A DNA stretch of 64,000 nt from assembly GCF_004010195.1 (NCBI RefSeq), contig NC_057718.1:79998555-80062554 (forward strand). Reading direction: 5' to 3'. Under the pieces are notes generated by a model that was given only the letters and a program-made list of their open reading frames with translations, was not told the DNA's origin and made no database searches. Source of the DNA: Chiloscyllium plagiosum. Its lineage: Eukaryota. The position numbers and the translations under genes are program-made. Shown one piece after another: positions 1 to 64,000 of this stretch. How positions within the stretch are numbered: position 1 is the stretch's first letter; each line of letters starts with the position of its first letter.

Positions 1-150
1 TTCTAACTTTGAGCTTCCAACCTCGCTCCCTGAAAGTCTGCCTAACATCCTCAGCCCTCCTCCTACCTATGTCATTGGTGCCAATGTGGACCACGACTTC
101 GGGCTGCTCCCCCTCCCCCTTAAGGACCCGGAAAACACGATCAGAGACGA
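1..150 (-). mobile_element. CR1 LINE ORF1 fragment (SGNH/GDSL esterase domain)
   Basis: Minus strand reads VLKGEGEQPEVVVHIGTND, the esterase block of CR1 ORF1; continues beyond the window start. Confidence 0.8.
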
Positions 151-154
151 TCAA

Positions 155-1298
155 AATAAATGCCATCTTTGCATTTGCCTTCCTAACTAATGATGCAACC
201 TGCAAGTTTACCTTGAGGGAATCCTGGACTAGAACTCACAAGTCTCTTTCCACTTCAAACTGCTGAATTTTCTCCCCATTTAGAAAATACCCCATGCCTC
301 TATTCTTCCCACCAAAGTGTTTGACCTCACACTTTCCCACTTGGTACTCCATGTGCCATTTCTTTGCCAACTCTCCTAACCTGTCCAGATCCTTCTGCAA
401 CCTCCCCGCCTCCGCAATGCTACCTGTCCCTCTACCTATCTTTGTGTCATCTGCAAACTTAGCCAGAATGCCCTCACTTCCTTCATCTAGATTGTTAATG
501 TGTGAAGTGAAATGTTGTGGTCCCAACACTAAGCCTTGCGGAACACCACTTGTTACCAGCTGTGATCCTGAGAAGGACCCTCTGTTTTCTGCCAGACAGC
601 CAAGTTTCTAACCATGCTAGCACCTAGCTACTAACACCATGGGCCCTTATCTTACTGAGTAGCCTTCTGTGCGGCACCTTGTCAAAGGCCTTCTTGAAGT
701 CAAGGTAGACAATATCCATTGGCTCTCCTCAGTCTAACCTGCTCATTACTACCTCAAAGACTTCTAGCAGATTTGTCAGGCATGACCTCCCCTTAATGAA
801 ACCAAGCTAACTTTGCCCTGTTTTACCACACACTTCCAAGTATTCAGAAATCTCATTCTTCACAATGGATTCCATGACCAAGGGTAGGCTAATTGGACTG
901 TAATTTTCCATCTTTTGTCTTACTCTCTTTTTTAATAAGGTTATTACATTAGTGATTTTTCAGTCCTGATTCTAGTGATTTCTGAAAGATCACCACTGAC
1001 ACCACTACTATCACTTTAGCTATCTCCCTTCAAACTCTGGGATGTAGTCCATCTTTTCTAATTTTCCCTGTAACTGAACCCCCATCCCCATCCCACAATT
1101 TAGTTTAAAGCCCGGTCTACAGCCCTTGTGATGCGATTCACTAGGACTACACTCCCAGAGTAGTTCAGAACACTCTGTCCCATCAGAACAGGTCCCTTCT
1201 TCCCCAGTACTGGTGCTAATGTCCCATAAATTCAAATCCATTTCTCCCACACCAATCTTTGAGCCACACATTTACCTCCTTAATCTTATTTCCCCTGT
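155..1298 (-). mobile_element. Decayed CR1 LINE: RT (155-1050) joined to the ORF1 C-terminus (1060-1298), endonuclease deleted
   Basis: ORF 236..529 has the INNLD...KFADDTK...LQKDLDRL...KCEV RT motifs; 1060-1298 reads NKIKEVNVWLKDWCGRNGFEF..HQYWGRRDLF (ORF1 end). Confidence 0.85.
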
Positions 1299-1399
1299 GG
1301 CCACTGTAGTTGCTGCTGGTACGGACTCAACCAACTGAAGAGTTTACTTCAACCTGAATTGAGGAAAATAACTCATAGGCCAGTATCCAAGAGAGTTCC

Positions 1400-2000
1400 T
1401 GCCCTGAAAAGCCACCTACATCTGATTTGGAACAGTTCAACTGCTTTGTAATGTGCAAAACACAACCAATCAAGGTAAACGTCTGGTTGAATGGTCCTCC
1501 AATTCTAATAGAGATCCACACTAGTGCGACTGTATCAGCAATCGCCAAACAAGTTTTTAATAAAATTTGCTCCAGCCATTATGTTTGTGCAAGACCTTGC
1601 TGAGAACCTATACCAGGGAACTTTTACAGTTTGGGTGTACAATTTGGTTTTATGAAAAGCAGCTGATTCAATTACCAGTGATTGTAGTAAAAAGCTCAGG
1701 CCCAAGATTGATGGGGTAAAATTGACTGTGAAATTCATCTAGAATGATATAACATTTTTCAGTTAGAAAATGGCAGCCTAAGTGATGTCCTAATTAAATA
1801 TTCAGAAGTCTTCCAGGAAGGTATAGGGACTATCAAAGGAGCCAAGGTCACCTTGCATGTTGACCAGGAAGCAATTCCACGATTCTGCAAAGTCCACTAG
1901 TGCCATTTGCCTTGTAATAGTTGAGACAGAAATCAGATGTTGGGAACTGAAGGAATCATTAAACCAGTTTGTAGAAAGGGCAGTATTGGTCTCTCCGATT
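1400..2000 (+). mobile_element. Ty3/Gypsy pol remnant (aspartic protease and start of RT)
   Basis: Reads PIKVNVWLNGPPILIEIHTSATVSAI (decayed DTGA), QLPVIVVKSSGPRLMG and KYSEVFQEGIGTIKGAKVTLHVDQEAIPRFCK, with frameshifts and stops. Confidence 0.8.
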
Positions 2001-2002
2001 TT

Positions 2003-2460
2003 GAAGCACGACTCCAACCTCACATCAAGACATGAACTGCATTGGTTTTAGCAGTAAAGGTAGTCATGACATGAACTTTAATGGGTTTTCCTTCTTTCAA
2101 AATGAAGATATTATCAATATTTCATAGCTTCCCAGGGTCTGTTGTATAAGGCAGGTTACTGAGGATCTCTATTCAAACATAGCTAACTGTATTTCATTAT
2201 ATATTACTATTAACAAATAGGCAGAGGGAGCATAAGAGCTGCTCGGTTTGAAAGCTTTCCATGGTGCAGAATGTCACTGACTGTTTGTATATTGTCTTGT
2301 GGTCAATGTATGTCAATTTTGTTGTCTGCTGGAAATAAAAGGAATTCCACTCCGGGTGATCTATGACCATAGGCAATGCATTATGCAGATCAATATAAGA
2401 AATCCTGGCAACAGTCTAGATGCCTTCATTCTGCTGTAGTCCACTATTTGAACTGGATTT
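2003..2460 (+). mobile_element. PIF/Harbinger (HARBI1-like) DDE transposase remnant
   Basis: Reads LQP..TALVLAVKV, DIINIS..CCIRQVTEDLY, MVQNVTDCLYI, KEFHS and DHRQCIMQINIRNPGNSLDAFIL, matching Harbinger blocks GAIDCTH, KGFHS and PGSSHDAFIL. Confidence 0.75.
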
Positions 2461-2559
2461 CATTCATCACAGTAAACAGAAGGCAACATGGGTTATCAGC
2501 TGCCTGCATGGTTCATGACACTTAAGTTTGCAATAATACAGACAAATGGAAACATGCTG

Positions 2560-2730
2560 CTTCAAGAAATGTGATAATGTGGAGCACTGGCATACGTAAA
2601 TGATGATGATGATGATGTTACCTGGACCACCTTGGAGGAACCCTGCACTGTAAAAGCACATCTTCCCAGTTGGAGTGGTCTGCAGCAAGTTGCACAATTG
2701 TGCTGACATTAAGGCCCTCATCACCAATTA
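2560..2730 (-). mobile_element. Possible second Harbinger transposase N-terminal remnant, containing a short (GAT)n run
   Basis: LCNLLQ...CFYSAGFLQGGPGNI resembles LCHLLQ...NFYASGSFQ..GDI; weak match. Confidence 0.35.
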
Positions 2731-3217
2731 TCAGACATCAACTGAGAGGCAAGAGCATGTGAAGGAGGAAAGAAATTGAGAAAGAGGAATGAAGTCAGCA
2801 GCATAGCTGATGCCTTTTGGCCTTGGCTATAAGTGAAAAACTAATTTGAGTGAATAAGCAGAGACTACAACCGTCATTCATCAACAGCCCCATACTCCCT
2901 CTGTCACTGTAGTCACATCATCTGGTTGACCGCAAAACAAAAAATAAAAAACAAATCAATATTTCAAAAAAAATCTAAACTGTTGTACACTAAATATACC
3001 ACTAGTCACACTATTTTGAATTTTAGCTGTGAAAATCACTATGCTGTACATTGATATACGTCTGGATTGCAAGATAGTTCACATTATTTTGCTGATCTTT
3101 GACTTGTTGGTGCGATGATGGAAGACTACAAGTGGAGGAAAATATACTCCCAATATATATTGGATTGATTATAAACCATTGAACCAATTATTATTTGACC
3201 TGGATAGTTGTTGGAAA

Positions 3218-3549
3218 TCATCATAGAATCCCTATAGTGTGGAAACAAGCCATTTGACCCAACAAGTCCACACCGACCCTCCGAAGGGTATCCCACAAAG
3301 ACCCATATTCCTACCCTATTGCTCTACATTTCCCATGACTATTGCACCTAACCTACACATCCCTGAACACTATGGGCAATTTAGCATGGCCAATTCACCT
3401 GACCTGCACATTGTTGGACTGTGGGAGGAAACTCAAACAGACACAAGGAGAACATGGAAACTCCACACAGGCAGTCACCTGAGGTTGGAATCGAACGCAG
3501 GTCCCTGGTGCTGTGAGGCAGCAGTGCTAACCACTGAGCCATCATGCCA
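3218..3549 (-). mobile_element. HE1-type tRNA-derived SINE
   Basis: Minus strand has the TGGCTCAGTGGTTAGCACTGCTGCCTCACAG head, B-box GTTCGATTCC, conserved core and HER1-like tail CTTGTTTCCACACTATAGGGATTCTATG. Confidence 0.9.
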
Positions 3550-3555
3550 TCTGAT

Positions 3556-3758
3556 GAGTCTGGTTAGCTCAGTTGGCTGCATAGCTGGTATTTGATGAAG
3601 AGTGATGCCAATGGTATGGGTTCAATTTCTACACTGGTTGAGGTTATCATGAAGGCCTCTCCTTCTCAACCTTTCCCCTCACCTGAGATGTGGTACCCCT
3701 CAGGTTAAATCACCATGACTCACGTCTCTGTAATAGGAGAGCCTTAATGCAACTTTTA
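3556..3758 (+). mobile_element. tRNA-derived SINE of a second, unnamed family
   Basis: A-box-like TAGCTCAGTTGG and B-box-like GGTTCAATTTC, followed by a non-tRNA body; a possibly related tail lies on the minus strand at about 5968-6050. Confidence 0.55.
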
Positions 3759-4311
3759 TTTGACATGCTAAGTAGGTACGGAATTCTAAAGTAAATTAGT
3801 GTGGCATGCATTTGCTTTGATTTATACTTCAGAATAATTTGCCTTGTCAAATTAATATGGCCCAGGTCTCGGAGGTGCTGTCAGAGACAGCAAAATCAAA
3901 CGATAAACTCAGAGACCATTCATCTGCAAATTATGAGCAGGATTTGCGACTGACTGGTATCAATGTGAAAAATTAATAGTAAAAACACTGTTGAAACCCT
4001 ACAGTAACTTTTGAACCAGGATATACAATACATAGGCATCAAATACTTGGTTAAGAAATCAGAATGTGCTGACAAAAATATTGCACCATTTTCTGTGTGT
4101 AAAATTCAAACTATTCCTAACCAATTTTGCAAACTAATTCAAAACTGCATTGACTCAATTTTATTGTGAGAGACAGATGCATACAATGGCTTGCTGCTTT
4201 GCTCAGTGTAACAATATATTCAGAATCAAGTCTGTTTGAATTTTGAAGGTTGAGAGACATAAATTCGATGTATTTAATTTGAAATTGCTCTCTATAAAAA
4301 TTTTTAAAACG

Positions 4312-5285
4312 GCACTGCTTTTTGTCATTTATATAAATGATTTGGATGTGAACATTGGAGCTATAGTTAGTAAGTTTGCAGATGACACAAAAATTGGAGA
4401 TGTGGTGGACAGTGAAGAAGGTTACCTCAGATTACAACGGAATCTTGATCAGATGGGCCAATGGGCTGAGGAGCGGCAGATGGAGTTTATTTTAGATAAA
4501 TGTGAGGTGCTGCCATTTGGAAAAGCAAATCAGAGCAGGACTTATACACTTAATGGTAAGATCCTAGGGAATGTTGCTGAACAAAGCAACCTTGGAGTGC
4601 AGGTTCCTTGAAAGTAGAGTCGCAGGTAGATAGGATAGTGAAAAAGACATTTGGTATGCATTCCTTTATTGGACAGAGCATTGAGTAAAGGAGTTGGGAT
4701 GTCATGTTGTGGCTGTACAGGACATTGGTTAGGCCACTTTTGGAATATTGTGTGCTATTCCAGTCTCCATCCTATTGGAAGGATGTTGTGAAACCTGAAA
4801 GGGTTCAGAAAAGATTTACAAGGATGTTGCCAGGTTTGGAGGATATGAGTTATAGGGAGAGGCTGAATAGGCTGGGGCTGCTTTCCCTGGAGTGTTGGAG
4901 GCCGAGGGGTGACCTCACAGAGGTTTATAAAATCATAAAGGGCACGGATAAGATAAATAGACAAAGTCTTTTCCCTGGGGTGGGGAAGTCCAGAACTAGA
5001 GGACATAGGTTCAGGGTGAGAGGGGAAAGATATAAAAGGGACCTAAGGGACAACCTTTTCACACAGAGGGTGTTGTGTGTATGGACTGAGCTGCCAGAGG
5101 AAGTGGTAGAGGCTGATGCAATTACAACATTTAAAAGTCATCTGGATGGGTATAAGAATAGGAAAGGTCTAGAGGGATATGGGCCAAGTGCTAGCAAATG
5201 GGACTAGATTAAGTTTGAATACCTGGGCAGCATGGATGAGTTGTTCTGAAGGGTCTGTTTCCGTGCCATATATCTCTATGACCCC
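4312..5285 (+). mobile_element. 5'-truncated CR1/HER1 LINE (RT C-terminus and 3' UTR)
   Basis: IYINDLD..SKFADDTK, LYRTLVRPLLEYC, RTRGHRFRVRGERY; tail GGGTCTGTTTCCGTG..CTCTATGAC. Confidence 0.95.
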
Positions 5286-6276
5286 CTACGGCATGAATTG
5301 CGAAAGGTCACCAAATGTTGGTAATTTGTAGGCTTTCATTTTCTAGCATTTTGGTTCTGACACAATTTAATATTGTTTAAGAAGTCACCTTACTTGACAG
5401 ACAAGAATATCACAAAGCATAAACCACTGCAAGACCACTGAGTAGGACACACTACCCATTGTAAATATTGACACTGAAACAAGAGTTTATGAGATATAAA
5501 GCCAGTTGCTATTTCAGAAGGATCAAGAGAGTACTAATGCACCTGTCAAGCCAAAAATTGTAAACCCACCAAACAGCCATTATTTTTGCAGCTGCCCCTT
5601 GAAGAAGAATGAATTTAAATTCTATGTTTCTTCCTTTGCATTACATCTTTGAGCAGAGAGCATCTCTGAGGTCAGTTAGCTGAGGTGGATGATAATTAGA
5701 TTCTTGGTGCATTGTTTCACATTCTAAATAAAAGATGGCTTAAATGTTTATTCAAATTTTTTTACTGTTCTTTTTTTAACCAGAAAATACAACAATCAAT
5801 CCTCCATTGTCTCTGAGTTCATTGGGAAGCTGAGAATTTTCCTTTGTTGCAATTTTCTGGTTATGTACCTTCAGAATTCTTTAAAGCATCAGAAGCATGT
5901 TTTACAGAGGGAACAGTTCATAACTACAAAACAGACATCTACATTGTGTCTCCAAATGAGTAATAAAGGTAAACTAAGTCACCATAGTCCCTGAGGACCA
6001 ACTAGTTGTGTGTTTAATCTGAGCATTGTCACACACTTCATGCCATTCCCCCACCTAGTCCCTGTAACCCTGCATGTTCTTCCTTTTCAGATAATAATCT
6101 GATTTCCACTTGAATGGTTGGATTCAACCTGCAGACTGTCAGATACTGCATTGCAGACCTTAAACATTCACTGTTGATAATTTCTCCTCATGTCGCCATT
6201 GTTTCTTTTGCCTATTATCTTAAACCCATGCCCTTTTATTCTTGATCCACCAATGGGAAAGGCTTTACCATATTAT

Positions 6277-6408
6277 GGTAAAAACAATGACTGCAAATGC
6301 TGGAAACCAGAGTCTAGATTAGAGTGGTGCTGGAAAAGCACAGCAGTTCAGGCAGCATCCAAGGAGCAGTAAAATCGACGTTTCGGGCAAAAGCCCTTCA
6401 TCAGGAAT
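6277..6408 (-). mobile_element. Mini-PLE (family 1 Penelope 3' terminus)
   Basis: Reverse complement matches the 3' end of the Penelope copy at 13517-13646. Confidence 0.9.
6373..6408 (-). ncRNA. Minimal type I hammerhead ribozyme, intact core
   Basis: Minus strand AUUC-CUGAUGA-A-GGGC-UUUU-GCCC-GAAAC-GUC-GAUU; predicted cleavage after C at 6377. Confidence 0.8.
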
Positions 6409-6665
6409 ATCTCTGTCGAGCTCTTCGTGTTTTTGAAAATCTCTACCAAATCATCCCTTATCCTTCTCTTCTTTAAGGAAAACACTTCTCAGAACTATCA
6501 GCATAACTGAAGCCAAGTGGTCTTCTGAAATAAATGTTATGTAAAGTGAATTCAAGAATTTGCAATTGGTTAAGGACTGCACAGACTTAAAAATAGGTAA
6601 CTTGAATTTTATTGTTAGTCTGTATCAAACCAATTACCTCATTTTAGTACAGCAGCAGACACTAT

Positions 6666-8531
6666 GGGTGGAATTTTCCTACAGCAAGTAAAATATGGAC
6701 CATAGCTTGAAATGTGGGATGACTTCTAAAGTGTTAAGTGATGGTTTTTAGGATGCTGGCAACAAACAGTCACATTTTCCAAATAAATTCTGGATGTCAA
6801 GACAGGATTCTCATCAGTATGTTGCAAGAGCCTATTAGTAGACATTATTTTTCATTAGATTCTTCATTAGAATCTAATCTCACCTCATAATATGCAAATT
6901 CCTGTCCTACAAACTGACAGATAGAAACCAGATGCTGAGAATTTCCAGCATGAAAGTTGGAGTGGATACCTGATGATTCCAACTCATCGCTTGCTCCTCT
7001 AGATCTGAGTGCTGGCTCTAAAGGCAATCTCAATGGGCACTGGCATCTGGCATGTATCAGACACTCTGCACCCTCATAGTACATCACAAAAGCACTTCTA
7101 CAATTTAATGCTGCACTTTGGACTGCATTGGCACCTTTCACTACTGTGCTACAGCGGGAATACTTTGCATGCAGAAATAGGCAACTAGCTCGTGGACTGG
7201 ACCAGGCTGCAGCACAGATCTGTTTGCTTGCACTCTTGGTGCTTGGATCAAACATTCCTGCCTTACTTTGCCTCGCCTTTTTGAGCTTTGCCCCTCAAGC
7301 AGAGGTTAAAGGTTCATAGCTCTGATGTACTGCTTTGCAGGTTAGTGCAGACAGAAAGCCAGACAGTTGGTCATTTTGGTCAGCAGACATCAGTCAAGTG
7401 GCTTGCTTTATGGTACATCGCTTAATCAATTTTGCACCTCACTGTGTGCCAGCAGCCTAGATGCCAAATGCACTGCCTATACTGCAACCAAACAGTCATG
7501 TCTCAAAGTCTAAGGGGAGAAGTCCTTAATGAAAGCCAGGGAGACACCCATCAATTAGGTTAATACACTAAATCAAGGGCAGTCTCTGATACAAGTCCAG
7601 TGATTTGGGCATGGTCTGTCAGTCAGTTTTCCACTTGGGGCCATCAAGGTCAAGATAATTTCCTCATAAAGAATGAGAAGCTGAATTTCATTCACTCCAT
7701 CACCCATCTTGGTTCTTTCTCCCCTACAGTGGGCCATTTTCTGCTGGATGACACAAAAAGAGGGATTGAATGAGAGCAAAGTGGGTGGCACAATTACTGG
7801 TGCAAGTAAGTGAGTAGTTAGTATAGGGACTATGCAGGGTTAGTAGTGTTGTATGGGTGACAGTGAGTGAGGGAAAATGCTGTATACAGTAGCGACAATG
7901 GGAGAACATGAGGTTTGGTGGCAGGCTGGTGCACTCGTAGATATAGAGTGAGTGTGAGGAAAGAGAGAGAAGATGGTGGCACTTACAGAGTGCATAAGGT
8001 CATTGACCTTCTTCCTACAGTCCTGGGTGTTCCTCCAGTTGGCTGAGGCCACACTGACCTCAGGAGGGAACCTTGGACCAAACTGGTGGGGTCTGATGCC
8101 TGTAGCCTCCTCTGTTTGTCATTAGAGGAAGAAGATAGTCTTTCACTGCACCACCCCATTCCCCAGAACTCCATGTCCTAGTCCACAAACTGGGGATGAA
8201 TTTCCCCTTTGACATGTCTGAGGCAAATGTCATAAACCGTGCAGGGAGCTCCAGGCTGACAATGTTTGTCTGGATGCAAAATGGCCTTTCACAGATGACA
8301 TTGGTAACAGGAATCCTGGGACATCCCTGCAAATATGGATACTTATTGCTGCAAATAGGAGGGAGAATTGAGCAAGCATTGGGTGGAGAGGAGCATGACA
8401 GGGCATGGTAGGTAGTTAATGAGGCAGATGTGGGAGGATAACGTAGGAAAACCTGCCATACTTCACAAGGAAAAAGTCTCGGCAAACCTCAATGAAAATA
8501 CACTTTGCCAAAATATGGTAAGATTCAGTTC
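6666..8531 (-). mobile_element. Harbinger-derived element with a spliced Myb/SANT-like ORF remnant
   Basis: Exon near 8230-7987 ends RNTQDCRKKVNDLMHS|gtaagt; acceptor near 7743, then QKMAHCRGERTKMGDGVNEIQLLILYEE. Degenerate TIRs GGGTGGAATTTTCC / GGTAAGATTCAGTTC, each flanked by TAT. Confidence 0.6.
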
Positions 8532-9809
8532 TATGACACTGAGACTGAGACCGAAATTGTGCATGTATAGGAAATGGTCCTCCTTATGCAGCAGCACAAA
8601 TAAACACAGCCTTTTTAATTGTCCCTTTTCCAAGTAATTAAAAGTAAGTCTGTGGCATTCCTTTGGAATTTGTATAACCTAAAAGCAGCTTGTTTTAAAA
8701 ACAAAGTTGAATTTGTTATAGATTTTCATTTCATGGTGCTGAATAAGGAATTCTAAGTTATTCAAACCATCAAGTGCCCACTGAGGTAAACAGATGGAAA
8801 CTGAGTCACAAGTTTTTAGGAACCATACCAGCAGGTGCACTAAACTGCTGTGAAACATCTGTTTTTAACAGGATAAAGCGGCTGGGGAATGATTTTGACA
8901 TGCTTTTAAATCACAATTCCGCTAAACTTTAAATGAGCGATATGCTTTATAGAATATTGTTTAAAGAAGAGTATAGTACGTGCGGTACACCAAAGGATTA
9001 TTATTTTACAATCGCCTTTGTTGAGTTGATCCAGTGGGCCTACCTTCTTTTTGATTAACGAGTGAAAAAGACATTGTGTGGAGCCTTTCCTATCATTCAC
9101 TGCCTGGAGATAACCCAATGGAATTGGTGGCAGTTACGAGGAGAACAGAGGGGAACATGCATCTGCTGTTGTTTTCTGAGTCTGAACAGGTTTAAAACAG
9201 AAGTCCAAATGAATAGCAGCAGAAGTCTACTTTGTTTGAAATTAAGTTTGAAATTAGAAATTAATTTAAAATAATAATGGACTCCAGGTGATAGAGATGC
9301 TTCATGAATTAAGAATTAGTGAAACTTTAAAACTTGTAACCATATTCATTCCTATATTCCATCTCTACAAAGCAGAAAACCAGAGGGGAACCAAACTCAC
9401 CACCTACATACAAGTTACACACACAAGGCACAAAAACATAAGATCTTGCACCATGTATTTTGTAACATTGTGTCATTTCTGTCTCAGCTTTTCACACTGT
9501 ATTGACTTTGACAGATTGGTGTTCGAGCTTTTAGATAAAGCTAGTTTGTCACTATGCCATAACCTGACACTTTCCCTCCATAACAGTCACTCCAGAAACT
9601 GCTACTGAATACTCATTTTGACAAAATAATTTTTTTCTTTTTTTAAGGAAAACAATGCACCTGACACCTGACCTTATTGCACTTTGAGGCAAGTACATTG
9701 CATACAGATCAGGATTATAATCCTAAGCCCTAATGAAATAACCCTTTTCTTCAATGCATCTTCAGGTTTGAAATCATACAATATGTGAAAATGATTTCTT
9801 GAATGCTGC

Positions 9810-10022
9810 AATGCCTCTTAAGAAACTTGATACCATTGTGGACAAAATGACTTGATTTACTGCCCATCTATCACCTTAAACATTCATTCATCCATGAACA
9901 GTGAAGCATGGCTAAAGTGTGCATCACCCAGACTGCAGCAACTCAACACAGTATCATCAATAACACCTCCAAACCTCTGACCTCTGTCACCAAGGTTGTA
10001 GAAACAGTGGGTGTATCATTCT
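9810..10022 (+). mobile_element. Degenerate LINE (CR1/L2 group) ORF2 3' end
   Basis: LKKLDTI..K...PSITLNIHS..H...CSNS...HLQTSDL resembles a common elasmobranch LINE C-terminus. Confidence 0.5.
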
Positions 10023-10219
10023 ATTGTATTAAGATAAGTGTTCTGAAGAGTTACATTGGAGATTGGATTAAGGCCCACATTAGGCCACATTGTATTCCAT
10101 CTGCCATTTCTTTGCCCACTACAAAAATATGAAGAAGGAGCTGGCCAGAATGAAGATGATGGAACAACACCAGCAGGAGTTTCTCAGGGTGGATCAGGAG
10201 GGATAGATTTCCTCTGGAT

Positions 10220-10400
10220 GGTCCGGTTTCCTCCCACAGTCCAAAGATGTGCAGGTCAGGTGAATTGGTCATGCTAAATTGCTCATACTGTTAGGTGCAT
10301 TAGTCAGAGAGAAATGGATCTGGGTGGGTTACTCTTCAGAGAGTCATTGTGGACTTGTTGGGCTGAAGGGCCTGATCCAAACTGTTGGAAATCTAATTTA
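10220..10400 (+). mobile_element. 5'-truncated HE1 SINE
   Basis: TCCGGTTTCCTCCCACAGTCCAAAGATGTGCAGGTCAGGTGAATTGG core and GTGGACTTGTTGGGCTGAAGGGCCTG tail. Confidence 0.85.
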
Positions 10401-11676
10401 AAAATCTAAAACAGAAACTCATCCCAGGGAAGAAGAATTATACTAAGGAGCAGATGAGAACAATAAAAAAGTCATCAGCTGCCATCCTGAAAAAGACTCC
10501 TTTATTCTTACTCTGCCTTCTGCCAGTCAGCCAATCCATTATCTATGCCAATACCTTGCCCCCAGCACCATAGGTTCTTATTTAGCAGCCTACTGTGCAG
10601 CACCTGCCAAACACCTTCTAGAAATCCAAATAGATCACATCCATTGGCTGTCCTTTGTCTAACTTGCATCTTACCTCCGTAATGAATTCTAATGGGTTTG
10701 TCACGCAGACCCTCCTCTTGACAAAGCCAACTTGACTCAGCCCTATTTTATCATGCCCTTACAAATACTCCGCAATCTCATCCTTCACAAAGGACTCTAA
10801 AATATTACCAATAACTGAGGTCAGGCTAACCAGCCTAAATTTTCCTGTCTTCTGCCTCTTTCCCTTCTTAAAATGGGGTGTGATGGTAGCTATCTTTCAT
10901 TACTCTGTGTCCCTTCTTGAAAGATAACCACTAATGCCTCTACTATCTCCTCCGCTATCTCCTTCAGAACCCAGTCCATCTGGTCTGGATGATTTATCCA
11001 CCCTAAAATCTTTCAGATTCCAGTGTGATGGCCACTACACTCACCTGTACCATGAGATTCTTAAAGTTCTGATATGCTGCTGGTGTCTTCCACTGTGGAA
11101 ACTGATGCAAAGTATCTACTCAGTTCCTTCACCATTTATTTCTTTCCCATGACTACTTCTTCAGCCTCATTTTCCAGTGATCAAATGTCCACTATTTCCT
11201 CTCTCTTACCTTTTAAATATCTTTAAAAAACTCTTGCAATCTTTTTTGATATTACTAGCTAGCTTTCTCTCATATATTATCTACTCCACATCACGCATCC
11301 CCCAACCTTATTGATTTTTTTGTTATCTTCTGCTGCTTTTCAAAGGCTTCACAATCCACTGGCTTCCCACGAATCTTCACCATGTTGTATGCTTTTTCTT
11401 TTGATATTTTTGCTGTCCCCAACTTCCCTTGTCACCCACGATTGCCTTGTCCACCTCATTGTATGTTTCTTCCTCCTTGGAATGATTTCTGCTATGCCTC
11501 GTGAATCATCACCAGAATCTCCTGCCAGTGCTGATCCACCATCTTCCCTGCTAGGCTCCTCTACCAATCAACTCAGGCCAGCTCCTCCCTCATGTCTTTG
11601 TGGTTACCTTTACTCAATTGTAGTATAGCTATGTCTGATTCCGGCTTCTCCTTTTCAAACTGACTATATTATCCTG

Positions 11677-13646
11677 ACTATACTATCAAGCCAGCGGATA
11701 AAGGGGGTGCAGTGGTAGTCTGGCGCACTGACCTCTACACCGCTGAAGCCAGACGCCAATGCAAAGACACCTCCTACCGTCCCCTCGACCATGACCCCAC
11801 TCCCCATTATCAAACCATCATCTCCCAGACCATACAGAACCTCATCACCTCAGGAAATCTCCCACTCACAGCTTCCAACCTCTTAGTCTGGGAACCCCGC
11901 ACTGCCTGGTTCTACCTCATTCCCAAGATCCACAAGCCTGACCGCCCGGGCGACCCATTGTCTCAGCATGCTCCTGCCCCACTGAACTCATCTCTACCTA
12001 CCTCAACACTGTCCTATCCCCCCCAAGTCCAGGAACTCCCACATACGTTCGAGACACCACCCATGCCCTCCACCTTCTCTAAGACTTCTGTTTCCCCGGC
12101 TGCCAATACCTCATCTTCACCATTGATATCCAATCCCTCTACACCTCCATTCGCCATGACCAAGGCCTCCAAGCCCTCTGTTTCTTCCTCTCCCGATGTC
12201 CCCAACAGTGCCCTTCCACCGACACTATCATTCATTTGTCTGAACTGGTCCTCATCCTCAACAATTTTTCCTTCGAATCCTCCCACTTCCTCCAGATCAA
12301 AGGGGTAGCCATGGGCACCCGTATGGGCCCCAGCTATGCCTGTCTCTTTGTAGAACAGCCCATCTTCCATAGTTATACCGGCACCACTTCCCACCTCTTC
12401 CTCTGCTACATTGGTGACTGCATTGGCGCCACCTCATGCTCCCGCAAGGAGGTTGAGCAATTCATCAACTTCACCAACACATTCCACCCTGACCTTAAAT
12501 TTACCTGGACCATCTCTGACACCTCCCTCCTCTTCCTGGACCTCTCCGTCTCCATTAATGACGACCGACTTGATACCGACATTTTTTACAAACCCACCAA
12601 CTCCCACAGCTAGCTGGATTACACCTCTTCCCACCCTACGTCCTGCAAAAATGCCATCCCGTATTCCCAATTCCTGCGGCTCCACCGTGTCTGCTCCCAG
12701 GAGGAACAATTCCAACACAGAACACACCAGATGGCCTCCTTCTTTAGAGACCGCAATTTCCCTTCCCACGTGGTTAAAGATGCCCTCCAATGCATCTCGT
12801 CCACATCCTGCACCTCCGCCCTCAGACCCCACCCCTCCAACCGTAACAAGGACAGAACCCCCCCGATGCTCACCTTCCACCCTACCAACCTTCGCAAAAA
12901 CCAAATCATCCAACGAATTTCCGCCACCTCCAAACGGACCCCACCACCAGGGATATATTNNNNNNNNNNNNNNNNNNNNNNNNNNNNNNNNNNNNNNNNN
13001 NNNNNNNNNNNNNNNNNNNNNNNNNNNNNNNNNNNNNNNNNNNNNNNNNNNNNNNNNNNNNNNNNNNGTGAATCCTCTTGCAAGGATGCCTGCCTTGAAG
13101 AAGTTTTCCTCCTCTCTCTACAAGAATCTCAAGGAATCCCTCTCCCACTGCAACTCCCAGGTCATTTCCTCTGCCCTGAAGCTCTTCAACCATGTCCTGA
13201 AACAGACTCGCTACCACAGCCACATTTGCTTCCTCAGTGCCTGCCTCCGTAACCAACTCATCCTACACGGATTCCGGATCACCTTCATCCCCACCCCTAT
13301 TCACCCATTGTACTCTTTGCTACCTTCCACCACCCTCCTCTCTGACCTATCCCCACCCCCATTCACCCAGTGTACTCTTTGCTACCTTTCCCAACCCTCC
13401 TCCCTGCCCTATCACCTCCATCCCCATCCCCATTCACCTTTTGTACTCTATATTACTTTCTCCCCACCCCCACTCTCCTCTCATTTATCTCTCCACCCTG
13501 CAGGCACTCTGCCTCTATTCCTGATTAAGGGCTTTTGCCCGAAATGCGATTTTCCTGCTCCTCGGATGCTGCCTGAACTGCTGTGCTTTTCCAGCACCAC
13601 TCTAATCTAGAATCTGGTAACCATAATCTGCAGTCATTGTTTTTAC
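11677..13646 (+). mobile_element. Penelope-like retroelement, 5'-truncated, partial tandem, spanning a gap
   Basis: IKPADKGGAVVVW, FYLIPKIHKP, QIKGVAMGTRMGPSYACLFV, FLDLSV..TDIFYKPT; after the gap an ORF N-terminus, then a 3' UTR with a decayed HHR at 13517-13552. Approximate TSD CTATAYTATCCTG at 11664-11676 / 13647-13659. Confidence 0.93.
12960..13067. other. Assembly gap
   Basis: Run of N. Confidence 1.
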
Positions 13647-14254
13647 CTATACTATCCTGGGTTACAACTACATTTCTCTTTTCTACTTCCTCTTGAATGG
13701 CTTCCTGTTCCACGGTGTTACAATTAATTTGCTCATCCTCCCTTCAGTCTCCATTCTCATCCACACAAGGAGCAAGAATCTCAAATCTGTTAGTAAAGCA
13801 CTATCTCCAGGATCCCTCAACCTACTTCGCTTGTAGTTACATCCTCTTGTCCCTGACCACTGACTGCATTCAAGGTAATTCAAGGTGTAATTACATCCTG
13901 AAACACTGTGATCAGGTAACTCTCCTTGTCTCTGACATGTCACAGTGCTCCAATTCATCAAGGCTGAGCCAAAGTTTCTGAAGCAACCAACACTTGCTCC
14001 AAATGTGGTAGCATGAATCACAATGTGATCCATCAACTCCCACATCTTGCATATACAACACATCATCTGGCATCTTTATTTTTATGACTTAGTTCTATGA
14101 TATCCCTTTCTGATTAAGTCTCATTTGGCAGCAGTAACACCTCAACTGCAACCACTATAGTGGTTGGAATGTCAACACATACAACATAGGAATGACCACG
14201 CATAATGCTGTTTAATACCACTGGATAACAGTGATCTCAACTTGAGTGGATTTG

Positions 14255-14745
14255 GGAGTGGAACTAGGGCCAGGAGTAAGCAATCCAGCCTCTCAAGCCT
14301 GTTCTGCCATTTGATACTATCATTTCATCTTGGCCTCAACTCCACTTTTCTGGCTGGTCTCCATAACCCTTCAAACCTTCAGTTACTAAAACGTTCCTCC
14401 GTAAATTTACTCAATATCCCAGCGTCCACTGCACTCTGGGTTAACGAATTCCACAGATTCATAACCCTTTGAGAGATGTAATTTCTCCCCATTTTTAAAT
14501 CTGCTACCCCTTTTCCTAGAAGTAATACTTCTCACCCAAGATTGCTCCATATGAGGAAACAGCCTTTCTAATATCGGCTTTGTCAAACCCCTTCAGCATC
14601 TTATATATCTTAAATAGGTCTTCTCTCATTCACCTAAACTCCAGACATTATGGACCTAAACTGCTCAATCTTCATTCATAAGACAAATTTCTCATTTCTG
14701 GAATCAATCTAGTCAACGTTCATCTCTGGAATCAATCTAGTGAAT
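14255..14745 (-). mobile_element. Old CR1 3' fragment
   Basis: GAATTCCACAGATTCATAACCCTTTGAGAG and related CR1 3' motifs in reverse; small tandem duplication at 14693-14743. Confidence 0.7.
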
Positions 14746-14867
14746 TTAGATTATAGCACTAATAGCTTTCAGATTTTACAACTTTTAAGAATTATTCATA
14801 CAAACAACTGCAGTAGCCAAACAGTGATGCAGCCTGCAACCAAACTCTTGGAAAGATCAATAAGAGT

Positions 14868-15186
14868 AGCATGGTGGCATGGTGGTTAGCACTGCTGCAT
14901 CTCAGTGCCAGGAACATGGGGTTGATTTCCACCTTAGGCGACTGTCTGTATGGAGTTTAATTATTTATCCTGTGTCTGCATGAGCTTTAGTTTCTAAGTT
15001 CAAAGATGTGCAGGTTAAATGGATTGGCCTGCTAAATTGTCTCATAGTGTGCAGGGTAGGTGGATTAGCCATGGAAATGTGGGGTTACAGGTATGGGGGA
15101 ATCTGGGTGAGATGCACTTCGGAGGGTTGATGCAGACTCGATGGGCTGAATGGCCTCTTTCAGCACTGTGGGCTTCTATGATTCTA
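14868..15186 (+). mobile_element. HE1 SINE
   Basis: GGTGGTTAGCACTGCTGC head, core and GGGCTGAATGGCCTCTTTCAGCACTGT..TTCTATGATTCT tail. Confidence 0.85.
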
Positions 15187-15282
15187 AGGGAGAAACATTA
15201 ATAAATGGTAAAGCCTTTAACTTTGAACCTGGCAAGAAGAGGATTCTGGATAATCCAAAATGGAGAATGGGAAAAATTTCTG

Positions 15283-15476
15283 GCTGTAACAGGCTGTTCC
15301 TTTTTTGAGGTATTTTCAGTGTTGGAGGTGATTTCCTCGCATTCCAGGAGTAGCAATTACTGTTTTATACACTGTTGCATTGTTTTGGAACTCTGGAGAA
15401 AAAAGAGTCAAAACAACAGCACTTTTAAAAGGGAGAGGAACAAGGCAGCACATGGTGAAGTCAATGCAGGAGACAC

Positions 15477-15513
<37 letters not shown>

Positions 15514-18500
15514 AACCCATACTGCTAACTGACATAGCAGTGAACCTGCGCAGCTACTGCTTTGCTGTTTGAATTCATGTATCACTGGACATCGGAGTGC
15601 ATCTGGGAAAATTAATATACAGTGAAATTCACAACTAATCTTGGAGGAATCTGTTTGGGAGAGGTCACAGCACAGAAACAGATACGTGAACATTTTTATG
15701 TGTGACTTACAGAAAGTCTGCAGTAGTAAGTAGAGTGGGTTCTTGCTTGATTATACGCTTTATTGAGATATGTCTCTTGATTAAACTTAAAAATGTAAGC
15801 CAGAGATATTAGGTTAGCCTTGGAGCAGTGCTTTGTAGAGGAATAAGACAGTGCTATTTTCTGGGTCTGTAGATTGGAAGGAGCAAAAATGGCCTTCAGT
15901 AGAGTGATATGATCTTCTTGTCGGATATGGGAGTTTAGGGAGAGCTTATGTGTTACTGAGGATTATATCTGCAATAAATGCCATTGGTTGCAAATAATAT
16001 CAGATCGAATGGATCAGTTGGAGAGACAGTTAGAGGTAATGAGGAATTTACAAGAGCAAGGGGATGCGATGGATGGCAGTTATAGGAAGGGAGAAAAGTT
16101 GCAGATACAGTCACATGGATGGGTTAACTCGAGGAAAGGTAAGAGAGGTAGGCAGGTAGTGCAGGAATCTTCTGTGGCGATCTCCATATCAAACAAGTAT
16201 GCTATTTTGGAAAATATGCGGGGTGATGGATTCTCAGGGGAATGCAGCAAGAACAGCCAGGTTTCAGGTATCAAGACTGGCTGGAATCCAGTGAGGGGTA
16301 TGTCGGGTTCCAAGATCTCAATCGTGATAGGAGACTCTCTAGTCTGAGGCACAGACAGACGTTTCTGCGGCTAGCAGTGAAAAATCAGAATTATGTGTTG
16401 CCTCCCTAGTTCCAGGAATCAAGGATATCTCAGAGAGGGTGCAGAATGTTCTCTAAGGGGAGAGGGATGAGCAGGAGGTCATTGTACATATTGGAACCAA
16501 TGACATAGGAAAGCAAAAGGATGAGATCCTGAAGGGACAATATAGAGACTTAGGCAGGAATTTAAAAAGAAGATTCGAGAGAGTAGTAATATCTGGATTA
16601 CTCCCGGTGCTGCAAGCTAGTGAGGGTAGGAATAGGAGGATAAAACAGATGAATGAATGGCTGAGGAGCTGGTGTATGGGAGAAAGATTCACATTTTTGG
16701 ATCATTGGAATCTCTTTTCGGGTAGAAGTGACCTGTACAAGAAGGACAGATTGCACCTAAATTGGAAGGGGACTAATATAGTCGCAGGGAAATTTGCTAG
16801 AACTGCTCAGGAGGATTTAAACTAGTAAGGTGGGAGGGGTGGGACCCAGGGAGATAGTGAGGAAAGAGATCGATTTGAGACGGGTACAGCTGAGAACAGA
16901 AGTGAGTCAAACAGTCAGGGCAGGCAGGGACAAGGTAGGACTAATAAATTAAACTGTATTTATTTCAATGCAAGGGGCCTAACACGCAAGGCAGATGAAC
17001 TCAGGGCATAGTTAGAAAAATGGGACTGGGATATCATAGCAATTACAGAAACGTGGCTCAGGGATGGATGAGACTTGCAGCTTAATGTTCCAGGATACAA
17101 ATACTACAGGAATGACAGAAAGGGAGGCAGGAGAGGAGGGGGAGTGGTGTTTTTGATAAAGGATAGCATTATAGCAGTTCTCAGGGAGGATATTCCCAGA
17201 AATACATCCAGTGAAGTTATTTGGGTTGAACTGAGAAATAACCTTATTGGTTATTGTATTATAAGATTTGTAAGATCTCAGTTATCTGTAAGAAAACGAG
17301 GGTGGTTATGGCAGGGGATTTTAACTTTTCAAACAGAGACTGGGACTGGATGGAGGCAAATTTGTTAAGTGTGCACAAGAAAATTTGCTGATTCAGTAAG
17401 TGGATGTACCTACTAGAAAAGGTGCAAAACTTCACCTACTCTTGGGAAATAAGGCAGGGCAGGTGACTGAGGTGTTAGTGGGGGAGCACGTTGGGCCAGC
17501 AACCATAATTCTATTAGTTTTAACATAGTTTTGGAAAAGGATAGACCAGATCTAAAAGTTGAAGTTCAAATTGGAGGAAGGCAAATTTTGGACGTTACTA
17601 GGCAAGAAAATTCAAAAGCTGATTGGGAGCAGATGTTCACAGGTAAGGGGATGGCTAGAAAATGGGAAGCCTTCAGAAATGAGATAACAGGAGTCCAGAG
17701 ACAGTATATTCCAGTTAGGGTGAAAGGAAAGGCTGGTAGGTATAGGGAATGCTGGATGACTAAAGAAATTGAGAGTTTGGTTAAGAAAAAGAAGAAAGCA
17801 TATGTCAGGTACAGACAAGGTAGTTCGAATGAATCCTTAGAAGAGTATAAAGGCAGTAGGAGTACACTTAAGAGGGAAATCAGGACGGCAAAAAGAGGAC
17901 ATGGGATATCTTTGGCAAATAGAATTAAGGAGAGCCCAAAGGGTTTTTACAAATACATTAAGGACAAAAGGATAACTAGGGAGAGAATAGGGCCCCTCAA
18001 AGATCAGCAAGGCAGCCTTTGTGTGGAACCACAGGAGATGGGGGAGGTATGAAACAAGTTTTTTGCATCAGTGTTTACAGCGGAAAAGGACATGGAAGAT
18101 ACAGAATGTAGGGAAATAGATTGTGACATCTTGAAAAATGTCCATATTACAGAGGAGGAAGTGCTGGATGTCTTAAAACATATAAAAGTGGATTAAACCC
18201 CAGGACCTGATCAGGTGTACTCTAGAACAATGTGGGAAGCTAGAAAAGTGATTGCTGGGTCCCATGCTGAGATATTTGAATCACGGATAGTCACAGGTGA
18301 GGTGCCGGAAGAATAGAGGTTGGTTAACGTTGTGCCACTGTTTAAGAAGGATGGTAAGGACAAGCCAGGGAATTATAGACTAGTGAGCCTGACGTCGAGG
18401 GAATCCTGAGGGATAGGACGTGCATGTATTTGGAAAGGCAAGGACTGATTAGGAATAGTCAACATGGTTTTGTGCATGGGAAATCATGTCTCACAAACTT

Positions 18501-19218
18501 GATTGAGTTTTTTGAGGACGTAACAAAGAGGATTGATGAGGGCAGAGCAGTGGACGTGATCTATATGGACTTCAGTAAGGTGTTCAACAAGGTTCCCCAT
18601 GGGAGGCTGGTTAGCAAGATTAGATCTTATGGAGTTACAGGGAGAACTAGCCATTTGGATACAGAACTGGCTCAAAGGTAGAAGACAAAGGGTGGTGGTG
18701 AAAAGTTGTTTTTCAGACTGGAGGCCTGTGACCAGTGGAGTGCCACAAGGATAACTGTGGGGTTCCACTACCTTTCATCATTTATATAAATGATTTGGAC
18801 GTGAGCATAAGAGGAATAGTTAGTACCTTTGCAGATGACACCAAAACTGGAGGTGCAGTGGACAGTGAAGAAGGTTACAACAGGATCTTGATCAGATGGG
18901 CCAATGGGCTGAGGAGTGGCAGATGGAGTTTAATTTAGATAAAGCGAGATGCTGCATTGTGGGAAAGCAAATCTTAGCAGGACTTTTTCACTTAATGGTA
19001 AGGTCCTGGGGAGTGTTGCTGAACAAAGAGACCTTGGAGGGCAAGTTCATAGTTCCTTGAAAGTGGAATCGCAGGTAGATAGGATAGTGAAGAAGGAGTT
19101 TGGTATGCTTTCCTTTATTGGTCAGTGCATTGAATACAGGAGTTGGGAGATCATATTGCAAGTGACATTGGTTAGGTCACTTTTGGAATAATGCGTGCAA
19201 TTCTGGTCTCCTTCCTAG
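15283..19218 (+). mobile_element. Near full-length CR1/HER1 LINE: 5' UTR, ORF1 (ATG 15889 to 16825), ORF2 APE and RT; 3' end missing; inactivated
   Basis: ORF1 C..C..WE, ICNKC, IVIGDSLV, VIVHIGTND, DRLHLNWKGT; ORF2 CIYFNARGL, IAITETW, GGGVVFLIK, QHGFVHGKSCLTNL, YMDFSK, FADDTK; many stops and frameshifts. Confidence 0.95.
15477..15512 (+). repeat. (GA)n microsatellite in the CR1 5' UTR
   Basis: Direct reading of the AG run. Confidence 0.95.
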
Positions 19219-19259
19219 TCAACAGACCAGACAATTTATTTGGCACTGAAGAACTTTAA

Positions 19260-21280
19260 AAGAAGAAACAGCCTAATGCTGTGAGCCCATTAGCTATGAT
19301 GGTATTTTCCATATAAGTTTCATATGATTGAGAAAATCAGTAGTCAGAAAAATAAGTTCAAGCAAATTCAAGTATAATAAAGACAGATCAATAATTTGTT
19401 ACCATTCGTGAGCATTGTGTTAAAGAATTACCAAAGTCCAGTGAATTGGCTGAGAAGACATCCTTTTAACAATTACTGCATTTCCTAACCACAGATGATC
19501 ATAAGTATATGACTAATCAATGGTGATTCCAACCTCACTGCAGGAATCAGTCCTGGAAATGATGTACTGGGAACATCTAGAGATTGCTAGATAGACAGCC
19601 AGAGTTCAGTCAGTAGTGTGGTTGCCAAAGATCTCAAGAAATTGAAGATCCCATAACTCATTGTGAAATCTCCAATTACAGAAGATTCTCAAGAGTGGAA
19701 AATAGTTCTCTCATCACTGAAGTACATTCAAATGGAAACCAGCTAAGTCTGTGAATTGATGCAGATGAGAAGAACGAATGAATAGCTCATTGATTAATCT
19801 TTATCTGAAATTGTTCAGGCACCAACACAGTTTGGCAAACAAATTTCAATGGCAGATTCAAATGTGATGCCAGATGATGTACTAAATCAGATACAAAAAG
19901 ACTATTTCAATTCTTCATATTTCCAAAAAAAATACTAGTGATCAAGCTAAGCTAGCATCAATCCTCAGATTACATGACTTTGGATGTGAACATGTTTGGT
20001 TTACCAGTGAGATAACAGCAAAGGATGGATGAAGACAATCAATCTAATTTACAATTTATATAGATGATTTGGAGTTGGGGACCATGTGCAGTGTGTAAAA
20101 GGTTGTGAATGACACTAAAATTAATGGTACAGCAAATTGTGCAGAGGATTCTGAAAGTTTGCAGAGAGATATAGATAGTATAAGTGAGTGGGCAAAGGTC
20201 TGGCAGATAGAGTACAATGTTGATAAATGTGAAGTCATCCATTTTGGTAAGAATAACAGTAAAAAGGACTATTGCTTAAATGGTAAAAGATTGCAGCATG
20301 CTGCTGTGCAGAAGGACCTGGGTGTCCTTCAGCATGTATCAGAGAAGGTTGGTTTGCAGGTGCAAAAGGTAATTAAGAAGGCAAATGCAATTTTGTCCTG
20401 GATTGCTCGAGGGATTCAGTTTAAAAGTAGGGAGGTTATGTTGTAGCTATAGAGGGTGCTGGGGTGGTCACACCTGGAGTACTGCATGCAGTTTTGGTCT
20501 CCTTACTTCAGAAAGAATGTACTGGCACTGGAGAGGATGCAGAGGAGATTCACTCGGTTTATTCTGTAGTTGAGGAGGGACTGAGTAGACTGGGAATTTA
20601 TTCTAAATTCATTGGAATTTAGAAAAATAAGGGGAGATCTTATAGAAACATATCAAATTATGAAGGGAATAGAATGGATAGGAGCAGAGAGGATGCTCCC
20701 ACTGGTGGGTGAAACTAGGACAAGAGGGCATAGCCTCGAAATTAGGGGGAGCAGATTTAGGACTGAATTGAGAAGGAACTTCTTCACCCAAACGGTTGTG
20801 AATCTGGTATTCCCCGACCAATGAAGTGGTTGAGGTTTCCTCAATGAATGTTTTTAAAGCTAAGATAGGTAATTATTTGAACAGCAAAAGAATTAAGGTC
20901 TATGGTGAGAGGGTGGGTAAGTGGAGCTGAGACCACAAAAAGATCAGCTCGAAGGACCAGACGGCTGACTCCTGCTCCTAGTTCTTATGTTTTTATGTTC
21001 TTATATACAAACTGAAGCAAAATATTTCCATATATCCACACAGGTGTATCAGCAAATTAAGAAAACAATACGAATGCGTAGACTGAAAGTAAGCTCCATA
21101 TGATGCCACGAGAACCAGCGTTGTGGTGGAATAACCAAGGCCACAGAATCAGGATACAGTAAAGAAACAATTACCCGACACAGAGATCTAGGGTACTATC
21201 AAGAAGAAATGGTCCAGTTCAGAAGTCCAGGAAAGTGACTAAAGAAAACATCTGTCCAACAGAGCAGACAACTTTCATGA
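19260..21280 (+). mobile_element. Highly decayed Gypsy integrase region, interrupted by the CR1 at 20048-21004
   Basis: VIPTSLQESVLEMMYWEHLEI resembles VIPxSLRxxVLxxIHxGHLGI; other blocks are weak. Confidence 0.35.
20048..21004 (+). mobile_element. 5'-truncated CR1 LINE
   Basis: YIDDL, DTKINGTANC..LQRDID, KCEVIHFG, RGDLIETY, RTRGHSL; tail repeats TTCTTATG. Confidence 0.92.
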
Positions 21281-22102
21281 AGTCAGTTCACGTGATGAAA
21301 GGTCAAGGGATCGAGTATGTTGGTGTGGGAGATAGGGATAACAAGTGTGTGTGAGTTGGAAGCAACATTCCTTCTAATGTTTGCCATTGCTTGAACATTT
21401 GATTTCATATGCAGCAATAGCTTCCAGAAATGGAAGATATGAGTTGATGCACTGATCAGGATGCGCGGGGCTTGCCAAAACTTGCACAGCTTAGAGGGAA
21501 TGCTGGATGTGAGGGAGAAAAGTAATGACATGTGTAGGTTGAAGGGAGGGACAGGAAATGTGCATGCATGAAGGTGATCATGTCAAACCTTACACCTGAG
21601 AGTGGGGTGGACATATACAACCTTCCCCTTCACCTTCACCCTCCCCAAACACCTTTCTATAAAGTAAGTTGCAAGAAGAGGAATTCCCAGGTTGAAAGGC
21701 AACCCAATTCTGGAGCCCATTTTTAGATGAATTCTGCCAAAGCCATGTCAGATTGTGTAGCACCAGAGGCTAACCAAGCTTGGTGTTCATTAAACCAAAC
21801 TCATTACATCAGTCGTAGTCCTGATACCCTTTACTGATGAGCAGCATCTAGGGCTGGTTGTCTCTCTCTAACTCTGTTTCTCAAGTGAAAAGTTAAGAAA
21901 TCTTTAGCTTGGCACTTTTTAATGACCATTTTATTAATTATTAATTTAAATGATCAATTTATTATTTTGGAACTGTTTTTAATTTCTGAAGTTCACATTG
22001 ACTGTTGTGCCAAACCTCTCTTTCTGAGGTTTGCCATTGGGCACCCGAATGATGAGAAATTTAATATTATCTTCACTCCTATGAGAATAACCCAACATGG
22101 CT

Positions 22103-22510
22103 TAGGGTTGGAGGATTTGAGCCATAGGGAGGGACTGAAAAGACTGGGGCTGTTCTCCCTGGAGCAGTGGAGGCTGAGGGGGGACCTTATAGAGGTTTAT
22201 AAAATCATGAGGGGCATGGATAGGATAAATAGACAAAATATTTTCCTTGGGGTGAGGGAGTTCAGAACATAGGTTTAGGGTGAGATGGGAAAGACATAAA
22301 GGAGACCTATGGGGCACTTTTTCACACAGAGGATGATATGTGTATGGAATGAGCTGCCAGATGAAGTGGTGGAGGCTGGTACGATTGCAACATTTAAAAG
22401 GCATCTGGATGGGTATAGAGGGATATGGGCCAAGTGCTGGCAAATGGGACTAGATTAGGTTGGGATATCTGGTCAGAATGGACGAGTTGGACAGAAGAGT
22501 CTGTTTCCGT
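22103..22510 (+). mobile_element. CR1/HER1 3' fragment fused to a Penelope
   Basis: GLEDLSHREGLKRLGLFSLEQWRLRGDLIEVYK; the 3' UTR stops at CTGTTTCCGT. Confidence 0.92.
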
Positions 22511-23985
22511 TTCCCCGGCCCCCAATGCCTCATCTTCACCATGGATATCCAATCCCTCTACACCTCCATCCACCATGACCAGGGCCTCCAAGCCCTCCGT
22601 TTCTTCCTCTCCCGACGTCCACAACAGTACCCTTCCACCGACACTATCATTCGTTTGGCTGAACTGGTCCTCACCCTTAACAATTTTTCCTTCGAATCAT
22701 CCCACTTCCTCTAGACCAAAGTGGTAGCCACGGGCACCCGTATGGGCCACAGCTATGCCTGTCTCTTTGTTGGCTATGTAGAACAGTCCATCTTCCGTAA
22801 TTACACTGGCACCACTCCCCACCTCTTCTTCCGCTACATTGATGACTGCATTGGCGCCACCTCGTGCACCCGCGAGGAGGTTAAGCAATTCATCAACTTC
22901 ACCAACACATTCCACCCTGACCTTAAATTTACCTGGACCATCTCTGACACCTCCCTCCCCTTCCTGGACTTCTCCATCTCCATTAATGACGACCAACTTG
23001 ACACTGACATTTTTTACAAACCCACCGACTCCCACAGCTAGCTGGATTACACCTCTTCCACCCTATCTCCTGCAAAAATGTCATCTCATATTCCCAATTC
23101 CTCCGCCTCCACTGTATCTGCTCCCAGGAGGACCAGTTCCACCACAGAACACACCAGATGGCCTCCTTCTTTAGAGACGGCAATTTCCCTTCCCACGTGA
23201 CTAAAGATGCCCTCCAAAGCATCTCGTCCACATCCCGCACCTCCGCCCTCAGACCCCATCCCTCCAACCGTAACAAGGACAAAACCCCCCTGGTGCTCAC
23301 CTTCCACCCTACCAACCTTCACATAAACCAAATCATCCGCCGACATTTCTGCCACCTCTAAACGGACCCCACCACCAAGGATATATTTCCCTCCCCACCA
23401 CTTTCCACCTTCCGCAAAGACCATTCCCTCTGTGACTACCTGGTCAGGTCCACGTCCCCCAACAACCCACCCTCCCGTCCTGGCACTTTCCCCTGCCACC
23501 GTAGGAATTGCAAATCCTGCGCCCACACCTCCTCCCTCACCTCNNNNNNNNNNNNNNNNNNNNNNNNNNNNNNNNNNNNNNNNNNNNNNNNNNNNNNNNN
23601 NNNNNNNNNNNNNNNNNNNNNNNNNNNNNNNNNNNNNNNNNNNNNNNNNNNNNNNNNNNNNNNNNNNNNNNNNNNNNNNNNNNNNNNNNNNNNNNNNNNN
23701 NNNNNNNNNNNNNNNNNNNNNNNNNNNNNNNNNNNNNNNNNNNNNNNNNNNNNNNNNNNNNNNNNNNNNNNNNNNNNNNNNNNNNNNNNNNNNNNNNNNN
23801 NNNNNNNNNNNNNNNNNNNNNNNNNNNNNNNNNNNNNNNNNNNNNNNNNNNNNNNNNNNNNNNNCACTCATCTATTGTACTCTATGCTACTTTCTCCCCA
23901 CCCCCACCCTCCTCTCATTTATCTCTCCACCCTTCAGGCATTCTGCCTGTATTCCTGATGAAGGGCTTTTGCCCAAAACGTCGAT
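22505..23985 (+). mobile_element. Penelope-like retroelement (Neptune-like), 5'-truncated, spanning a gap
   Basis: IFTMDIQSLYTSI, VATGTRMGHSYACLFVG, FFRYIDD, cysteine linker GTFPCHRRNCKSCAH; ends at an HHR (23951-23985) with GAAA mutated to AAAA. Confidence 0.93.
23544..23864. other. Assembly gap
   Basis: Run of N. Confidence 1.
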
Positions 23986-25162
23986 ATTAATCTCCAGAGT
24001 AAGTCCAATAGACCAGGAAAAGTAGGAATAAAAGCATGCAGGTAGCAAATTCTGAAATACCCCTGTGACCTATACTGCACTTTAAAGATGCTTTAAAAAT
24101 CTAAGTTCCTTTTTAAATCCATAACATTTCACACCTTTTTAGAATTGTAAAACTCAGAAACACCTGACTCACCTTGAGCAACAAACATATTAGCACCGAG
24201 AGCAAATACTGAAAGCCTTGCTTAAAGTTCCAGTTTTTTTTATCACACTCAGGTAAATTGTCATTAGCATTGACATGGTATATTTGTCAAATTCTTCTTC
24301 ATGAGGACAGGACTTTAAGAACCCATCATGCAGTCCTCAGTGGGTGACTGGACAGTGTACCATTCCCATCATTCCCACCATTTCCTACTAAACTTGATTT
24401 TTAATCTGCAAATGTTGGTGTATACTGAATCGACCATCTCATATTGAGACGCAGATATTCAAATATCTTACTAAAGTCAGTAGTTCATATGTTACCATGA
24501 ATACTTTATGTCTCAGTAACAATGATATTTCAGATGATGCTGACAGCGCCATCATATAATGTTGAAAATCAAATAAAGTCCATACATTTTCAATGAATAA
24601 ATCTTTCAAAATAGTACAAAATGGGAGCAATGAGCTCCAACTGCACTCCCTTCCACACCATAAACTGTCCTTGATTCTACAACCACATTATATTAGCTGT
24701 TCAGAGATACATAAATATATCACTTGAGTGCTGTTATGGATGAGGTTTCCTTTTAGATGTTGATCTTCATTTCCTCTTGATTTCCCTCAACATCAAACAG
24801 CAGAAAAGATAGACCATCCAGGTCTTCAGTGACATTGATAAATTGTTCTTGAGCAAAGACATTCCAGATGGGTAACGGCAGTTCTATCAGCTGAACTAGT
24901 GACATGACTGAGACTAGCTACACAATAAATGGTTAGGTGCAGGCAAGCAACCTGTGCTACATTATTAAATGGTGCAGCATGTTGTGAATTGTATCTAACT
25001 TGGAAGTTTACATATCATGCACACCATATTTTGTCCATCTATTCACAGTATTTCTTTAGAGTTCAAGAATTCAAGTTCAGTAGCAGCAACATAGTATTAA
25101 AGTTAAAACTTTTGGAATATTAAAAATTTATACTTAAAGGTTACATTACTACATTAGCTTAC

Positions 25163-25281
25163 CCTGGTTAAAGTCAATGTTCCTTGCTGACACGTGCTAC
25201 ACCGCACCCTTAGTTTCCCAGGCTGCACTGCTTTGCATGTTGTCTTGCAATAGACATAAAATCTGTTGTAAGGTCTTGAAC
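25163..25281 (-). CDS. prkn: Parkin RBR E3 ubiquitin ligase, internal exon orthologous to human exon 4 (RING0 domain)
   Basis: Acceptor ttttttacttttcag and donor AGG|gtaagc; 119 nt, phase 1 to phase 0. Translates [40 protein letters not shown] versus human [40 protein letters not shown]. Confidence 0.97.
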
Positions 25282-25429
25282 CTGAAAAGTAAAAAAAGCC
25301 TGTATTGAAAAGCCAGATTGTTTTAAGTGGTCAACAATCTGGTCTAAAATTAACTTATCTTCCATTACTAAGATGTATATAGATTTTTTGCCAATAGTAG
25401 CATTCGGCACCAAAATGGACAGTACCAAA

Positions 25430-25775
25430 ATGGATCAGTTCAGTGTTTGAATCAGATGGTCATGTTCAAGCACCCCATCAGAGACTTGAGCACAAATAAC
25501 TTGGTTGAAACCATAATGCTATGAGAGTGTTGCTTGAGTTATCCTTTAGATGCAATACATAATTGAGGTCCTGTCTGCCCTCTCAAGTGGAATGCTACTA
25601 CTTTGCAGAAGGGTAGTTCTCCCTCATGATCCTACCAAAATTATCTGGACACCAAACAGCAATACCTGAAAATTTGCTGGCATAAATTTAGCTGTTGCAT
25701 TTCTTACATTGCAACAGTCAAAACAGTTCAAATGTAGTTAATTGCCTGGGAGATCAAGAAAGGTGGTTTGTAGAG
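25430..25775 (+). mobile_element. Deu-domain SINE (SacSINE1/AmnSINE1-related), decayed
   Basis: GAGACTTGAGCACA, GAGGTCCTGTCTGCCCTCTCAAGTGG, AAATTTAGCTGTTGCATTTCTTACATTGCAACAGT. Confidence 0.6.
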
Positions 25776-26020
25776 ATGTAGAAACAAGATGCAGGAGCAT
25801 GCCATTTGGCCCTTTCTGCCTGTTTGCACTATTCAATATGATCATGACTCATCCTCTATCTTGGTGCAATATTCCTGTTTTCTCACTATATCCCTTAATA
25901 TTTTTAATATCCAAACAAACACCTATCTCTTTCTTTAATCTATTCAATGACTTGGCCTCCATAGCTTTATGTGGTAAAGAATCCCAGTTTCATTTCCCTT
26001 TGTGTGAATATAAGTTTGCT
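25776..26020 (-). mobile_element. Old CR1 3' tail
   Basis: GCCATTTGGCCCTTTCTGCCTG..ATTCAATATGATCATGACT..AATGACTTGGCCTCCATAGC in reverse orientation. Confidence 0.65.
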
Positions 26021-26029
26021 TTCTTTCAA

Positions 26030-26446
26030 GTGGTACAGTGGCTCAGTGGTTAGCACTGCTACCTCACAGCACTAGGGATCTGGGTTTGATTCTATCTCGG
26101 GCAGCTGTCTGTGTGGTGTTTGCACATTTTCCCTGTATCTGCATGGGCTTCCTCTGGTGCTCCAGTTTTCTCCCACAGTGCAAAGATGTATAGATTAGGT
26201 GGATTGATCATGCTGAATTGCCTATAGTGTCCAGGGATGTACAGGCTTGATGGATTGGCATTGGGATATGGAGTCGAGAGTGTGGTGCTGGAAAAGCACA
26301 GCAGGTCAGGCAGCATCCGAGGAGCAGGAGAATCAACTTTTTGGGCAAAAACCCTTCATCAGGAATAGGATATGAAGGGCTATGGCGAGTGGATCTGCTT
26401 CGGATGCTCTTCGGAGGGTCGATGTGGATTCAATGTAGGGATTCTT
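26030..26446 (+). mobile_element. HE1 SINE containing a nested mini-PLE
   Basis: GTGGCTCAGTGGTTAGCACTGCTACCTCACAG head and core; tail resumes after 26374. Confidence 0.85.
26271..26367 (-). mobile_element. Mini-PLE family 1 with decayed HHR and 7-bp TSD
   Basis: GGATATG at 26264-26270 and 26368-26374; minus strand CTGATGAAGGGTTTTTGCCCAAAA. Confidence 0.85.
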
Positions 26447-27369
26447 TGAAATAGTGAGGGATATTAAATTGAAATTCTATTCATGAAGGAAGGTAAAGTG
26501 AATACTTCAGGAAAATGAGGGAGTTTTTTGATGGCCAGATAATAATTTCTGTAGCATAGATAAGGAATGCACCTTGAGACCTTGCAGAATCCCAAGTGTA
26601 GTAGACTTCAAGGGAAATGCCTAGGATATTGAAGATCCCACTGGGCAATTCCCCTACACCTGGAGCCCTCTGAGAGAATCAATTTAAATTGAAAAATTCA
26701 GAGACCTCCACTGAAGTTAAGTAAATAGTTACTCAAGAAAGGTTAGAGTAGTGAATATGTAGTCTTGAGTAACTATTAAACTAACCCTCAATTTAACTCC
26801 CACAACATCAACAACACCTACCCCCGACCCATTACAGACACCATACCCTGGTCCCTGACCCAAGATTCCATTTCACCACAAGCCCCTCCCTAAGACTGAT
26901 GTAGACAAACAAAAGACTGGAAGAACATAGCAAGCCAGACAGTATCAGGAAGTGGAGAAGTCAATGTTTTGGGTATAACCGTTCTTCCCCAAGACCTGAC
27001 ACCACTAGATCTGCCTCAATACCTGGGACCTCAATTATGTTATCCTACTGCCAGATCTGACTACCCCTTTCTCCTGCTCTGTTCACAGACCCCATTCCCC
27101 AACTCTGCATCCAAACTGCCCTCCCCAACCCTCCTTCCCAATTGGCTGACCTGACCATCCATTCCACCATTCCAATCCCAATGTACTTATCCCATTCCTG
27201 ACATGACCGCATCCCCAATCCGACCTGCACCCCCTCCACTGTTCCAGACCAATCTCCCCTCACACCCGCAGCCAGACCCAAACCCACTTGGAACTCAACA
27301 CAACAATGCCTTCCTTACACTTTGCCAGACCCAATAGCTCCCACTAAACATAACCTAGTCCAAACCTTA

Positions 27370-27545
27370 CCTTTGCCACCTTGTACACTGGCACCTTACT
27401 TACTTGCTATCCTACCCACCTGACATCCTATCCACTTGGCACCTGATCACTTTAACCCCTACCCGTATGGTATCCAAGCCATCTGGCACCCTACTTACCT
27501 AATACCCATATGGCATTTTAACCTTCTGGTACCCCACCCTCGCAC
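27370..27545 (+). repeat. Degenerate tandem array of about 18 bp (CTGGCACCCTACCCAC-like)
   Basis: Recurring TGGCACC/TGGTATCC/CCTACC motifs within a C-rich stretch. Confidence 0.5.
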
Positions 27546-28439
27546 TAACTTTACAAACTTTCTTTCCGACAGCAGCTATCACAGTGGATGTCTGTGAATC
27601 AGGACCTTACATTTCAGAAAATGGCAGCTGACTGCTGTGAGAAAGAAGACATGGTTTGTCTTCACTGACAGTTCTGTACTATGAGGTAACTGTCAGAATG
27701 GAAACACAGCTCCACACTGATCAGAATATCCTGTAAGAAATGCAAGATTCTTTCACGACTTATAAAGGAATGGATTGGCATTCTGCGTGACATTGCCACT
27801 CCTTGGAACCTTTGCTCCGAAGCAACTAAGTGTTTTGTTTTGCAAGGTGGATGGGTGTCTATATGTACAGGAAAGTAAAGAAGCAAAAATACACAAGCGT
27901 GTCAGAAAGCAAACAAGAATATGCTGGCTTCTGCAATTTCGCTAATGCACATTCATCAGTGCATGGGAAAGGTGGATTCGTGATGAAAATATATGCAAAA
28001 AGACAATTTGCTGTACCTCTAACCTCGGACTCTGTTTTAGTTTGCCAGCTTGTCTGAAAGTCTCTGGTTGAATAAGGCAAGGTGACAACAGTGACCAAGC
28101 TGAGAAATTGGCAGGCTGGAAACCTTTTAAATATCGAAATCTGACTGCTGTTTAGTTGTCCAGGCATTTTTTTCTCAAAGGACTTGTTCAGAGAGTTAGC
28201 TTTCACTGCCTGGGAGGTGAGTTCTAAGATTGTTTTGCTACCTTGGAATTTTTTTAATTTAGATCTGCATTTTCTAAGTTACAGCCTTGTCAGCAGCATG
28301 GAATTGCTTATATAACTCTACCATGGGCTTTTGTGGAGAGGAACAAAGAGACAACAGCAACAGCAATAAGAAGAATAACAGCTACCTTTTCCTCTGGCCC
28401 CCTGATGTGCCACATGGCAGAAGGGTAGCAAACAGATCC

Positions 28440-28960
28440 AGCTCAGAAAATGAAATATCAGAGTATACAAGCAGAAGATGAAGCTTCCTGGCCATAAGTG
28501 AGCATTAGTGCTAGTGGAATTTCAGACTTCAGTGGAAGGTCAATGCTGAAATATACAGCCTCCTGGAACAAGATGGCATTCCAGATGGTTTAAGTGGAAA
28601 AGAGATGTATCCTGAATTTCTTGAACTCTGTCTCTTTCCTGCTGATGACATCTGCAGAATCTCCCAATCTCCTGCACACAAGCACATTTTACATCCATTT
28701 TGCTAACTGCGCAACAGATCAGAATTTAAGGGTCTTCAGGATTGCTGCTCTGGCCTGATTGGAACAGATTCAGGGATTCAGAGATTGCAAATGGGTTACC
28801 TTCGAAACACACGGCAGCTGATAATTGTGAGAAGTCTCACTGTGAGTGATAGGTGTAGAGTGCCAATTAGTTGCAGGTAAGTGGTGACAATTCTGATGGA
28901 GATTTGAGGACATGCCCTGAAAGAGAGGAAATGGGTGAACCTACAATGCATGTGATGATC
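28440..28960 (+). mobile_element. Harbinger (HARBI1-like) transposase remnant
   Basis: RVYKQK.SFLAISEH.C..FRL..VNAEIYSLLEQD, ILNFLNSVSF, DDICRISQSPAHKHI. Confidence 0.65.
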
Positions 28961-29065
28961 TGAGGAATGTGATGCAGGAGAAAGCTGGGGAAGTCAGAGA
29001 GAAGGACTTGACAGTGGAATATGGCATGCATTTTACTACTCTTGCCCTGATGAGGGTAATTTTAT

Positions 29066-29408
29066 CTTTAGATTTAGATTTAGACTAAATTACTTACAGT
29101 GTGTAAACAGGCCCTTCGGCCCAGCAAGTCCATACCGACCCTTCGAAAAAGCAACCCACCCAGACCCATTCCCCCACATTTACCCCTTCACCTAACAATA
29201 CGGGCAATTTAGCATGGCCAATTCACCTAACCTGCACATTTTTGGATTGTGGGAGGAAACTGGAGCACCCGGAGGAAACCCACGCAGACATGGGGAGAGT
29301 TTGCAAATGCCACACAGTTGCAAACGCCACACAGTTGCCTGAGGCGGGAATTGAACCCGGGTCTCTGGCACTGTGAGGCAGTAGTGCTAACCACCGTGCC
29401 ACTATGCC
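29066..29408 (-). mobile_element. HE1 SINE with (TCTAAA)n tail and an internal 17-bp tandem duplication
   Basis: B-box GGTTCAATTCC on the minus strand; TTGCAAAYGCCACACAG occurs twice at about 29300-29335. Confidence 0.92.
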
Positions 29409-31111
29409 GCCCATTATCTGCACTCAGGGTGCTCACATCTTCTGTCACTTTTGATCGTTTCTCATTTCTGCTTGGTCTTAAGGAATCCTGGTTGATAACT
29501 GCTATATTTTTTCTGCGAGTTCTTATATCCCATAACATAATCTCCAGAGACACCTTCCAGAAGCAGGATGGAAGAGGGGTTGGAAGGCTTCCCTAATTAT
29601 GACTCTTTCATCCAAGTTGCTGGCTCCACATTGCAAGTTGTAGAATAGTTTCATTCTGTCCCTGTACTGAAACTTTAACATTTAGGTACAGGTTTTGAGT
29701 ATTTTCACTTGCTCCAGTTGGTCAGAAAAGCTAGAAATGGGATGTTAATGCATTGGGTCAGTTACAACTCCACAAAAAATCCAACTCCACAATCTTTCAA
29801 ATTCCTGACCTGTCGCTTGGAAACTCATTGTGCACAAATCCAAATGTTAAGATTCAGTTTTAAATATCTAACTACCCCTCTCAGTCATTGAAAAGTGGAT
29901 TATAAGGAGAAAGCTAAGTAAGTGGGAGAATTTTCATTGCTTTTAAGAAACACAACTTGAGTTGTAGAAACTGAGGAGGACTGCAGTGCCGAATCTTTTA
30001 GATTTAAAGCAGTGACACTAAAAGCTATTAGCTGTCCCATAGTAATGGTATATTTTTACACTTGAGCACTGTAAAAGCCCCAGTAAATACATTTAATCAA
30101 AAATGATAGTAAAATGGATGGCTAAAGGCATTTTTTATGGCAAATGTGAAGGCCATTAACATTTATTTTGTAGCACTCTGATTGAATTTCTTAAAAGGTA
30201 GCATGGAAGTTTTGAGAATATTGAAGAATTTACAAAAAAAGAGTTAAATCCTTATTTTCTTTGGATCATTTTACTATTGTAAACTTGCACATTTTAAGCA
30301 ATGACCAGCATTAAAGACACCAAGAACGAGCTTTCAGAGACCTGGCCTCAGGATGGCAAATTCAATTTAACCCAGGCTTACCCTCCTCTATTTAACAAGT
30401 AATCAATCTGAATCACGATTATAAACTTTACTAGGTGGAGAAGATATTAGTCTATACTTGAAAGTGGGTGTTTTACCACCCACCCCCTCACCCCCAAATA
30501 ATTTTCTTGTCTTTAGATTTTATTGATATGTTCAGCCAGAGTCAACAATTTCACTGTCTTCCCTATGGAAGTAACAAAACTAGTATGCAGAATTTAGGAC
30601 TTTGCAAGGACCATTGGCTTCTTTCAAAAGCAGTGCATTTCCAACTGCACACTTGTTCAGACCTTGGTTCCAACTCATGAACAGGAAGAGCTTCTATTCA
30701 GTAAACATGCAGCTTTATTGTGTGATAAAATATCATATTCACCTATGCCAGGTATCCTGAGATGTGTTATCTGCAATTTCTCCTTTCTCAGTCAGACCAC
30801 TCAGCAAGAGGCTGGATTTGTGAGGACAAAAGTCAACCTCATGCATGATTGAAGATGATTGCCACAAATACAGTCCCATCTCTTGATGGATGACTGCATC
30901 TTCCCCCCTGTGCGAGTGCAGATCAATAGATGAAGTTGTCTTCAGTGGGACCTCATGGTCTTGCATATGAAGAATAATGAGCAGAGCAGAGAACTAAGCA
31001 GTCTTTCTTTACCTCTGCTCAAACCTCAGGATCTGTGACACATGGAAAAATGTAAAGCTTTGTGGTTGCAAAAGGGTATGCATATGGGTGTAAAGGAAAG
31101 TACACAGTAAA

Positions 31112-31645
31112 TGCTAGCTACCCAACCACTGGAGGAAGAACACCTCACCTTCTGCCTTAGGACCCTCCAACCACACAGAATCAGAGTTGATTTCACCAGG
31201 GTCCTCATCTAACCTCCCCCCAGATCCAATCTCCAACTCAGCACCGCCCTCTTGAACTGACCTACCTGTCCATCTTCCTTCGCACCTATCTAGGGGAAAT
31301 TAGGAAACTGGTGAAATCAACACTGATTCCATGTGACTGGAGGGTTCCAAAGTGGAAGATGAGGCATTCATCCTCCATTCATCGGATGGCTAGGATTTGG
31401 CGGTGGAGGAGGTTCAGGACTTGCATGTCCTTGGCGGAGTGGGAAGGGGAGTTGAAGTGATCAGCCACAGGGCAGTGGGGTTGTTTATTGTGTGTGTCCC
31501 AGAGATGTTCTCTGAAACGTTCCGCAAGTTGGTCCCCGAAACGTCGACTCTCCTGCTCCTCAGATGCTGCCTGACCGGCTGTGCTTTTGCAGCACCACAC
31601 TTTTTGACTCTGATCTCCAGCATCTGCAGTCCTCACTTTCTTCTA
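31112..31645. mobile_element. Rearranged Penelope composite: + 3' piece, - GIY-YIG piece, + tail with half an HHR
   Basis: Minus 31292-31533 reads LAERFREHLWDT..PVADHFNSPSHSAKDMQVL (GIY-YIG C-terminus); plus 31535-31645 starts CCCGAAACGTCGA. Confidence 0.85.
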
Positions 31646-32094
31646 ACAGTTTTGTAATGGTAATCTATTTTCCAGCACACCAGTTATGCAGTTAATCTGA
31701 AATATTCCTTATTGTTTGTAAAACTTCTCGTTGCTACAGAGGTACTCAAAAATCATCATCGAGCTGAAACACTGTTGACAGTTGCTGGATTTTATGAAGT
31801 CTACAGGAGCAGGGATAATTAGTTAGGCAGGATGCAACATTTTGAGTTCCCAATGGCAGGTTGAGACACAGCGATACAGTAATTGCATTGTCAAGAATTA
31901 CCCTGGCTGTGGTGGGTTCTCATTTGTAAAACATTTGCATGATGTGAATACCTTATTTGTGCAAAACATTTTTAAATGGTTCCCACCTTCAGGGTGAAGT
32001 CAACAGTGTACAAGGATCCTTAAAACCACCATTCGTTTTTAATGCAGTTGTGAGTAAGGTATTCAGTTTTCCTTGTTTAACCCTGATAAGGAAT

Positions 32095-32245
32095 AAATCA
32101 ACACTGATTCCATGTGACTGGAGGGTCCCAAGATGGAAGATGAGGCATTCATCCTCCATTTGTCGGGTGGCTAGGATTTGGCGGTGGAGGAGGTTCAGGA
32201 CTTGCATGTCCTTGGCGGAGTGGGAGGGGGAGTTGAAGTGATCAG
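32095..32245 (-). mobile_element. Penelope GIY-YIG fragment, near-copy of 31314-31464
   Basis: Direct comparison of the two segments. Confidence 0.85.
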
Positions 32246-32394
32246 GGCAGTGGGGAGGGGAGCAGGTAAATGGACTCTATTTCAAAGTTCAAACTAGCAA
32301 GGTGGGTAGTAGAGGGCAGAGTCAGAGAATGGAGTAGTGAAGTGGAAAAAGCCTGGTGTCCTGGCTTTCTGAGAGTTTGCGTGAAGGTAATCAC

Positions 32395-32680
32395 CAATAT
32401 TTAGAAGAATGAGATGTGATCTTATTGAAACATATACATAGAATTTCTTCTCTCAAAGTGTTGTGAATTTTAGTAATTCTCATTCCCAGCATGCTGTGGA
32501 AGCTGGATTATTGAATACATTCAAGGTGCACTTAGAGTTTTGGTTGACAAGAGCGTCAAGAGTTTTGGGAAGTAGAAAGGGAAGGGGAGTTAAAGCCCCA
32601 ATCAGATAATAATTATCTTATCAATTGGTGGAACCATCACCAGGTACCAAATGCAACTCCTCCTACTTCACATGTCTTTA
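32395..32680 (+). mobile_element. Old CR1 3' fragment
   Basis: TTTAGAAGAATGAGATGTGATCTTATTGAAACATAT, TTCTTCTCTCAAAG..GCTGTGGAAGCTGG. Confidence 0.65.
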
Positions 32681-33309
32681 TCAAGTTGATCTTTCTGAAT
32701 TTAAATTCCAAGACGTTGAAAAGAGCTGCTCAAAACAAACATCTATTGGTATAATTCCTTGTGTTAGAATCAGTACATCCACAAGCAGATTTATTTTTTT
32801 TTTAATTGGATGCTGGGTTGAGTTTTTTGGATGTGTCCTCTGAATGTAAAGGACTAATATATGTGACCTAAGTTTTAATTGCCTCAGTTTTTACACAAGA
32901 GTTGTGTTCTATTTAAATGTTAATAACACTTTTCACTTAAGTAAGGATTAAATAAAGACTAAAACTATTCGTGAGAGAATATTTAATTTTATCCATACAT
33001 ATTATCAATAGCTAAATCAACAGCATTTTTTGGGTCACTGACAATCATATATCAAATTTGGATAGAAAAAGTTATTTAATATATAATTCAATTTAACACA
33101 TGATTTTAATTTCATATAATTGACACATATATTAAGTATTTTACAGTTAAAATGATAGTGGCCGCAAAATGCTTATTATGGTAGTATAAGACCCATTTTA
33201 TCTTTTGAATAAACATTCAGTGTAATTCAAATTCACATTAGCACCCTTGGTTCTGCAATGAATACACATGTCGTTCTCAGTTTCATTACTTTCCCTCTCA
33301 AGCTCGTCC

Positions 33310-33650
33310 TATGATGAACACATAAATTGAGGCTGGCATCTTGCCCTGAGGAAATATCACATTTTGAGAGATCCTGTCTCTGAAATCAGATGAGACATCA
33401 AGGTCCTGTCTGTCAGGACAAGCAGACATAGAAGATCTTTTGGTACTATTTACGGAACTGAAGAGCTGTCCTAACCTCCTTTAAGAATACTGCCAAAGCT
33501 GACTACCTGGTTATTGATACCATTGTTGTTTATAGGGCTTCACTATTTTTTTCCTTCATTAAAATTATAACTAGACTTTGAAATTAATCAATCAGCTGTA
33601 AATCCTTTGTCAATCTTATCAGAATGTGACAGTTCTGTATATATGCAGGT
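33310..33650 (+). mobile_element. Deu-domain SINE, very decayed
   Basis: CAGATGAGACATCAAGGTCCTGTCTG, AAGATCTTTTGGTACTATTT and TGGTTATT..CATTGTTGTTT blocks shared with the other copies. Confidence 0.5.
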
Positions 33651-34819
33651 TGCTATGATCTCAAACTAATCCACTAACTGTATCTGCCTAGAGACCAGCA
33701 ACTGTTTTTTAAAAATAAACAAGTGTGAGATTCCAGACTTACTAAGAGAATAAAACCAAAAGATTCCATTGTTTTGGTTACTGTACAAAGCTGGAACAGG
33801 ACTGCAATCAAATACATATATTACTTATATTCTAGTATCCAGAATTAACTTGAGATAAAAATGGATGACAAAGTGTGATCAAATACCTCACACAGCACAT
33901 CAAATAATAAATGCAATCAAGACGGCTCCAACATATTTGTCTGTAAATTCCCCAGTCCCAGATATCAATGGCAGGGTGGATCATCACAGCTTATTAAAAC
34001 TTTACAAGGATTCCAATTCTTCACGTTTGATAATCTAACCTCAAAACCTCTTAAGAGCCACACCATCATGGTTTCCTAAATAACTGCTCATGTTCTAATT
34101 GATCACCGTCCTTCTCTGGGACTATGATTCGCTTGGATTCTGTATGCTGTTCTCCTGCACTTATTCCCAGGCACAACTCCCGGCTTTTTACTGACAGCTA
34201 GACTCACCAAGCTTGTACTGCCTGGCTTTTTCCCATAACCTCTAATCTTGCTCACTTGTCACTTAGAATCCCTTCCCTAATGCTAACGGCACATAACTAT
34301 TTAATTTGTCTTGGGACCACTTCCTGAGACCAAACACAGAATCAGTCAAGATTAATTGCTTTACAGCGATCCAGCTAAGCAACAGCACAGCTTAACAGCA
34401 ACCTGCTCTGTCTGCCTTTCTCTTAAATACTTTCTTCTGTGTCTGACTCCAATTGACATGTTAACTTTCAAACTGTTCTGAGGGACCTATTGAAAACCTG
34501 ACAGCAGGGTCTGTCCTTATTATTTGGCAGAACCGACTGTAGCAACTATTGGAACTTGAGTGTAACTAATATTAGAATGCAAAGGTCCTGTATGTTACAA
34601 TTTTCACTGTTTGCTGGCTGCATAGTGCAAAATTTCTGCATAGATACAGAAAAGTTGTTTATATCAAAAAGGTCATTATTGGGTGAAGTATACCTAGAAA
34701 CACAGAATGGGGTGCGGCACAGATGGAAGCCATCAGCCCATTCATACCTGAACTGGTTCTCCAAAGGAGCAGTGCAACTTGTGCCAATCCCCACTGTGAT
34801 GATGCTGCTCCTTTCATAA

Positions 34820-35420
34820 GGTTATGTTGTCCTGGGTTTTCTTTTCAGAGAAGTGGTAAAAGACACAGACTCTGAAAAGTCTGGGTTTAGTTGGGTTTTA
34901 GGGACAATCTGATTATAGGTGACAGATACTGTCTCAGGCAAAATATTTTTAAGTTTAAGAAAAACACTTGCCCAATAAAAGGGAAGCGGCTAGTTCTCCC
35001 AGCTCAGCTTTTCACTGGTTTGATTTTTCTTTGGCACTCTGGCTATTCAGTGAAAGCAGTTAAGCAGTTTTTGAAGCTGCTGGACCCAAGAAGCAGGTCC
35101 AGGCTGATCTTCCTCTCTCTCTGACCTCTCTCCTGTAAGAGACTGGGTTTTATTTTAACTTTTGTGAAGAGGGCTGTTAATGGGGATTGTTGCAAGTACT
35201 GGGAACAGCAAAATTAAGTTGGTATAGTCTGTTGGGTTTTCGGATTGGTAAAGTTGTTCAGTATTCTGTCCTCTTTTGGTAATCTTGTAAATAAATTCTG
35301 TTTTATTTAAAACTAAATGATTTGACCAAACACATCTCACCTGTTTAAAATAACTAGCAATGTTAGGGTCTGGGCTACTTTCTTGAATTGTTTTGAGGGG
35401 GTCTGGTCTGGTCCATGACA
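34820..35420 (+). mobile_element. Probable solo LTR
   Basis: Starts (G)GTTATG and ends CATGACA (degenerate TG..CA inverted termini); AATAAA near 35290. No TSD confirmed. Confidence 0.45.
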
Positions 35421-35429
35421 CCACCTTCT

Positions 35430-35790
35430 CTCTGTAGCCCTACATATTCTTCTATTTCAAAAAGTAATCCAATTCACTCTTAGATGCCTCAATAGAAGCT
35501 GCTTTCCCCACAGCCTAAACAGTGCACTCCAGATTCCTGCCACTCACTGCATATAAAAATTTCTCATAGTGCAATTACCTCAAATCCATGCCCTCTTGTT
35601 CTCAATGCTTCCACCAATGGAAATGGTTTTTCAAATCTAATCTGTTCTGACCGTTCAAGGCTTTGAATATCTCTACCAAATCTTCTCTCAACCTACTTTT
35701 CTCCAAGAAAAAAATAATCCCAACTTTTCCAAATTATCTTTGTAACTGAAGTTTCTCATCCCCAGGACTATTTTCATAAATCTTTTCTGT
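35430..35790 (-). mobile_element. Old CR1 3' fragment
   Basis: Same family as 6057-6515 (CCATGCCCTCTTGTTCTC..CCACCAATGG..TCTCTACCAAATC). Confidence 0.6.
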
Positions 35791-36960
35791 GAGGACCACA
35801 AAGAAACTTCCCACAGTGAACTTAAACAGATGGTCCTAAGGATAATGGGCACCAATGAACAAAACTGGTGTCACCCAGCACTGCTGAGGTCATCCTGAAT
35901 GGTGGTAAGTTGCTACCATACGCACCTTCTCCACCTTCATCCTGAAAGATGCCACTAAATGGAAATTGACACTAAACTGTGGACCTCCTTTCTTCTTCAC
36001 TTGCCCTTCACTCATTTCAACCTTCACCTTATACTTGAACTTTCATATAGTCAAGCAATGCCGGCAGATCAGGCTCTGTAGTCTTAGATGTAACAGCAAT
36101 AAAGAAAGAGAGTTCTGAGAAAGAAACACTAATTCACAATCTAACACTTACTGCCACTAGCTCTACTGCTGCTGAGCAAATGTTGAAAGCTAATTTTGAG
36201 TAAGGATCTGTATGCGTTGAGTCATTGGAAATGAGTGACCTACAGTTAGGCCAGCGAAATAGCTCAACTTATGCACAAATTCCACAGAGGGAAAGGTCAC
36301 ATTACAGTTCTGCTGCAGGTTCAAATAAGGACAGATTATAGGAAAACAATGATCAACATCCACACCAAAAATGTCCAATCAATGGACAGGAGCATGGCAC
36401 TCTAGTCATTGGATAGGAGTGTGGAGGATTAGGGTTCCGCACTTGCACAGGGCATCATGTAGACCATTCCTTTCACCATGCCAGGCTACCTCTGAGAACA
36501 TCTATTGACTCCTGTCCTAGCTTCCAGTGCAACATTGACAGATGGCTCTGATGTATCAGTGCTGCAGTGGAAGCTCAGAGACAGATCATTCAGACGCCAA
36601 CTGATGTCATCCAGGCATGAGTGACTGCCACTGAGGATCAGGATCTCAGCATTCGAAAGGGATTGCAGATTCTTACAATAGTCTAGCAATCTGTGCTCCA
36701 GCAACTCTGTGGAAATATAAGTGACATGATGGAGCATGATCCTGCTGTCCTCTTTTAGAATAACTGTAACTCTTCCACAGAGGCCAGAATTACCATCCAT
36801 CCCTAATGCCCTTTGAGAAGATGATGATGAGCCATCATTATGAAACATTGCATCCACGCAGTGTAGGTTTACCCAAAACACAGTTTCAACCATGCTGAGG
36901 TGGTGGAATCTAAAGGCAGGTCCGCAAGTTTCAAAGCTATTTTGCTTCATCCTCAAAGGG
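35790..36960 (+). mobile_element. Possible Harbinger accessory-ORF remnant
   Basis: VLRIMG...TAEVILNG followed by a gtaagt donor, then a low-complexity downstream exon; weak recognition. Confidence 0.3.
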
Positions 36961-37796
36961 CATTTTCCCCAGGTGAAAGTCTGTAATCTTCCAACATTTA
37001 CGTTGCAATTACCATATGGTCCTGTGTAGGACTATGACCTGCAAGTCAGACATTAATGTGATGCACAAGGATGATTGGCTGTTTGTCTGGAATATTTATA
37101 TATTGACAAATAAAGTTGTATGAATTTTTTTGGTTTCCTTTATTGATAGATGTGAGTCAATGGAATTTTGCAGGAGGATCTGAAATGGATGTAAGGAAAA
37201 GTTAGAAAAAATCTCTTTAACAAGTATTATTCATATGTCTGGGAAAGCACTTATAGTTCAATATCAAAGCCAGCATCCAGTTAATGGCTTCAACTTACAC
37301 ATGTTGCAATGCCACCATTACTGAGGGCATTAGCTCAGTATGTGGGCAATGGTCAAACATGGAGGCGACAGCCTGAATTTGAACTGTTCTTCATGCTCCA
37401 CATGTTGAGCTAGTGCCCACATTTTCCCTAGCCCATATTCAAGTGATTGAGGAATAAACCTTCGGGAGGGGATGCCACTGGTCAAGTAATCCAAAGGTGA
37501 AAAGATTTGGGGTTTTGCATTTGAATCCCAAATGACAGATGGTGAAATTTGAATTCAAAGAATCAGCCTGGATTAAAAGCTAGCCTAATGGGGAATTAAT
37601 ACAAAAATCCATCTGGTTTGCAAACTGATCCTTCACTGGGTTTTGAGTATCTGTAAGGTTGTTGTTGAGTGTAAGACAGCTGAATCTTGCACAGTGTAAC
37701 ATAGTTACTATGCTTCTTTTGTCAGAAATGAACATTGACATACTTCTGTTATTCTAAATGATTAAAGACTTAACAGCAATCTAGGTTTGTTCAATA

Positions 37797-38100
37797 CATT
37801 GCATCAGTTAGCACTGCTGCCTCGCAGCGCCAGAGACCCCGGTTCAATTCCCGCCTCAGGCGACTGACTGCGTGGAGTTTGCACGTTCTCCCCCTGTCTG
37901 CGTGGGTTTCCTCCGGGTGCTCCGGTTTCCTCCCACAGTCCAAAGATGTGCAGGTCAGGTGAATTGGCCATGCTAAATTGCCCGTAGTGTTAGGTAAGGG
38001 GTAAATGTAGGGGCATGGTTGGGTTGCGCTTCGGCGGGGCGGTGTGGACTTGTTGGGCCAAAGGGCCTGTTTCCACACTGTAAGTAATCTAATCTAATCT
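37797..38100 (+). mobile_element. Young HE1 SINE with (AATCT)n tail
   Basis: CpG-rich, with B-box GGTTCAATTCC, full core and tail GGGCCTGTTTCCACACTGTAAGTAATCTAATCT. Confidence 0.95.
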
Positions 38101-38287
38101 AAGTTGTATGATACGTTGATCTTTTACTATAAATTCTGTGTCCTATGATACTGCACAAATAGCTACCTAACGAAGGAGCAGCACTCCAAAAGCTTATACT
38201 TCCAAATAAACCTATTGAACGATAACTTGGTGATGTGTGATTTTTAGCGTTGTCCACCCCAGTCCAACACCAGCGCCTCCACATCAT
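38101..38287 (+). mobile_element. Family 2 HHR-bearing terminal fragment (probably PLE-derived), HHR decayed
   Basis: CTAACGAAGGAGCAGCACTCCAAAAGCTT is a mutated form of 43376-43404; the downstream tail is shared. Confidence 0.75.
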
Positions 38288-38827
38288 CCTCAGAAGTGGT
38301 CAAGCAAGCAACTCCATTGTAAAGTAGAAATACACCTTCATAGACAATTAGCAAAAGCCTTTTTCAGTCATTCATGGGACGTGCATGTCACTGGCTAGAC
38401 CAGGCTTAATGCCCATCCTGAATTGCCCTTGAAAGGGTGGTGGAGACTACCTTCTTGAACTGCTTAGTTCATTTGGTGCAGCTGTAACTGCTGTGTTGGC
38501 GTAGTTCCAGGATTTCAACTCAAGGTTTTAGCCCATGTATTTCTAACCATCCTCAATATGCAAGTGATCTCAATGATTAACAAAATATCATTTCTCCATG
38601 ATAGTCTTCAGCAAACTAAATTAAGAGTTTGTTCTTTCTCCAGAGGTTAATTTTGAAACACAAGAATATCACTCAATAATTGTTTCAAACCTTTTTCCGA
38701 TATAATATTTCAAAGTGATATTGAAGTTCAGAAAATTTCCCTCGTAGACTTTTTCCTCCATCAATGTAGTACTGCTGTGACAACTGCAGACTGTGTTTGC
38801 ACAAGACTTTTAGAATTTTTTTGTAAT

Positions 38828-39860
38828 ATGACACAAAGTTGGATGGAAGGGTGAGGAGGATACAGAAATCTTGCAGTGTGATTTGGACAGGCTGAGTAGG
38901 TGGTCTATTACATGGTATTCACAAATAGGAAGGCACAGTATTATTTGAATGGCTGTAAGTTAAGATAGATGAATGTTCAATGAGAGCAGTGTGCCTTTGT
39001 GCATCATTCACTGAAAGTAAGCTTGTAGGTACAACAGGCAGTAAAGAAGACAAACTGTATGTTGCCTTCATAGTGGCCAATATAAATTTGAGTACAGGAA
39101 CAAGGATGTCATATTGCAATCATACAGGGCATTGTTGAGGCAATACCTAGAATATTTCATGCAGCTTTGGTTTCTTTTTCTGAGGAAGGATATTCTTGCT
39201 ATAGAGACAGTACAGTGAAGGTTTACCGAATTGATTCCTGGGATGGCAGGACAGGCATATGAGGTGAGATTGAATCAGTTAGGATTATATTCACTGGAAT
39301 TTAGAAGAATGACTGGTGTTCTCATAGAAACCTATAAAGTAGTAACAGGAATAGACAGGTTAGATGCAGGAAGTATGTTCATGATGGTGAATGAGTCCAG
39401 AAACATGCGTCATTGCTTAAAGCTTGGGAATAAACCAAAACCATGCATCATAGTTTAAAGCTAGGGATTAAATCAGAACAAAGCGTCATAGTTTAAAGCT
39501 AGGGAATAAACCAGAACGATGCATCATAGTTTAAAGATAGGGAATAAACCAAAACCATGCATCATAGTTTAAAGATAGAGATTAAACCAGAACGATGTGT
39601 CATAGTTTAAAGATAGGGAATAAACCAAAACCAGGTGTTGTGGTTTAAAGAGATGGGGGGAAATAAACCTGTTAGGACTGAGATGAGAAGTAAACTCTTG
39701 ACAGAGAGTGGTGATTCTATGGAATCCACTGCCATAGAAAGTGGCTGAGACTCGAACATTATGTGTTTCAAAGGAAGTAGACATAGTTCTTGTGGCTAAA
39801 GAGATCAAGGAAAATGGGGCAGGACAGAATTAGAGTATTGAGCTTGATGAGCAGTCTTGA
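38828..39860 (+). mobile_element. 5'-truncated old CR1 with an internal minisatellite
   Basis: DTKLDG..LQCDLDRL and LGLYSLEFRRMTGVLIETYK; CR1 3' sequence resumes at 39668. Confidence 0.85.
39397..39668 (+). repeat. Minisatellite, 7 x 38 bp
   Basis: Units start at 39397, 39435, 39473, 39511, 39549, 39587 and 39625; consensus CCARAACSATGCRTCATAGTTTAAAGMTAGGGAWTAAA. Confidence 0.95.
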
Positions 39861-40179
39861 GGAGTCTACAGTCTCCAAGACTTTACAGCATTATGTAACT
39901 GCTAATAGTTGAACGTTTAGGTCAGTAATTTCTTTGAGATTGTTAGACTGCTTCAATTCTTGTTTAATTTTTATCTATTTGAACTCATTTTGATGGTGGG
40001 ATTTAACCTTCACGAGGCATTTTGTGTGTCCAGAATTCGTAATTTGGTCCTTCAGTTGCTGACTGAACAAAACACTCTAGTCTCCATGGCTTGCTGATGG
40101 GACTTCATTGCAGTGACCAGCTACCATGTTTATACCTCAATAATTTCTGAATATTGAGTATTGTCACAATCCTATTTAG

Positions 40180-40372
40180 GGTCAAGAGTGTGGTGCTGGA
40201 AAAGCACAGTAGGTCAGGCAGCATCTGAGGAGCAGGAGATTCAACGTTTCAGGCAAAAGAGAAGGGCTTCTCTCTGCTCTCCTGCTCTTTGGATGCTGCC
40301 TGATCTGCTGTGCTTTTCCAGCATCACACTCTAGACTTGAATCTCCAGCATCTGTCGTCCTCACTGTCACCT
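40180..40372. mobile_element. Fold-back mini-PLE (family 1), 14-bp TSD
   Basis: ACAATCCTATTTAG at 40166-40179 and 40373-40386; inverted arms meet at a scrambled HHR. Confidence 0.9.
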
Positions 40373-40399
40373 ACAATCCTATTTAGACCTATGCATATC

Positions 40400-41630
40400 T
40401 TTTTCTCTCATCGCTCTTTCATTTTCTGCTTGCAGTTGTTGAATGAACACTTGATGGCCTGTTTCCAAAGTTTGATGTGTTTTTTTCCAAATGTATCAAG
40501 TTCATGTTGATATTCTTCATGTATGATTGTAAAGATGTGCTGCACACATTTGTCCATAAAGGTCGGGCATCATCCACCCTGCCTGAAATTTCTTTCTCCA
40601 CAAATCCATGTTAGGGCTGTGAGACCTCTTTTCTGCATGAATGAAGAGTCCTGTCTAATTTCAAAAACCAAGACATTTTAGTTGTTGTGGTCACTTTGGT
40701 GGCTGTTGAAATGTTTAAAGCTTTACTTGTGTTCATTTGTGACTGAACTTTTATAAAGTGTTCTTCTTGTGTCTCTTCAGTGGTCCAGCCTTCATCACAG
40801 GGAACAATTTCTTCATCTAACTGTGATTGTTGTTGCTGTTCCAGCCTTTTGCATGTCCTTGATAGGATCCATGAAACAAGCAGACAACTTTACCTCTTTG
40901 TTACCTCTTCAACAAAGGCGTGGCTCTCCTCGAATAAACAGCAGAGACTTCACAAACAGTGTTATATGAACCCAAGAACAGAGGAAGGTATCAGGCCTCT
41001 TACTCATTAAATGAACAACACGTGCAGTAGATTCCTTTCTTGTCACTCTACAGAAACAGCAAACTAACATCTAGAATGTCATCTTCTGGCTGGCCACCTT
41101 CATGTTTGCCACCTTGGTTTCCCACAATTTACAACTTTTCTGTTGAGAAAAGTAAAGGGTCTGCATTACATTTTTGAAGACCTAGGATTGGAGTATCTGA
41201 AGTGGAAAATGATTACTGAAACATTGAGTTAGCTTCAGTGTCTGCTAACCAAAGAATTTTCAAACTGCACAAGCAATGGCTTTTGCCTACAAGTGGAACA
41301 TCATCCATCCTCCTTGAAGCTTCCACTAAACTACATTGGAACTGTGAGACCTCTTTCCTGCATGATGATTTGTAGGTGCCGGTGTTGGACTGGGTATACA
41401 AAGTTAAAAATCACACAACACCAGGTTATAGTCCAACAGGTTTATTTGGAAGTACTAGCTTTTGGAGCATTGCTCCTTCACCACCTAGTGTTTCTTTTTT
41501 GATTTTTAACTTCCTGCATGATTGAAGAGTCCTTTCTAATTTCACAATCCAAGATGTCTCAGTTGTTGTGGTCACTTTGCTGGCTGTCAAAATTTTTAAA
41601 GCTTTACTTGGGTCAATTTGTGATTGACCC
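40400..41630 (-). mobile_element. Two tandem decayed RTE-like LINE 3' pieces
   Basis: RVDDARP / RMDD, YMKNINM and LWKQAIK resemble the RTE C-terminus; 40617-40748 is repeated at 41342-41629. Confidence 0.45.
41367..41510 (-). mobile_element. Family 2 mini-element with decayed HHR, 12-bp TSD
   Basis: TTCCTGCATGAT at 41355-41366 and 41511-41522; minus strand GTGAAGGAGCAATGCTCCAAAAGCTAGT. Confidence 0.85.
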
Positions 41631-42912
41631 AATGATTGATCCAATTAATAAGGAAACATAATGGTTACGAGTGACAAACAGGGTCCAGATGATATCATTT
41701 CGATTACAACAGCCCATTCCCCCTGATTTTGAAACCTCCTGTGACCCAATGTTGAGTAGAGCATAATCTAAAATGTTCTGGCTCAATCATGGTCAAGAAT
41801 CCAAAAGAAAAAGGTCTGACCTTGCCTCCAATTTAAAATTAGATTTTTTTGTTGCCTTTAACTATGCTATTTGCATACTAAAATTACTTTTGTTGGGCTG
41901 AAAAATCTGTGGAGCAAAATTCCTCCCTTGGGCTTGCTATATCTCCCAAGAAAAATATAATTTGGCTGCTCAGGGTTCACTATTACCTGGACACTTGTGG
42001 ACTGTAGTTGTCTGTTTTCTTGCTTCTGTGTTGTCAATGCAGCTCTGTACTGGCCACCATCTGGACTCTTGGCCGCCTGTACAACTAGCTAGGCCTAACT
42101 CCTGTGAGTTGGTTCTCTTAATGGTTTTGATCACTTTGCTTTTGGTTGCACTTCCTGCTGGTTAACCTTCAAAATGCTATTTTCTTTCCCATCTCTTTAA
42201 AGTGCTCCAATTCACTATTATTTTATTTACTGCTGCTAATTATTTTTCTTTGTGATGTGCCATGTTCTCTGCTGTGTTTTCTTCTGTACTTTATCAGCTT
42301 TCATGATGGCTTTCTCACTTTCGCTGCAGTTTTTTGTCTAGATAGGCTGTGAAGTTTGTCGCTTATTGCTTCCTGGTGCTGCTTAGTTTCTCTTAAGTGT
42401 TTCACCCCACTGCTACAAATGCATCACTTACTTAGTTCCATTCTTCACTCGTAACAACATTCTGTTTCTGGGCTTTATTTCAGGTATTCCTTGCTGCTTG
42501 TTTCTGGTTCTGTTCATCTAGTCACCATCTGTCACCATGCAATATACTTTATAAATGAACATTAACAACCTTTATTGAACATAAATATATACAAGTAACA
42601 GTAAAAGAGGCCATCTTCTGAAAGCTTATAGGTGAAATCTCTAGTTCTATGTGATCAGACAGCACTATTAAATTGTTCCTTATGCACATGTGTAGTAGCT
42701 ATTTTTAAGAGTAAAGATATCAATAACCCTTTAATCCATGGTATTTATGATGATACTTGTTGGCCTTGTATTAAATACCTCAATCAACAAGAAGATGTTA
42801 ATGAATTGGTTATTTAAGAGATTTAGTTAACCCAAGGGTGGGTTGGCCCCAACAATCTCTGATGCCACTGACAAAATGTTAGCAGCGGTGGGAAAACAAA
42901 ACATACTGAGTC

Positions 42913-42970
42913 CAAAATTTTATGTAACCTCCTTCAGTCCATGTACAAAATTTTATGTAACCTCCTTCAG
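42913..42970 (+). repeat. 25-bp direct duplication
   Basis: CAAAATTTTATGTAACCTCCTTCAG occurs twice, 8 bp apart. Confidence 0.9.
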
Positions 42971-42987
42971 GAGAGGGACAAAAGGTC

Positions 42988-43270
42988 CAATTGTGGATTT
43001 TAAAATTCTCATCAGTGTTTCCAAATCACTCCTCCTCTATGCCTACTTTTGTAATTCCCTCCAGCCTGGCACCCTTTCAAACGACTTGCACTCATCTCAT
43101 TCTGGATTCTTGAGAATTGATCCCTAAAGCTCTTTACCTCACTCTCATCCCTAGGCATAATTTAAAAGTTACTTTTCTAGCCAAGATTTTGGGCATCTGT
43201 CATCAAACCTCCTTATGTGTGCAGTATGAAATTTGTGCCTTGGGTTCCTTTAATTGTTTTTATGAACTTC
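42988..43270 (+). mobile_element. L2-type LINE 3' remnant
   Basis: VDFKILISVSKSL..AYFCNSLQP...DLHSSHSGFLRI matches the L2 C-terminal pattern RIDFKIL..FKSL..PYL..LRSS.SGLL. Confidence 0.65.
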
Positions 43271-43292
43271 TGAAGAAACTTTTAATAGTTCA

Positions 43293-43459
43293 TGATTCGG
43301 ATATGCCGGTGTTGGACTGGGGTGTACAAAGTTAAAAATCACACAACACCAGGTTATAGTCCAACAAGCAATCACCTGATGAAGGAGCGTCGCTCCGAAA
43401 GCTAGTGTGCTTCCAATTAAACCTGTTGGACTATAACCTGGTGTTGTGTGATTTTTAAC
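43293..43459. mobile_element. Fold-back family 2 mini-element, 12-bp TSD
   Basis: Perfect 39-bp inverted repeat 43328-43366 / 43424-43462; TTTAATAGTTCA at 43281-43292 and 43460-43471. Confidence 0.9.
43372..43409 (+). ncRNA. Minimal type I hammerhead ribozyme (family 2), intact core
   Basis: CAC-CUGAUGA-A-GGAGC-GUC-GCUCC-GAAAG-CUA-GUG; stem I CAC/GUG, palindromic AGCU stem III, predicted cleavage after A43404. Confidence 0.8.
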
Positions 43460-45179
43460 TTTAATAGTTCACAGCAATTATAAAGGAATCATTGCAATTT
43501 TCTTGGTTATTATGAAATACTGGTCCATGTGACCTGGGAACACCAACTGAAAGCAATACTGACATAGAGAAAGTTAAGATACAGATCCATCTGGACTTGT
43601 TGATGCAAACGATAGCGTGGGCACAAGGTGGTTAGATCAAAGATGCAACACAAAGAAGAAGCAGATAGGAACAGCAAAGGGGACATAGAATTCTGTTAGG
43701 TTAAGCCAGCAAAGCTCTCTCTGCAAAGACTTTTTTTCCTGTTTGGCAGTAAGAAGTAAAATAGAATGCCGGAAGCTCTTGGGAACCAATGTATGAGAGA
43801 GCTAAAATGGACTGATTCCTAAAAAGCCTTACAAATACCTCAAGTGTTTAAAATACCTCTGGGTTTGTATCAGAAGTAGCCAAACCATGAACTTCTGTGT
43901 TACTGATTGGTGGACTGAAAAGGAACTCTGGAAAACCACATCATTGGGACTGTTATGACCTGAGGGAGAGCAGGGCTTTTGAAGAGTGCCTTGCTGATGG
44001 TAATCACATCCACGGGCTGACAGCTGTCGTTGGACAGCACTCCTGACCTACCCTATGTGAATAAAGAACAGTATACTGTGTAACTGTGTGGCTACAAAAT
44101 ACCATAAATGCTGAATGTACCTTCAACCCACAGCTGTTACCAGCCCACATGAATCTGTATCTTAACCACCTCCATGTCAGTAATGCTTTCAGGTCAGGTG
44201 TTCCCAGGTCACATGCACCAGTAGTTATATTACTCAAGAAAATTGCAAAGATCCCTTTATAATATATGTGAACTATTAAAAGTCTTTTTAGATGTTCATA
44301 AAAGCAACTAAAGAAACCCTAGAAACAAAATAACATGCTGCACACATAAGGTGTGATCGCAGAAACCCAAAATCCGAGCTGAGAAAGTAATTATTAAATT
44401 GCTTTTAGGAAAGAAAGTGAAGTGGAGGGGTTTAGGCAGCAATTCTCAAGAATTGCTTATGGTTGTTTAAGACATACCTTTGTTGCATGTACTATTTCAC
44501 TATTAGTTATTAATCATTTGCATTGGTTCTGATTTGCTTTAAAGTAAGAGTTATAAATAGTGAAATCTTGTTAATTTTCTCTTGTGGGGATCATAACATA
44601 GTTAAGAGCATAAGTACCCTTTTAGTAACCTAATCATTTTTAATGGCTGCTAATTAATTTTTCTGGTTCAAAAAATTAGCAATTAAAAGTGCAGAGCTTC
44701 ATTGCATTAAGAGATGAATTGATATTGAAGATGTTTTTAAATATATTTCTTCTTACTTTTCCACTCTTATTTTTCTCTTTCCTTTAATCCAATCATTCTA
44801 GCCATCTCATTTTATTTCTCTGAATCTGATTTGGAACCCAATTCACACAATCCAGTTTGCACTCCTTCTCAGTTCATCTATTGCTTATTTCTCAATGATT
44901 AAATTTCATTGATTAAGAAAATATACTTTTGACCTTGCCATTCACCGAAGTCCCATATGCCCTAATGCGCTACTCAATCATTGCCAGCTTGCAATTCCAG
45001 CAATTTTGAATGCAAAGTATTTTTTTTGAACTGATGGATGAAGGAAAAAGTCTAAGTAACTGGACATGTTGTGTAATATCCTACTCCAAGAAATTCAGTG
45101 TTATCATAACACAGTAAGGAAAATTACGAGGAGGAACACTGAAGCTCATTCCTCTAAGCTCTCCCTTTGATAGGAAGAC

Positions 45180-45572
45180 TAGATCAAATTCACGTGCCAC
45201 ACGATTGAATAGTACTCACAAGCCCAAATTATGCATTTTGTTTGACAATTTTGGCAGTGCTGCACTGTCAGAGATGACAATTTACAGGTGAAATCTTCAA
45301 CCAAAACCCTGTTTGCCCTTTCAGATAGGCATAAAAAATATCACAGCACTATTTTAAAGAAAAGCAGCTGACAAGTACATTTTTTGATCAGTATTTAGCT
45401 TTCACTTAAAATCAGATTTAGCAGTCATTATTTCATTGCTGTGCACAAATTGTGCCTTGCGTTTCCTACATTACATCAACGTAACTCACTTCAAAACTTC
45501 TTCAATTACTGTAAAGCACTTTGTGCCTTTGGAAGTCATGAAAGGATCTGTCTAGATATTGGTTCTTTCTTT
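45180..45572 (+). mobile_element. Deu-domain SINE
   Basis: GTGCTGCACTGTCAGAGATG, CTGTTTGCCCTTTCAGATAG, GCGTTTCCTACATTAC..CACTTCAAAA..CTGTAAAGCACTTTG; tail TCTTTCTTT. Confidence 0.7.
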
Positions 45573-45607
45573 CACACAACATAAAGTGAGTCACCAATGT
45601 TCCCCAT

Positions 45608-45799
45608 ATTTATTACACAGGTATAGTTTAAGGCACCAGAGCAAACGTTTGATGGGGCAAAGGATGAAGATGGAGGACTGATTTTGTGAATATTGTAATA
45701 TAAATTCATCAGAGGCTGATCAACTTGCATCCTACAATATTTTAAAGCTTTGAAATCATGGCCCTGGATACCAGCAGACAAATGTTTAACATTGGACAA
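45608..45799 (+). repeat. Source arm of an inverted duplication (partner 47109-47321)
   Basis: Reverse-complement identical except for one substitution and a 21-bp indel. Confidence 0.97.
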
Positions 45800-47108
45800 T
45801 TCTCTCTCACTTAACATTTGGATGAAAGCAGCATACCACTTAGCTTCCAATACTGCAGGAAGACATTTCATGCTAATGTTATCATCATCATATAATTTCA
45901 TGGCCAATCATTTTAAAATGTTACAAGTTGAGACTTATATAATCAAATTACATGGTGTAGTATATTTCTCTTTTTAAGTCTGAGTAAATCAGCAACTTGA
46001 CCATGTTAATATGGAAAAGTAATGGGCAATAAAGCTGAAGTAAGGCATAGAATAAGGAAGTAGAATTGGGGTAGAGGAGCTGAGTAATGACAAAAGAAAC
46101 TGCAAGAAGTGCGGTGGAAATGGAACGAAAAAAGGAGGAAGGGATGGGAGAGAAAATTGGTAAAGGAGAAAAAGGAGGGAGAGTAGCAAGATGGAAAATA
46201 GGAAATGATTGGTAAGGAGGAGACCATGAAGTAAAGGAGAAAAGAGGATGGAGCTTCCGGTTGGTAGCCTTTCAGCCTTCAATTTAAAATTGCAATCATT
46301 CAGATGGGATGGCATAAATCCCTCCGTTTTAACTGATATTACTCATCATCATATCATCTAGCACCCACCCAAACCCTGCCCCAACACTAGCCAGCCCCAC
46401 TAAATTTTACTGAATCGGGCTTAAACATTAACCTATAAGTATCTAACTCTTTTCTCCACTTCTGCAGATGATTTAATCAGGATAGAGAACTCATTTGGTA
46501 GCAACAGTTGATGTAAAGCTTTCTATTACTGACTTCACCAACTTTCTCATTAAAAAAGCAATGAAACACTTCTCTCCCAACTTAGGATGACTATCAATGC
46601 TGGCACTTTAGTTTGACTTCAGCACTTACATTTACCAGCTGTGTTCTCTTATAAATGTTTACTTTCCAACATTACTAATGATGCAAGCTAATTTTATATT
46701 ACATGTTTCAATGAAAAACAGACAAAGCCCCAACAGAAGAGGAAAGCTGCAGAGCTGGAATCTGATTGAAATTACATGCCTGTATCAAATTACTTAAGCT
46801 CACTTAAGTTAAAAAAATTCAAGATCCAATTTTAAATTATATTCTTATGTTCAAAGCCACTCTCATTGTTTGAACAATAATTTATTACAGATTTCATTTA
46901 TAGAAGAAGGAAATTACAGTGGTGACTCACACCTTCCATCGCACACTTGCTATTCACTTCATTAAATGACTACATTGTTGGAAATTGAATCAAGAAGCTG
47001 AGGGACTTCTCTCTCCTTCTGGACGCCTACTCAAATTGTAAGAAGGAAAATGTAACTCCAGGAGCCAAAATTAAACTGGCAAAAATAATTATCATCTTTT
47101 AAGCAAAT

Positions 47109-47321
47109 TTGTCCAATGTTAAACATTTGTCTGCTGGTATCCAGGGCCATGATTTCAAAGCTTTAAAATATTGTAGGATGCAAGTTGATCAGCCTCTGAT
47201 GAATTTATATTACAATATTCACAAAATCAGTCCTCCAGATCTGTTTTTACACAGGAAATCTTCATCCTTTGCCCCATCAAACATTTGCTCTGGTGCCTTA
47301 AACTATACCTGTGTAATAAAT
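47109..47321 (-). repeat. Inverted copy of 45608-45799 abutting a SINE 5' end
   Basis: Direct comparison; also visible as the same peptide in ORFs 45572..45907(-) and 47109..47405(+). Confidence 0.97.
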
Positions 47322-47560
47322 GGAGTTTGCACTTCTCCCCATGTCTGCGTGGGCTTCCTCCGGGTGCTCCGGTTTCCTCCCACAGTCCACAGATGTGCAA
47401 ATTAGGTGGAATGGCCATGCTAAATTGTCCATAGTGTCCAAGAATGTGTAGGTTAGGTGGATTAGCCATGGGAAGGTGGGTTCGGGTGGGATGCTGTTTG
47501 GAGGGTCAATGTGGACTTGATGGGCTGAATGGCCTGTTTCCACATTGTAGCGATTCTATA
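47322..47560 (+). mobile_element. 5'-truncated HE1 SINE
   Basis: Starts GGAGTTTGCACTTCTCCCCATGTCTGCGTGGG; tail GGCCTGTTTCCACATTGTAGCGATTCTAT. Confidence 0.92.
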
Positions 47561-47814
47561 AGGGTAAATGGCACTAATTTTTTGTTTCCACTATCTCACA
47601 TTCACTCTAGTTCTGCTACTGCCTTCACCTCCCACTAATGTTCATGATGCACCACCATTCCCGTGATTGCATGCAGTATCTTCACTCATTGGCTCTCATC
47701 CACTCAATCCTTCCAAACTACTAACGTTCTGTGGTTTCCACTCACTCACTCAGGGCAACTCACCATCTGTCTTCCATCAGCAACTGTACCAACCATTTTC
47801 TCTGTCTTTTTTCC

Positions 47815-48208
47815 CATCGCACATAATAGGGCAGAGAGGGACAAGGCAGGCAGTGGGGTGTCTAACATTAATGTTCTTATCATCGATTTGGAGAAAATAC
47901 TTGCATTATTGGGAGAGGACCATGATCACTTATGTGGTGATGCTGTGATCTCCATGCCTCAGCAACCAAAAAAGATTAATTGTGAAGTGCTGCTCTACTC
48001 TCCCAGTACTGTGAATGTATTCTTAATGTTCCCAAACTTTGACCCCAATTTCACAACTTATTCCCTTTCTTGTCTCCTGCAAGCACGAGCAGCATCCATA
48101 CATCATCTCCAGCACCAGAACAGACAATGGTATGTAAAAAATAGGCACCGAGTGAATAGTGGCATTTTTTATTCGATATTTGTTTATTTTTCTGGTGAAA
48201 TTGGCTGA
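47815..48208 (+). mobile_element. Harbinger Myb/SANT ORF second-exon remnant and possible right end
   Basis: IAHNRAERDKAGSGVSNINVL..LEKILALLGED is homologous to the exon at 7620-7743. Confidence 0.5.
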
Positions 48209-48604
48209 AAATATTTGTTTTGCGGTAGTTTTCATTTCCGCATTGCAACTTAGAGGACATTTTGATACTTAGTAATGGGGGTAGCTAAGATATGGAACGA
48301 TTAATGAATCGAAATTGGGATTGAATCACTGATCCTTTTGGTGAATGAATCCAATCACAGACTGCTGGACAGCAAACATGTTGATTGGCTCCTTCATTCT
48401 ACCTCTTCTTTCTTTTTATCCTCTTTCTTCTCCTCCTCTTCAACTGCTTATACACCTGAAGGCAAGATATATACCTCAAGGATGAACAGATTGTACAGAA
48501 TGCAGTAGACCATGATGAACTATGAAACAATCTATGGTAAATGTTGCAGAGCACCCATTCAGTGGTCAAACCAATGGAAGCATTGCTAGAGCAACCTGAT
48601 GGTT

Positions 48605-48736
48605 AAGGCATAAGTGGGTACTGCAGATGCTGGAGATAAGAGTCAAGGTTAGAGTGGTGCTGAAAAGCACAGCAGGTCATGCAGCATCTGAGGAGCAGGA
48701 AAATTGACGTTTCGGGCAAAAGACCTTCATCAGGAA
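48605..48736 (-). mobile_element. Mini-PLE family 1 with HHR at 48701-48736 (core intact, stem mismatches)
   Basis: Minus strand UUC-CUGAUGA-A-GGUC-UUUU-GCCC-GAAAC-GUC-AAUU, followed by the standard tail. Confidence 0.88.
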
Positions 48737-48738
48737 GG

Positions 48739-49599
48739 TTATTTAAAGTTGGTAAAGGTTTGAAGGGCTCTTAGCAGAGTGTCATATCCACCCAGGATCT
48801 CCAGAGATCAATTCATTTACCAGAATCCTAGTAAGGAACAAACTCCTCAGAGCAGGAGGAGTGGTAAAAGGGGTAACTGTGATCATGAACTTCTTCATGC
48901 CAGGATCTTTCCAGGCTAGAGGAAAAACATCTCCTATGGTTTGCTTGGTGACACTTCGTGTGGTAGCATGGCTCTCACTGCATGCAGACGACCCATGTTT
49001 GTTTACGTTCTCAGGTCATGTGCTAGGTGGTCAGTAGGTTATTTTGTTTCCAGCCATCTTAAATAGTGATAGTACAGCTGACAGAGCTGGTACAGAACAA
49101 GGCATTCTACCTGCTGCCAGGACGTTATGCATTCACGTGCACAATTTTCTGAGCATGATTATACACCAACTGCACATTCAAGGAGGAAAGCTCTTTGTGA
49201 TTTTGGCACATTTTTTGCATTTAGATGCAATGCCTGCAAAGTAACGTGTGCAGTCAATTCCACCATTGGAAAGTTTGTTATTCTTGAGAAGCCTTGTGCA
49301 CTCTAATTTTTTTCTTCTATTTGGAAGACAGAAAACAATTTCCTGGCATTCAGTGTAATAGTCACCTCCCATATACAGAAAACTGTGAGATTTTGGAGAT
49401 GTTGTTTCCAGTAGCCTGGAAAGATCCGGGCATGAAGAAATTCTTGGTCACAGTTACCCCTACAACCACTCCTCCTGCTCAGAGGAGATTGTTCTTTACT
49501 GGGATACTGGTAAACGAATTGATCTCCGGAGATCTTGGGTGGATATGACATTCTGCTGAGAGCCCTTCAAGCCTGAGAGTCTTTATCAACTTTAGATAA
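48739..49599. repeat. Diverged inverted repeat, arms 48739-48934 and 49395-49599
   Basis: About 200-bp arms that align throughout (roughly 85% identity by eye). Confidence 0.92.
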
Positions 49600-49708
49600 G
49601 AATATAAACATTCAGTCACACCCATTAATACAGAAACAGCCATTAAAAATCAATCTGCAACCAAGCTGAAAGTATTGACCAACCCATTAAATACCGGTGG
49701 TGGAGGAG

Positions 49709-52700
49709 GTCATAGAGTCATAGAGATGTATAGCATGGAAATAGACCCTTCGGTCCAACCCGTCTATGCTGACCAGATATCCCAACCCAATCTAGTCCCA
49801 CCTGACAGCACCCGGCCCATATCCCTGCAAACCCTTCCTATTCATATACCCATCCAAATGCCTCTTAAATGTTGCAATTGTACCAGCCTCCACCACATCC
49901 TCTGGCAGCTCATTCCATACACCTAACCATCCTCTGCGTGGAAAAGTTGCCCCTTAGGTCTCTTTTATATCTTTCCCCTCTCACCCTAAACCTATGCCCT
50001 CTAGTTCTGGTTCCCGACTCCAGGGAAAAGACTTTGTCTATTTTTCCTATCCATGCCCCTCATAATTTTGTAAACCTCTATAAGGTCACCCCTCAGCCTC
50101 CGACGCTCCAGGGAAAACAGCCCCAGCCTGTTCAGCCTCTCCCTGTAGCTCAGATCCTCCAACCCTGGCAACATCCTTGTAAATCTTTTCTGAATCCTTT
50201 CAAGTTTCACAACATCTTTCCGATAGGAAGGAGAACAGAATTGCACGCAATATTTCAACAGTGGCCTAACCAATGTCCTTTATAGCCGCAACATGACCTC
50301 CCAACTCCTGTACTCAATACTCTGACGAATAAAGGAAAGCATACCAAACGCCTTCTTCACTATCCTATTTACCTGCAACTCCACTTTTAAGGAGCTATGA
50401 ACCTGCACTCCAAGGTCTCTTTGTTCAGCAACACTCCCTAGGACCTTACCATTAAGTGTATAAGTCCTGCTAAGATTTTCTTTCCCAAAATGCAGCACCT
50501 CGCATTTATCTGAATTAAACTCCATCTGCCACGTCTCAACCCATTGGCCCATCTGGTCCAGATCCTGTTGTAATCTGAGGTAAACCTCTTTGCTGTCCAC
50601 TACACCTCCAATTTTGGTGTCATCTGCAAATTTACTAACTGCACCTCTTATGCTCGCATCCCAATCATTTATGTAAATGACAAAAGTAGAGGGCTCAGCA
50701 CTGATCCTTGTGACACTTCACTGGTCACAGGCCTCCAGTCTGAAAAACAACCCTCCACCACCACCCTCTGTCTTCTACCTTTGAGCCAGTTCTGTGTCCA
50801 AATGTCTCGTTCTCCCTGTATTCCATGAGGTCTAACCTTGCTAATCAGTCTCCCATGGGGAACCTTGTCGAACGCCTTACTGAAGTCCATATACATCACA
50901 TCTACTGCTCTGACCTCATCAATTTTATTTGTTACTTCTTCAAAAAACTCAATCAAGTTTGTGAGACATGATTTCTCATGCACAAAGCCATGTTGACTAT
51001 CCCGAATCAGTCCTTGCCTTTCCAAATACATGTACATCCTGTCCCTCAGAATTCCCTCCAGCAACTTGCCCACCACTGAGGTCAGGCTCACCGGTCTATA
51101 GTTCCCTGGCTTGTCTTTACCGCCCTTCTTAAACAGTGGCACCATGTTTGCCAACCTCCAGTCTTCCTCTCCTGTGACTATCGATGATACAAATATCTCA
51201 GCAAGAGGCCCAGCCATCACTTCTCTAGCTTCCTACAAAGTTCTCGAGTACGCCTGATCAGGTCCTGGGGATTTATCCATTTTTAACCGTTTCAAGACAT
51301 CCAGCACTTCCTCCTCTGTAATCTGGACATTTTGCAAGGTGTCACCATCTATTTCTCTACAGTCTATATCTTCCATATCCTTTTCCACAGTAAATACTGA
51401 TGCAAAATATTCATTTAGTACCTCCCCCATTTTCTGTGGCTTCACACAAAGGCCGCCTTTGCTGATCTTTGAGGGGCCTTATTCTCTCCCTAGTTACCCT
51501 TTTGTCCTTAATATATTTGTAAAAACCCTTTGGATTCTCCTTAACTCTATTTGCCAAAGCTATCTCATGTCTTCGTTTTGCCCTCCTGATTTCCCTCTTA
51601 AGTATACTCCTACTTTCTTTATACTCTTCTAAGGATTCACTTGATGTATCCTGTCTATACCTGACATATGCTTCCTTCTTTTTCTTAACCAAACCCTCAA
51701 CTTCTTTAGTCATCCAGCATTCCCTANNNNNNNNNNNNNNNNNNNNNNNNNNNNNNNNNNNNNNNNNNNNNNNNNNNNNNNNNNNNNNNNNNNNNNNNNN
51801 NNNNNNNNNNNNNNNNNNNNNNNNNNNNNNNNNNNNNNNNNNNNNNNNNNNNNNNNNNNNNNNNNNNNNNNNNNNNNNNNNNNNNNNNNNNNNNNNNNNN
51901 NNNNNNNNNNNNNNNNNNNNNNNNNNNNNNNNNNNNNNNNNNNNNNNNNNNNNNNNNNNNNNNNNNNNNNNNNNNNNNNNNNNNNNNNNNNNNNNNNNNN
52001 NNNNNNNNNNNNNNNNNNNNNNNNNNNNNNNNNNNNNNNNNNNNNNNNNNNNNNNNNNNNNNNNNNNNNNNNNNNNNNNNNNNNNNNNNNNNNNNNNNNN
52101 NNNNNNNNNNNNNNNNNNNNNNNNNNNNNNNNNNNNNNNNNNNNNNNNNNNNNNNNNNNNNNNNNNNNNNNNNNNNNNNNNNNNNNNNNNNNNNNNNNNN
52201 NNNNNNNNNNNNNNNNNNNNNNNNNNNNNNNNNNNNNNNNNNNNNNNNNNNNNNNNNNNNNNNNNNNNNNNNNNNNNNNNNNNNNNNNNNNNNNNNNNNN
52301 NNNNNNNNNNNNNNNNNNNNNNNNNNNNNNNNNNNNNNNNNNNNNNNNNNNNNNNNNNNNNNNNNNNNNNNNNNNNNNNNNNNNNNNNNNNNNNNNNNNN
52401 NNNNNNNNNNNNNNNNNNNNNNNNNNNNNNNNNNNNNNNNNNNNNNNNNNNNNNNNNNNNNNNNNNNAACTTTTAGATCTGGTCTATCCTTTTCCATCAC
52501 TATTTTAAAACGAATAGAATTATGGTCCCTGGCCACAAAGTGCTCCTCCACTGACACCTCAGTCACCTGCCCTGCCTTATTTCCCAAGAGTAGGTCAAGT
52601 TTTGCACCTTCTCTAGTAGTTACATCCACATACTGAATCAGAAAATTGTCTTGCACACACTTAAGAAATTCCTCTCCATCTAAACCTTTAACACTATGGC

Positions 52701-52823
52701 AGTCCCAGTCGATGTTTGGAAAGTTAAAATCCCCTACCTTAGCTACCCTATTATTCTTACAGATAGCTGAGATCTCCTTACAAGTTTGTTTCTCAATTTC
52801 CCTCCGACTATGAGGGAGTTTAT
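49709..52823 (-). mobile_element. CR1/HER1 LINE, 5'-truncated within APE, intact 3' end, spanning a gap
   Basis: VPLFKKG.KDKPGNYRPVSLTSVVGKLLE, QHGF..KSCLTNL, YMDFSKAFDKVPH, QGSVL; tail CTCTATGACTCTATG. Confidence 0.97.
51727..52467. other. Assembly gap
   Basis: Run of N. Confidence 1.
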
Positions 52824-53294
52824 AACCCTTCCTGAATTCATGTGAGGTTGTAAGAAGATGTTAGCTGGAGCCTTGAGATTGAAAAAGGGAATGCAACACA
52901 TTAATCAATATTACATGCTGACTGACATAATTGCTGTATACGGCAACCTCCATATAGACAGCATACTCTCCTAGTACCTGGGTTAGTGGCCACACCAAAA
53001 TGGCACTTGGTGCAAGATGTATCTACAGTGCGAACACATCTTGCACACAAAATAGTACCTGTGGCATGAAAAATAGGTACTACAGAACAAAATTTTGTCA
53101 CCAATGTTTTGTTTCAATACAGATGCAGTTTCTGGAGATGAAAGGGTTGTATACTGATCCATTACACTATCTATTGTCCATAAACATTGTTCTGGAAAAT
53201 ATTTTTAATTGCACAATTGTGATAATAAATGTAGAATAAATCTGAATTCTGGAACTCCATCTGAACTGCTTCTCTATCAAACTTCTCTATCAAA

Positions 53295-54155
53295 AGAAGT
53301 TTACCTCAGAGTACAACAGGAACTTGATCAGATGGGCCAATGGGCGAATGGGCCAAGGAATTGCAAATTAAGTTTAGTTTAGATAAATGTGAGGTGGTAG
53401 ATTTTGGAAAGGCAAATAAGGGCAGGACTTATATGCTTAATGCTAAGGTTCTGGGGAGTGTTGCTGAACAAAGAGATCTTGGAGTGCAGGTTCATAGTTC
53501 CTTAGAAATAGAGTCACAGGTAGATAGGATAGTGAAGAAGACATTTGGTATGCTTATATTTATTGGTCAGTGCACTGAGTATAGGAGTTGGGAGTTCATG
53601 TTTTGGCTGTACAGGACTATTGGATTATTACATGCATCTCACATCTCCCTGCTATAAAAAGGATGTTGTGAAACTTGAAAGTGTCCAGAAAAGATTTATA
53701 AGGATCTTACCAAGGTTGGAGGGTTTGAGCTCTACGGGAGAGGCTGAATAGACTGGGGCTATTTTCCTGAAGTGTTGGAGGCTGAGGGGTTATCTTCTAG
53801 AGGTTTAAAAAAATCATGAGGGGCATGGACAAAGTCTTTTCCCTGGCGTGGGGAGTCCAAAGCTAGAAGGCAAAGGTTTAAGATGTGAGGGGAAAGATTT
53901 AAAAGGGAACTAAAGGGCAACCTTATCACACAGAGGGTGGTGGGTGTATGGAATGAGCTGCCAAAGGAAGTGGTAGAGGCTGGTACAATTACAATATTGT
54001 AAAGGCATCTGGATGGGTGTATGAATAGGAAGGTTTTGGAGAGATATGGAACAAATACTGGCAAATGGGACTAGATTTATTTATAATATCTGGTCGGCAT
54101 GGACGAGTTGGACCAAAGACTCTGTTTCGAGCTGTATATCTCTCTGACTCTATGA
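53295..54155 (+). mobile_element. 5'-truncated CR1/HER1 LINE
   Basis: KCEVVDFG..AEQRDLGVQVHSSL; tail CTCTGACTCTATGAC; 13-bp tandem duplication CTTCTCTATCAAA at 53269-53294 at the 5' junction. Confidence 0.93.
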
Positions 54156-54514
54156 CACAAACATCTGTGGAAACATTTAACATACTCAAAGACCATGAGT
54201 CACAAAAGAAATTTCATATTTGTCAGACTGCTTGGATAAGCAATGTTAGCTTTGGTACAACTGATTTTGGATTTAAATCTGATCAAAGCATTTGTTCCCA
54301 TACTTTTACAAGTGTACCAACTTGAAAAGTTACCAGGTTATATTCTGTCAAATCCTTAAACTATGCAATTTGACAGCTCTTTGCTATTAATTTCAAGTGT
54401 TGTAAGCAGTACAGAATTTAAATCAAGAGTAAACAAGATAATTCAGGCATCACATAGACAATATTCAAACAAATTTAATTGGGAAGGATAAAATTCAAAT
54501 TAATTTAGACTTTG

Positions 54515-54610
54515 CAAGCTAGAGAAATTCTTTTCCTTAACTGCTAGGGAAAAGAACAAACATCGATTATCAGATAATCAACTACTACTCAAGTGTACCA
54601 TGGTACATAT
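54515..54610 (+). repeat. Source arm of a 96-bp inverted duplication (partner 55002-55097)
   Basis: Reverse-complement match with one mismatch; contains the palindrome TGTACCATGGTACA. Confidence 0.97.
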
Positions 54611-54654
54611 ATATTTGTACCTTAAGGAACTGAAAATAATACCCATAGGAAGAA

Positions 54655-54838
54655 AGTCTTTCACAACCTTAAGAAACCATGTAGCACTTTACAGCCAATT
54701 AAATACTTCTGTGAAATGTAGAAACTATTGTAATGTCAGGAATTCAGCGAGACTCCACAAATGTGATAATAACAAAATAATCTGTTTCAGTGATATTGGT
54801 TAAGGTTTTAAATATTGGCCACAGCCCAGGGAGAACTC
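54655..54838 (-). mobile_element. Deu-domain SINE 3' half
   Basis: Reverse complement GGCCAATATTTA..AACCAATATCACTGAAACAGATTAT..ATTGGCTGTAAAGTGCT..GTTGTGAAAG. Confidence 0.7.
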
Positions 54839-55095
54839 TGCAGGCCAGTGACAACTTGGGGGTAGCTTCCCTTAACAGGCTGGGAGAGGTATTGTACTTG
54901 TACTCTCATTGAGCCACAAGTTTGAAAGGACAACAGCAGAGGTCCTCACTATGGACTTTAGCTTTCTTACATTGGGATCCTTCCAAGCTGGAGAAGGCAA
55001 CATATGTACCATGGTACACTTGAGTAGTAGTAGATTATCTGATAATCGATGTTTGTTCTTTTCCCTAGCAGTTAAGGAAAAGAATTTCTCTAGCT

Positions 55096-55747
55096 TGTGT
55101 ACACAGATCTCTGAAAGTTGCCACCCAGGTAAATAGTGCGGTGAGGAAAGCATATGGCGTACTGGCTTTTATTGGTAGAGGAATTGAGTTCCGGAGTCCT
55201 GAGGTCATGATGCAGTTGTATAAGACTCTGGTGCGGCCGCATCTGGAATATTGTGTGCAGTTTTGGTCGCCATACTATAGGAAGGATGTGGAGGCACTGG
55301 AACGGGTGCAGAGGAGGTTTACTGGTATGGAAGGAAGATCGTATGAGGAAAGACTGAGACACTTGGGGCTGTTTTCATTAGAGAAAAGAAGGTTTAGGGG
55401 TGACTTGATTGAGGTGTACAAGATGATTAGGGGGTTAGATAGGGTTGACAGTGTGAACCTTTTCCCGCGTATGGAGTCGGGTATTACAAGGGGGCATAGC
55501 TTTAAATTAAGGGGGGGTAGATATAGGATTGAAGTTAGGGGTAGGTTCTTCACTCAGCGAGTCGTAAGTTCATGGAATGCCCTGCCAGTAGCAGTGGTGG
55601 ACTCTCCCTCATTATGGGCATTTAAGCGGGCATTGGATAGGTATATGGAGGATAGTGGGTTAGTATAGGTTAGGTGGGCTTGGATCGGCGCAACATCGAG
55701 GGCCAAAGGGCCTGTACTGCGCTGTATTCTTCTATGTTCTATGTTCT
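55096..55747 (+). mobile_element. Young 5'-truncated CR1 (different subfamily)
   Basis: Open 175-aa frame LYKTLVRPHLEYCVQFWSP..RGDLIEVYK..TRGHSFKL; CpG-rich; tail (TTCTATG)n. Confidence 0.95.
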
Positions 55748-56539
55748 ATATGTAACATCTCTGAAATCATTGTTCACTGTTGTATCTGAGACACGACAGA
55801 TCCTCTACCAGTAAAGGGGTGTTCACTGTTTTTAGTTGCACAGTCTTTGCATTCACAGCTCTAGACTAAGCTGTTGGGAAACTGTAACAATAGGGATACT
55901 GCAAGTACAATTGCTGTTATCTTGAGGAAAGACAGCAGGCCTTGTGTACTAGAAACTGACCTCTACTTTCCTGAGCAGCACCTCAGCGGTCCTAGAAATC
56001 AGCTGGATCATAAATATCGATACAGCAATGACACTCAAAGACTCTCCCAGTATTGGGATCTGAAGATATGATAGCAACAATCTGAGCGTGCTTGAGTGAC
56101 CTTGCATAGCAACAAACAGATTTTGTGGCCTCAGTCTGAGCTTCTCATGCTCCATTACTACAGTAAAGAACTACATAAAAGTAAAAGATAAAGCATAAAA
56201 GTGCAAAACCAAACACAGATCCTGGCAACTAGGAGATATACAAACAACAAAAGATGACAACAGATTGTAAGAGCAATGTGCAGGAAGTATAAAATTGGTA
56301 ATTGTTTAATTATAAATAAAAATAAGGAAATGGGGACATACCAAAATTACCACAAAGTAAAATTACAAGGAGAAGATTTCCACAAGAATGGTATATATGC
56401 AGGATCAGATGGTTTGTACACCAGGGTTTAAACAAAATAGGTGAGACTAATGCAGTTTATTCAATCACAATCTTTAAAAGTTGTCTTGATTTAGAAAAGC
56501 AGTGACTAAGGAATATCTATGAATATTGACCCTTGTCAC

Positions 56540-57210
56540 CTATGTATATTTGTTCTTCCTTGGGATTAATTTTTGCTGTGCTTCACGAATTACCATCAGA
56601 ATCTCCTGCCAATGCTGATCCACTATCTTCCTTGCTAAGCTCCCCTTCCAATCAATACTGGCCAGCTCCTCCTGCAAGTCTTTGTAGTTACCTTTACTCA
56701 ATTGTAATACCATTACGTCTGATTTCAGCTTCTCCATGTCAAACTGCAGGGTGAATTCAGCCAAATTATGGTCACTGTCTCCTCGGGGCTTGTCCACCTT
56801 CAGCTCTCTAATCAAGTCGACCTCATTAATATCACCAAATCCAGAAATGCTAATTCTCTTGTTGGTTGTACCACACGCTGCTCCAAAAAAACCATATCGT
56901 AAATATTCCACAAATTCCTGATTTTTGCAATCTGCTTGGATATTAAATCTTCCATGATTATTGTAACAGTGCTTTTCTGACATGCCTTTTCTACCTCCTG
57001 ATTTATTTTCTGCCCACATCCTGACTACTGTTAGGCGGCCAGGGCATAACCCACTTCAGGGTCTTTTTTCCGTTGCAATTCCTCAACTCTACCCACACAG
57101 ATTCCACACCTTCCAACTCTATTTCACTTCTTGCTTTTGATTTAATTTGATTTCTTACGAACAAGACAACCACCCCCCTTCCCCCTACCCACCCACCTGC
57201 TTATTCTTTT
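56540..57210 (-). mobile_element. Old CR1 ORF2 APE fragment
   Basis: GRFNIQAD, EFVEYL, LIRELKV..P.GDSDHNLAEF, KGNYK..ELASIDW. Confidence 0.8.
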
Positions 57211-59043
57211 CAATAGAACGTTTGCCCTTTGGTATATCTAAACCCCCATGGTCACACATAGCCAACATGGAAAACCATACACCTGTACCCATTCCTCATG
57301 GTCCCTCAAGTTCTCCATGCCAATCTATGCCATTCTGACCACACAAAATAGCCCTGCATGCCATCTTAGTCAGCCTATGCTTTTCTACCCACTTCTATGG
57401 TCCTTTAGAGTTCTGCTGCAAACATAGTGCTAACTCACAGCAAACTATATCCCACACATAACTTTACAACCCGTGACCAGACCTCATGTTGGACCTCTGC
57501 TAGGATGAGATTAACTAACACTCTTAATTAATGAATGAAGAATTCACTATAAGATCCTAACAGGGAAGAGGAGAAATAGGCCATTTGGCCCATTGAAACT
57601 GCTCTTCAATTCAATAAGATCATGGCTGTTCTGGTATCATCAATTGTACTTTTCTATCTTTTCCCATTAATCCTTGGTTTTCTTATTGACTGCAGATTTG
57701 TCTATCTTGGACTTGAATATTTTTAACAATGCAACCTTGACACCTCTGCGCAGTGAAAAATTCCACAGATTCACTAAGAAGAAATTTCACCTCACCTTTG
57801 TCTTAAATGGGTGGTTCTTACTCTGAGATTCTGCTCTTTGGTCTAGACTCTTCCACAAGGGGAAATAACTTCTCTATATCTACCCTGTCAAGCCTCCTAA
57901 TAATCCATGTTTCATTAATTTCTCCTCCAACTTTTCTCAACTCCAATCTAGGCCCAAGCTAACCCCTCCTCAGAAGAAAATCCTTGAGTAAACCTAAAGA
58001 ATCTTCTTAGGACTACCTCCAATGTCAGTATATCTTTCCTTAGGTAAGGCAAATAAAGTACTTTTAATATTCTAAATGTGGTCTGACTAGTGCTTTGTAT
58101 AGATTTAACAAGATTTCCATATTCTTAAGTATTATTCTCTTTGAAATAAAGGTCAACATCTTATTTTCCTTCCTTGTTACCCAATGAACTTGTATACTAG
58201 CTTTTTGTGATATGTCAGAGACCCCCAACACCCCCCGAACAAATCTCATTGTGCTGCAGATTTCTGAAGTTTCTCTCCATTTAAATAATACTCAGTTGCT
58301 CTATTCTTCCTACCAAAGTGCATAACCTTACATTTTCCCACATTGTATTTCATCTGCCACGTTTCTGCCCACTCACTTGGCCTGTCTATATATATGCCTT
58401 GGTAGACTTTATGTCTCATCCTCACTACTTGCCTTCCTATCCATTTTATACCATCCATATACTTGGCTATAGGACATTCATTTTTCTTATCCAAGTCACA
58501 AGTAATTGTAACCATAGCACTCACCCTGTGGCATCCCACTAGTTGCAGGTTACTATCCTGAACATGCTCTCTTTATCCAAACTCTCTGTCTTCTATTAGT
58601 TGGCCAATTATTATCCAACACCATGGGTTTTTAACTTAAGTTATCTTATATATGGTAACTTATTAATCACCTTATGGAAATTCAAATACATTACATCTAT
58701 TGGTTACTCTCTATCTTTCCCTGATGGTTACCTCCTCAAAGAATTATAATTTATGTCAAGCATCATTTCCCTTTCATGAAGCCATAACAATGCTGCTTGA
58801 TTATATTATGCACTTCTAAATGACCTGCTATTACATCTTTTATAATCTAATATTTTCCCAATGACAGGTGTTAAGATAACTGGCTGAAAGTTATCTATTT
58901 TCTGTCCCCCTCCTTTTTTGAACAAAGGTGGTACATTCTCATTTTTCCAATTATCTGTGGCATTTTCAAAATTGAAGGATTCTTAGAACGTTTCTACCAG
59001 TGTGCCCACTATCTATGTAATTACTGCCTTTAACATCCGAAGA

Positions 59044-59252
59044 GGAGAAAGTGAGGACTGCAGATGCTGGAGATCAGAGCTGAAAATGTGTTGCTGGAAA
59101 AGCGCAGCAGGTCAGGCAGCATCCAAGGAACAGGAGAATCGACGTTTCGGGCATAAGCCCTTCTTCAGGAAGGGCTTATGCCCGAAACGTCGATTCTCCT
59201 GTTCCTTGGATGCTGTCTGACCTGCTGCACTTTTCCAGCAACACATTTTCAG
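59044..59252. mobile_element. Young fold-back mini-PLE (family 1), 16-bp TSD
   Basis: CTTTAACATCCGAAGA at 59028-59043 and 59253-59268; near-perfect arms of about 85 bp meet at 59164-59168. Confidence 0.95.
59137..59171 (-). ncRNA. Minimal type I hammerhead ribozyme, intact core
   Basis: UUC-CUGAAGA-A-GGGC-UUAU-GCCC-GAAAC-GUC-GAUU; predicted cleavage after C at 59141. Confidence 0.78.
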
Positions 59253-60733
59253 CTTTAACATCCGAAGATACCACTAATCAGATTCAGGGAACTTATCAGC
59301 TTGTAGCCTCATTAGTTTTCCAAGTACTTTTTTCTCCAGTGATAGTTGTATTTATTTCTTTCCCCCAAATTTTGTTCCTTACCCCTTGATTATTTAGTAT
59401 GTTTTGAATGCTGTCTGTGTCCTTTACTGTGAAGACAAATGTAAAGTATTTAATCAGTTCCTCTGTCATTTCCAGACTCCCCATTCTTATTTCCTCGGAC
59501 TCTGTAAGGGCCTATGTTCTCTTTTATGTTTGTAAAGAAGATTTTACTGTCCATTCCTATATTACTTGCTAGTCTATTTTTCCCCTCTTTGCTATTTTTT
59601 GGTCATCTTTTGTTGGCTTTTAAAACTTGCTCAATCATCTGGTTTAACACTAATGTTTGCCACTTTTTCTGATTTTTTTTTCAGTTTGATACTTAACTTT
59701 ACTTCCTTGGTTAACCATGGTTGATTTACTCTCTTCCTAGAATCCTTGTTTCTTACTGGGATTATCTTTGCTGCTAGTCATGAACTGATTCACTTCTTCA
59801 ATTTTTTTTTATGCTAAGCTCCTTTCTAATCCACTCCAGCCAACTCTGTCCCCATCCCTTTGTACTTACCATTATTTAAGTTTTGCATAGTTATTTCCAA
59901 CCCCAGTTTCTCCTCAAACAGAATGCTAAATTCCATCATTTTATGGTAATTGTTGCCTAGGAGATCTTTTACTCTCAGAACATCTAGACAACCTGCTTCA
60001 TTACACATTCCAAATCCAGAATAGCCTGATCGCTGGTTGGATCCACAATGTATTGTTCTGGGAAACTGTGTCGAAAATTCTCTATGAATTCTTCCTTATT
60101 TTTATCTCTGCTAATTCGGTTTACCAATATACACGAAGGTCACTCATAATTAGTGTTCTGCCCTGTAATATCCCTCAATATTTCCTAATTTGTTCTCTAT
60201 CGTACCGTACAGCTACTGTTAGGGGCCTGTAAAGTGTGCCAACAGTGTCTTTTTCCTCTTGATATTTCATACCTCCACCATACAGATTCTATACCATCCA
60301 ATCCACTTTCTTGCCACTGTACTTACTTCATCTCATAATAACAAAACTCGCATTTTTCCTTCCTTTCACAAAGGCACATACCCTTGAATATTTACTTCCA
60401 TGCTTTGATCTCATTCTATAAGATCATATCTATTAACCTTTGTGTCATTAATTAATTTACTTTGTTCAAACTTCCATGCACATTTAAGTAAAGAATCATT
60501 AATGTTGCCTTTTAACCATTTGTTTTCCCACCTTGATCCTGTTTGTTGTTTCTTTTATGCTTGTACACTGTGTCCTTTCCTGTACCACTCTGGGTACCAC
60601 TAAACAAATAGGTGTTCTATCATACCATTGCATGCTTTTGGGAGAAAGTGAGGACTGCAGATACTGGAGATCAGAGTCGAAAAGTGTGGTGCTGGAAAAT
60701 CTCAGCAGGTCAGGCAGCACCCAAGGAGCAGGA

Positions 60734-60770
60734 GAGTCGATATTTCAGGCATAAGCCCTTCATCAGGAAT
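60734..60770 (-). ncRNA. Minimal hammerhead motif, core intact, AUC site
   Basis: AUUC-CUGAUGA-A-GGGC-UUAU-GCCU-GAAAU-AUC-GACU. Confidence 0.6.
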
Positions 60771-61258
60771 GTAGCATTTGTCTAACCAATATCAATTAAT
60801 CTTCAATTTAAAATAAAATTTTGACCTCGGAGCAATTACCATTACCAATGATCCTTCTTCAGAACTCAGCATCTACGAAAAACTGATATTTGACTTTCTT
60901 TCCTCTCTCTCTGGGCTCTGTCTCTAATGATGTGCTCACTCCTTTTTCCACCACCCTCTGTCATCAAGCAAAATGCCTTTTTTTTCAATGCTGTCAGTTC
61001 TGAAGATGGGTCACTGGACCCAAAAACTTAACTGTTTTCTGTCCACAATGCTGCCAGATCTGCTTACTTTCTCCAGAAATTTCTGTTTTTGTTTAAAAAT
61101 AAACTGTCTGAAATATTAATAAAAATCAGAGATTGGTATAACACTGTCTGTTGATGTTTCATGACTGATTTCACAATCTTTAATTACCAGAGTTGGGTTA
61201 CCTGACATTTCAGTTTTCTTGAGAGCTCCAACTGGTTGTACACTGCATGAAGTGTAGC

Positions 61259-61295
61259 ATGCCTGATGAAGGGCGAATGCCTGAAATGTCGACTC
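61259..61295 (+). ncRNA. Minimal hammerhead motif, core intact, with wobble pairs
   Basis: C-CUGAUGA-A-GGGC-GAAU-GCCU-GAAAU-GUC-GAC. Confidence 0.55.
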
Positions 61296-61696
61296 TTCTG
61301 TTCCTTGGATGCTGCCTGACATGTTGTGCTTTTCCAGCGCCACACTTTTTGCCACTATATGCTTTTGCTTTATAAGCTTAGGTTTTCCTTCTCCTGAACC
61401 TTCTTCCTTATTTAATTTAAAGCCTTCTTAATACACCTAATTATTGATTCACCAGGATACAACCAGTGTGGTTCAAATGAAGCCTGTTCCACCAGAATAG
61501 CATCCTTCTATCCTCAGTATTGATGCCAGTGTCCATGGCCTGAACCTCACTCCTCCCACACAATCTTTGAGCCATCCATTAATTATTTGACTTTGGTTAT
61601 TCCATGCCATTTGTCCATGGTTTAAGTAGTAAATTTGAGAGTTTCTGCTTTTTCAGTTTAGCTTGTAACTGTTCAAAATATTTTAGCAAAATCAAT

Positions 61697-62059
61697 TTTT
61701 TTAAATTGATTCATGGGATGAGGGTGTCATTGGTAAGGCCAGCATTTAGTGCCCACTCCTAAGTGCTCAGAGGGCAGTTAAGAGTGAACCACATTGCTGT
61801 GGGTCTGGAGTCACATAGAGATCAGACCAGGTAAAGATGGCAGTTTCCTTCCCTAAAGGACTTTAATGAATCAGATGGGCTTTTCTGACAATCAGTAATG
61901 GATACATGGTCACCATTAGATTCTTAATTCTACATTTTTTTTCATGCAATTCAAACTTCACCATCTGCCATGACAGGGTTTGAACATGGATCCCTAAAAT
62001 ATTATCTCAGTCTCTGGAATAACAGTCCAGTGATAATACCACTAGGCCACCACCTCCCC
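61697..62059 (-). mobile_element. tRNA-derived SINE with LINE-like tail (third SINE family)
   Basis: Minus-strand head GGGAGGTGGTGGCCTAGTGGT (A box) and GTTCAAACCC (B box); related pieces at about 37465-37640(+) and 38360-38520(-). Confidence 0.75.
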
Positions 62060-62585
62060 ATAATAGTGTTGGTACTAATGATGATAATTAGTTGGCTCTT
62101 GCCCCACTCCAGGTTCCACCTCAGGTCTGAAGAGATGTTCTTAATCATGGAACCAGGCAGACAACATAAGACTTTGGGACTCAGAAAGCAGGATCTATAT
62201 CCCCAGTTATATTGCCCCACACCAGAATAAAATTCCTATTTCCTTCCTGAACATGTACGGATCCCTATACCACAATGTCATGGTCAGTTTCCTCATCTTC
62301 CCTCTCATCCACACAGCCTGTGAGAACATCATAACTGTTGGACAACTGCAGAGACTGAAGCTCCTCAAGCGCTATTCCTAGGGCCTCTATACTGGCCTCA
62401 CTTGGAGTCATACCCACCTGTCTTTAATGATTAGATCACTTAAATTGCTTACAATGAAGGGTGTGACCACTATTTTAATAAGAAATTTTCTCATTGATAA
62501 AAATGTATTCACTACATTTAGCTTAATTCATACCCACACATAAACAAACCCTGGAATTCATTGCCCCACTTCATGGAGCGTAAAG

Positions 62586-63055
62586 CCAGTTGGAGCTCTC
62601 AAGAAAACTGAAATGTCAGGTAACCCAACTCTGGTAATTAAAGGTTGTGAAATCAGTCATGAAACATGCAGGTCTTAAGTCAACAGACAGTGTTATACCA
62701 ATTCTGACTTTTATTAACATTTCAGACAGTTTATTTTTAAACAAAAACAGAAATTTCTGGAGGAAGTAAGCAGATCTGGCAGCATTTGTGGACAGAAAAC
62801 AGAGTTAAGTTTTTGGGTCCAGTGACCCATCTTCAGAATTGTGACAGAATTGAAAAAAAATTTTTATCTTGATGACAGGGGGTGGTGGAAAAAGGAGTGA
62901 GCACATCGATGGAGACAGAGCCCAGAGACAGAGTGAGGAAAGAAAGTCAAATACTAGTTTTTCGTAGATGCTGAGTTCTGAAGAAGGATCACTGGTAATG
63001 GTAATTGCTGCTAGGTTAAAATTTTATTCTAAATTGAAGATTAATTGATCTTGGT
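62586..63055 (+). repeat. Source arm of a ~470-bp inverted duplication (partner 60785-61235); includes family 3 PLE-tail pieces
   Basis: Aligns in reverse complement throughout (roughly 90% identity by eye, with one indel of about 12 bp). Confidence 0.95.
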
Positions 63056-63124
63056 CAACTAGACATATTAAAGGACAAATGGAAAAGACAGAGATATAGT
63101 AATACGGGTTCAACCACAAATCAG

Positions 63125-63300
63125 GTCAGGCAGCATCCAAGGAACAGGAGAATCGATGTTTCGGGCATAAGCCCTTCCTTAGGAGGCTTATGCCCGAAAC
63201 GTCGATTCTCCTGTTCCTTGGATGCTGCCTGACCTGCTGCGCTTTTCCAGCAACACATTTTCAGCTCTGATCTCCAGCATCTGCAGTCCTCACTTTCTCC
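63125..63300. mobile_element. Young fold-back mini-PLE (family 1), 15-bp TSD, inserted in a CR1 tail
   Basis: TCAACCACAAATCAG at 63110-63124 and 63301-63315; arms meet at stem II of the HHR, and CTGANGA is lost. Confidence 0.95.
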
Positions 63301-64000
63301 TCAACCACAAATCAGCCAGGATTTCATTTAATGGTGGAATATGCTTTAAGACCAAAATGACCGTATCCTGTTCCTGAGGTGATTGGGGCTTATAGCTGTG
63401 CTTTTACAATCTGGCATTTCCATGTTGCCTTGCTTCTCCGGAAGTAGCCCTAACTGGCATTCAACGATTATCTCACGACAACTGACAACTTCTTGGAGAT
63501 TTTGTATTCAATCTTTTGTGGCACCCATTGATGTAAATCATCCAGCCACATGGATTTACATAATTTTAACTCTTTTTACTTTTATTCGAGCCTGAGAATT
63601 TTATGCAATCACACCAGAGTCACTAGCTGACATACAAATCTTTCTATTAGGCTGCATGCTAATATAATAACTATTTTCTGAACTAATCAGGCAGCGAGTT
63701 AACTTTTTTTAGTTCATCAACAATTTTCATTCTGTATTCTTAAGGGACTCTTCTTTCTTGACAATATTCCTGTTGTCATATGCTGGAAGAATTTCTTGCT
63801 GTAACATTTAGTATGTAGGTCTATGTTCATTTCTAGATCTCCATTTGCATTAATGACTGCCACTTCTTATTTTTTTTGTAAGTTTAAATTCTGTCATGCT
63901 GGAGGGAATTAAATATGTAACCATCACAAATGCCTACATAGTATGAAGAAGCAAACTGTGTGATGTGAGTTGATGGAATTTAAGTAAAAGCTGCCTTAAA

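Follow-up and report, generated by a model that had tools for sequence, protein, structure and literature searches.

The hammerhead motifs in the window, by which we mean the whole analyzed stretch of 64,000 nucleotides from Chiloscyllium plagiosum, fall into three families, and each family is the terminal repeat, pLTR and tail, of Penelope-like elements that code for protein. Most of the units are probably run-off cDNAs copied up to the capped, uncleaved 5′ end of the parent RNA. The evidence comes from the positions at which the units begin and end, from the promoter elements upstream of them, and from the way in which two units are joined.

The motifs are genuine and far more frequent than chance would give: 65 matches to a hammerhead descriptor were found in 1.06 Mb (a 1-Mb sample and the window), compared with none in the reversed sequence and 1, 1, and 0 in three shuffles. 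Genome-wide, exact cores number 21,180 for family 1, 16,625 for family 2, and 355 for family 3, with zero matches to each of the reversed patterns; by extrapolation, there are ~0.67 million family-1-type arms and ~0.19 million family-2 arms. A preliminary description of this region had proposed minimal type I hammerheads with an extra A and a palindromic stem III, and the descriptor and core scans agree with it: the motifs combine the CUGANGA, GAAA, and NUH core with stems I and II and a palindromic stem III, stem I being only 3–4 bp long. The core is under selection, with N7 free to vary. The proposed covariation between families is seen in stems I and II and extends to a fourth family with a compensatory U3-A8 pair (U3 in 93 and G8 in none of the first 100 of 1,200 matches). 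In the Rfam scan, the hammerhead models had no match, and only weak hairpin matches to miRNA models appeared. The predicted double-hammerhead fold lies 8–19 kcal/mol above the best dimer fold. From one RNA run, 703 reads were placed and from another none, with no pile-up of starts or ends that would bear on start site or cleavage.

Within the window, the count of about 15 hammerheads holds in part. A homologous copy is present in every case (15 family-1-type, 4 family-2, and 2 family-3 arms), but only 5 copies pass the descriptor, and only 3 (6373−, 59137−, and 43372+) keep the full core with a palindromic stem III; in the others the core or a stem is changed (Table 1). Head-to-head hairpin insertions lie at 40240, 43372, 59137, and 63150. 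Both the family-3 motif (61000+) and its mirror copy (62836−) exist, each with G12 changed; however, they are one old copy rather than two independent ones, because both lie within a ~490-bp inverted duplication with 89% identity. Folded as prkn-sense RNA, the 59137 unit is predicted to form a ~90-bp duplex (−168 kcal/mol) with the hammerhead buried in it.

Table 1. Penelope-derived units and the host exon in the window (positions counted from its first nucleotide; a dot marks units without a single strand).
Positions	Strand	Feature	Details
6276..6409	−	Family-1 solo, intact hammerhead	Cut predicted after 6377 (C3 at 6404); 5′ end −5; long tail
11664..13648	+	Long decayed Penelope-like copy: RT fragments, 3′ UTR, hammerhead, tail	N gap 12960–13067; ORF start 13069–13280 joined to 3′ UTR; changes at G8 and the cut site of the hammerhead; RVT_1 match E 3.9e-5, below cut-off
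22505..23990	+	Long decayed copy: RT, CX4CxxC linker, N gap, 3′ UTR, hammerhead, tail	Change at G12 of the hammerhead; tail truncated at +34
25163..25281	−	Host-gene exon (prkn) with the first half of RING0	Pfam RING0 match
26274..26367	−	Family-1 solo	Core changed; short tail
26917..26987	−	Old arm from another related family	Absent from the preliminary description
31535..31642	+	Family-1 unit	Start inside stem II (+17); long tail
38108..38288	+	Family-2 copy	TATAAA box 38128–38133; core changed
40179..40372	.	Family-1 head-to-head hairpin	Damaged cores; one short tail and one long; 15-bp target duplication
41363..41483	−	Family-2 unit	Core changed; flanks with 11-nt inverted tail stub and 12-bp direct repeat (by eye)
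43307..43460	.	Family-2 hairpin	12–13 bp target duplication; left arm starting at +48; right arm starting at −7, its hammerhead intact (C3 at 43376)
48606..48736	−	Family-1 solo	Start at −3; mismatch in stem II
59028..59252	.	Young family-1 hairpin	Tails +126 and +91; 16–17 bp target duplication; empty site in 4 of 4 DNA runs
60640..61351	.	Probably a single composite insertion	Inverted long-tailed family-1 arm, ~470 bp copied from 62567–63055 and including the family-3 motif at 61000, short-tailed family-1 arm; diverged direct repeat of 16 bp, 13/16 matching
62567..63055	−	Source of duplicated stretch, old family-3 copy	C3 at 62836; G12 changed
63118..63301	.	Family-1 hairpin	Tails +61 and +126; 15–16 bp target duplication

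The placement in prkn introns was correct, as the RING0 match on the minus strand demonstrates. Minus-strand copies had been singled out as lying in sense within the prkn pre-mRNA; orientation carries no signal here, with 8 minus and 7 plus family-1 arms. Enrichment or strand bias of arms in prkn was rejected, both density (239/Mb in the window against 196/Mb in the sample, p = 0.26) and strands being at the genome average, and nothing special is indicated for prkn itself.

The Penelope origin, also part of the preliminary description, is borne out by the long copies. The tail of the terminal repeat continues into an ORF start, and long copies in families 1, 2, and 3 have fragments of RT, CX4CxxC linker, and GIY-YIG upstream of them; the linker was seen in family 1 but not in families 2–4, from which this region was not recovered. 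Pfam GIY-YIG matched two of five fragments (E 0.0017 and 0.026, scores below the cut-off), and the coding link to an ORF with RT and, at its C terminus, a GIY-YIG domain is drawn from such fragments only. In the clades Neptune and Nematis, a CX2-5CxxC linker separates RT from EN, according to excerpts of PMC8557442. By its CX4CxxC linker, found in the window and at at least nine loci, family 1 is, at the level of sequence, of the Neptune type.

The following scenario would account for the units. The TATA/initiator promoter of the pLTR would start the RNA 4–8 nt before the hammerhead core, so that the core would occupy the first ~32 nt of the transcript. The RT of the element would be target-primed inside this RNA at two fixed sites, ~+90 and ~+126. 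After priming in the 5′ tail, ~95–130 nt would be copied before RT runs off the cap, often adding a G. A single retained cDNA would give a solo unit, and two cDNAs, one per cut DNA strand and primed at different sites, would be joined head to head into a hairpin. Long copies would result when priming takes place in the 3′ tail or when RT jumps onto another RNA end. The stubs, which lack the TATA region, are consequently predicted to be dead ends. In the parent RNA, the hammerhead itself would act as a slow ribozyme that depends on a dimer or on protein and removes the cap, and cleaved RNA would seldom be the template. Parts of this scheme have precedents. In the lizard element PAc, two internal RT starts bound the tail, both DNA strands are extended, and uncleaved RNA is the main substrate (excerpts of PMC11167929). 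An untemplated 5′ G in L1 and SVA was read as cap copying (PMC4859970).

Hairpins, which contain 40% of the arms, have an almost strict composition. Among the 70 with classifiable tails (84 in total, 14 with an unclassified tail end being left out), 65 pair a long with a short tail, 5 pair two short tails, and none pairs two long ones. Target duplications of 12–19 bp flank 28 of 51 hairpins (1 of 600 in the control) and only 11 of 56 solos. A different origin from the same parents is fold-back, in which the cDNA end primes itself and the short tail results from endonuclease or repair resolution of the second arm. This is possible, if somewhat unlikely. It is consistent with the near-identity of the arms and with the private changes that young arms share (in one case there are 0 differences in 100 nt), with the 3-nt TTC/GAA microhomology at many hairpin centres, and with zero cross-family hairpins in the 1-Mb sample; self-priming has already been proposed (excerpts of PMC3846280). 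However, solos end at the short site (24 of 63) about as often as at the long one (36), so the short site acts as a true start, as it does in vitro in the excerpts of PMC11167929. Fold-back also fits poorly with the extra G on both arms of some hairpins and with two head-to-head family-1/family-2 chimeras (L158 and L187, from pattern-selected loci), found against 35 same-family pairs.

The 5′ ends, mapped in 1.6 Mb of unbiased sample, are not smoothly truncated, the pattern that the preliminary description had named as contrary to its reading. They are sharply peaked and heap at the 5′ edge of the hammerhead rather than at the cleavage site. In family 1, the interval −6..+6 holds 93 ends in 1,693 exposed nt and the region upstream of −21 holds 26 in 6,988 nt, a ~15-fold difference, and the peak rate is alike in both of the independent samples, at 0.056 and 0.055 ends per nt. 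Family 2 has 34 ends in 619 nt at the edge against 10 in 1,983 nt. The edge is at −8/−9 in family 2, the family-1 peak is at −3/−4, and ends spread from −12 to +9. Near the cut site there are 18 alignment ends at +26..+33, many of them from divergent families or internal deletions; genuine cut-site ends (+28/+29, by eye) number ~6 of 257, which is above the tail background and not above the neighbouring stem region.

Promoter elements lie at matching distances. TATAAA is found at −38/−40 in family 2 and at −33 to −35 in families 3 and 4, and the distance from it to a downstream A is 29–32 nt in these three families; family 1 has only a TATA-like TTATCT at −34/−36. Among the matches listed, an extra G precedes the start A in family-1 solos (21 G against 10 A, p = 0.002) and in family-2 solos (14 of 27, p = 0.003); there is no excess at the −3 position (8 of 34) and no significant one in family 4 (12 of 35, p = 0.30; 12 G against 9 A, p = 0.10). 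The first 100 matches listed in each search were the basis of these counts, which were made by visual sorting after hairpin, tandem, and long-copy rows had been left out (69 of 100 in family 1, including 2 duplicates, 73 in family 2, 66 of 100 in the −3 control, and 65 of 100 in family 4). A second control, at family-2 position −6, was dominated by a subfamily with T at this position and left only 4–5 usable rows, too few for a comparison. In the unbiased sample, family-1 solos with an intact ATTC start have G at −5 in 1 of 14 cases and the template C in 10 of 14; thus, many ends lie slightly further upstream. A literature search, at the level of listings, gave nothing on point for a cap or start-site signature in Penelope copies.

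The same peak could mark a barrier in a longer RNA, such as a bound protein, an RNA structure, or a processing site, instead of a capped start. We consider this doubtful. The ~20-nt width of the peak at the hammerhead edge in both families examined and the lack of a clear G excess in family 4 speak for a barrier, and a D. virilis intron ends at helix I (excerpts of PMC4209133). On the other hand, RT would be expected to stop 3′ of a fold and not past the core, the edge shifts together with the TATA box between families, the G excess is confined to the A start, and no shared spliced first exon was found upstream of the short copies.

Units of 100–200 bp do prevail, as had been claimed: 193 of 257 family-1 arms are hairpin arms, solos, or units with a motif-internal start, and 57 are long (45 of 302 family-1-type arms were dropped for identity <80%, aligned length <45 nt, or a 3′ end before +59). 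The further idea of a separate non-autonomous, retrozyme-like family is not supported, as the short units form neither tandem arrays nor a lineage of their own. Only 5 same-strand neighbours occur among 172 family-1 arms, and none within the window. The short units lack the upstream TATA region, so that, unlike in a SINE, the promoter is outside the unit; their junction differs at each site; and they match long copies, 17 of 103 hairpin arms being ≥97% identical to some long copy. What they share with Penelope pLTRs is the hammerhead, 3′ ends at ~+90 and ~+126, and inverted 5′ copies. The strongest form of the non-autonomous idea is SINE-like mobilisation in trans. Here, 5′-truncated long copies that keep the TATA region would fire short capped hammerhead-tail RNAs, to be copied by RT supplied in trans. 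Sources would be plentiful, since 57 of 257 family-1 arms keep upstream sequence and 0 of 18 arms at the tail end continue into the subfamily-A ORF start (1-Mb sample). Yet the lizard RNA needs ~55–60 nt past the RT start into the ORF (excerpts of PMC11167929), which tail-plus-flank RNAs do not have, and the stubs have no sequence lineage of their own; we regard this route as rather improbable.

Recombination between the two pLTRs of full-length insertions is a very unlikely source of the solos. It would yield an identical product, target duplication included, and was proposed for some solo pLTRs (excerpts of PMC3846280), but it cannot produce hairpins, whose 5′ ends equal those of solos, and the solo:long ratio is flat with age (young 18:14, old 28:23). 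A self-propagating retrozyme family using hammerhead-cut circular RNA, or co-option of the ribozymes by prkn, would suit the many copies, small size, and type I hammerhead, but is largely refuted by the missing tandem arrays, unit ends mostly away from the cut site, mostly damaged window cores, and average density and strands.

The resemblance to known systems is close; the comparisons refer to excerpts of the papers cited. The metazoan Penelope pLTR hammerheads (Cervera and De la Pena 2014, PMC4209133) have the same type I minimal core with an extra nucleotide between 9 and 10.1, G10.1-C11.1, the palindromic 15.2-16.2, the U3-A8 variant, and many families per genome with mostly single motifs. 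Copy numbers here are far higher, and in those excerpts sharks are not named and end positions are not mapped. The insertion unit of EN-bearing Penelope elements (PMC3846280, PMC8557442) likewise comprises head-to-head inverted pLTRs, a one-sided tail of 30–40 bp, target duplications, TATA plus initiator in the pLTR, and host DNA captured between pLTRs; in contrast, the ORF-free minimal form prevails here, and hairpins pair long with short tails almost strictly. The extra G suggests that the template was a capped sense RNA, whereas PMC3846280 favoured an antisense one. With Poseidon PAc of Anolis carolinensis (Frangieh et al. 2024, PMC11167929), the proposed scheme shares two internal RT starts bounding the tail, extension of both strands, and use of uncleaved RNA, and the units share a hammerhead adjoining the ORF start. 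Family 1, unlike PAc, is Neptune-type, its ORF starts after the tail and not in stem II, and its units are known from genome sequence alone. Animal non-LTR retrozymes (PMC7229834; bioRxiv 10.64898/2026.07.22.740005) are also non-coding, with a type I hammerhead of Penelope-pLTR origin, but they are head-to-tail tandems with a hammerhead per unit and 170–400 nt circles, as opposed to the dispersed solos and hairpins seen here. Thus, Penelope-end hammerheads, inverted copies, and the one-sided tail are already published, and our addition is the start-site and cap evidence. The families themselves may already stand in Repbase, Dfam, or paper supplements.

In summary, a very abundant repeat class is accounted for without a new element family. 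Penelope-like elements are the closest relatives of telomerase RT, and the end statistics bear on how they insert and on the role of the hammerhead, questions left open in the excerpts of PMC3846280, PMC8557442, and PMC11167929. These statistics provide in vivo support for a capped sense template uncut by the ribozyme and give exact positions. Tentatively, the hundreds of thousands of copies in shark-type genomes may be read as fossils of the Penelope insertion reaction. The template would be a capped, uncleaved sense RNA that begins with the hammerhead as its first ~32 nt, and it would be primed twice, each of the two cut DNA strands using one of two fixed sites in the tail. Placed at the RNA start, the hammerhead would serve as a switch for self-decapping, and full-length copies would need a jump of RT from the cap to the 3′ end of an RNA.

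The ends of the hammerhead-bearing units are non-random. In 160 evenly placed 10-kb stretches, taken in two batches, we found 302 family-1-type arms (an arm is one hammerhead with its tail), of which 257 passed the filters: 103 in hairpins of two head-to-head arms, 63 solos (single short units starting at -20 to +10 from C3 of the core), 57 long copies keeping upstream sequence, 27 starting further inside and 7 adjoining gaps. Both batches show equally that family-1 5' ends, per base, are approximately 15 times commoner at -6 to +6 than they are upstream of -21. Family 2 (78 arms) follows the same pattern, with an edge at -8/-9 and a single end in -13 to -31; the predicted cut site at +28 shows a small excess of ends at most. 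In both families the 3' ends fall into two clusters, near +90 and +126, in agreement with the published bounds of the Penelope tail.

The hammerhead motifs are real and of a known kind. The hammerhead descriptor gave 65 matches in 1.06 Mb versus 0-1 in each of four controls. Direct scan and profile searches recovered a homologous copy at every coordinate of the preliminary description; the motifs it had counted are real, but only five in the window pass the descriptor and three (6373-, 59137-, 43372+) are fully intact. The host gene is indeed prkn, on the minus strand. Beyond the RING0 exon, the following RING0 match comes after 111 kb and the RING1 match after 242 kb. Arm density in the window (239 per Mb versus 196 per Mb in the sample, p=0.26) and strand distribution (eight minus and seven plus family-1 arms) are ordinary. 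The two inverted repeats are either young elements or assembly artefacts.

Features of the window
Feature	Position	Details
Long decayed copy	11664-13648	
Long decayed copy	22505-23990	
prkn RING0 exon	25163-25281	minus strand
Tandem repeat	39397-39633	38 bp, 6.2 copies
Inverted repeat	45671-45799 / 47109-47237	129 nt, 100%, spacer 1.3 kb
Inverted repeat	54515-54610 / 55002-55097	96 nt, 99%, spacer 0.4 kb

The tail of family 1 continues, in genomic copies, directly into an ORF start. Upstream, long family-1 copies carry a 3' UTR rich in pyrimidines, a GIY-YIG fragment and a linker of CX4CxxC form, a type that marks the Neptune and Nematis clades (PMC8557442). Family-2 cores too have GIY-YIG fragments 720-970 nt upstream (L170, L106), and a family-3 core (L200) has such a fragment 393 nt upstream; Pfam recognised two of five such fragments, weakly. 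These neighbours identify each of families 1-3 as the terminal repeat (pLTR) and tail belonging to a coding Penelope-like element. The ORF-start/3' UTR junction at 13069-13648 recurs in locus L132 (100% identity over 212 bp), suggesting movement of a copy with an internal deletion.

Across families, all four bases (T, A, G, C) occur at core position 7, the remaining core is fixed, and stems I, II and III carry compensatory changes. A fourth family, not present in the window, has U3-A8 instead of C3-G8; it gives 1,200 exact matches in the whole genome, and among the first 100 listed U3 occurs in 93 and G8 in none. This family, seen for instance at L049 (4825+) and L050 (354+ and 1590-), has a stem I that is a 4-bp palindrome and carries a TATAAA box. 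PMC4209133 already describes the U3-A8 variant, as well as the extra A and a palindromic stem III. The fixed core, covarying stems and compensatory variant mark the hammerhead as being under selection in the parent elements. The active fold of the dimer is less stable than the best alternative, which would agree with weak or protein-assisted cleavage (PMC4209133, PMC11167929).

Hammerheads in pLTRs, inverted copies and a one-sided tail, as well as a pLTR with both TATA and initiator, are already on record (PMC4209133, PMC3846280, PMC8557442). Non-LTR retrozymes, in contrast, are tandem repeats by definition (bioRxiv 10.64898/2026.07.22.740005, in part), and the units here are not tandemly arrayed; the separate retrozyme-like family proposed earlier is thus not supported.

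The 5' edge is predicted to be a capped RNA start. An A in initiator-like context lies 29-32 nt downstream of TATAAA in families 2-4; at equivalent spacing, family 1 shows just TTATCT. Among solos picked by eye from the first 100 matches listed per search, G precedes the start A in 21/31 for family 1 (G or A allowed), 14/27 for family 2 and, not significantly, 12/35 for family 4; the neighbouring -3 position is at background (8/34). The unbiased sample has G in 1/14 family-1 solos with an intact start, because many solos begin a few bases earlier. Untemplated 5' G in L1 and SVA was interpreted as cap copying (parts of PMC4859970); listings of published papers showed none on a cap signature in Penelope copies.

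Target duplications of 12-19 bp flank 28/51 hairpins and 11/56 solos, versus 1/600 control pairings. In all four DNA runs, contigs join 59027 to 59253, the empty site of the 59137 hairpin, which is therefore a single recent event. Tails of 70 classifiable hairpins are long plus short in 65 cases, short plus short in five and never long plus long; in solos both tail ends are about equally frequent. This pairing is consistent with priming that happens twice, at two fixed sites and once on each cut strand, which would yield hairpins; the lizard (Anolis carolinensis Poseidon) element behaves in vitro in a way that allows such priming (PMC11167929). A serious rival is fold-back copying, favoured by the private changes that hairpin arms share.

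Four of 30 ORF-start loci (L133, L140, L144, L148) join an ORF fragment directly to a downstream unit starting at -4 to -10, which suggests reverse-transcriptase jumps from the 5' end of the RNA to a 3' end. An A-rich run at this junction in L140 and L144 is possibly copied poly(A). Head-to-head chimeras of one family-1 and one family-2 arm occur at L187 (~1405-1651) and L158 (~2851-3076). At 60640-61351, ~470 bp of inverted intron DNA from nearby 62567-63055 lies between two family-1 arms with a diverged 16-bp direct repeat, and was likely captured in one insertion; with the right arm as reference, the captured strand is in prkn sense orientation. Near-perfect long duplexes are predicted in prkn pre-mRNA (59043-59252, 63118-63301, 40179-40372, 43307-43460) and may be substrates for editing or small-RNA processing.

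The non-random ends provide a testable view of the insertion step of Penelope elements.

Follow-up and report, generated by a model that had tools for sequence, protein, structure and literature searches.

Inverted copies of nearby DNA beside four retroelements in Chiloscyllium plagiosum: one ortholog-verified co-insertion and probable scars of fold-back repair

In a 64,000-nucleotide stretch of contig NC_057718.1 of Chiloscyllium plagiosum (the window), four retroelements lying within 18 kb, here E1 to E4, each abut an inverted copy of DNA from their own neighborhood. The region falls within an intron of the host gene, parkin, on the minus strand. All four copies were found where the original prediction had placed them, with donor-copy gaps of 0.39-1.31 kb (0.4-1.3 kb had been claimed) and, as it had also proposed, with the orientation that co-insertion with the element would predict in every case. 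Full-length matches to the arms are local only; the E4 donor contains an older repeat. We also recovered a fifth, older inverted pair that the prediction had overlooked (left arm 43106-43600, right arm 44139-44453); a fold-back element (43260-43482), bounded by a TSD of its own, later split the left arm. The copies are thus real, but E1-E4 are not four equivalent retroinsertions.

E3 is a true co-insertion of a CR1-type LINE and an inverted copy, because contigs of the related species B and C join position 55001 to 55748, with element and copy both absent. Its donor (54515-54610, + strand) ends in TACATAT, which is complementary to the TSD; the inverted copy (55002-55097, -) begins with the seven nucleotides of the left TSD, ATATGTA, and is followed by the 5'-truncated LINE with a TATGTTC tail (55098-55747, +) and the right TSD (55748-55754, +), the latter delimited by the species B and C contigs. 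Copy and donor differ at 1 of 96 positions, and the arms are identical at 96/96 with another individual's sequence, while the element shows 70-85% protein identity to the natural RT ORFs of our sample and has nucleotide relatives at 97%. The 7-bp TSD is exact, and the same 7 bp constitute a microhomology to the donor end; the junction between copy and CR1 displays none. The probability of meeting a given 7-mer is p=0.007 in a stretch of 96 nt but p=0.11 in one of 1.5 kb, a difference that mildly favors priming by the upstream end. Among 20 young relatives of this CR1, none of the 12 readable 5' junctions carries an inverted copy; the other eight 5' ends lie in assembly gaps, and complex junctions may be under-counted.

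At E2, a mini-Penelope-like element (mini-PLE; 48605-48738, -; 94% to the best of 40 scored relatives) has at its 5' end an inverted copy (48739-48934, -) of a local donor (49395-49599, +), and the two together are enclosed by the TSD core ATGGTT (left 48599-48604, right 48936-48941, both +). This TSD is exact over 6 bp and matches at 9/10 with a gap, versus the 13-16 bp typical of the family. Copy and donor differ at 22 of 196 positions (11.2%, or 5.6% for each arm), and the element is 6% from the best of 40 scored relatives. Since these ages agree and a partial TSD is present, the copy was probably coupled to the insertion of the element. Species B carries E2 in a single contig, and an empty site was not seen; in species C, parts of E2 lack cover.

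E4 features a second mini-PLE (full arm 60641-60769, -; 93% to the best of 40 scored relatives, i.e., 7% away), bounded by a 16-bp TSD with 13 matching positions (60625-60640 and 61352-61367, +). On the far side of its copy we found an opposite-facing piece of the same element (61258-61351, +; 12/90 substitutions relative to the full arm), and the inverted copy (about 60776-61254, -) hence sits within the loop of a fold-back element. There it is enclosed on its own by an 8-bp direct repeat, TGTAGCAT (60770-60777 and 61253-61260, +). The prediction had overlooked both the second piece and this repeat. The loop sequence flanks the copy on both sides, yet it is not that of the family, being present in 1 of 117 upstream contexts in either direction. 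The donor (62567-63068, +), which contains the older repeat of about 200 bp, differs from the copy at 19 of 446 core positions. Counting non-CpG differences, the element arms differ at 11/85 and copy and donor at 18/441 (Fisher p=0.003). Bounded by an 8-bp direct repeat of its own and with about one third of the element's age, the E4 copy is likely a later event.

The E1 copy (47109-47321, -) is very young and stands beside an old SINE lacking its 5' part (47322-47559, +), which is presumably HE1, the label given in the original prediction. It differs from its donor (45608-45799, +) by one substitution in 192 (99.5% identity) and carries 21 extra nucleotides, while the SINE is 11% from the column majority, with its best of 40 scored relatives at 84%, a roughly twenty-fold age gap. 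Given this near-identity, the distance of the SINE from its best scored relative and the failure to find a TSD at E1, the copy is likely a later event than the SINE insertion. Contigs of another individual of the same species break at 45770 and 47138, within the E1 arms. The SINE 3' junction is found in species B, the contig of which stops aligning at 47107, although the depth over the copy and 236 unaligned letters also fit a copy being present; species C has no cover over the start of the copy. The 21 extra nucleotides are more likely donor sequence missing from the reference allele, as a donor 21 nt longer is apparently present in another individual and in species B, judging from assembled lengths. 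Templated filler was rejected as their source, the sole local match being 9 nt long. Both E1 and E4 could owe a falsely young look to gene conversion of their arms.

The mini-PLEs also show an inverted 5'-truncated copy of themselves beside the element: 80 pairs lie head-to-head within 25 nt versus 3 tail-to-tail. A CTGATGA...GAAA core, as in a hammerhead motif, is visible in the mini-PLE sequence; an Rfam search returned no ribozyme family and only hairpin-type matches below the gathering score. In 12 cases mini-PLEs lie downstream of, and co-oriented with, ORFs that we label PLE, in which a Pfam search found no match of note.

Taken as a set, the events depart from the original prediction in timing. 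It had proposed that all four copies arose as the elements inserted, and this was not confirmed: coupling is established at E3, probable at E2 and contradicted by age at E1 and E4, whereas copy and element agree in age at E2 and E3. A TSD around element plus copy, claimed for three cases, holds at E3, is partial at E2, and at E4 is present but joined by the second repeat around the copy alone. The comparison with related sharks that it had suggested yielded an empty site at E3 in species B and C, whereas E2 is shared with B and E4 is apparently common to both. In other individuals of C. plagiosum, contigs break at the E1 and E3 duplications.

A 1.8-Mb sample of the genome places these copies in context. 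Local inverted two-copy pairs at 100-4000 bp number 19, far above the chance expectation of 0.08, and 12 events lie outside the window in 1.74 Mb (about 0.7 per 100 kb), 4 of the 12 having been checked for genome-wide uniqueness. Ten of the twelve touch no labeled element, which supports the proposed element-independent host fold-back step and makes it wider than proposed. One lies at a 5' edge (0.56 expected), where the copy splits an element that is continuous in seven other copies. A polarity bias toward TE 5' ends was not apparent in the sample, with copies at 4 of 692 5' edges and 6 of 896 mirror 3' edges; this is an outcome that the prediction had named as counting against it, though these are small, uncurated counts of low power. 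Class counts are rough, as the "CR1" label of our annotation also took in one or more further fold-back families, and few HE1 and CR1 copies yielded a TSD (2/117 and 5/132 at score 11). Enrichment in parkin introns, also envisaged, was not borne out: the flanks hold 1 event in 385 kb against 3.1 expected. Abortive retrotransposition was rejected as the origin of the element-free copies, as a TSD score of at least 7 occurs in 2 of 19 versus 9.5% of random pairs, which is no excess. Candidate coupled cases outside the window were likewise rejected: in C3a the element inserted into the copy, in C5a the copy splits an older element, in C5b the element has its own TSD, in C4b and C1b the copy lies inside or cuts a SINE, an HE1 case sits in older repeat sequence without a TSD, and a 38-bp candidate is ambiguous; C6b is multicopy element sequence. 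A single plausible capture was retained, in direct orientation and with a 10-bp TSD. Local copies in direct orientation are also present in the sample.

The clustering that the prediction had called striking is tight, as five events in about 20 kb have p=4e-7, with 0.07 expected genome-wide (Poisson), though the expectation is about 5 when a whole 64-kb window is taken. The four look-alikes in 18 kb are likely two coupled events and two coincidences in a window chosen among some 55,000.

On balance, we regard the four copies as probable scars of break repair by fold-back, made with the insertion at E3, likely also at E2, and likely later at E1 and E4. From the junctions we infer that a resected 3' end would fold back on its own strand 0.4-1.3 kb away, copy 100-480 bases and then be joined, possibly as in the SDSA-like repair of a double-strand break. 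In the case of E3, ATATGTA in the upstream overhang would anneal to TACATAT, where the donor ends; synthesis would then add about 90 nt before a microhomology-free joining to the CR1 cDNA. The loop of the finished fold-back mini-PLE at E4 may have been broken and patched likewise, leaving the 8-bp repeat, and E1 may record a patched break that fell within the SINE or next to it, with loss of the SINE's 5' part. The resection, the priming, the end that copies and the enzyme responsible are all putative.

That all four are instead co-insertions, with the upstream end folding back each time and E1 and E4 made young-looking by gene conversion of their arms, would account for the single polarity, the TSDs around element plus copy at E2-E4 and the tight cluster, and the species B contig at E1 is also compatible with it; we nonetheless consider it improbable, as E1 has no TSD and shows the roughly twenty-fold age gap, the direct repeat of the E4 copy needs an already finished fold-back junction, the sample shows no polarity bias, and other old inverted arms in it stay 7-24% diverged, so that conversion is not general. 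A similarly low likelihood attaches to a jump at E2-E4 of the element's reverse transcriptase, or of a polymerase on the cDNA end, to nearby DNA, with host fold-back playing no part, as in the "snap-back" of R2. End-snap-back is indeed routine for mini-PLEs, where 43 of 64 TSD-bearing copies include an additional 31-150 nt that are almost always antisense self sequence, the E3 copy/CR1 junction lacks microhomology, and PMC11371274 describes how the 3' end of the cDNA can prime synthesis on cDNA or on target DNA close by. Such a jump yields the same product sequence, but it makes 7 nt of microhomology on the TSD side less likely and leaves the element-free copies unexplained.

Two further origins appear much less probable still. 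Reverse transcription from nascent parkin pre-mRNA near a break, which the location in a minus-strand intron would allow, is very doubtful: priming would have to come from the cDNA end at E3, with the donor on the downstream side of transcription, but from the opposite end at E2 and E4, with the donor on the upstream side, all donors lie within 1.7 kb though the gene has introns of >100 kb, and the copies show neither poly(A) nor splicing. One co-inserted piece of local pre-mRNA does feature among the cases of Nam 2023 (PMC10191854). Least probable of all are assembly artefacts, suggested by the near-identical arms of E1 and E3 and the many gaps in the assembly; independent runs break at the repeat edges, the E2 and E4 arms are 4-11% apart, and species B carries E2 in one contig.

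Repair by fold-back, which we prefer, leaves a type of scar already known in vertebrates. The repair-mediated duplications of Pace 2009 (PMC2671141), described from human to zebrafish and attributed to SDSA, are 50-619 bp long (mean 162 bp), come from a single donor no more than 5 kb away (about 1.2 kb on average), lie inside older transposons and show microhomology, filler, deletion and sometimes a TSD. The C. plagiosum copies agree in size (96-480 bp), distance (0.39-1.31 kb) and junction types (7 nt of microhomology at E3, 2 nt on each side at E4, loss of the SINE 5' part at E1, poly(A) absent). Sharks are not among the species listed there, the orientation of copies is apparently not tabulated, and our rough density of about 7 inverted events per Mb is higher than the 0.08-0.65 per Mb of TE given there, with methods and age ranges that differ. 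Human L1 insertions offer a comparable process: an inverted upstream copy of 52-220 bp at the 5' junction with the TSD kept, in 0.3-0.4% of insertions, the model being that the reciprocal end, once resected, anneals to itself and serves as the primer (Nam et al. 2023, PMC10191854; bioRxiv 10.1101/2024.12.14.628481). Here, the elements are CR1 and Penelope-like, the events are germ-line, and the donor is 0.4-0.5 kb away, whereas the preprint (bioRxiv 10.1101/2024.12.14.628481) ties inverted duplications to small hairpins. Zebrafish L2/CR1 LINEs (PMC4245944, PMC2666801) and R2 snap-back junctions (PMC11371274) also display host-dependent copying of flanking DNA at the 5' junction, but of several nucleotides, against the 96-196 bp of E2 and E3. 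Penelope-like insertions are also described as carrying a hammerhead motif and a 5'-truncated copy in inverted orientation (PMC8557442, PMC4209133). The mini-PLEs have the same fold-back arms at the 5' end and may share the motif; unlike in those insertions, the E4 loop holds 480 bp of local DNA and E2 has local DNA in the usual place of the inverted arm. The scheme also resembles the inversions templated by local fold-back that arise at breaks in yeast (PMC11724301), which are mostly 5-34 bp, primed by microhomology at one end and end-joined at the other, and dependent on Pol delta, so that polymerase theta is not the sole candidate.

The four-event cluster reveals no new mechanism. With E3, orthologs verify a clean germ-line example of fold-back duplication at the 5' junction of a CR1, in which the target duplication reads as the primer; what has been described for human L1 is thereby extended to a different class of LINE. 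More speculatively, and we hold this as a tentative possibility, this shark genome may be unusually rich in such scars, with about 25,000 local inverted copies (70-600 bp) at several times the density reported for other vertebrates, fold-back mini-PLE loops acting as hotspots of breakage and capture, and neighboring DNA being duplicated long after insertion. The sample suggests that sharks have kept thousands of such scars, which would permit junction statistics, such as the priming end and its reach, beyond the handful of human cases.

The four inverted local copies of the original prediction, each beside a retroelement, are real and of a known kind, and its reading of them is partly mistaken. 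Self-comparison of the window recovered all four pairs of copy and donor: E1 (copy 47109-47321, donor 45608-45799; 1/192 substitutions, the copy longer by 21 nt), beside a SINE that we take to be HE1; E2 (copy 48739-48934, donor 49395-49599; 22/196 differences), beside a mini-Penelope; E3 (copy 55002-55097, donor 54515-54610; 1/96), beside a CR1; and E4 (copy about 60776-61254, donor 62567-63068; 19/446 in the core), beside another mini-Penelope. Multicopy TE termini, the alternative raised with the prediction, do not account for the arms: genome searches find the only full-length match of each arm at its local partner, and thus the arms are not element termini. All lie in an intron of parkin, which is encoded on the minus strand, as indicated by matches to the RING0 family PF17976 (window 25151-25264 (-), the RING0 exon; the next matching exon is ~111 kb further along). 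The claim that all four copies were made at element insertion holds for E3 by its empty site and probably for E2, whereas the ages make E1 and E4 likely later events. Of the three target site duplications (TSDs) said to enclose element plus copy, those of E3 (7 bp) and E4 (16 bp, 13 matching) stand, and that of E2 is exact over 6 bp only, the mini-Penelope family mostly showing 13-16 bp.

E3 is a true co-insertion of copy and CR1. Two other species (X5, X10) have contigs that join 55001 directly to 55748, so that the copy, the CR1 and one ATATGTA repeat are absent together in both relatives. The copy begins with the 7-nt TSD, which is also complementary to the donor end, and no microhomology is seen at the copy/CR1 junction. 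The letter at 54580 in a same-species individual and both relatives makes the arms identical (96/96); the contig of that individual breaks at 54581-54610 and 55031. The CR1 is young, with relatives at 97%, and codes for the end of an ORF resembling the RT-bearing ORFs of our sample. The E2 copy was probably coupled to insertion as well: its arms are 11.2% apart (5.6% each), and of 40 scored relatives of its element the best differs by 6%. Species B carries the element end, copy and donor of E2 within one contig, and therefore no empty site is seen.

The E1 copy is likely later than its SINE, an order drawn from the age gap and not from orthologs. The SINE, with its 5' part missing, departs from the column majority at 26/238 sites, and the best of the 40 relatives scored out of 7322 candidates is 16% away from it, whereas divergence between the arms is at most 0.5%; no TSD was found at the junctions. 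The SINE 3' junction is present in species B. Alignments of contigs from species B and C end at 47107, the copy edge, with 236 and 172 letters continuing unaligned; the species B length would fit the copy plus 22 nt of SINE, and cover in species C over the copy is incomplete (21.7 of 39.7). Species B was considered as an empty site and set aside as ambiguous, as its contig is covered to the same depth over the copy as overall.

The E4 copy likely came later, into an existing fold-back element, that is, a mini-Penelope with an inverted partial self-copy at its 5' end. Past the copy comes a second element piece, in the reverse orientation (61258-61351); the TSD surrounds the full arm, copy and second piece; and the copy sits in the loop with TGTAGCAT on either side, TGTAGCAT not being family sequence. 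This build is usual for the family (80 head-to-head pairs within 25 nt vs 3 tail-to-tail; in 43/64 TSD-bearing copies the 5' end is longer by 31-150 nt, almost always antisense self sequence) and matches what PMC8557442 describes for Penelope-like elements. Non-CpG differences are 11/85 between the element arms vs 18/441 between copy and donor (p=0.003; p=0.0006 with the TSD). Arm and TSD divergence are similar over 43 fold-backs (7.1% and 5.4%, the latter pulled down by selection for detectable TSDs), so the arms show no strong hypermutability. A clear local copy occurs in 1 (E4) of ~80 sampled fold-backs, plus one doubtful 38-bp case.

Other fold-backs occur in the window. A young one at 59028-59268 (TSD 16 bp) is specific to this lineage, since in species B and C 59027 is followed directly by 59253; another lies at 63110-63315 (perfect 15-bp TSD); and a member of a second family (43260-43482), its core hammerhead-like, has a TSD of its own and interrupts one arm of an inverted copy that predates it.

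As a mechanism for coupled copies, resection would take off the 5' strand and leave the upstream 3' end single-stranded, with its own strand as the only nearby single-stranded template; copying it would yield an inverted copy of upstream DNA and keep the TSD whole. The same fold-back model is drawn for L1 (bioRxiv 10.1101/2024.12.14.628481) and likewise by Nam 2023 (3 plus 1 cases, 52-220 bp), such copying in yeast uses Pol delta (PMC11724301), and the extra 5' nucleotides that fish LINEs take from flanking DNA are known to depend on the host (PMC4245944, PMC2666801). Synthesis starting from the cDNA end (PMC11371274) would give a product identical to that of the upstream-end model. The element-free and later copies fit repair-mediated duplication (PMC2671141). 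Our literature search, with supplements (possibly bearing on orientation and species) outside its scope, turned up no publication that describes copies of this kind in sharks.

A survey of local copies took in 464 kb round the window together with 28 blocks, each of 50 kb and placed at preset positions, from the 20 largest contigs; without N, this sample comes to 1.80 Mb. Pairs seen only twice within this sample, at 100-4000 bp, comprise 19 inverted and 12 direct alignments, where cross-block pairs put the expectation at 0.08 and 0.04. The inverted alignments represent 17 events, of which the window holds 5, its flanks 1 (385 kb) and the remaining sequence 11 (1.35 Mb); the density beyond the window is 0.69 per 100 kb, or ~25,000 events if extrapolated. 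Genome-wide checks of four among these 12 events beyond the window show their full-length match to be local only. The outer ends of 10/12 touch no labelled element; one event touches a 5' edge vs 0.56 expected, and it splits an element continuous in 7 other copies. Individual copies include a young one (99%) of 152 bp with a 428-bp gap and no element at its ends (L017:8678-9409), one of 590 bp split later by a mini-element, with arms found nowhere else (L054:3747-5287), and, in the window, a 117-bp direct copy, 764 bp from its local partner, and a short tandem array (40630-41627 and 39397-39669).

The polarity towards element 5' ends that the original prediction drew did not recur in an edge-anchored search outside the window: upstream inverted matches occur at 4/692 unique-flank 5' edges vs the mirror pattern at 6/896 3' edges, at low power, and 7 direct upstream matches lie at 5' edges. 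On inspection, 0/4 inverted 5'-edge cases are TSD-supported co-insertions, and one direct case is plausible as capture: at L005:9989 to L006:2150, a 10-bp repeat surrounds a SINE and the 280-bp direct copy before it, from 1.2 kb upstream. For the E3 CR1, 20 young relatives (L181-L200) were chosen from its 41 other genome matches; the 5' end falls in an assembly gap in 8 of them, and 0/12 readable ends show an upstream inverted copy. As neither the edge search nor these junctions gave a supported inverted case, coupled captures are rare, compatible at low power with the human L1 rate of 0.3-0.4%. Five events in a 64-kb window (p=9e-5) correspond to about 5 such windows per genome, and five in 20 kb (p=4e-7), with borders set after the fact, to 0.07 per genome; selection of the window accounts for the former figure but not fully for the latter, and this part of the parkin intron may be a small local hotspot.
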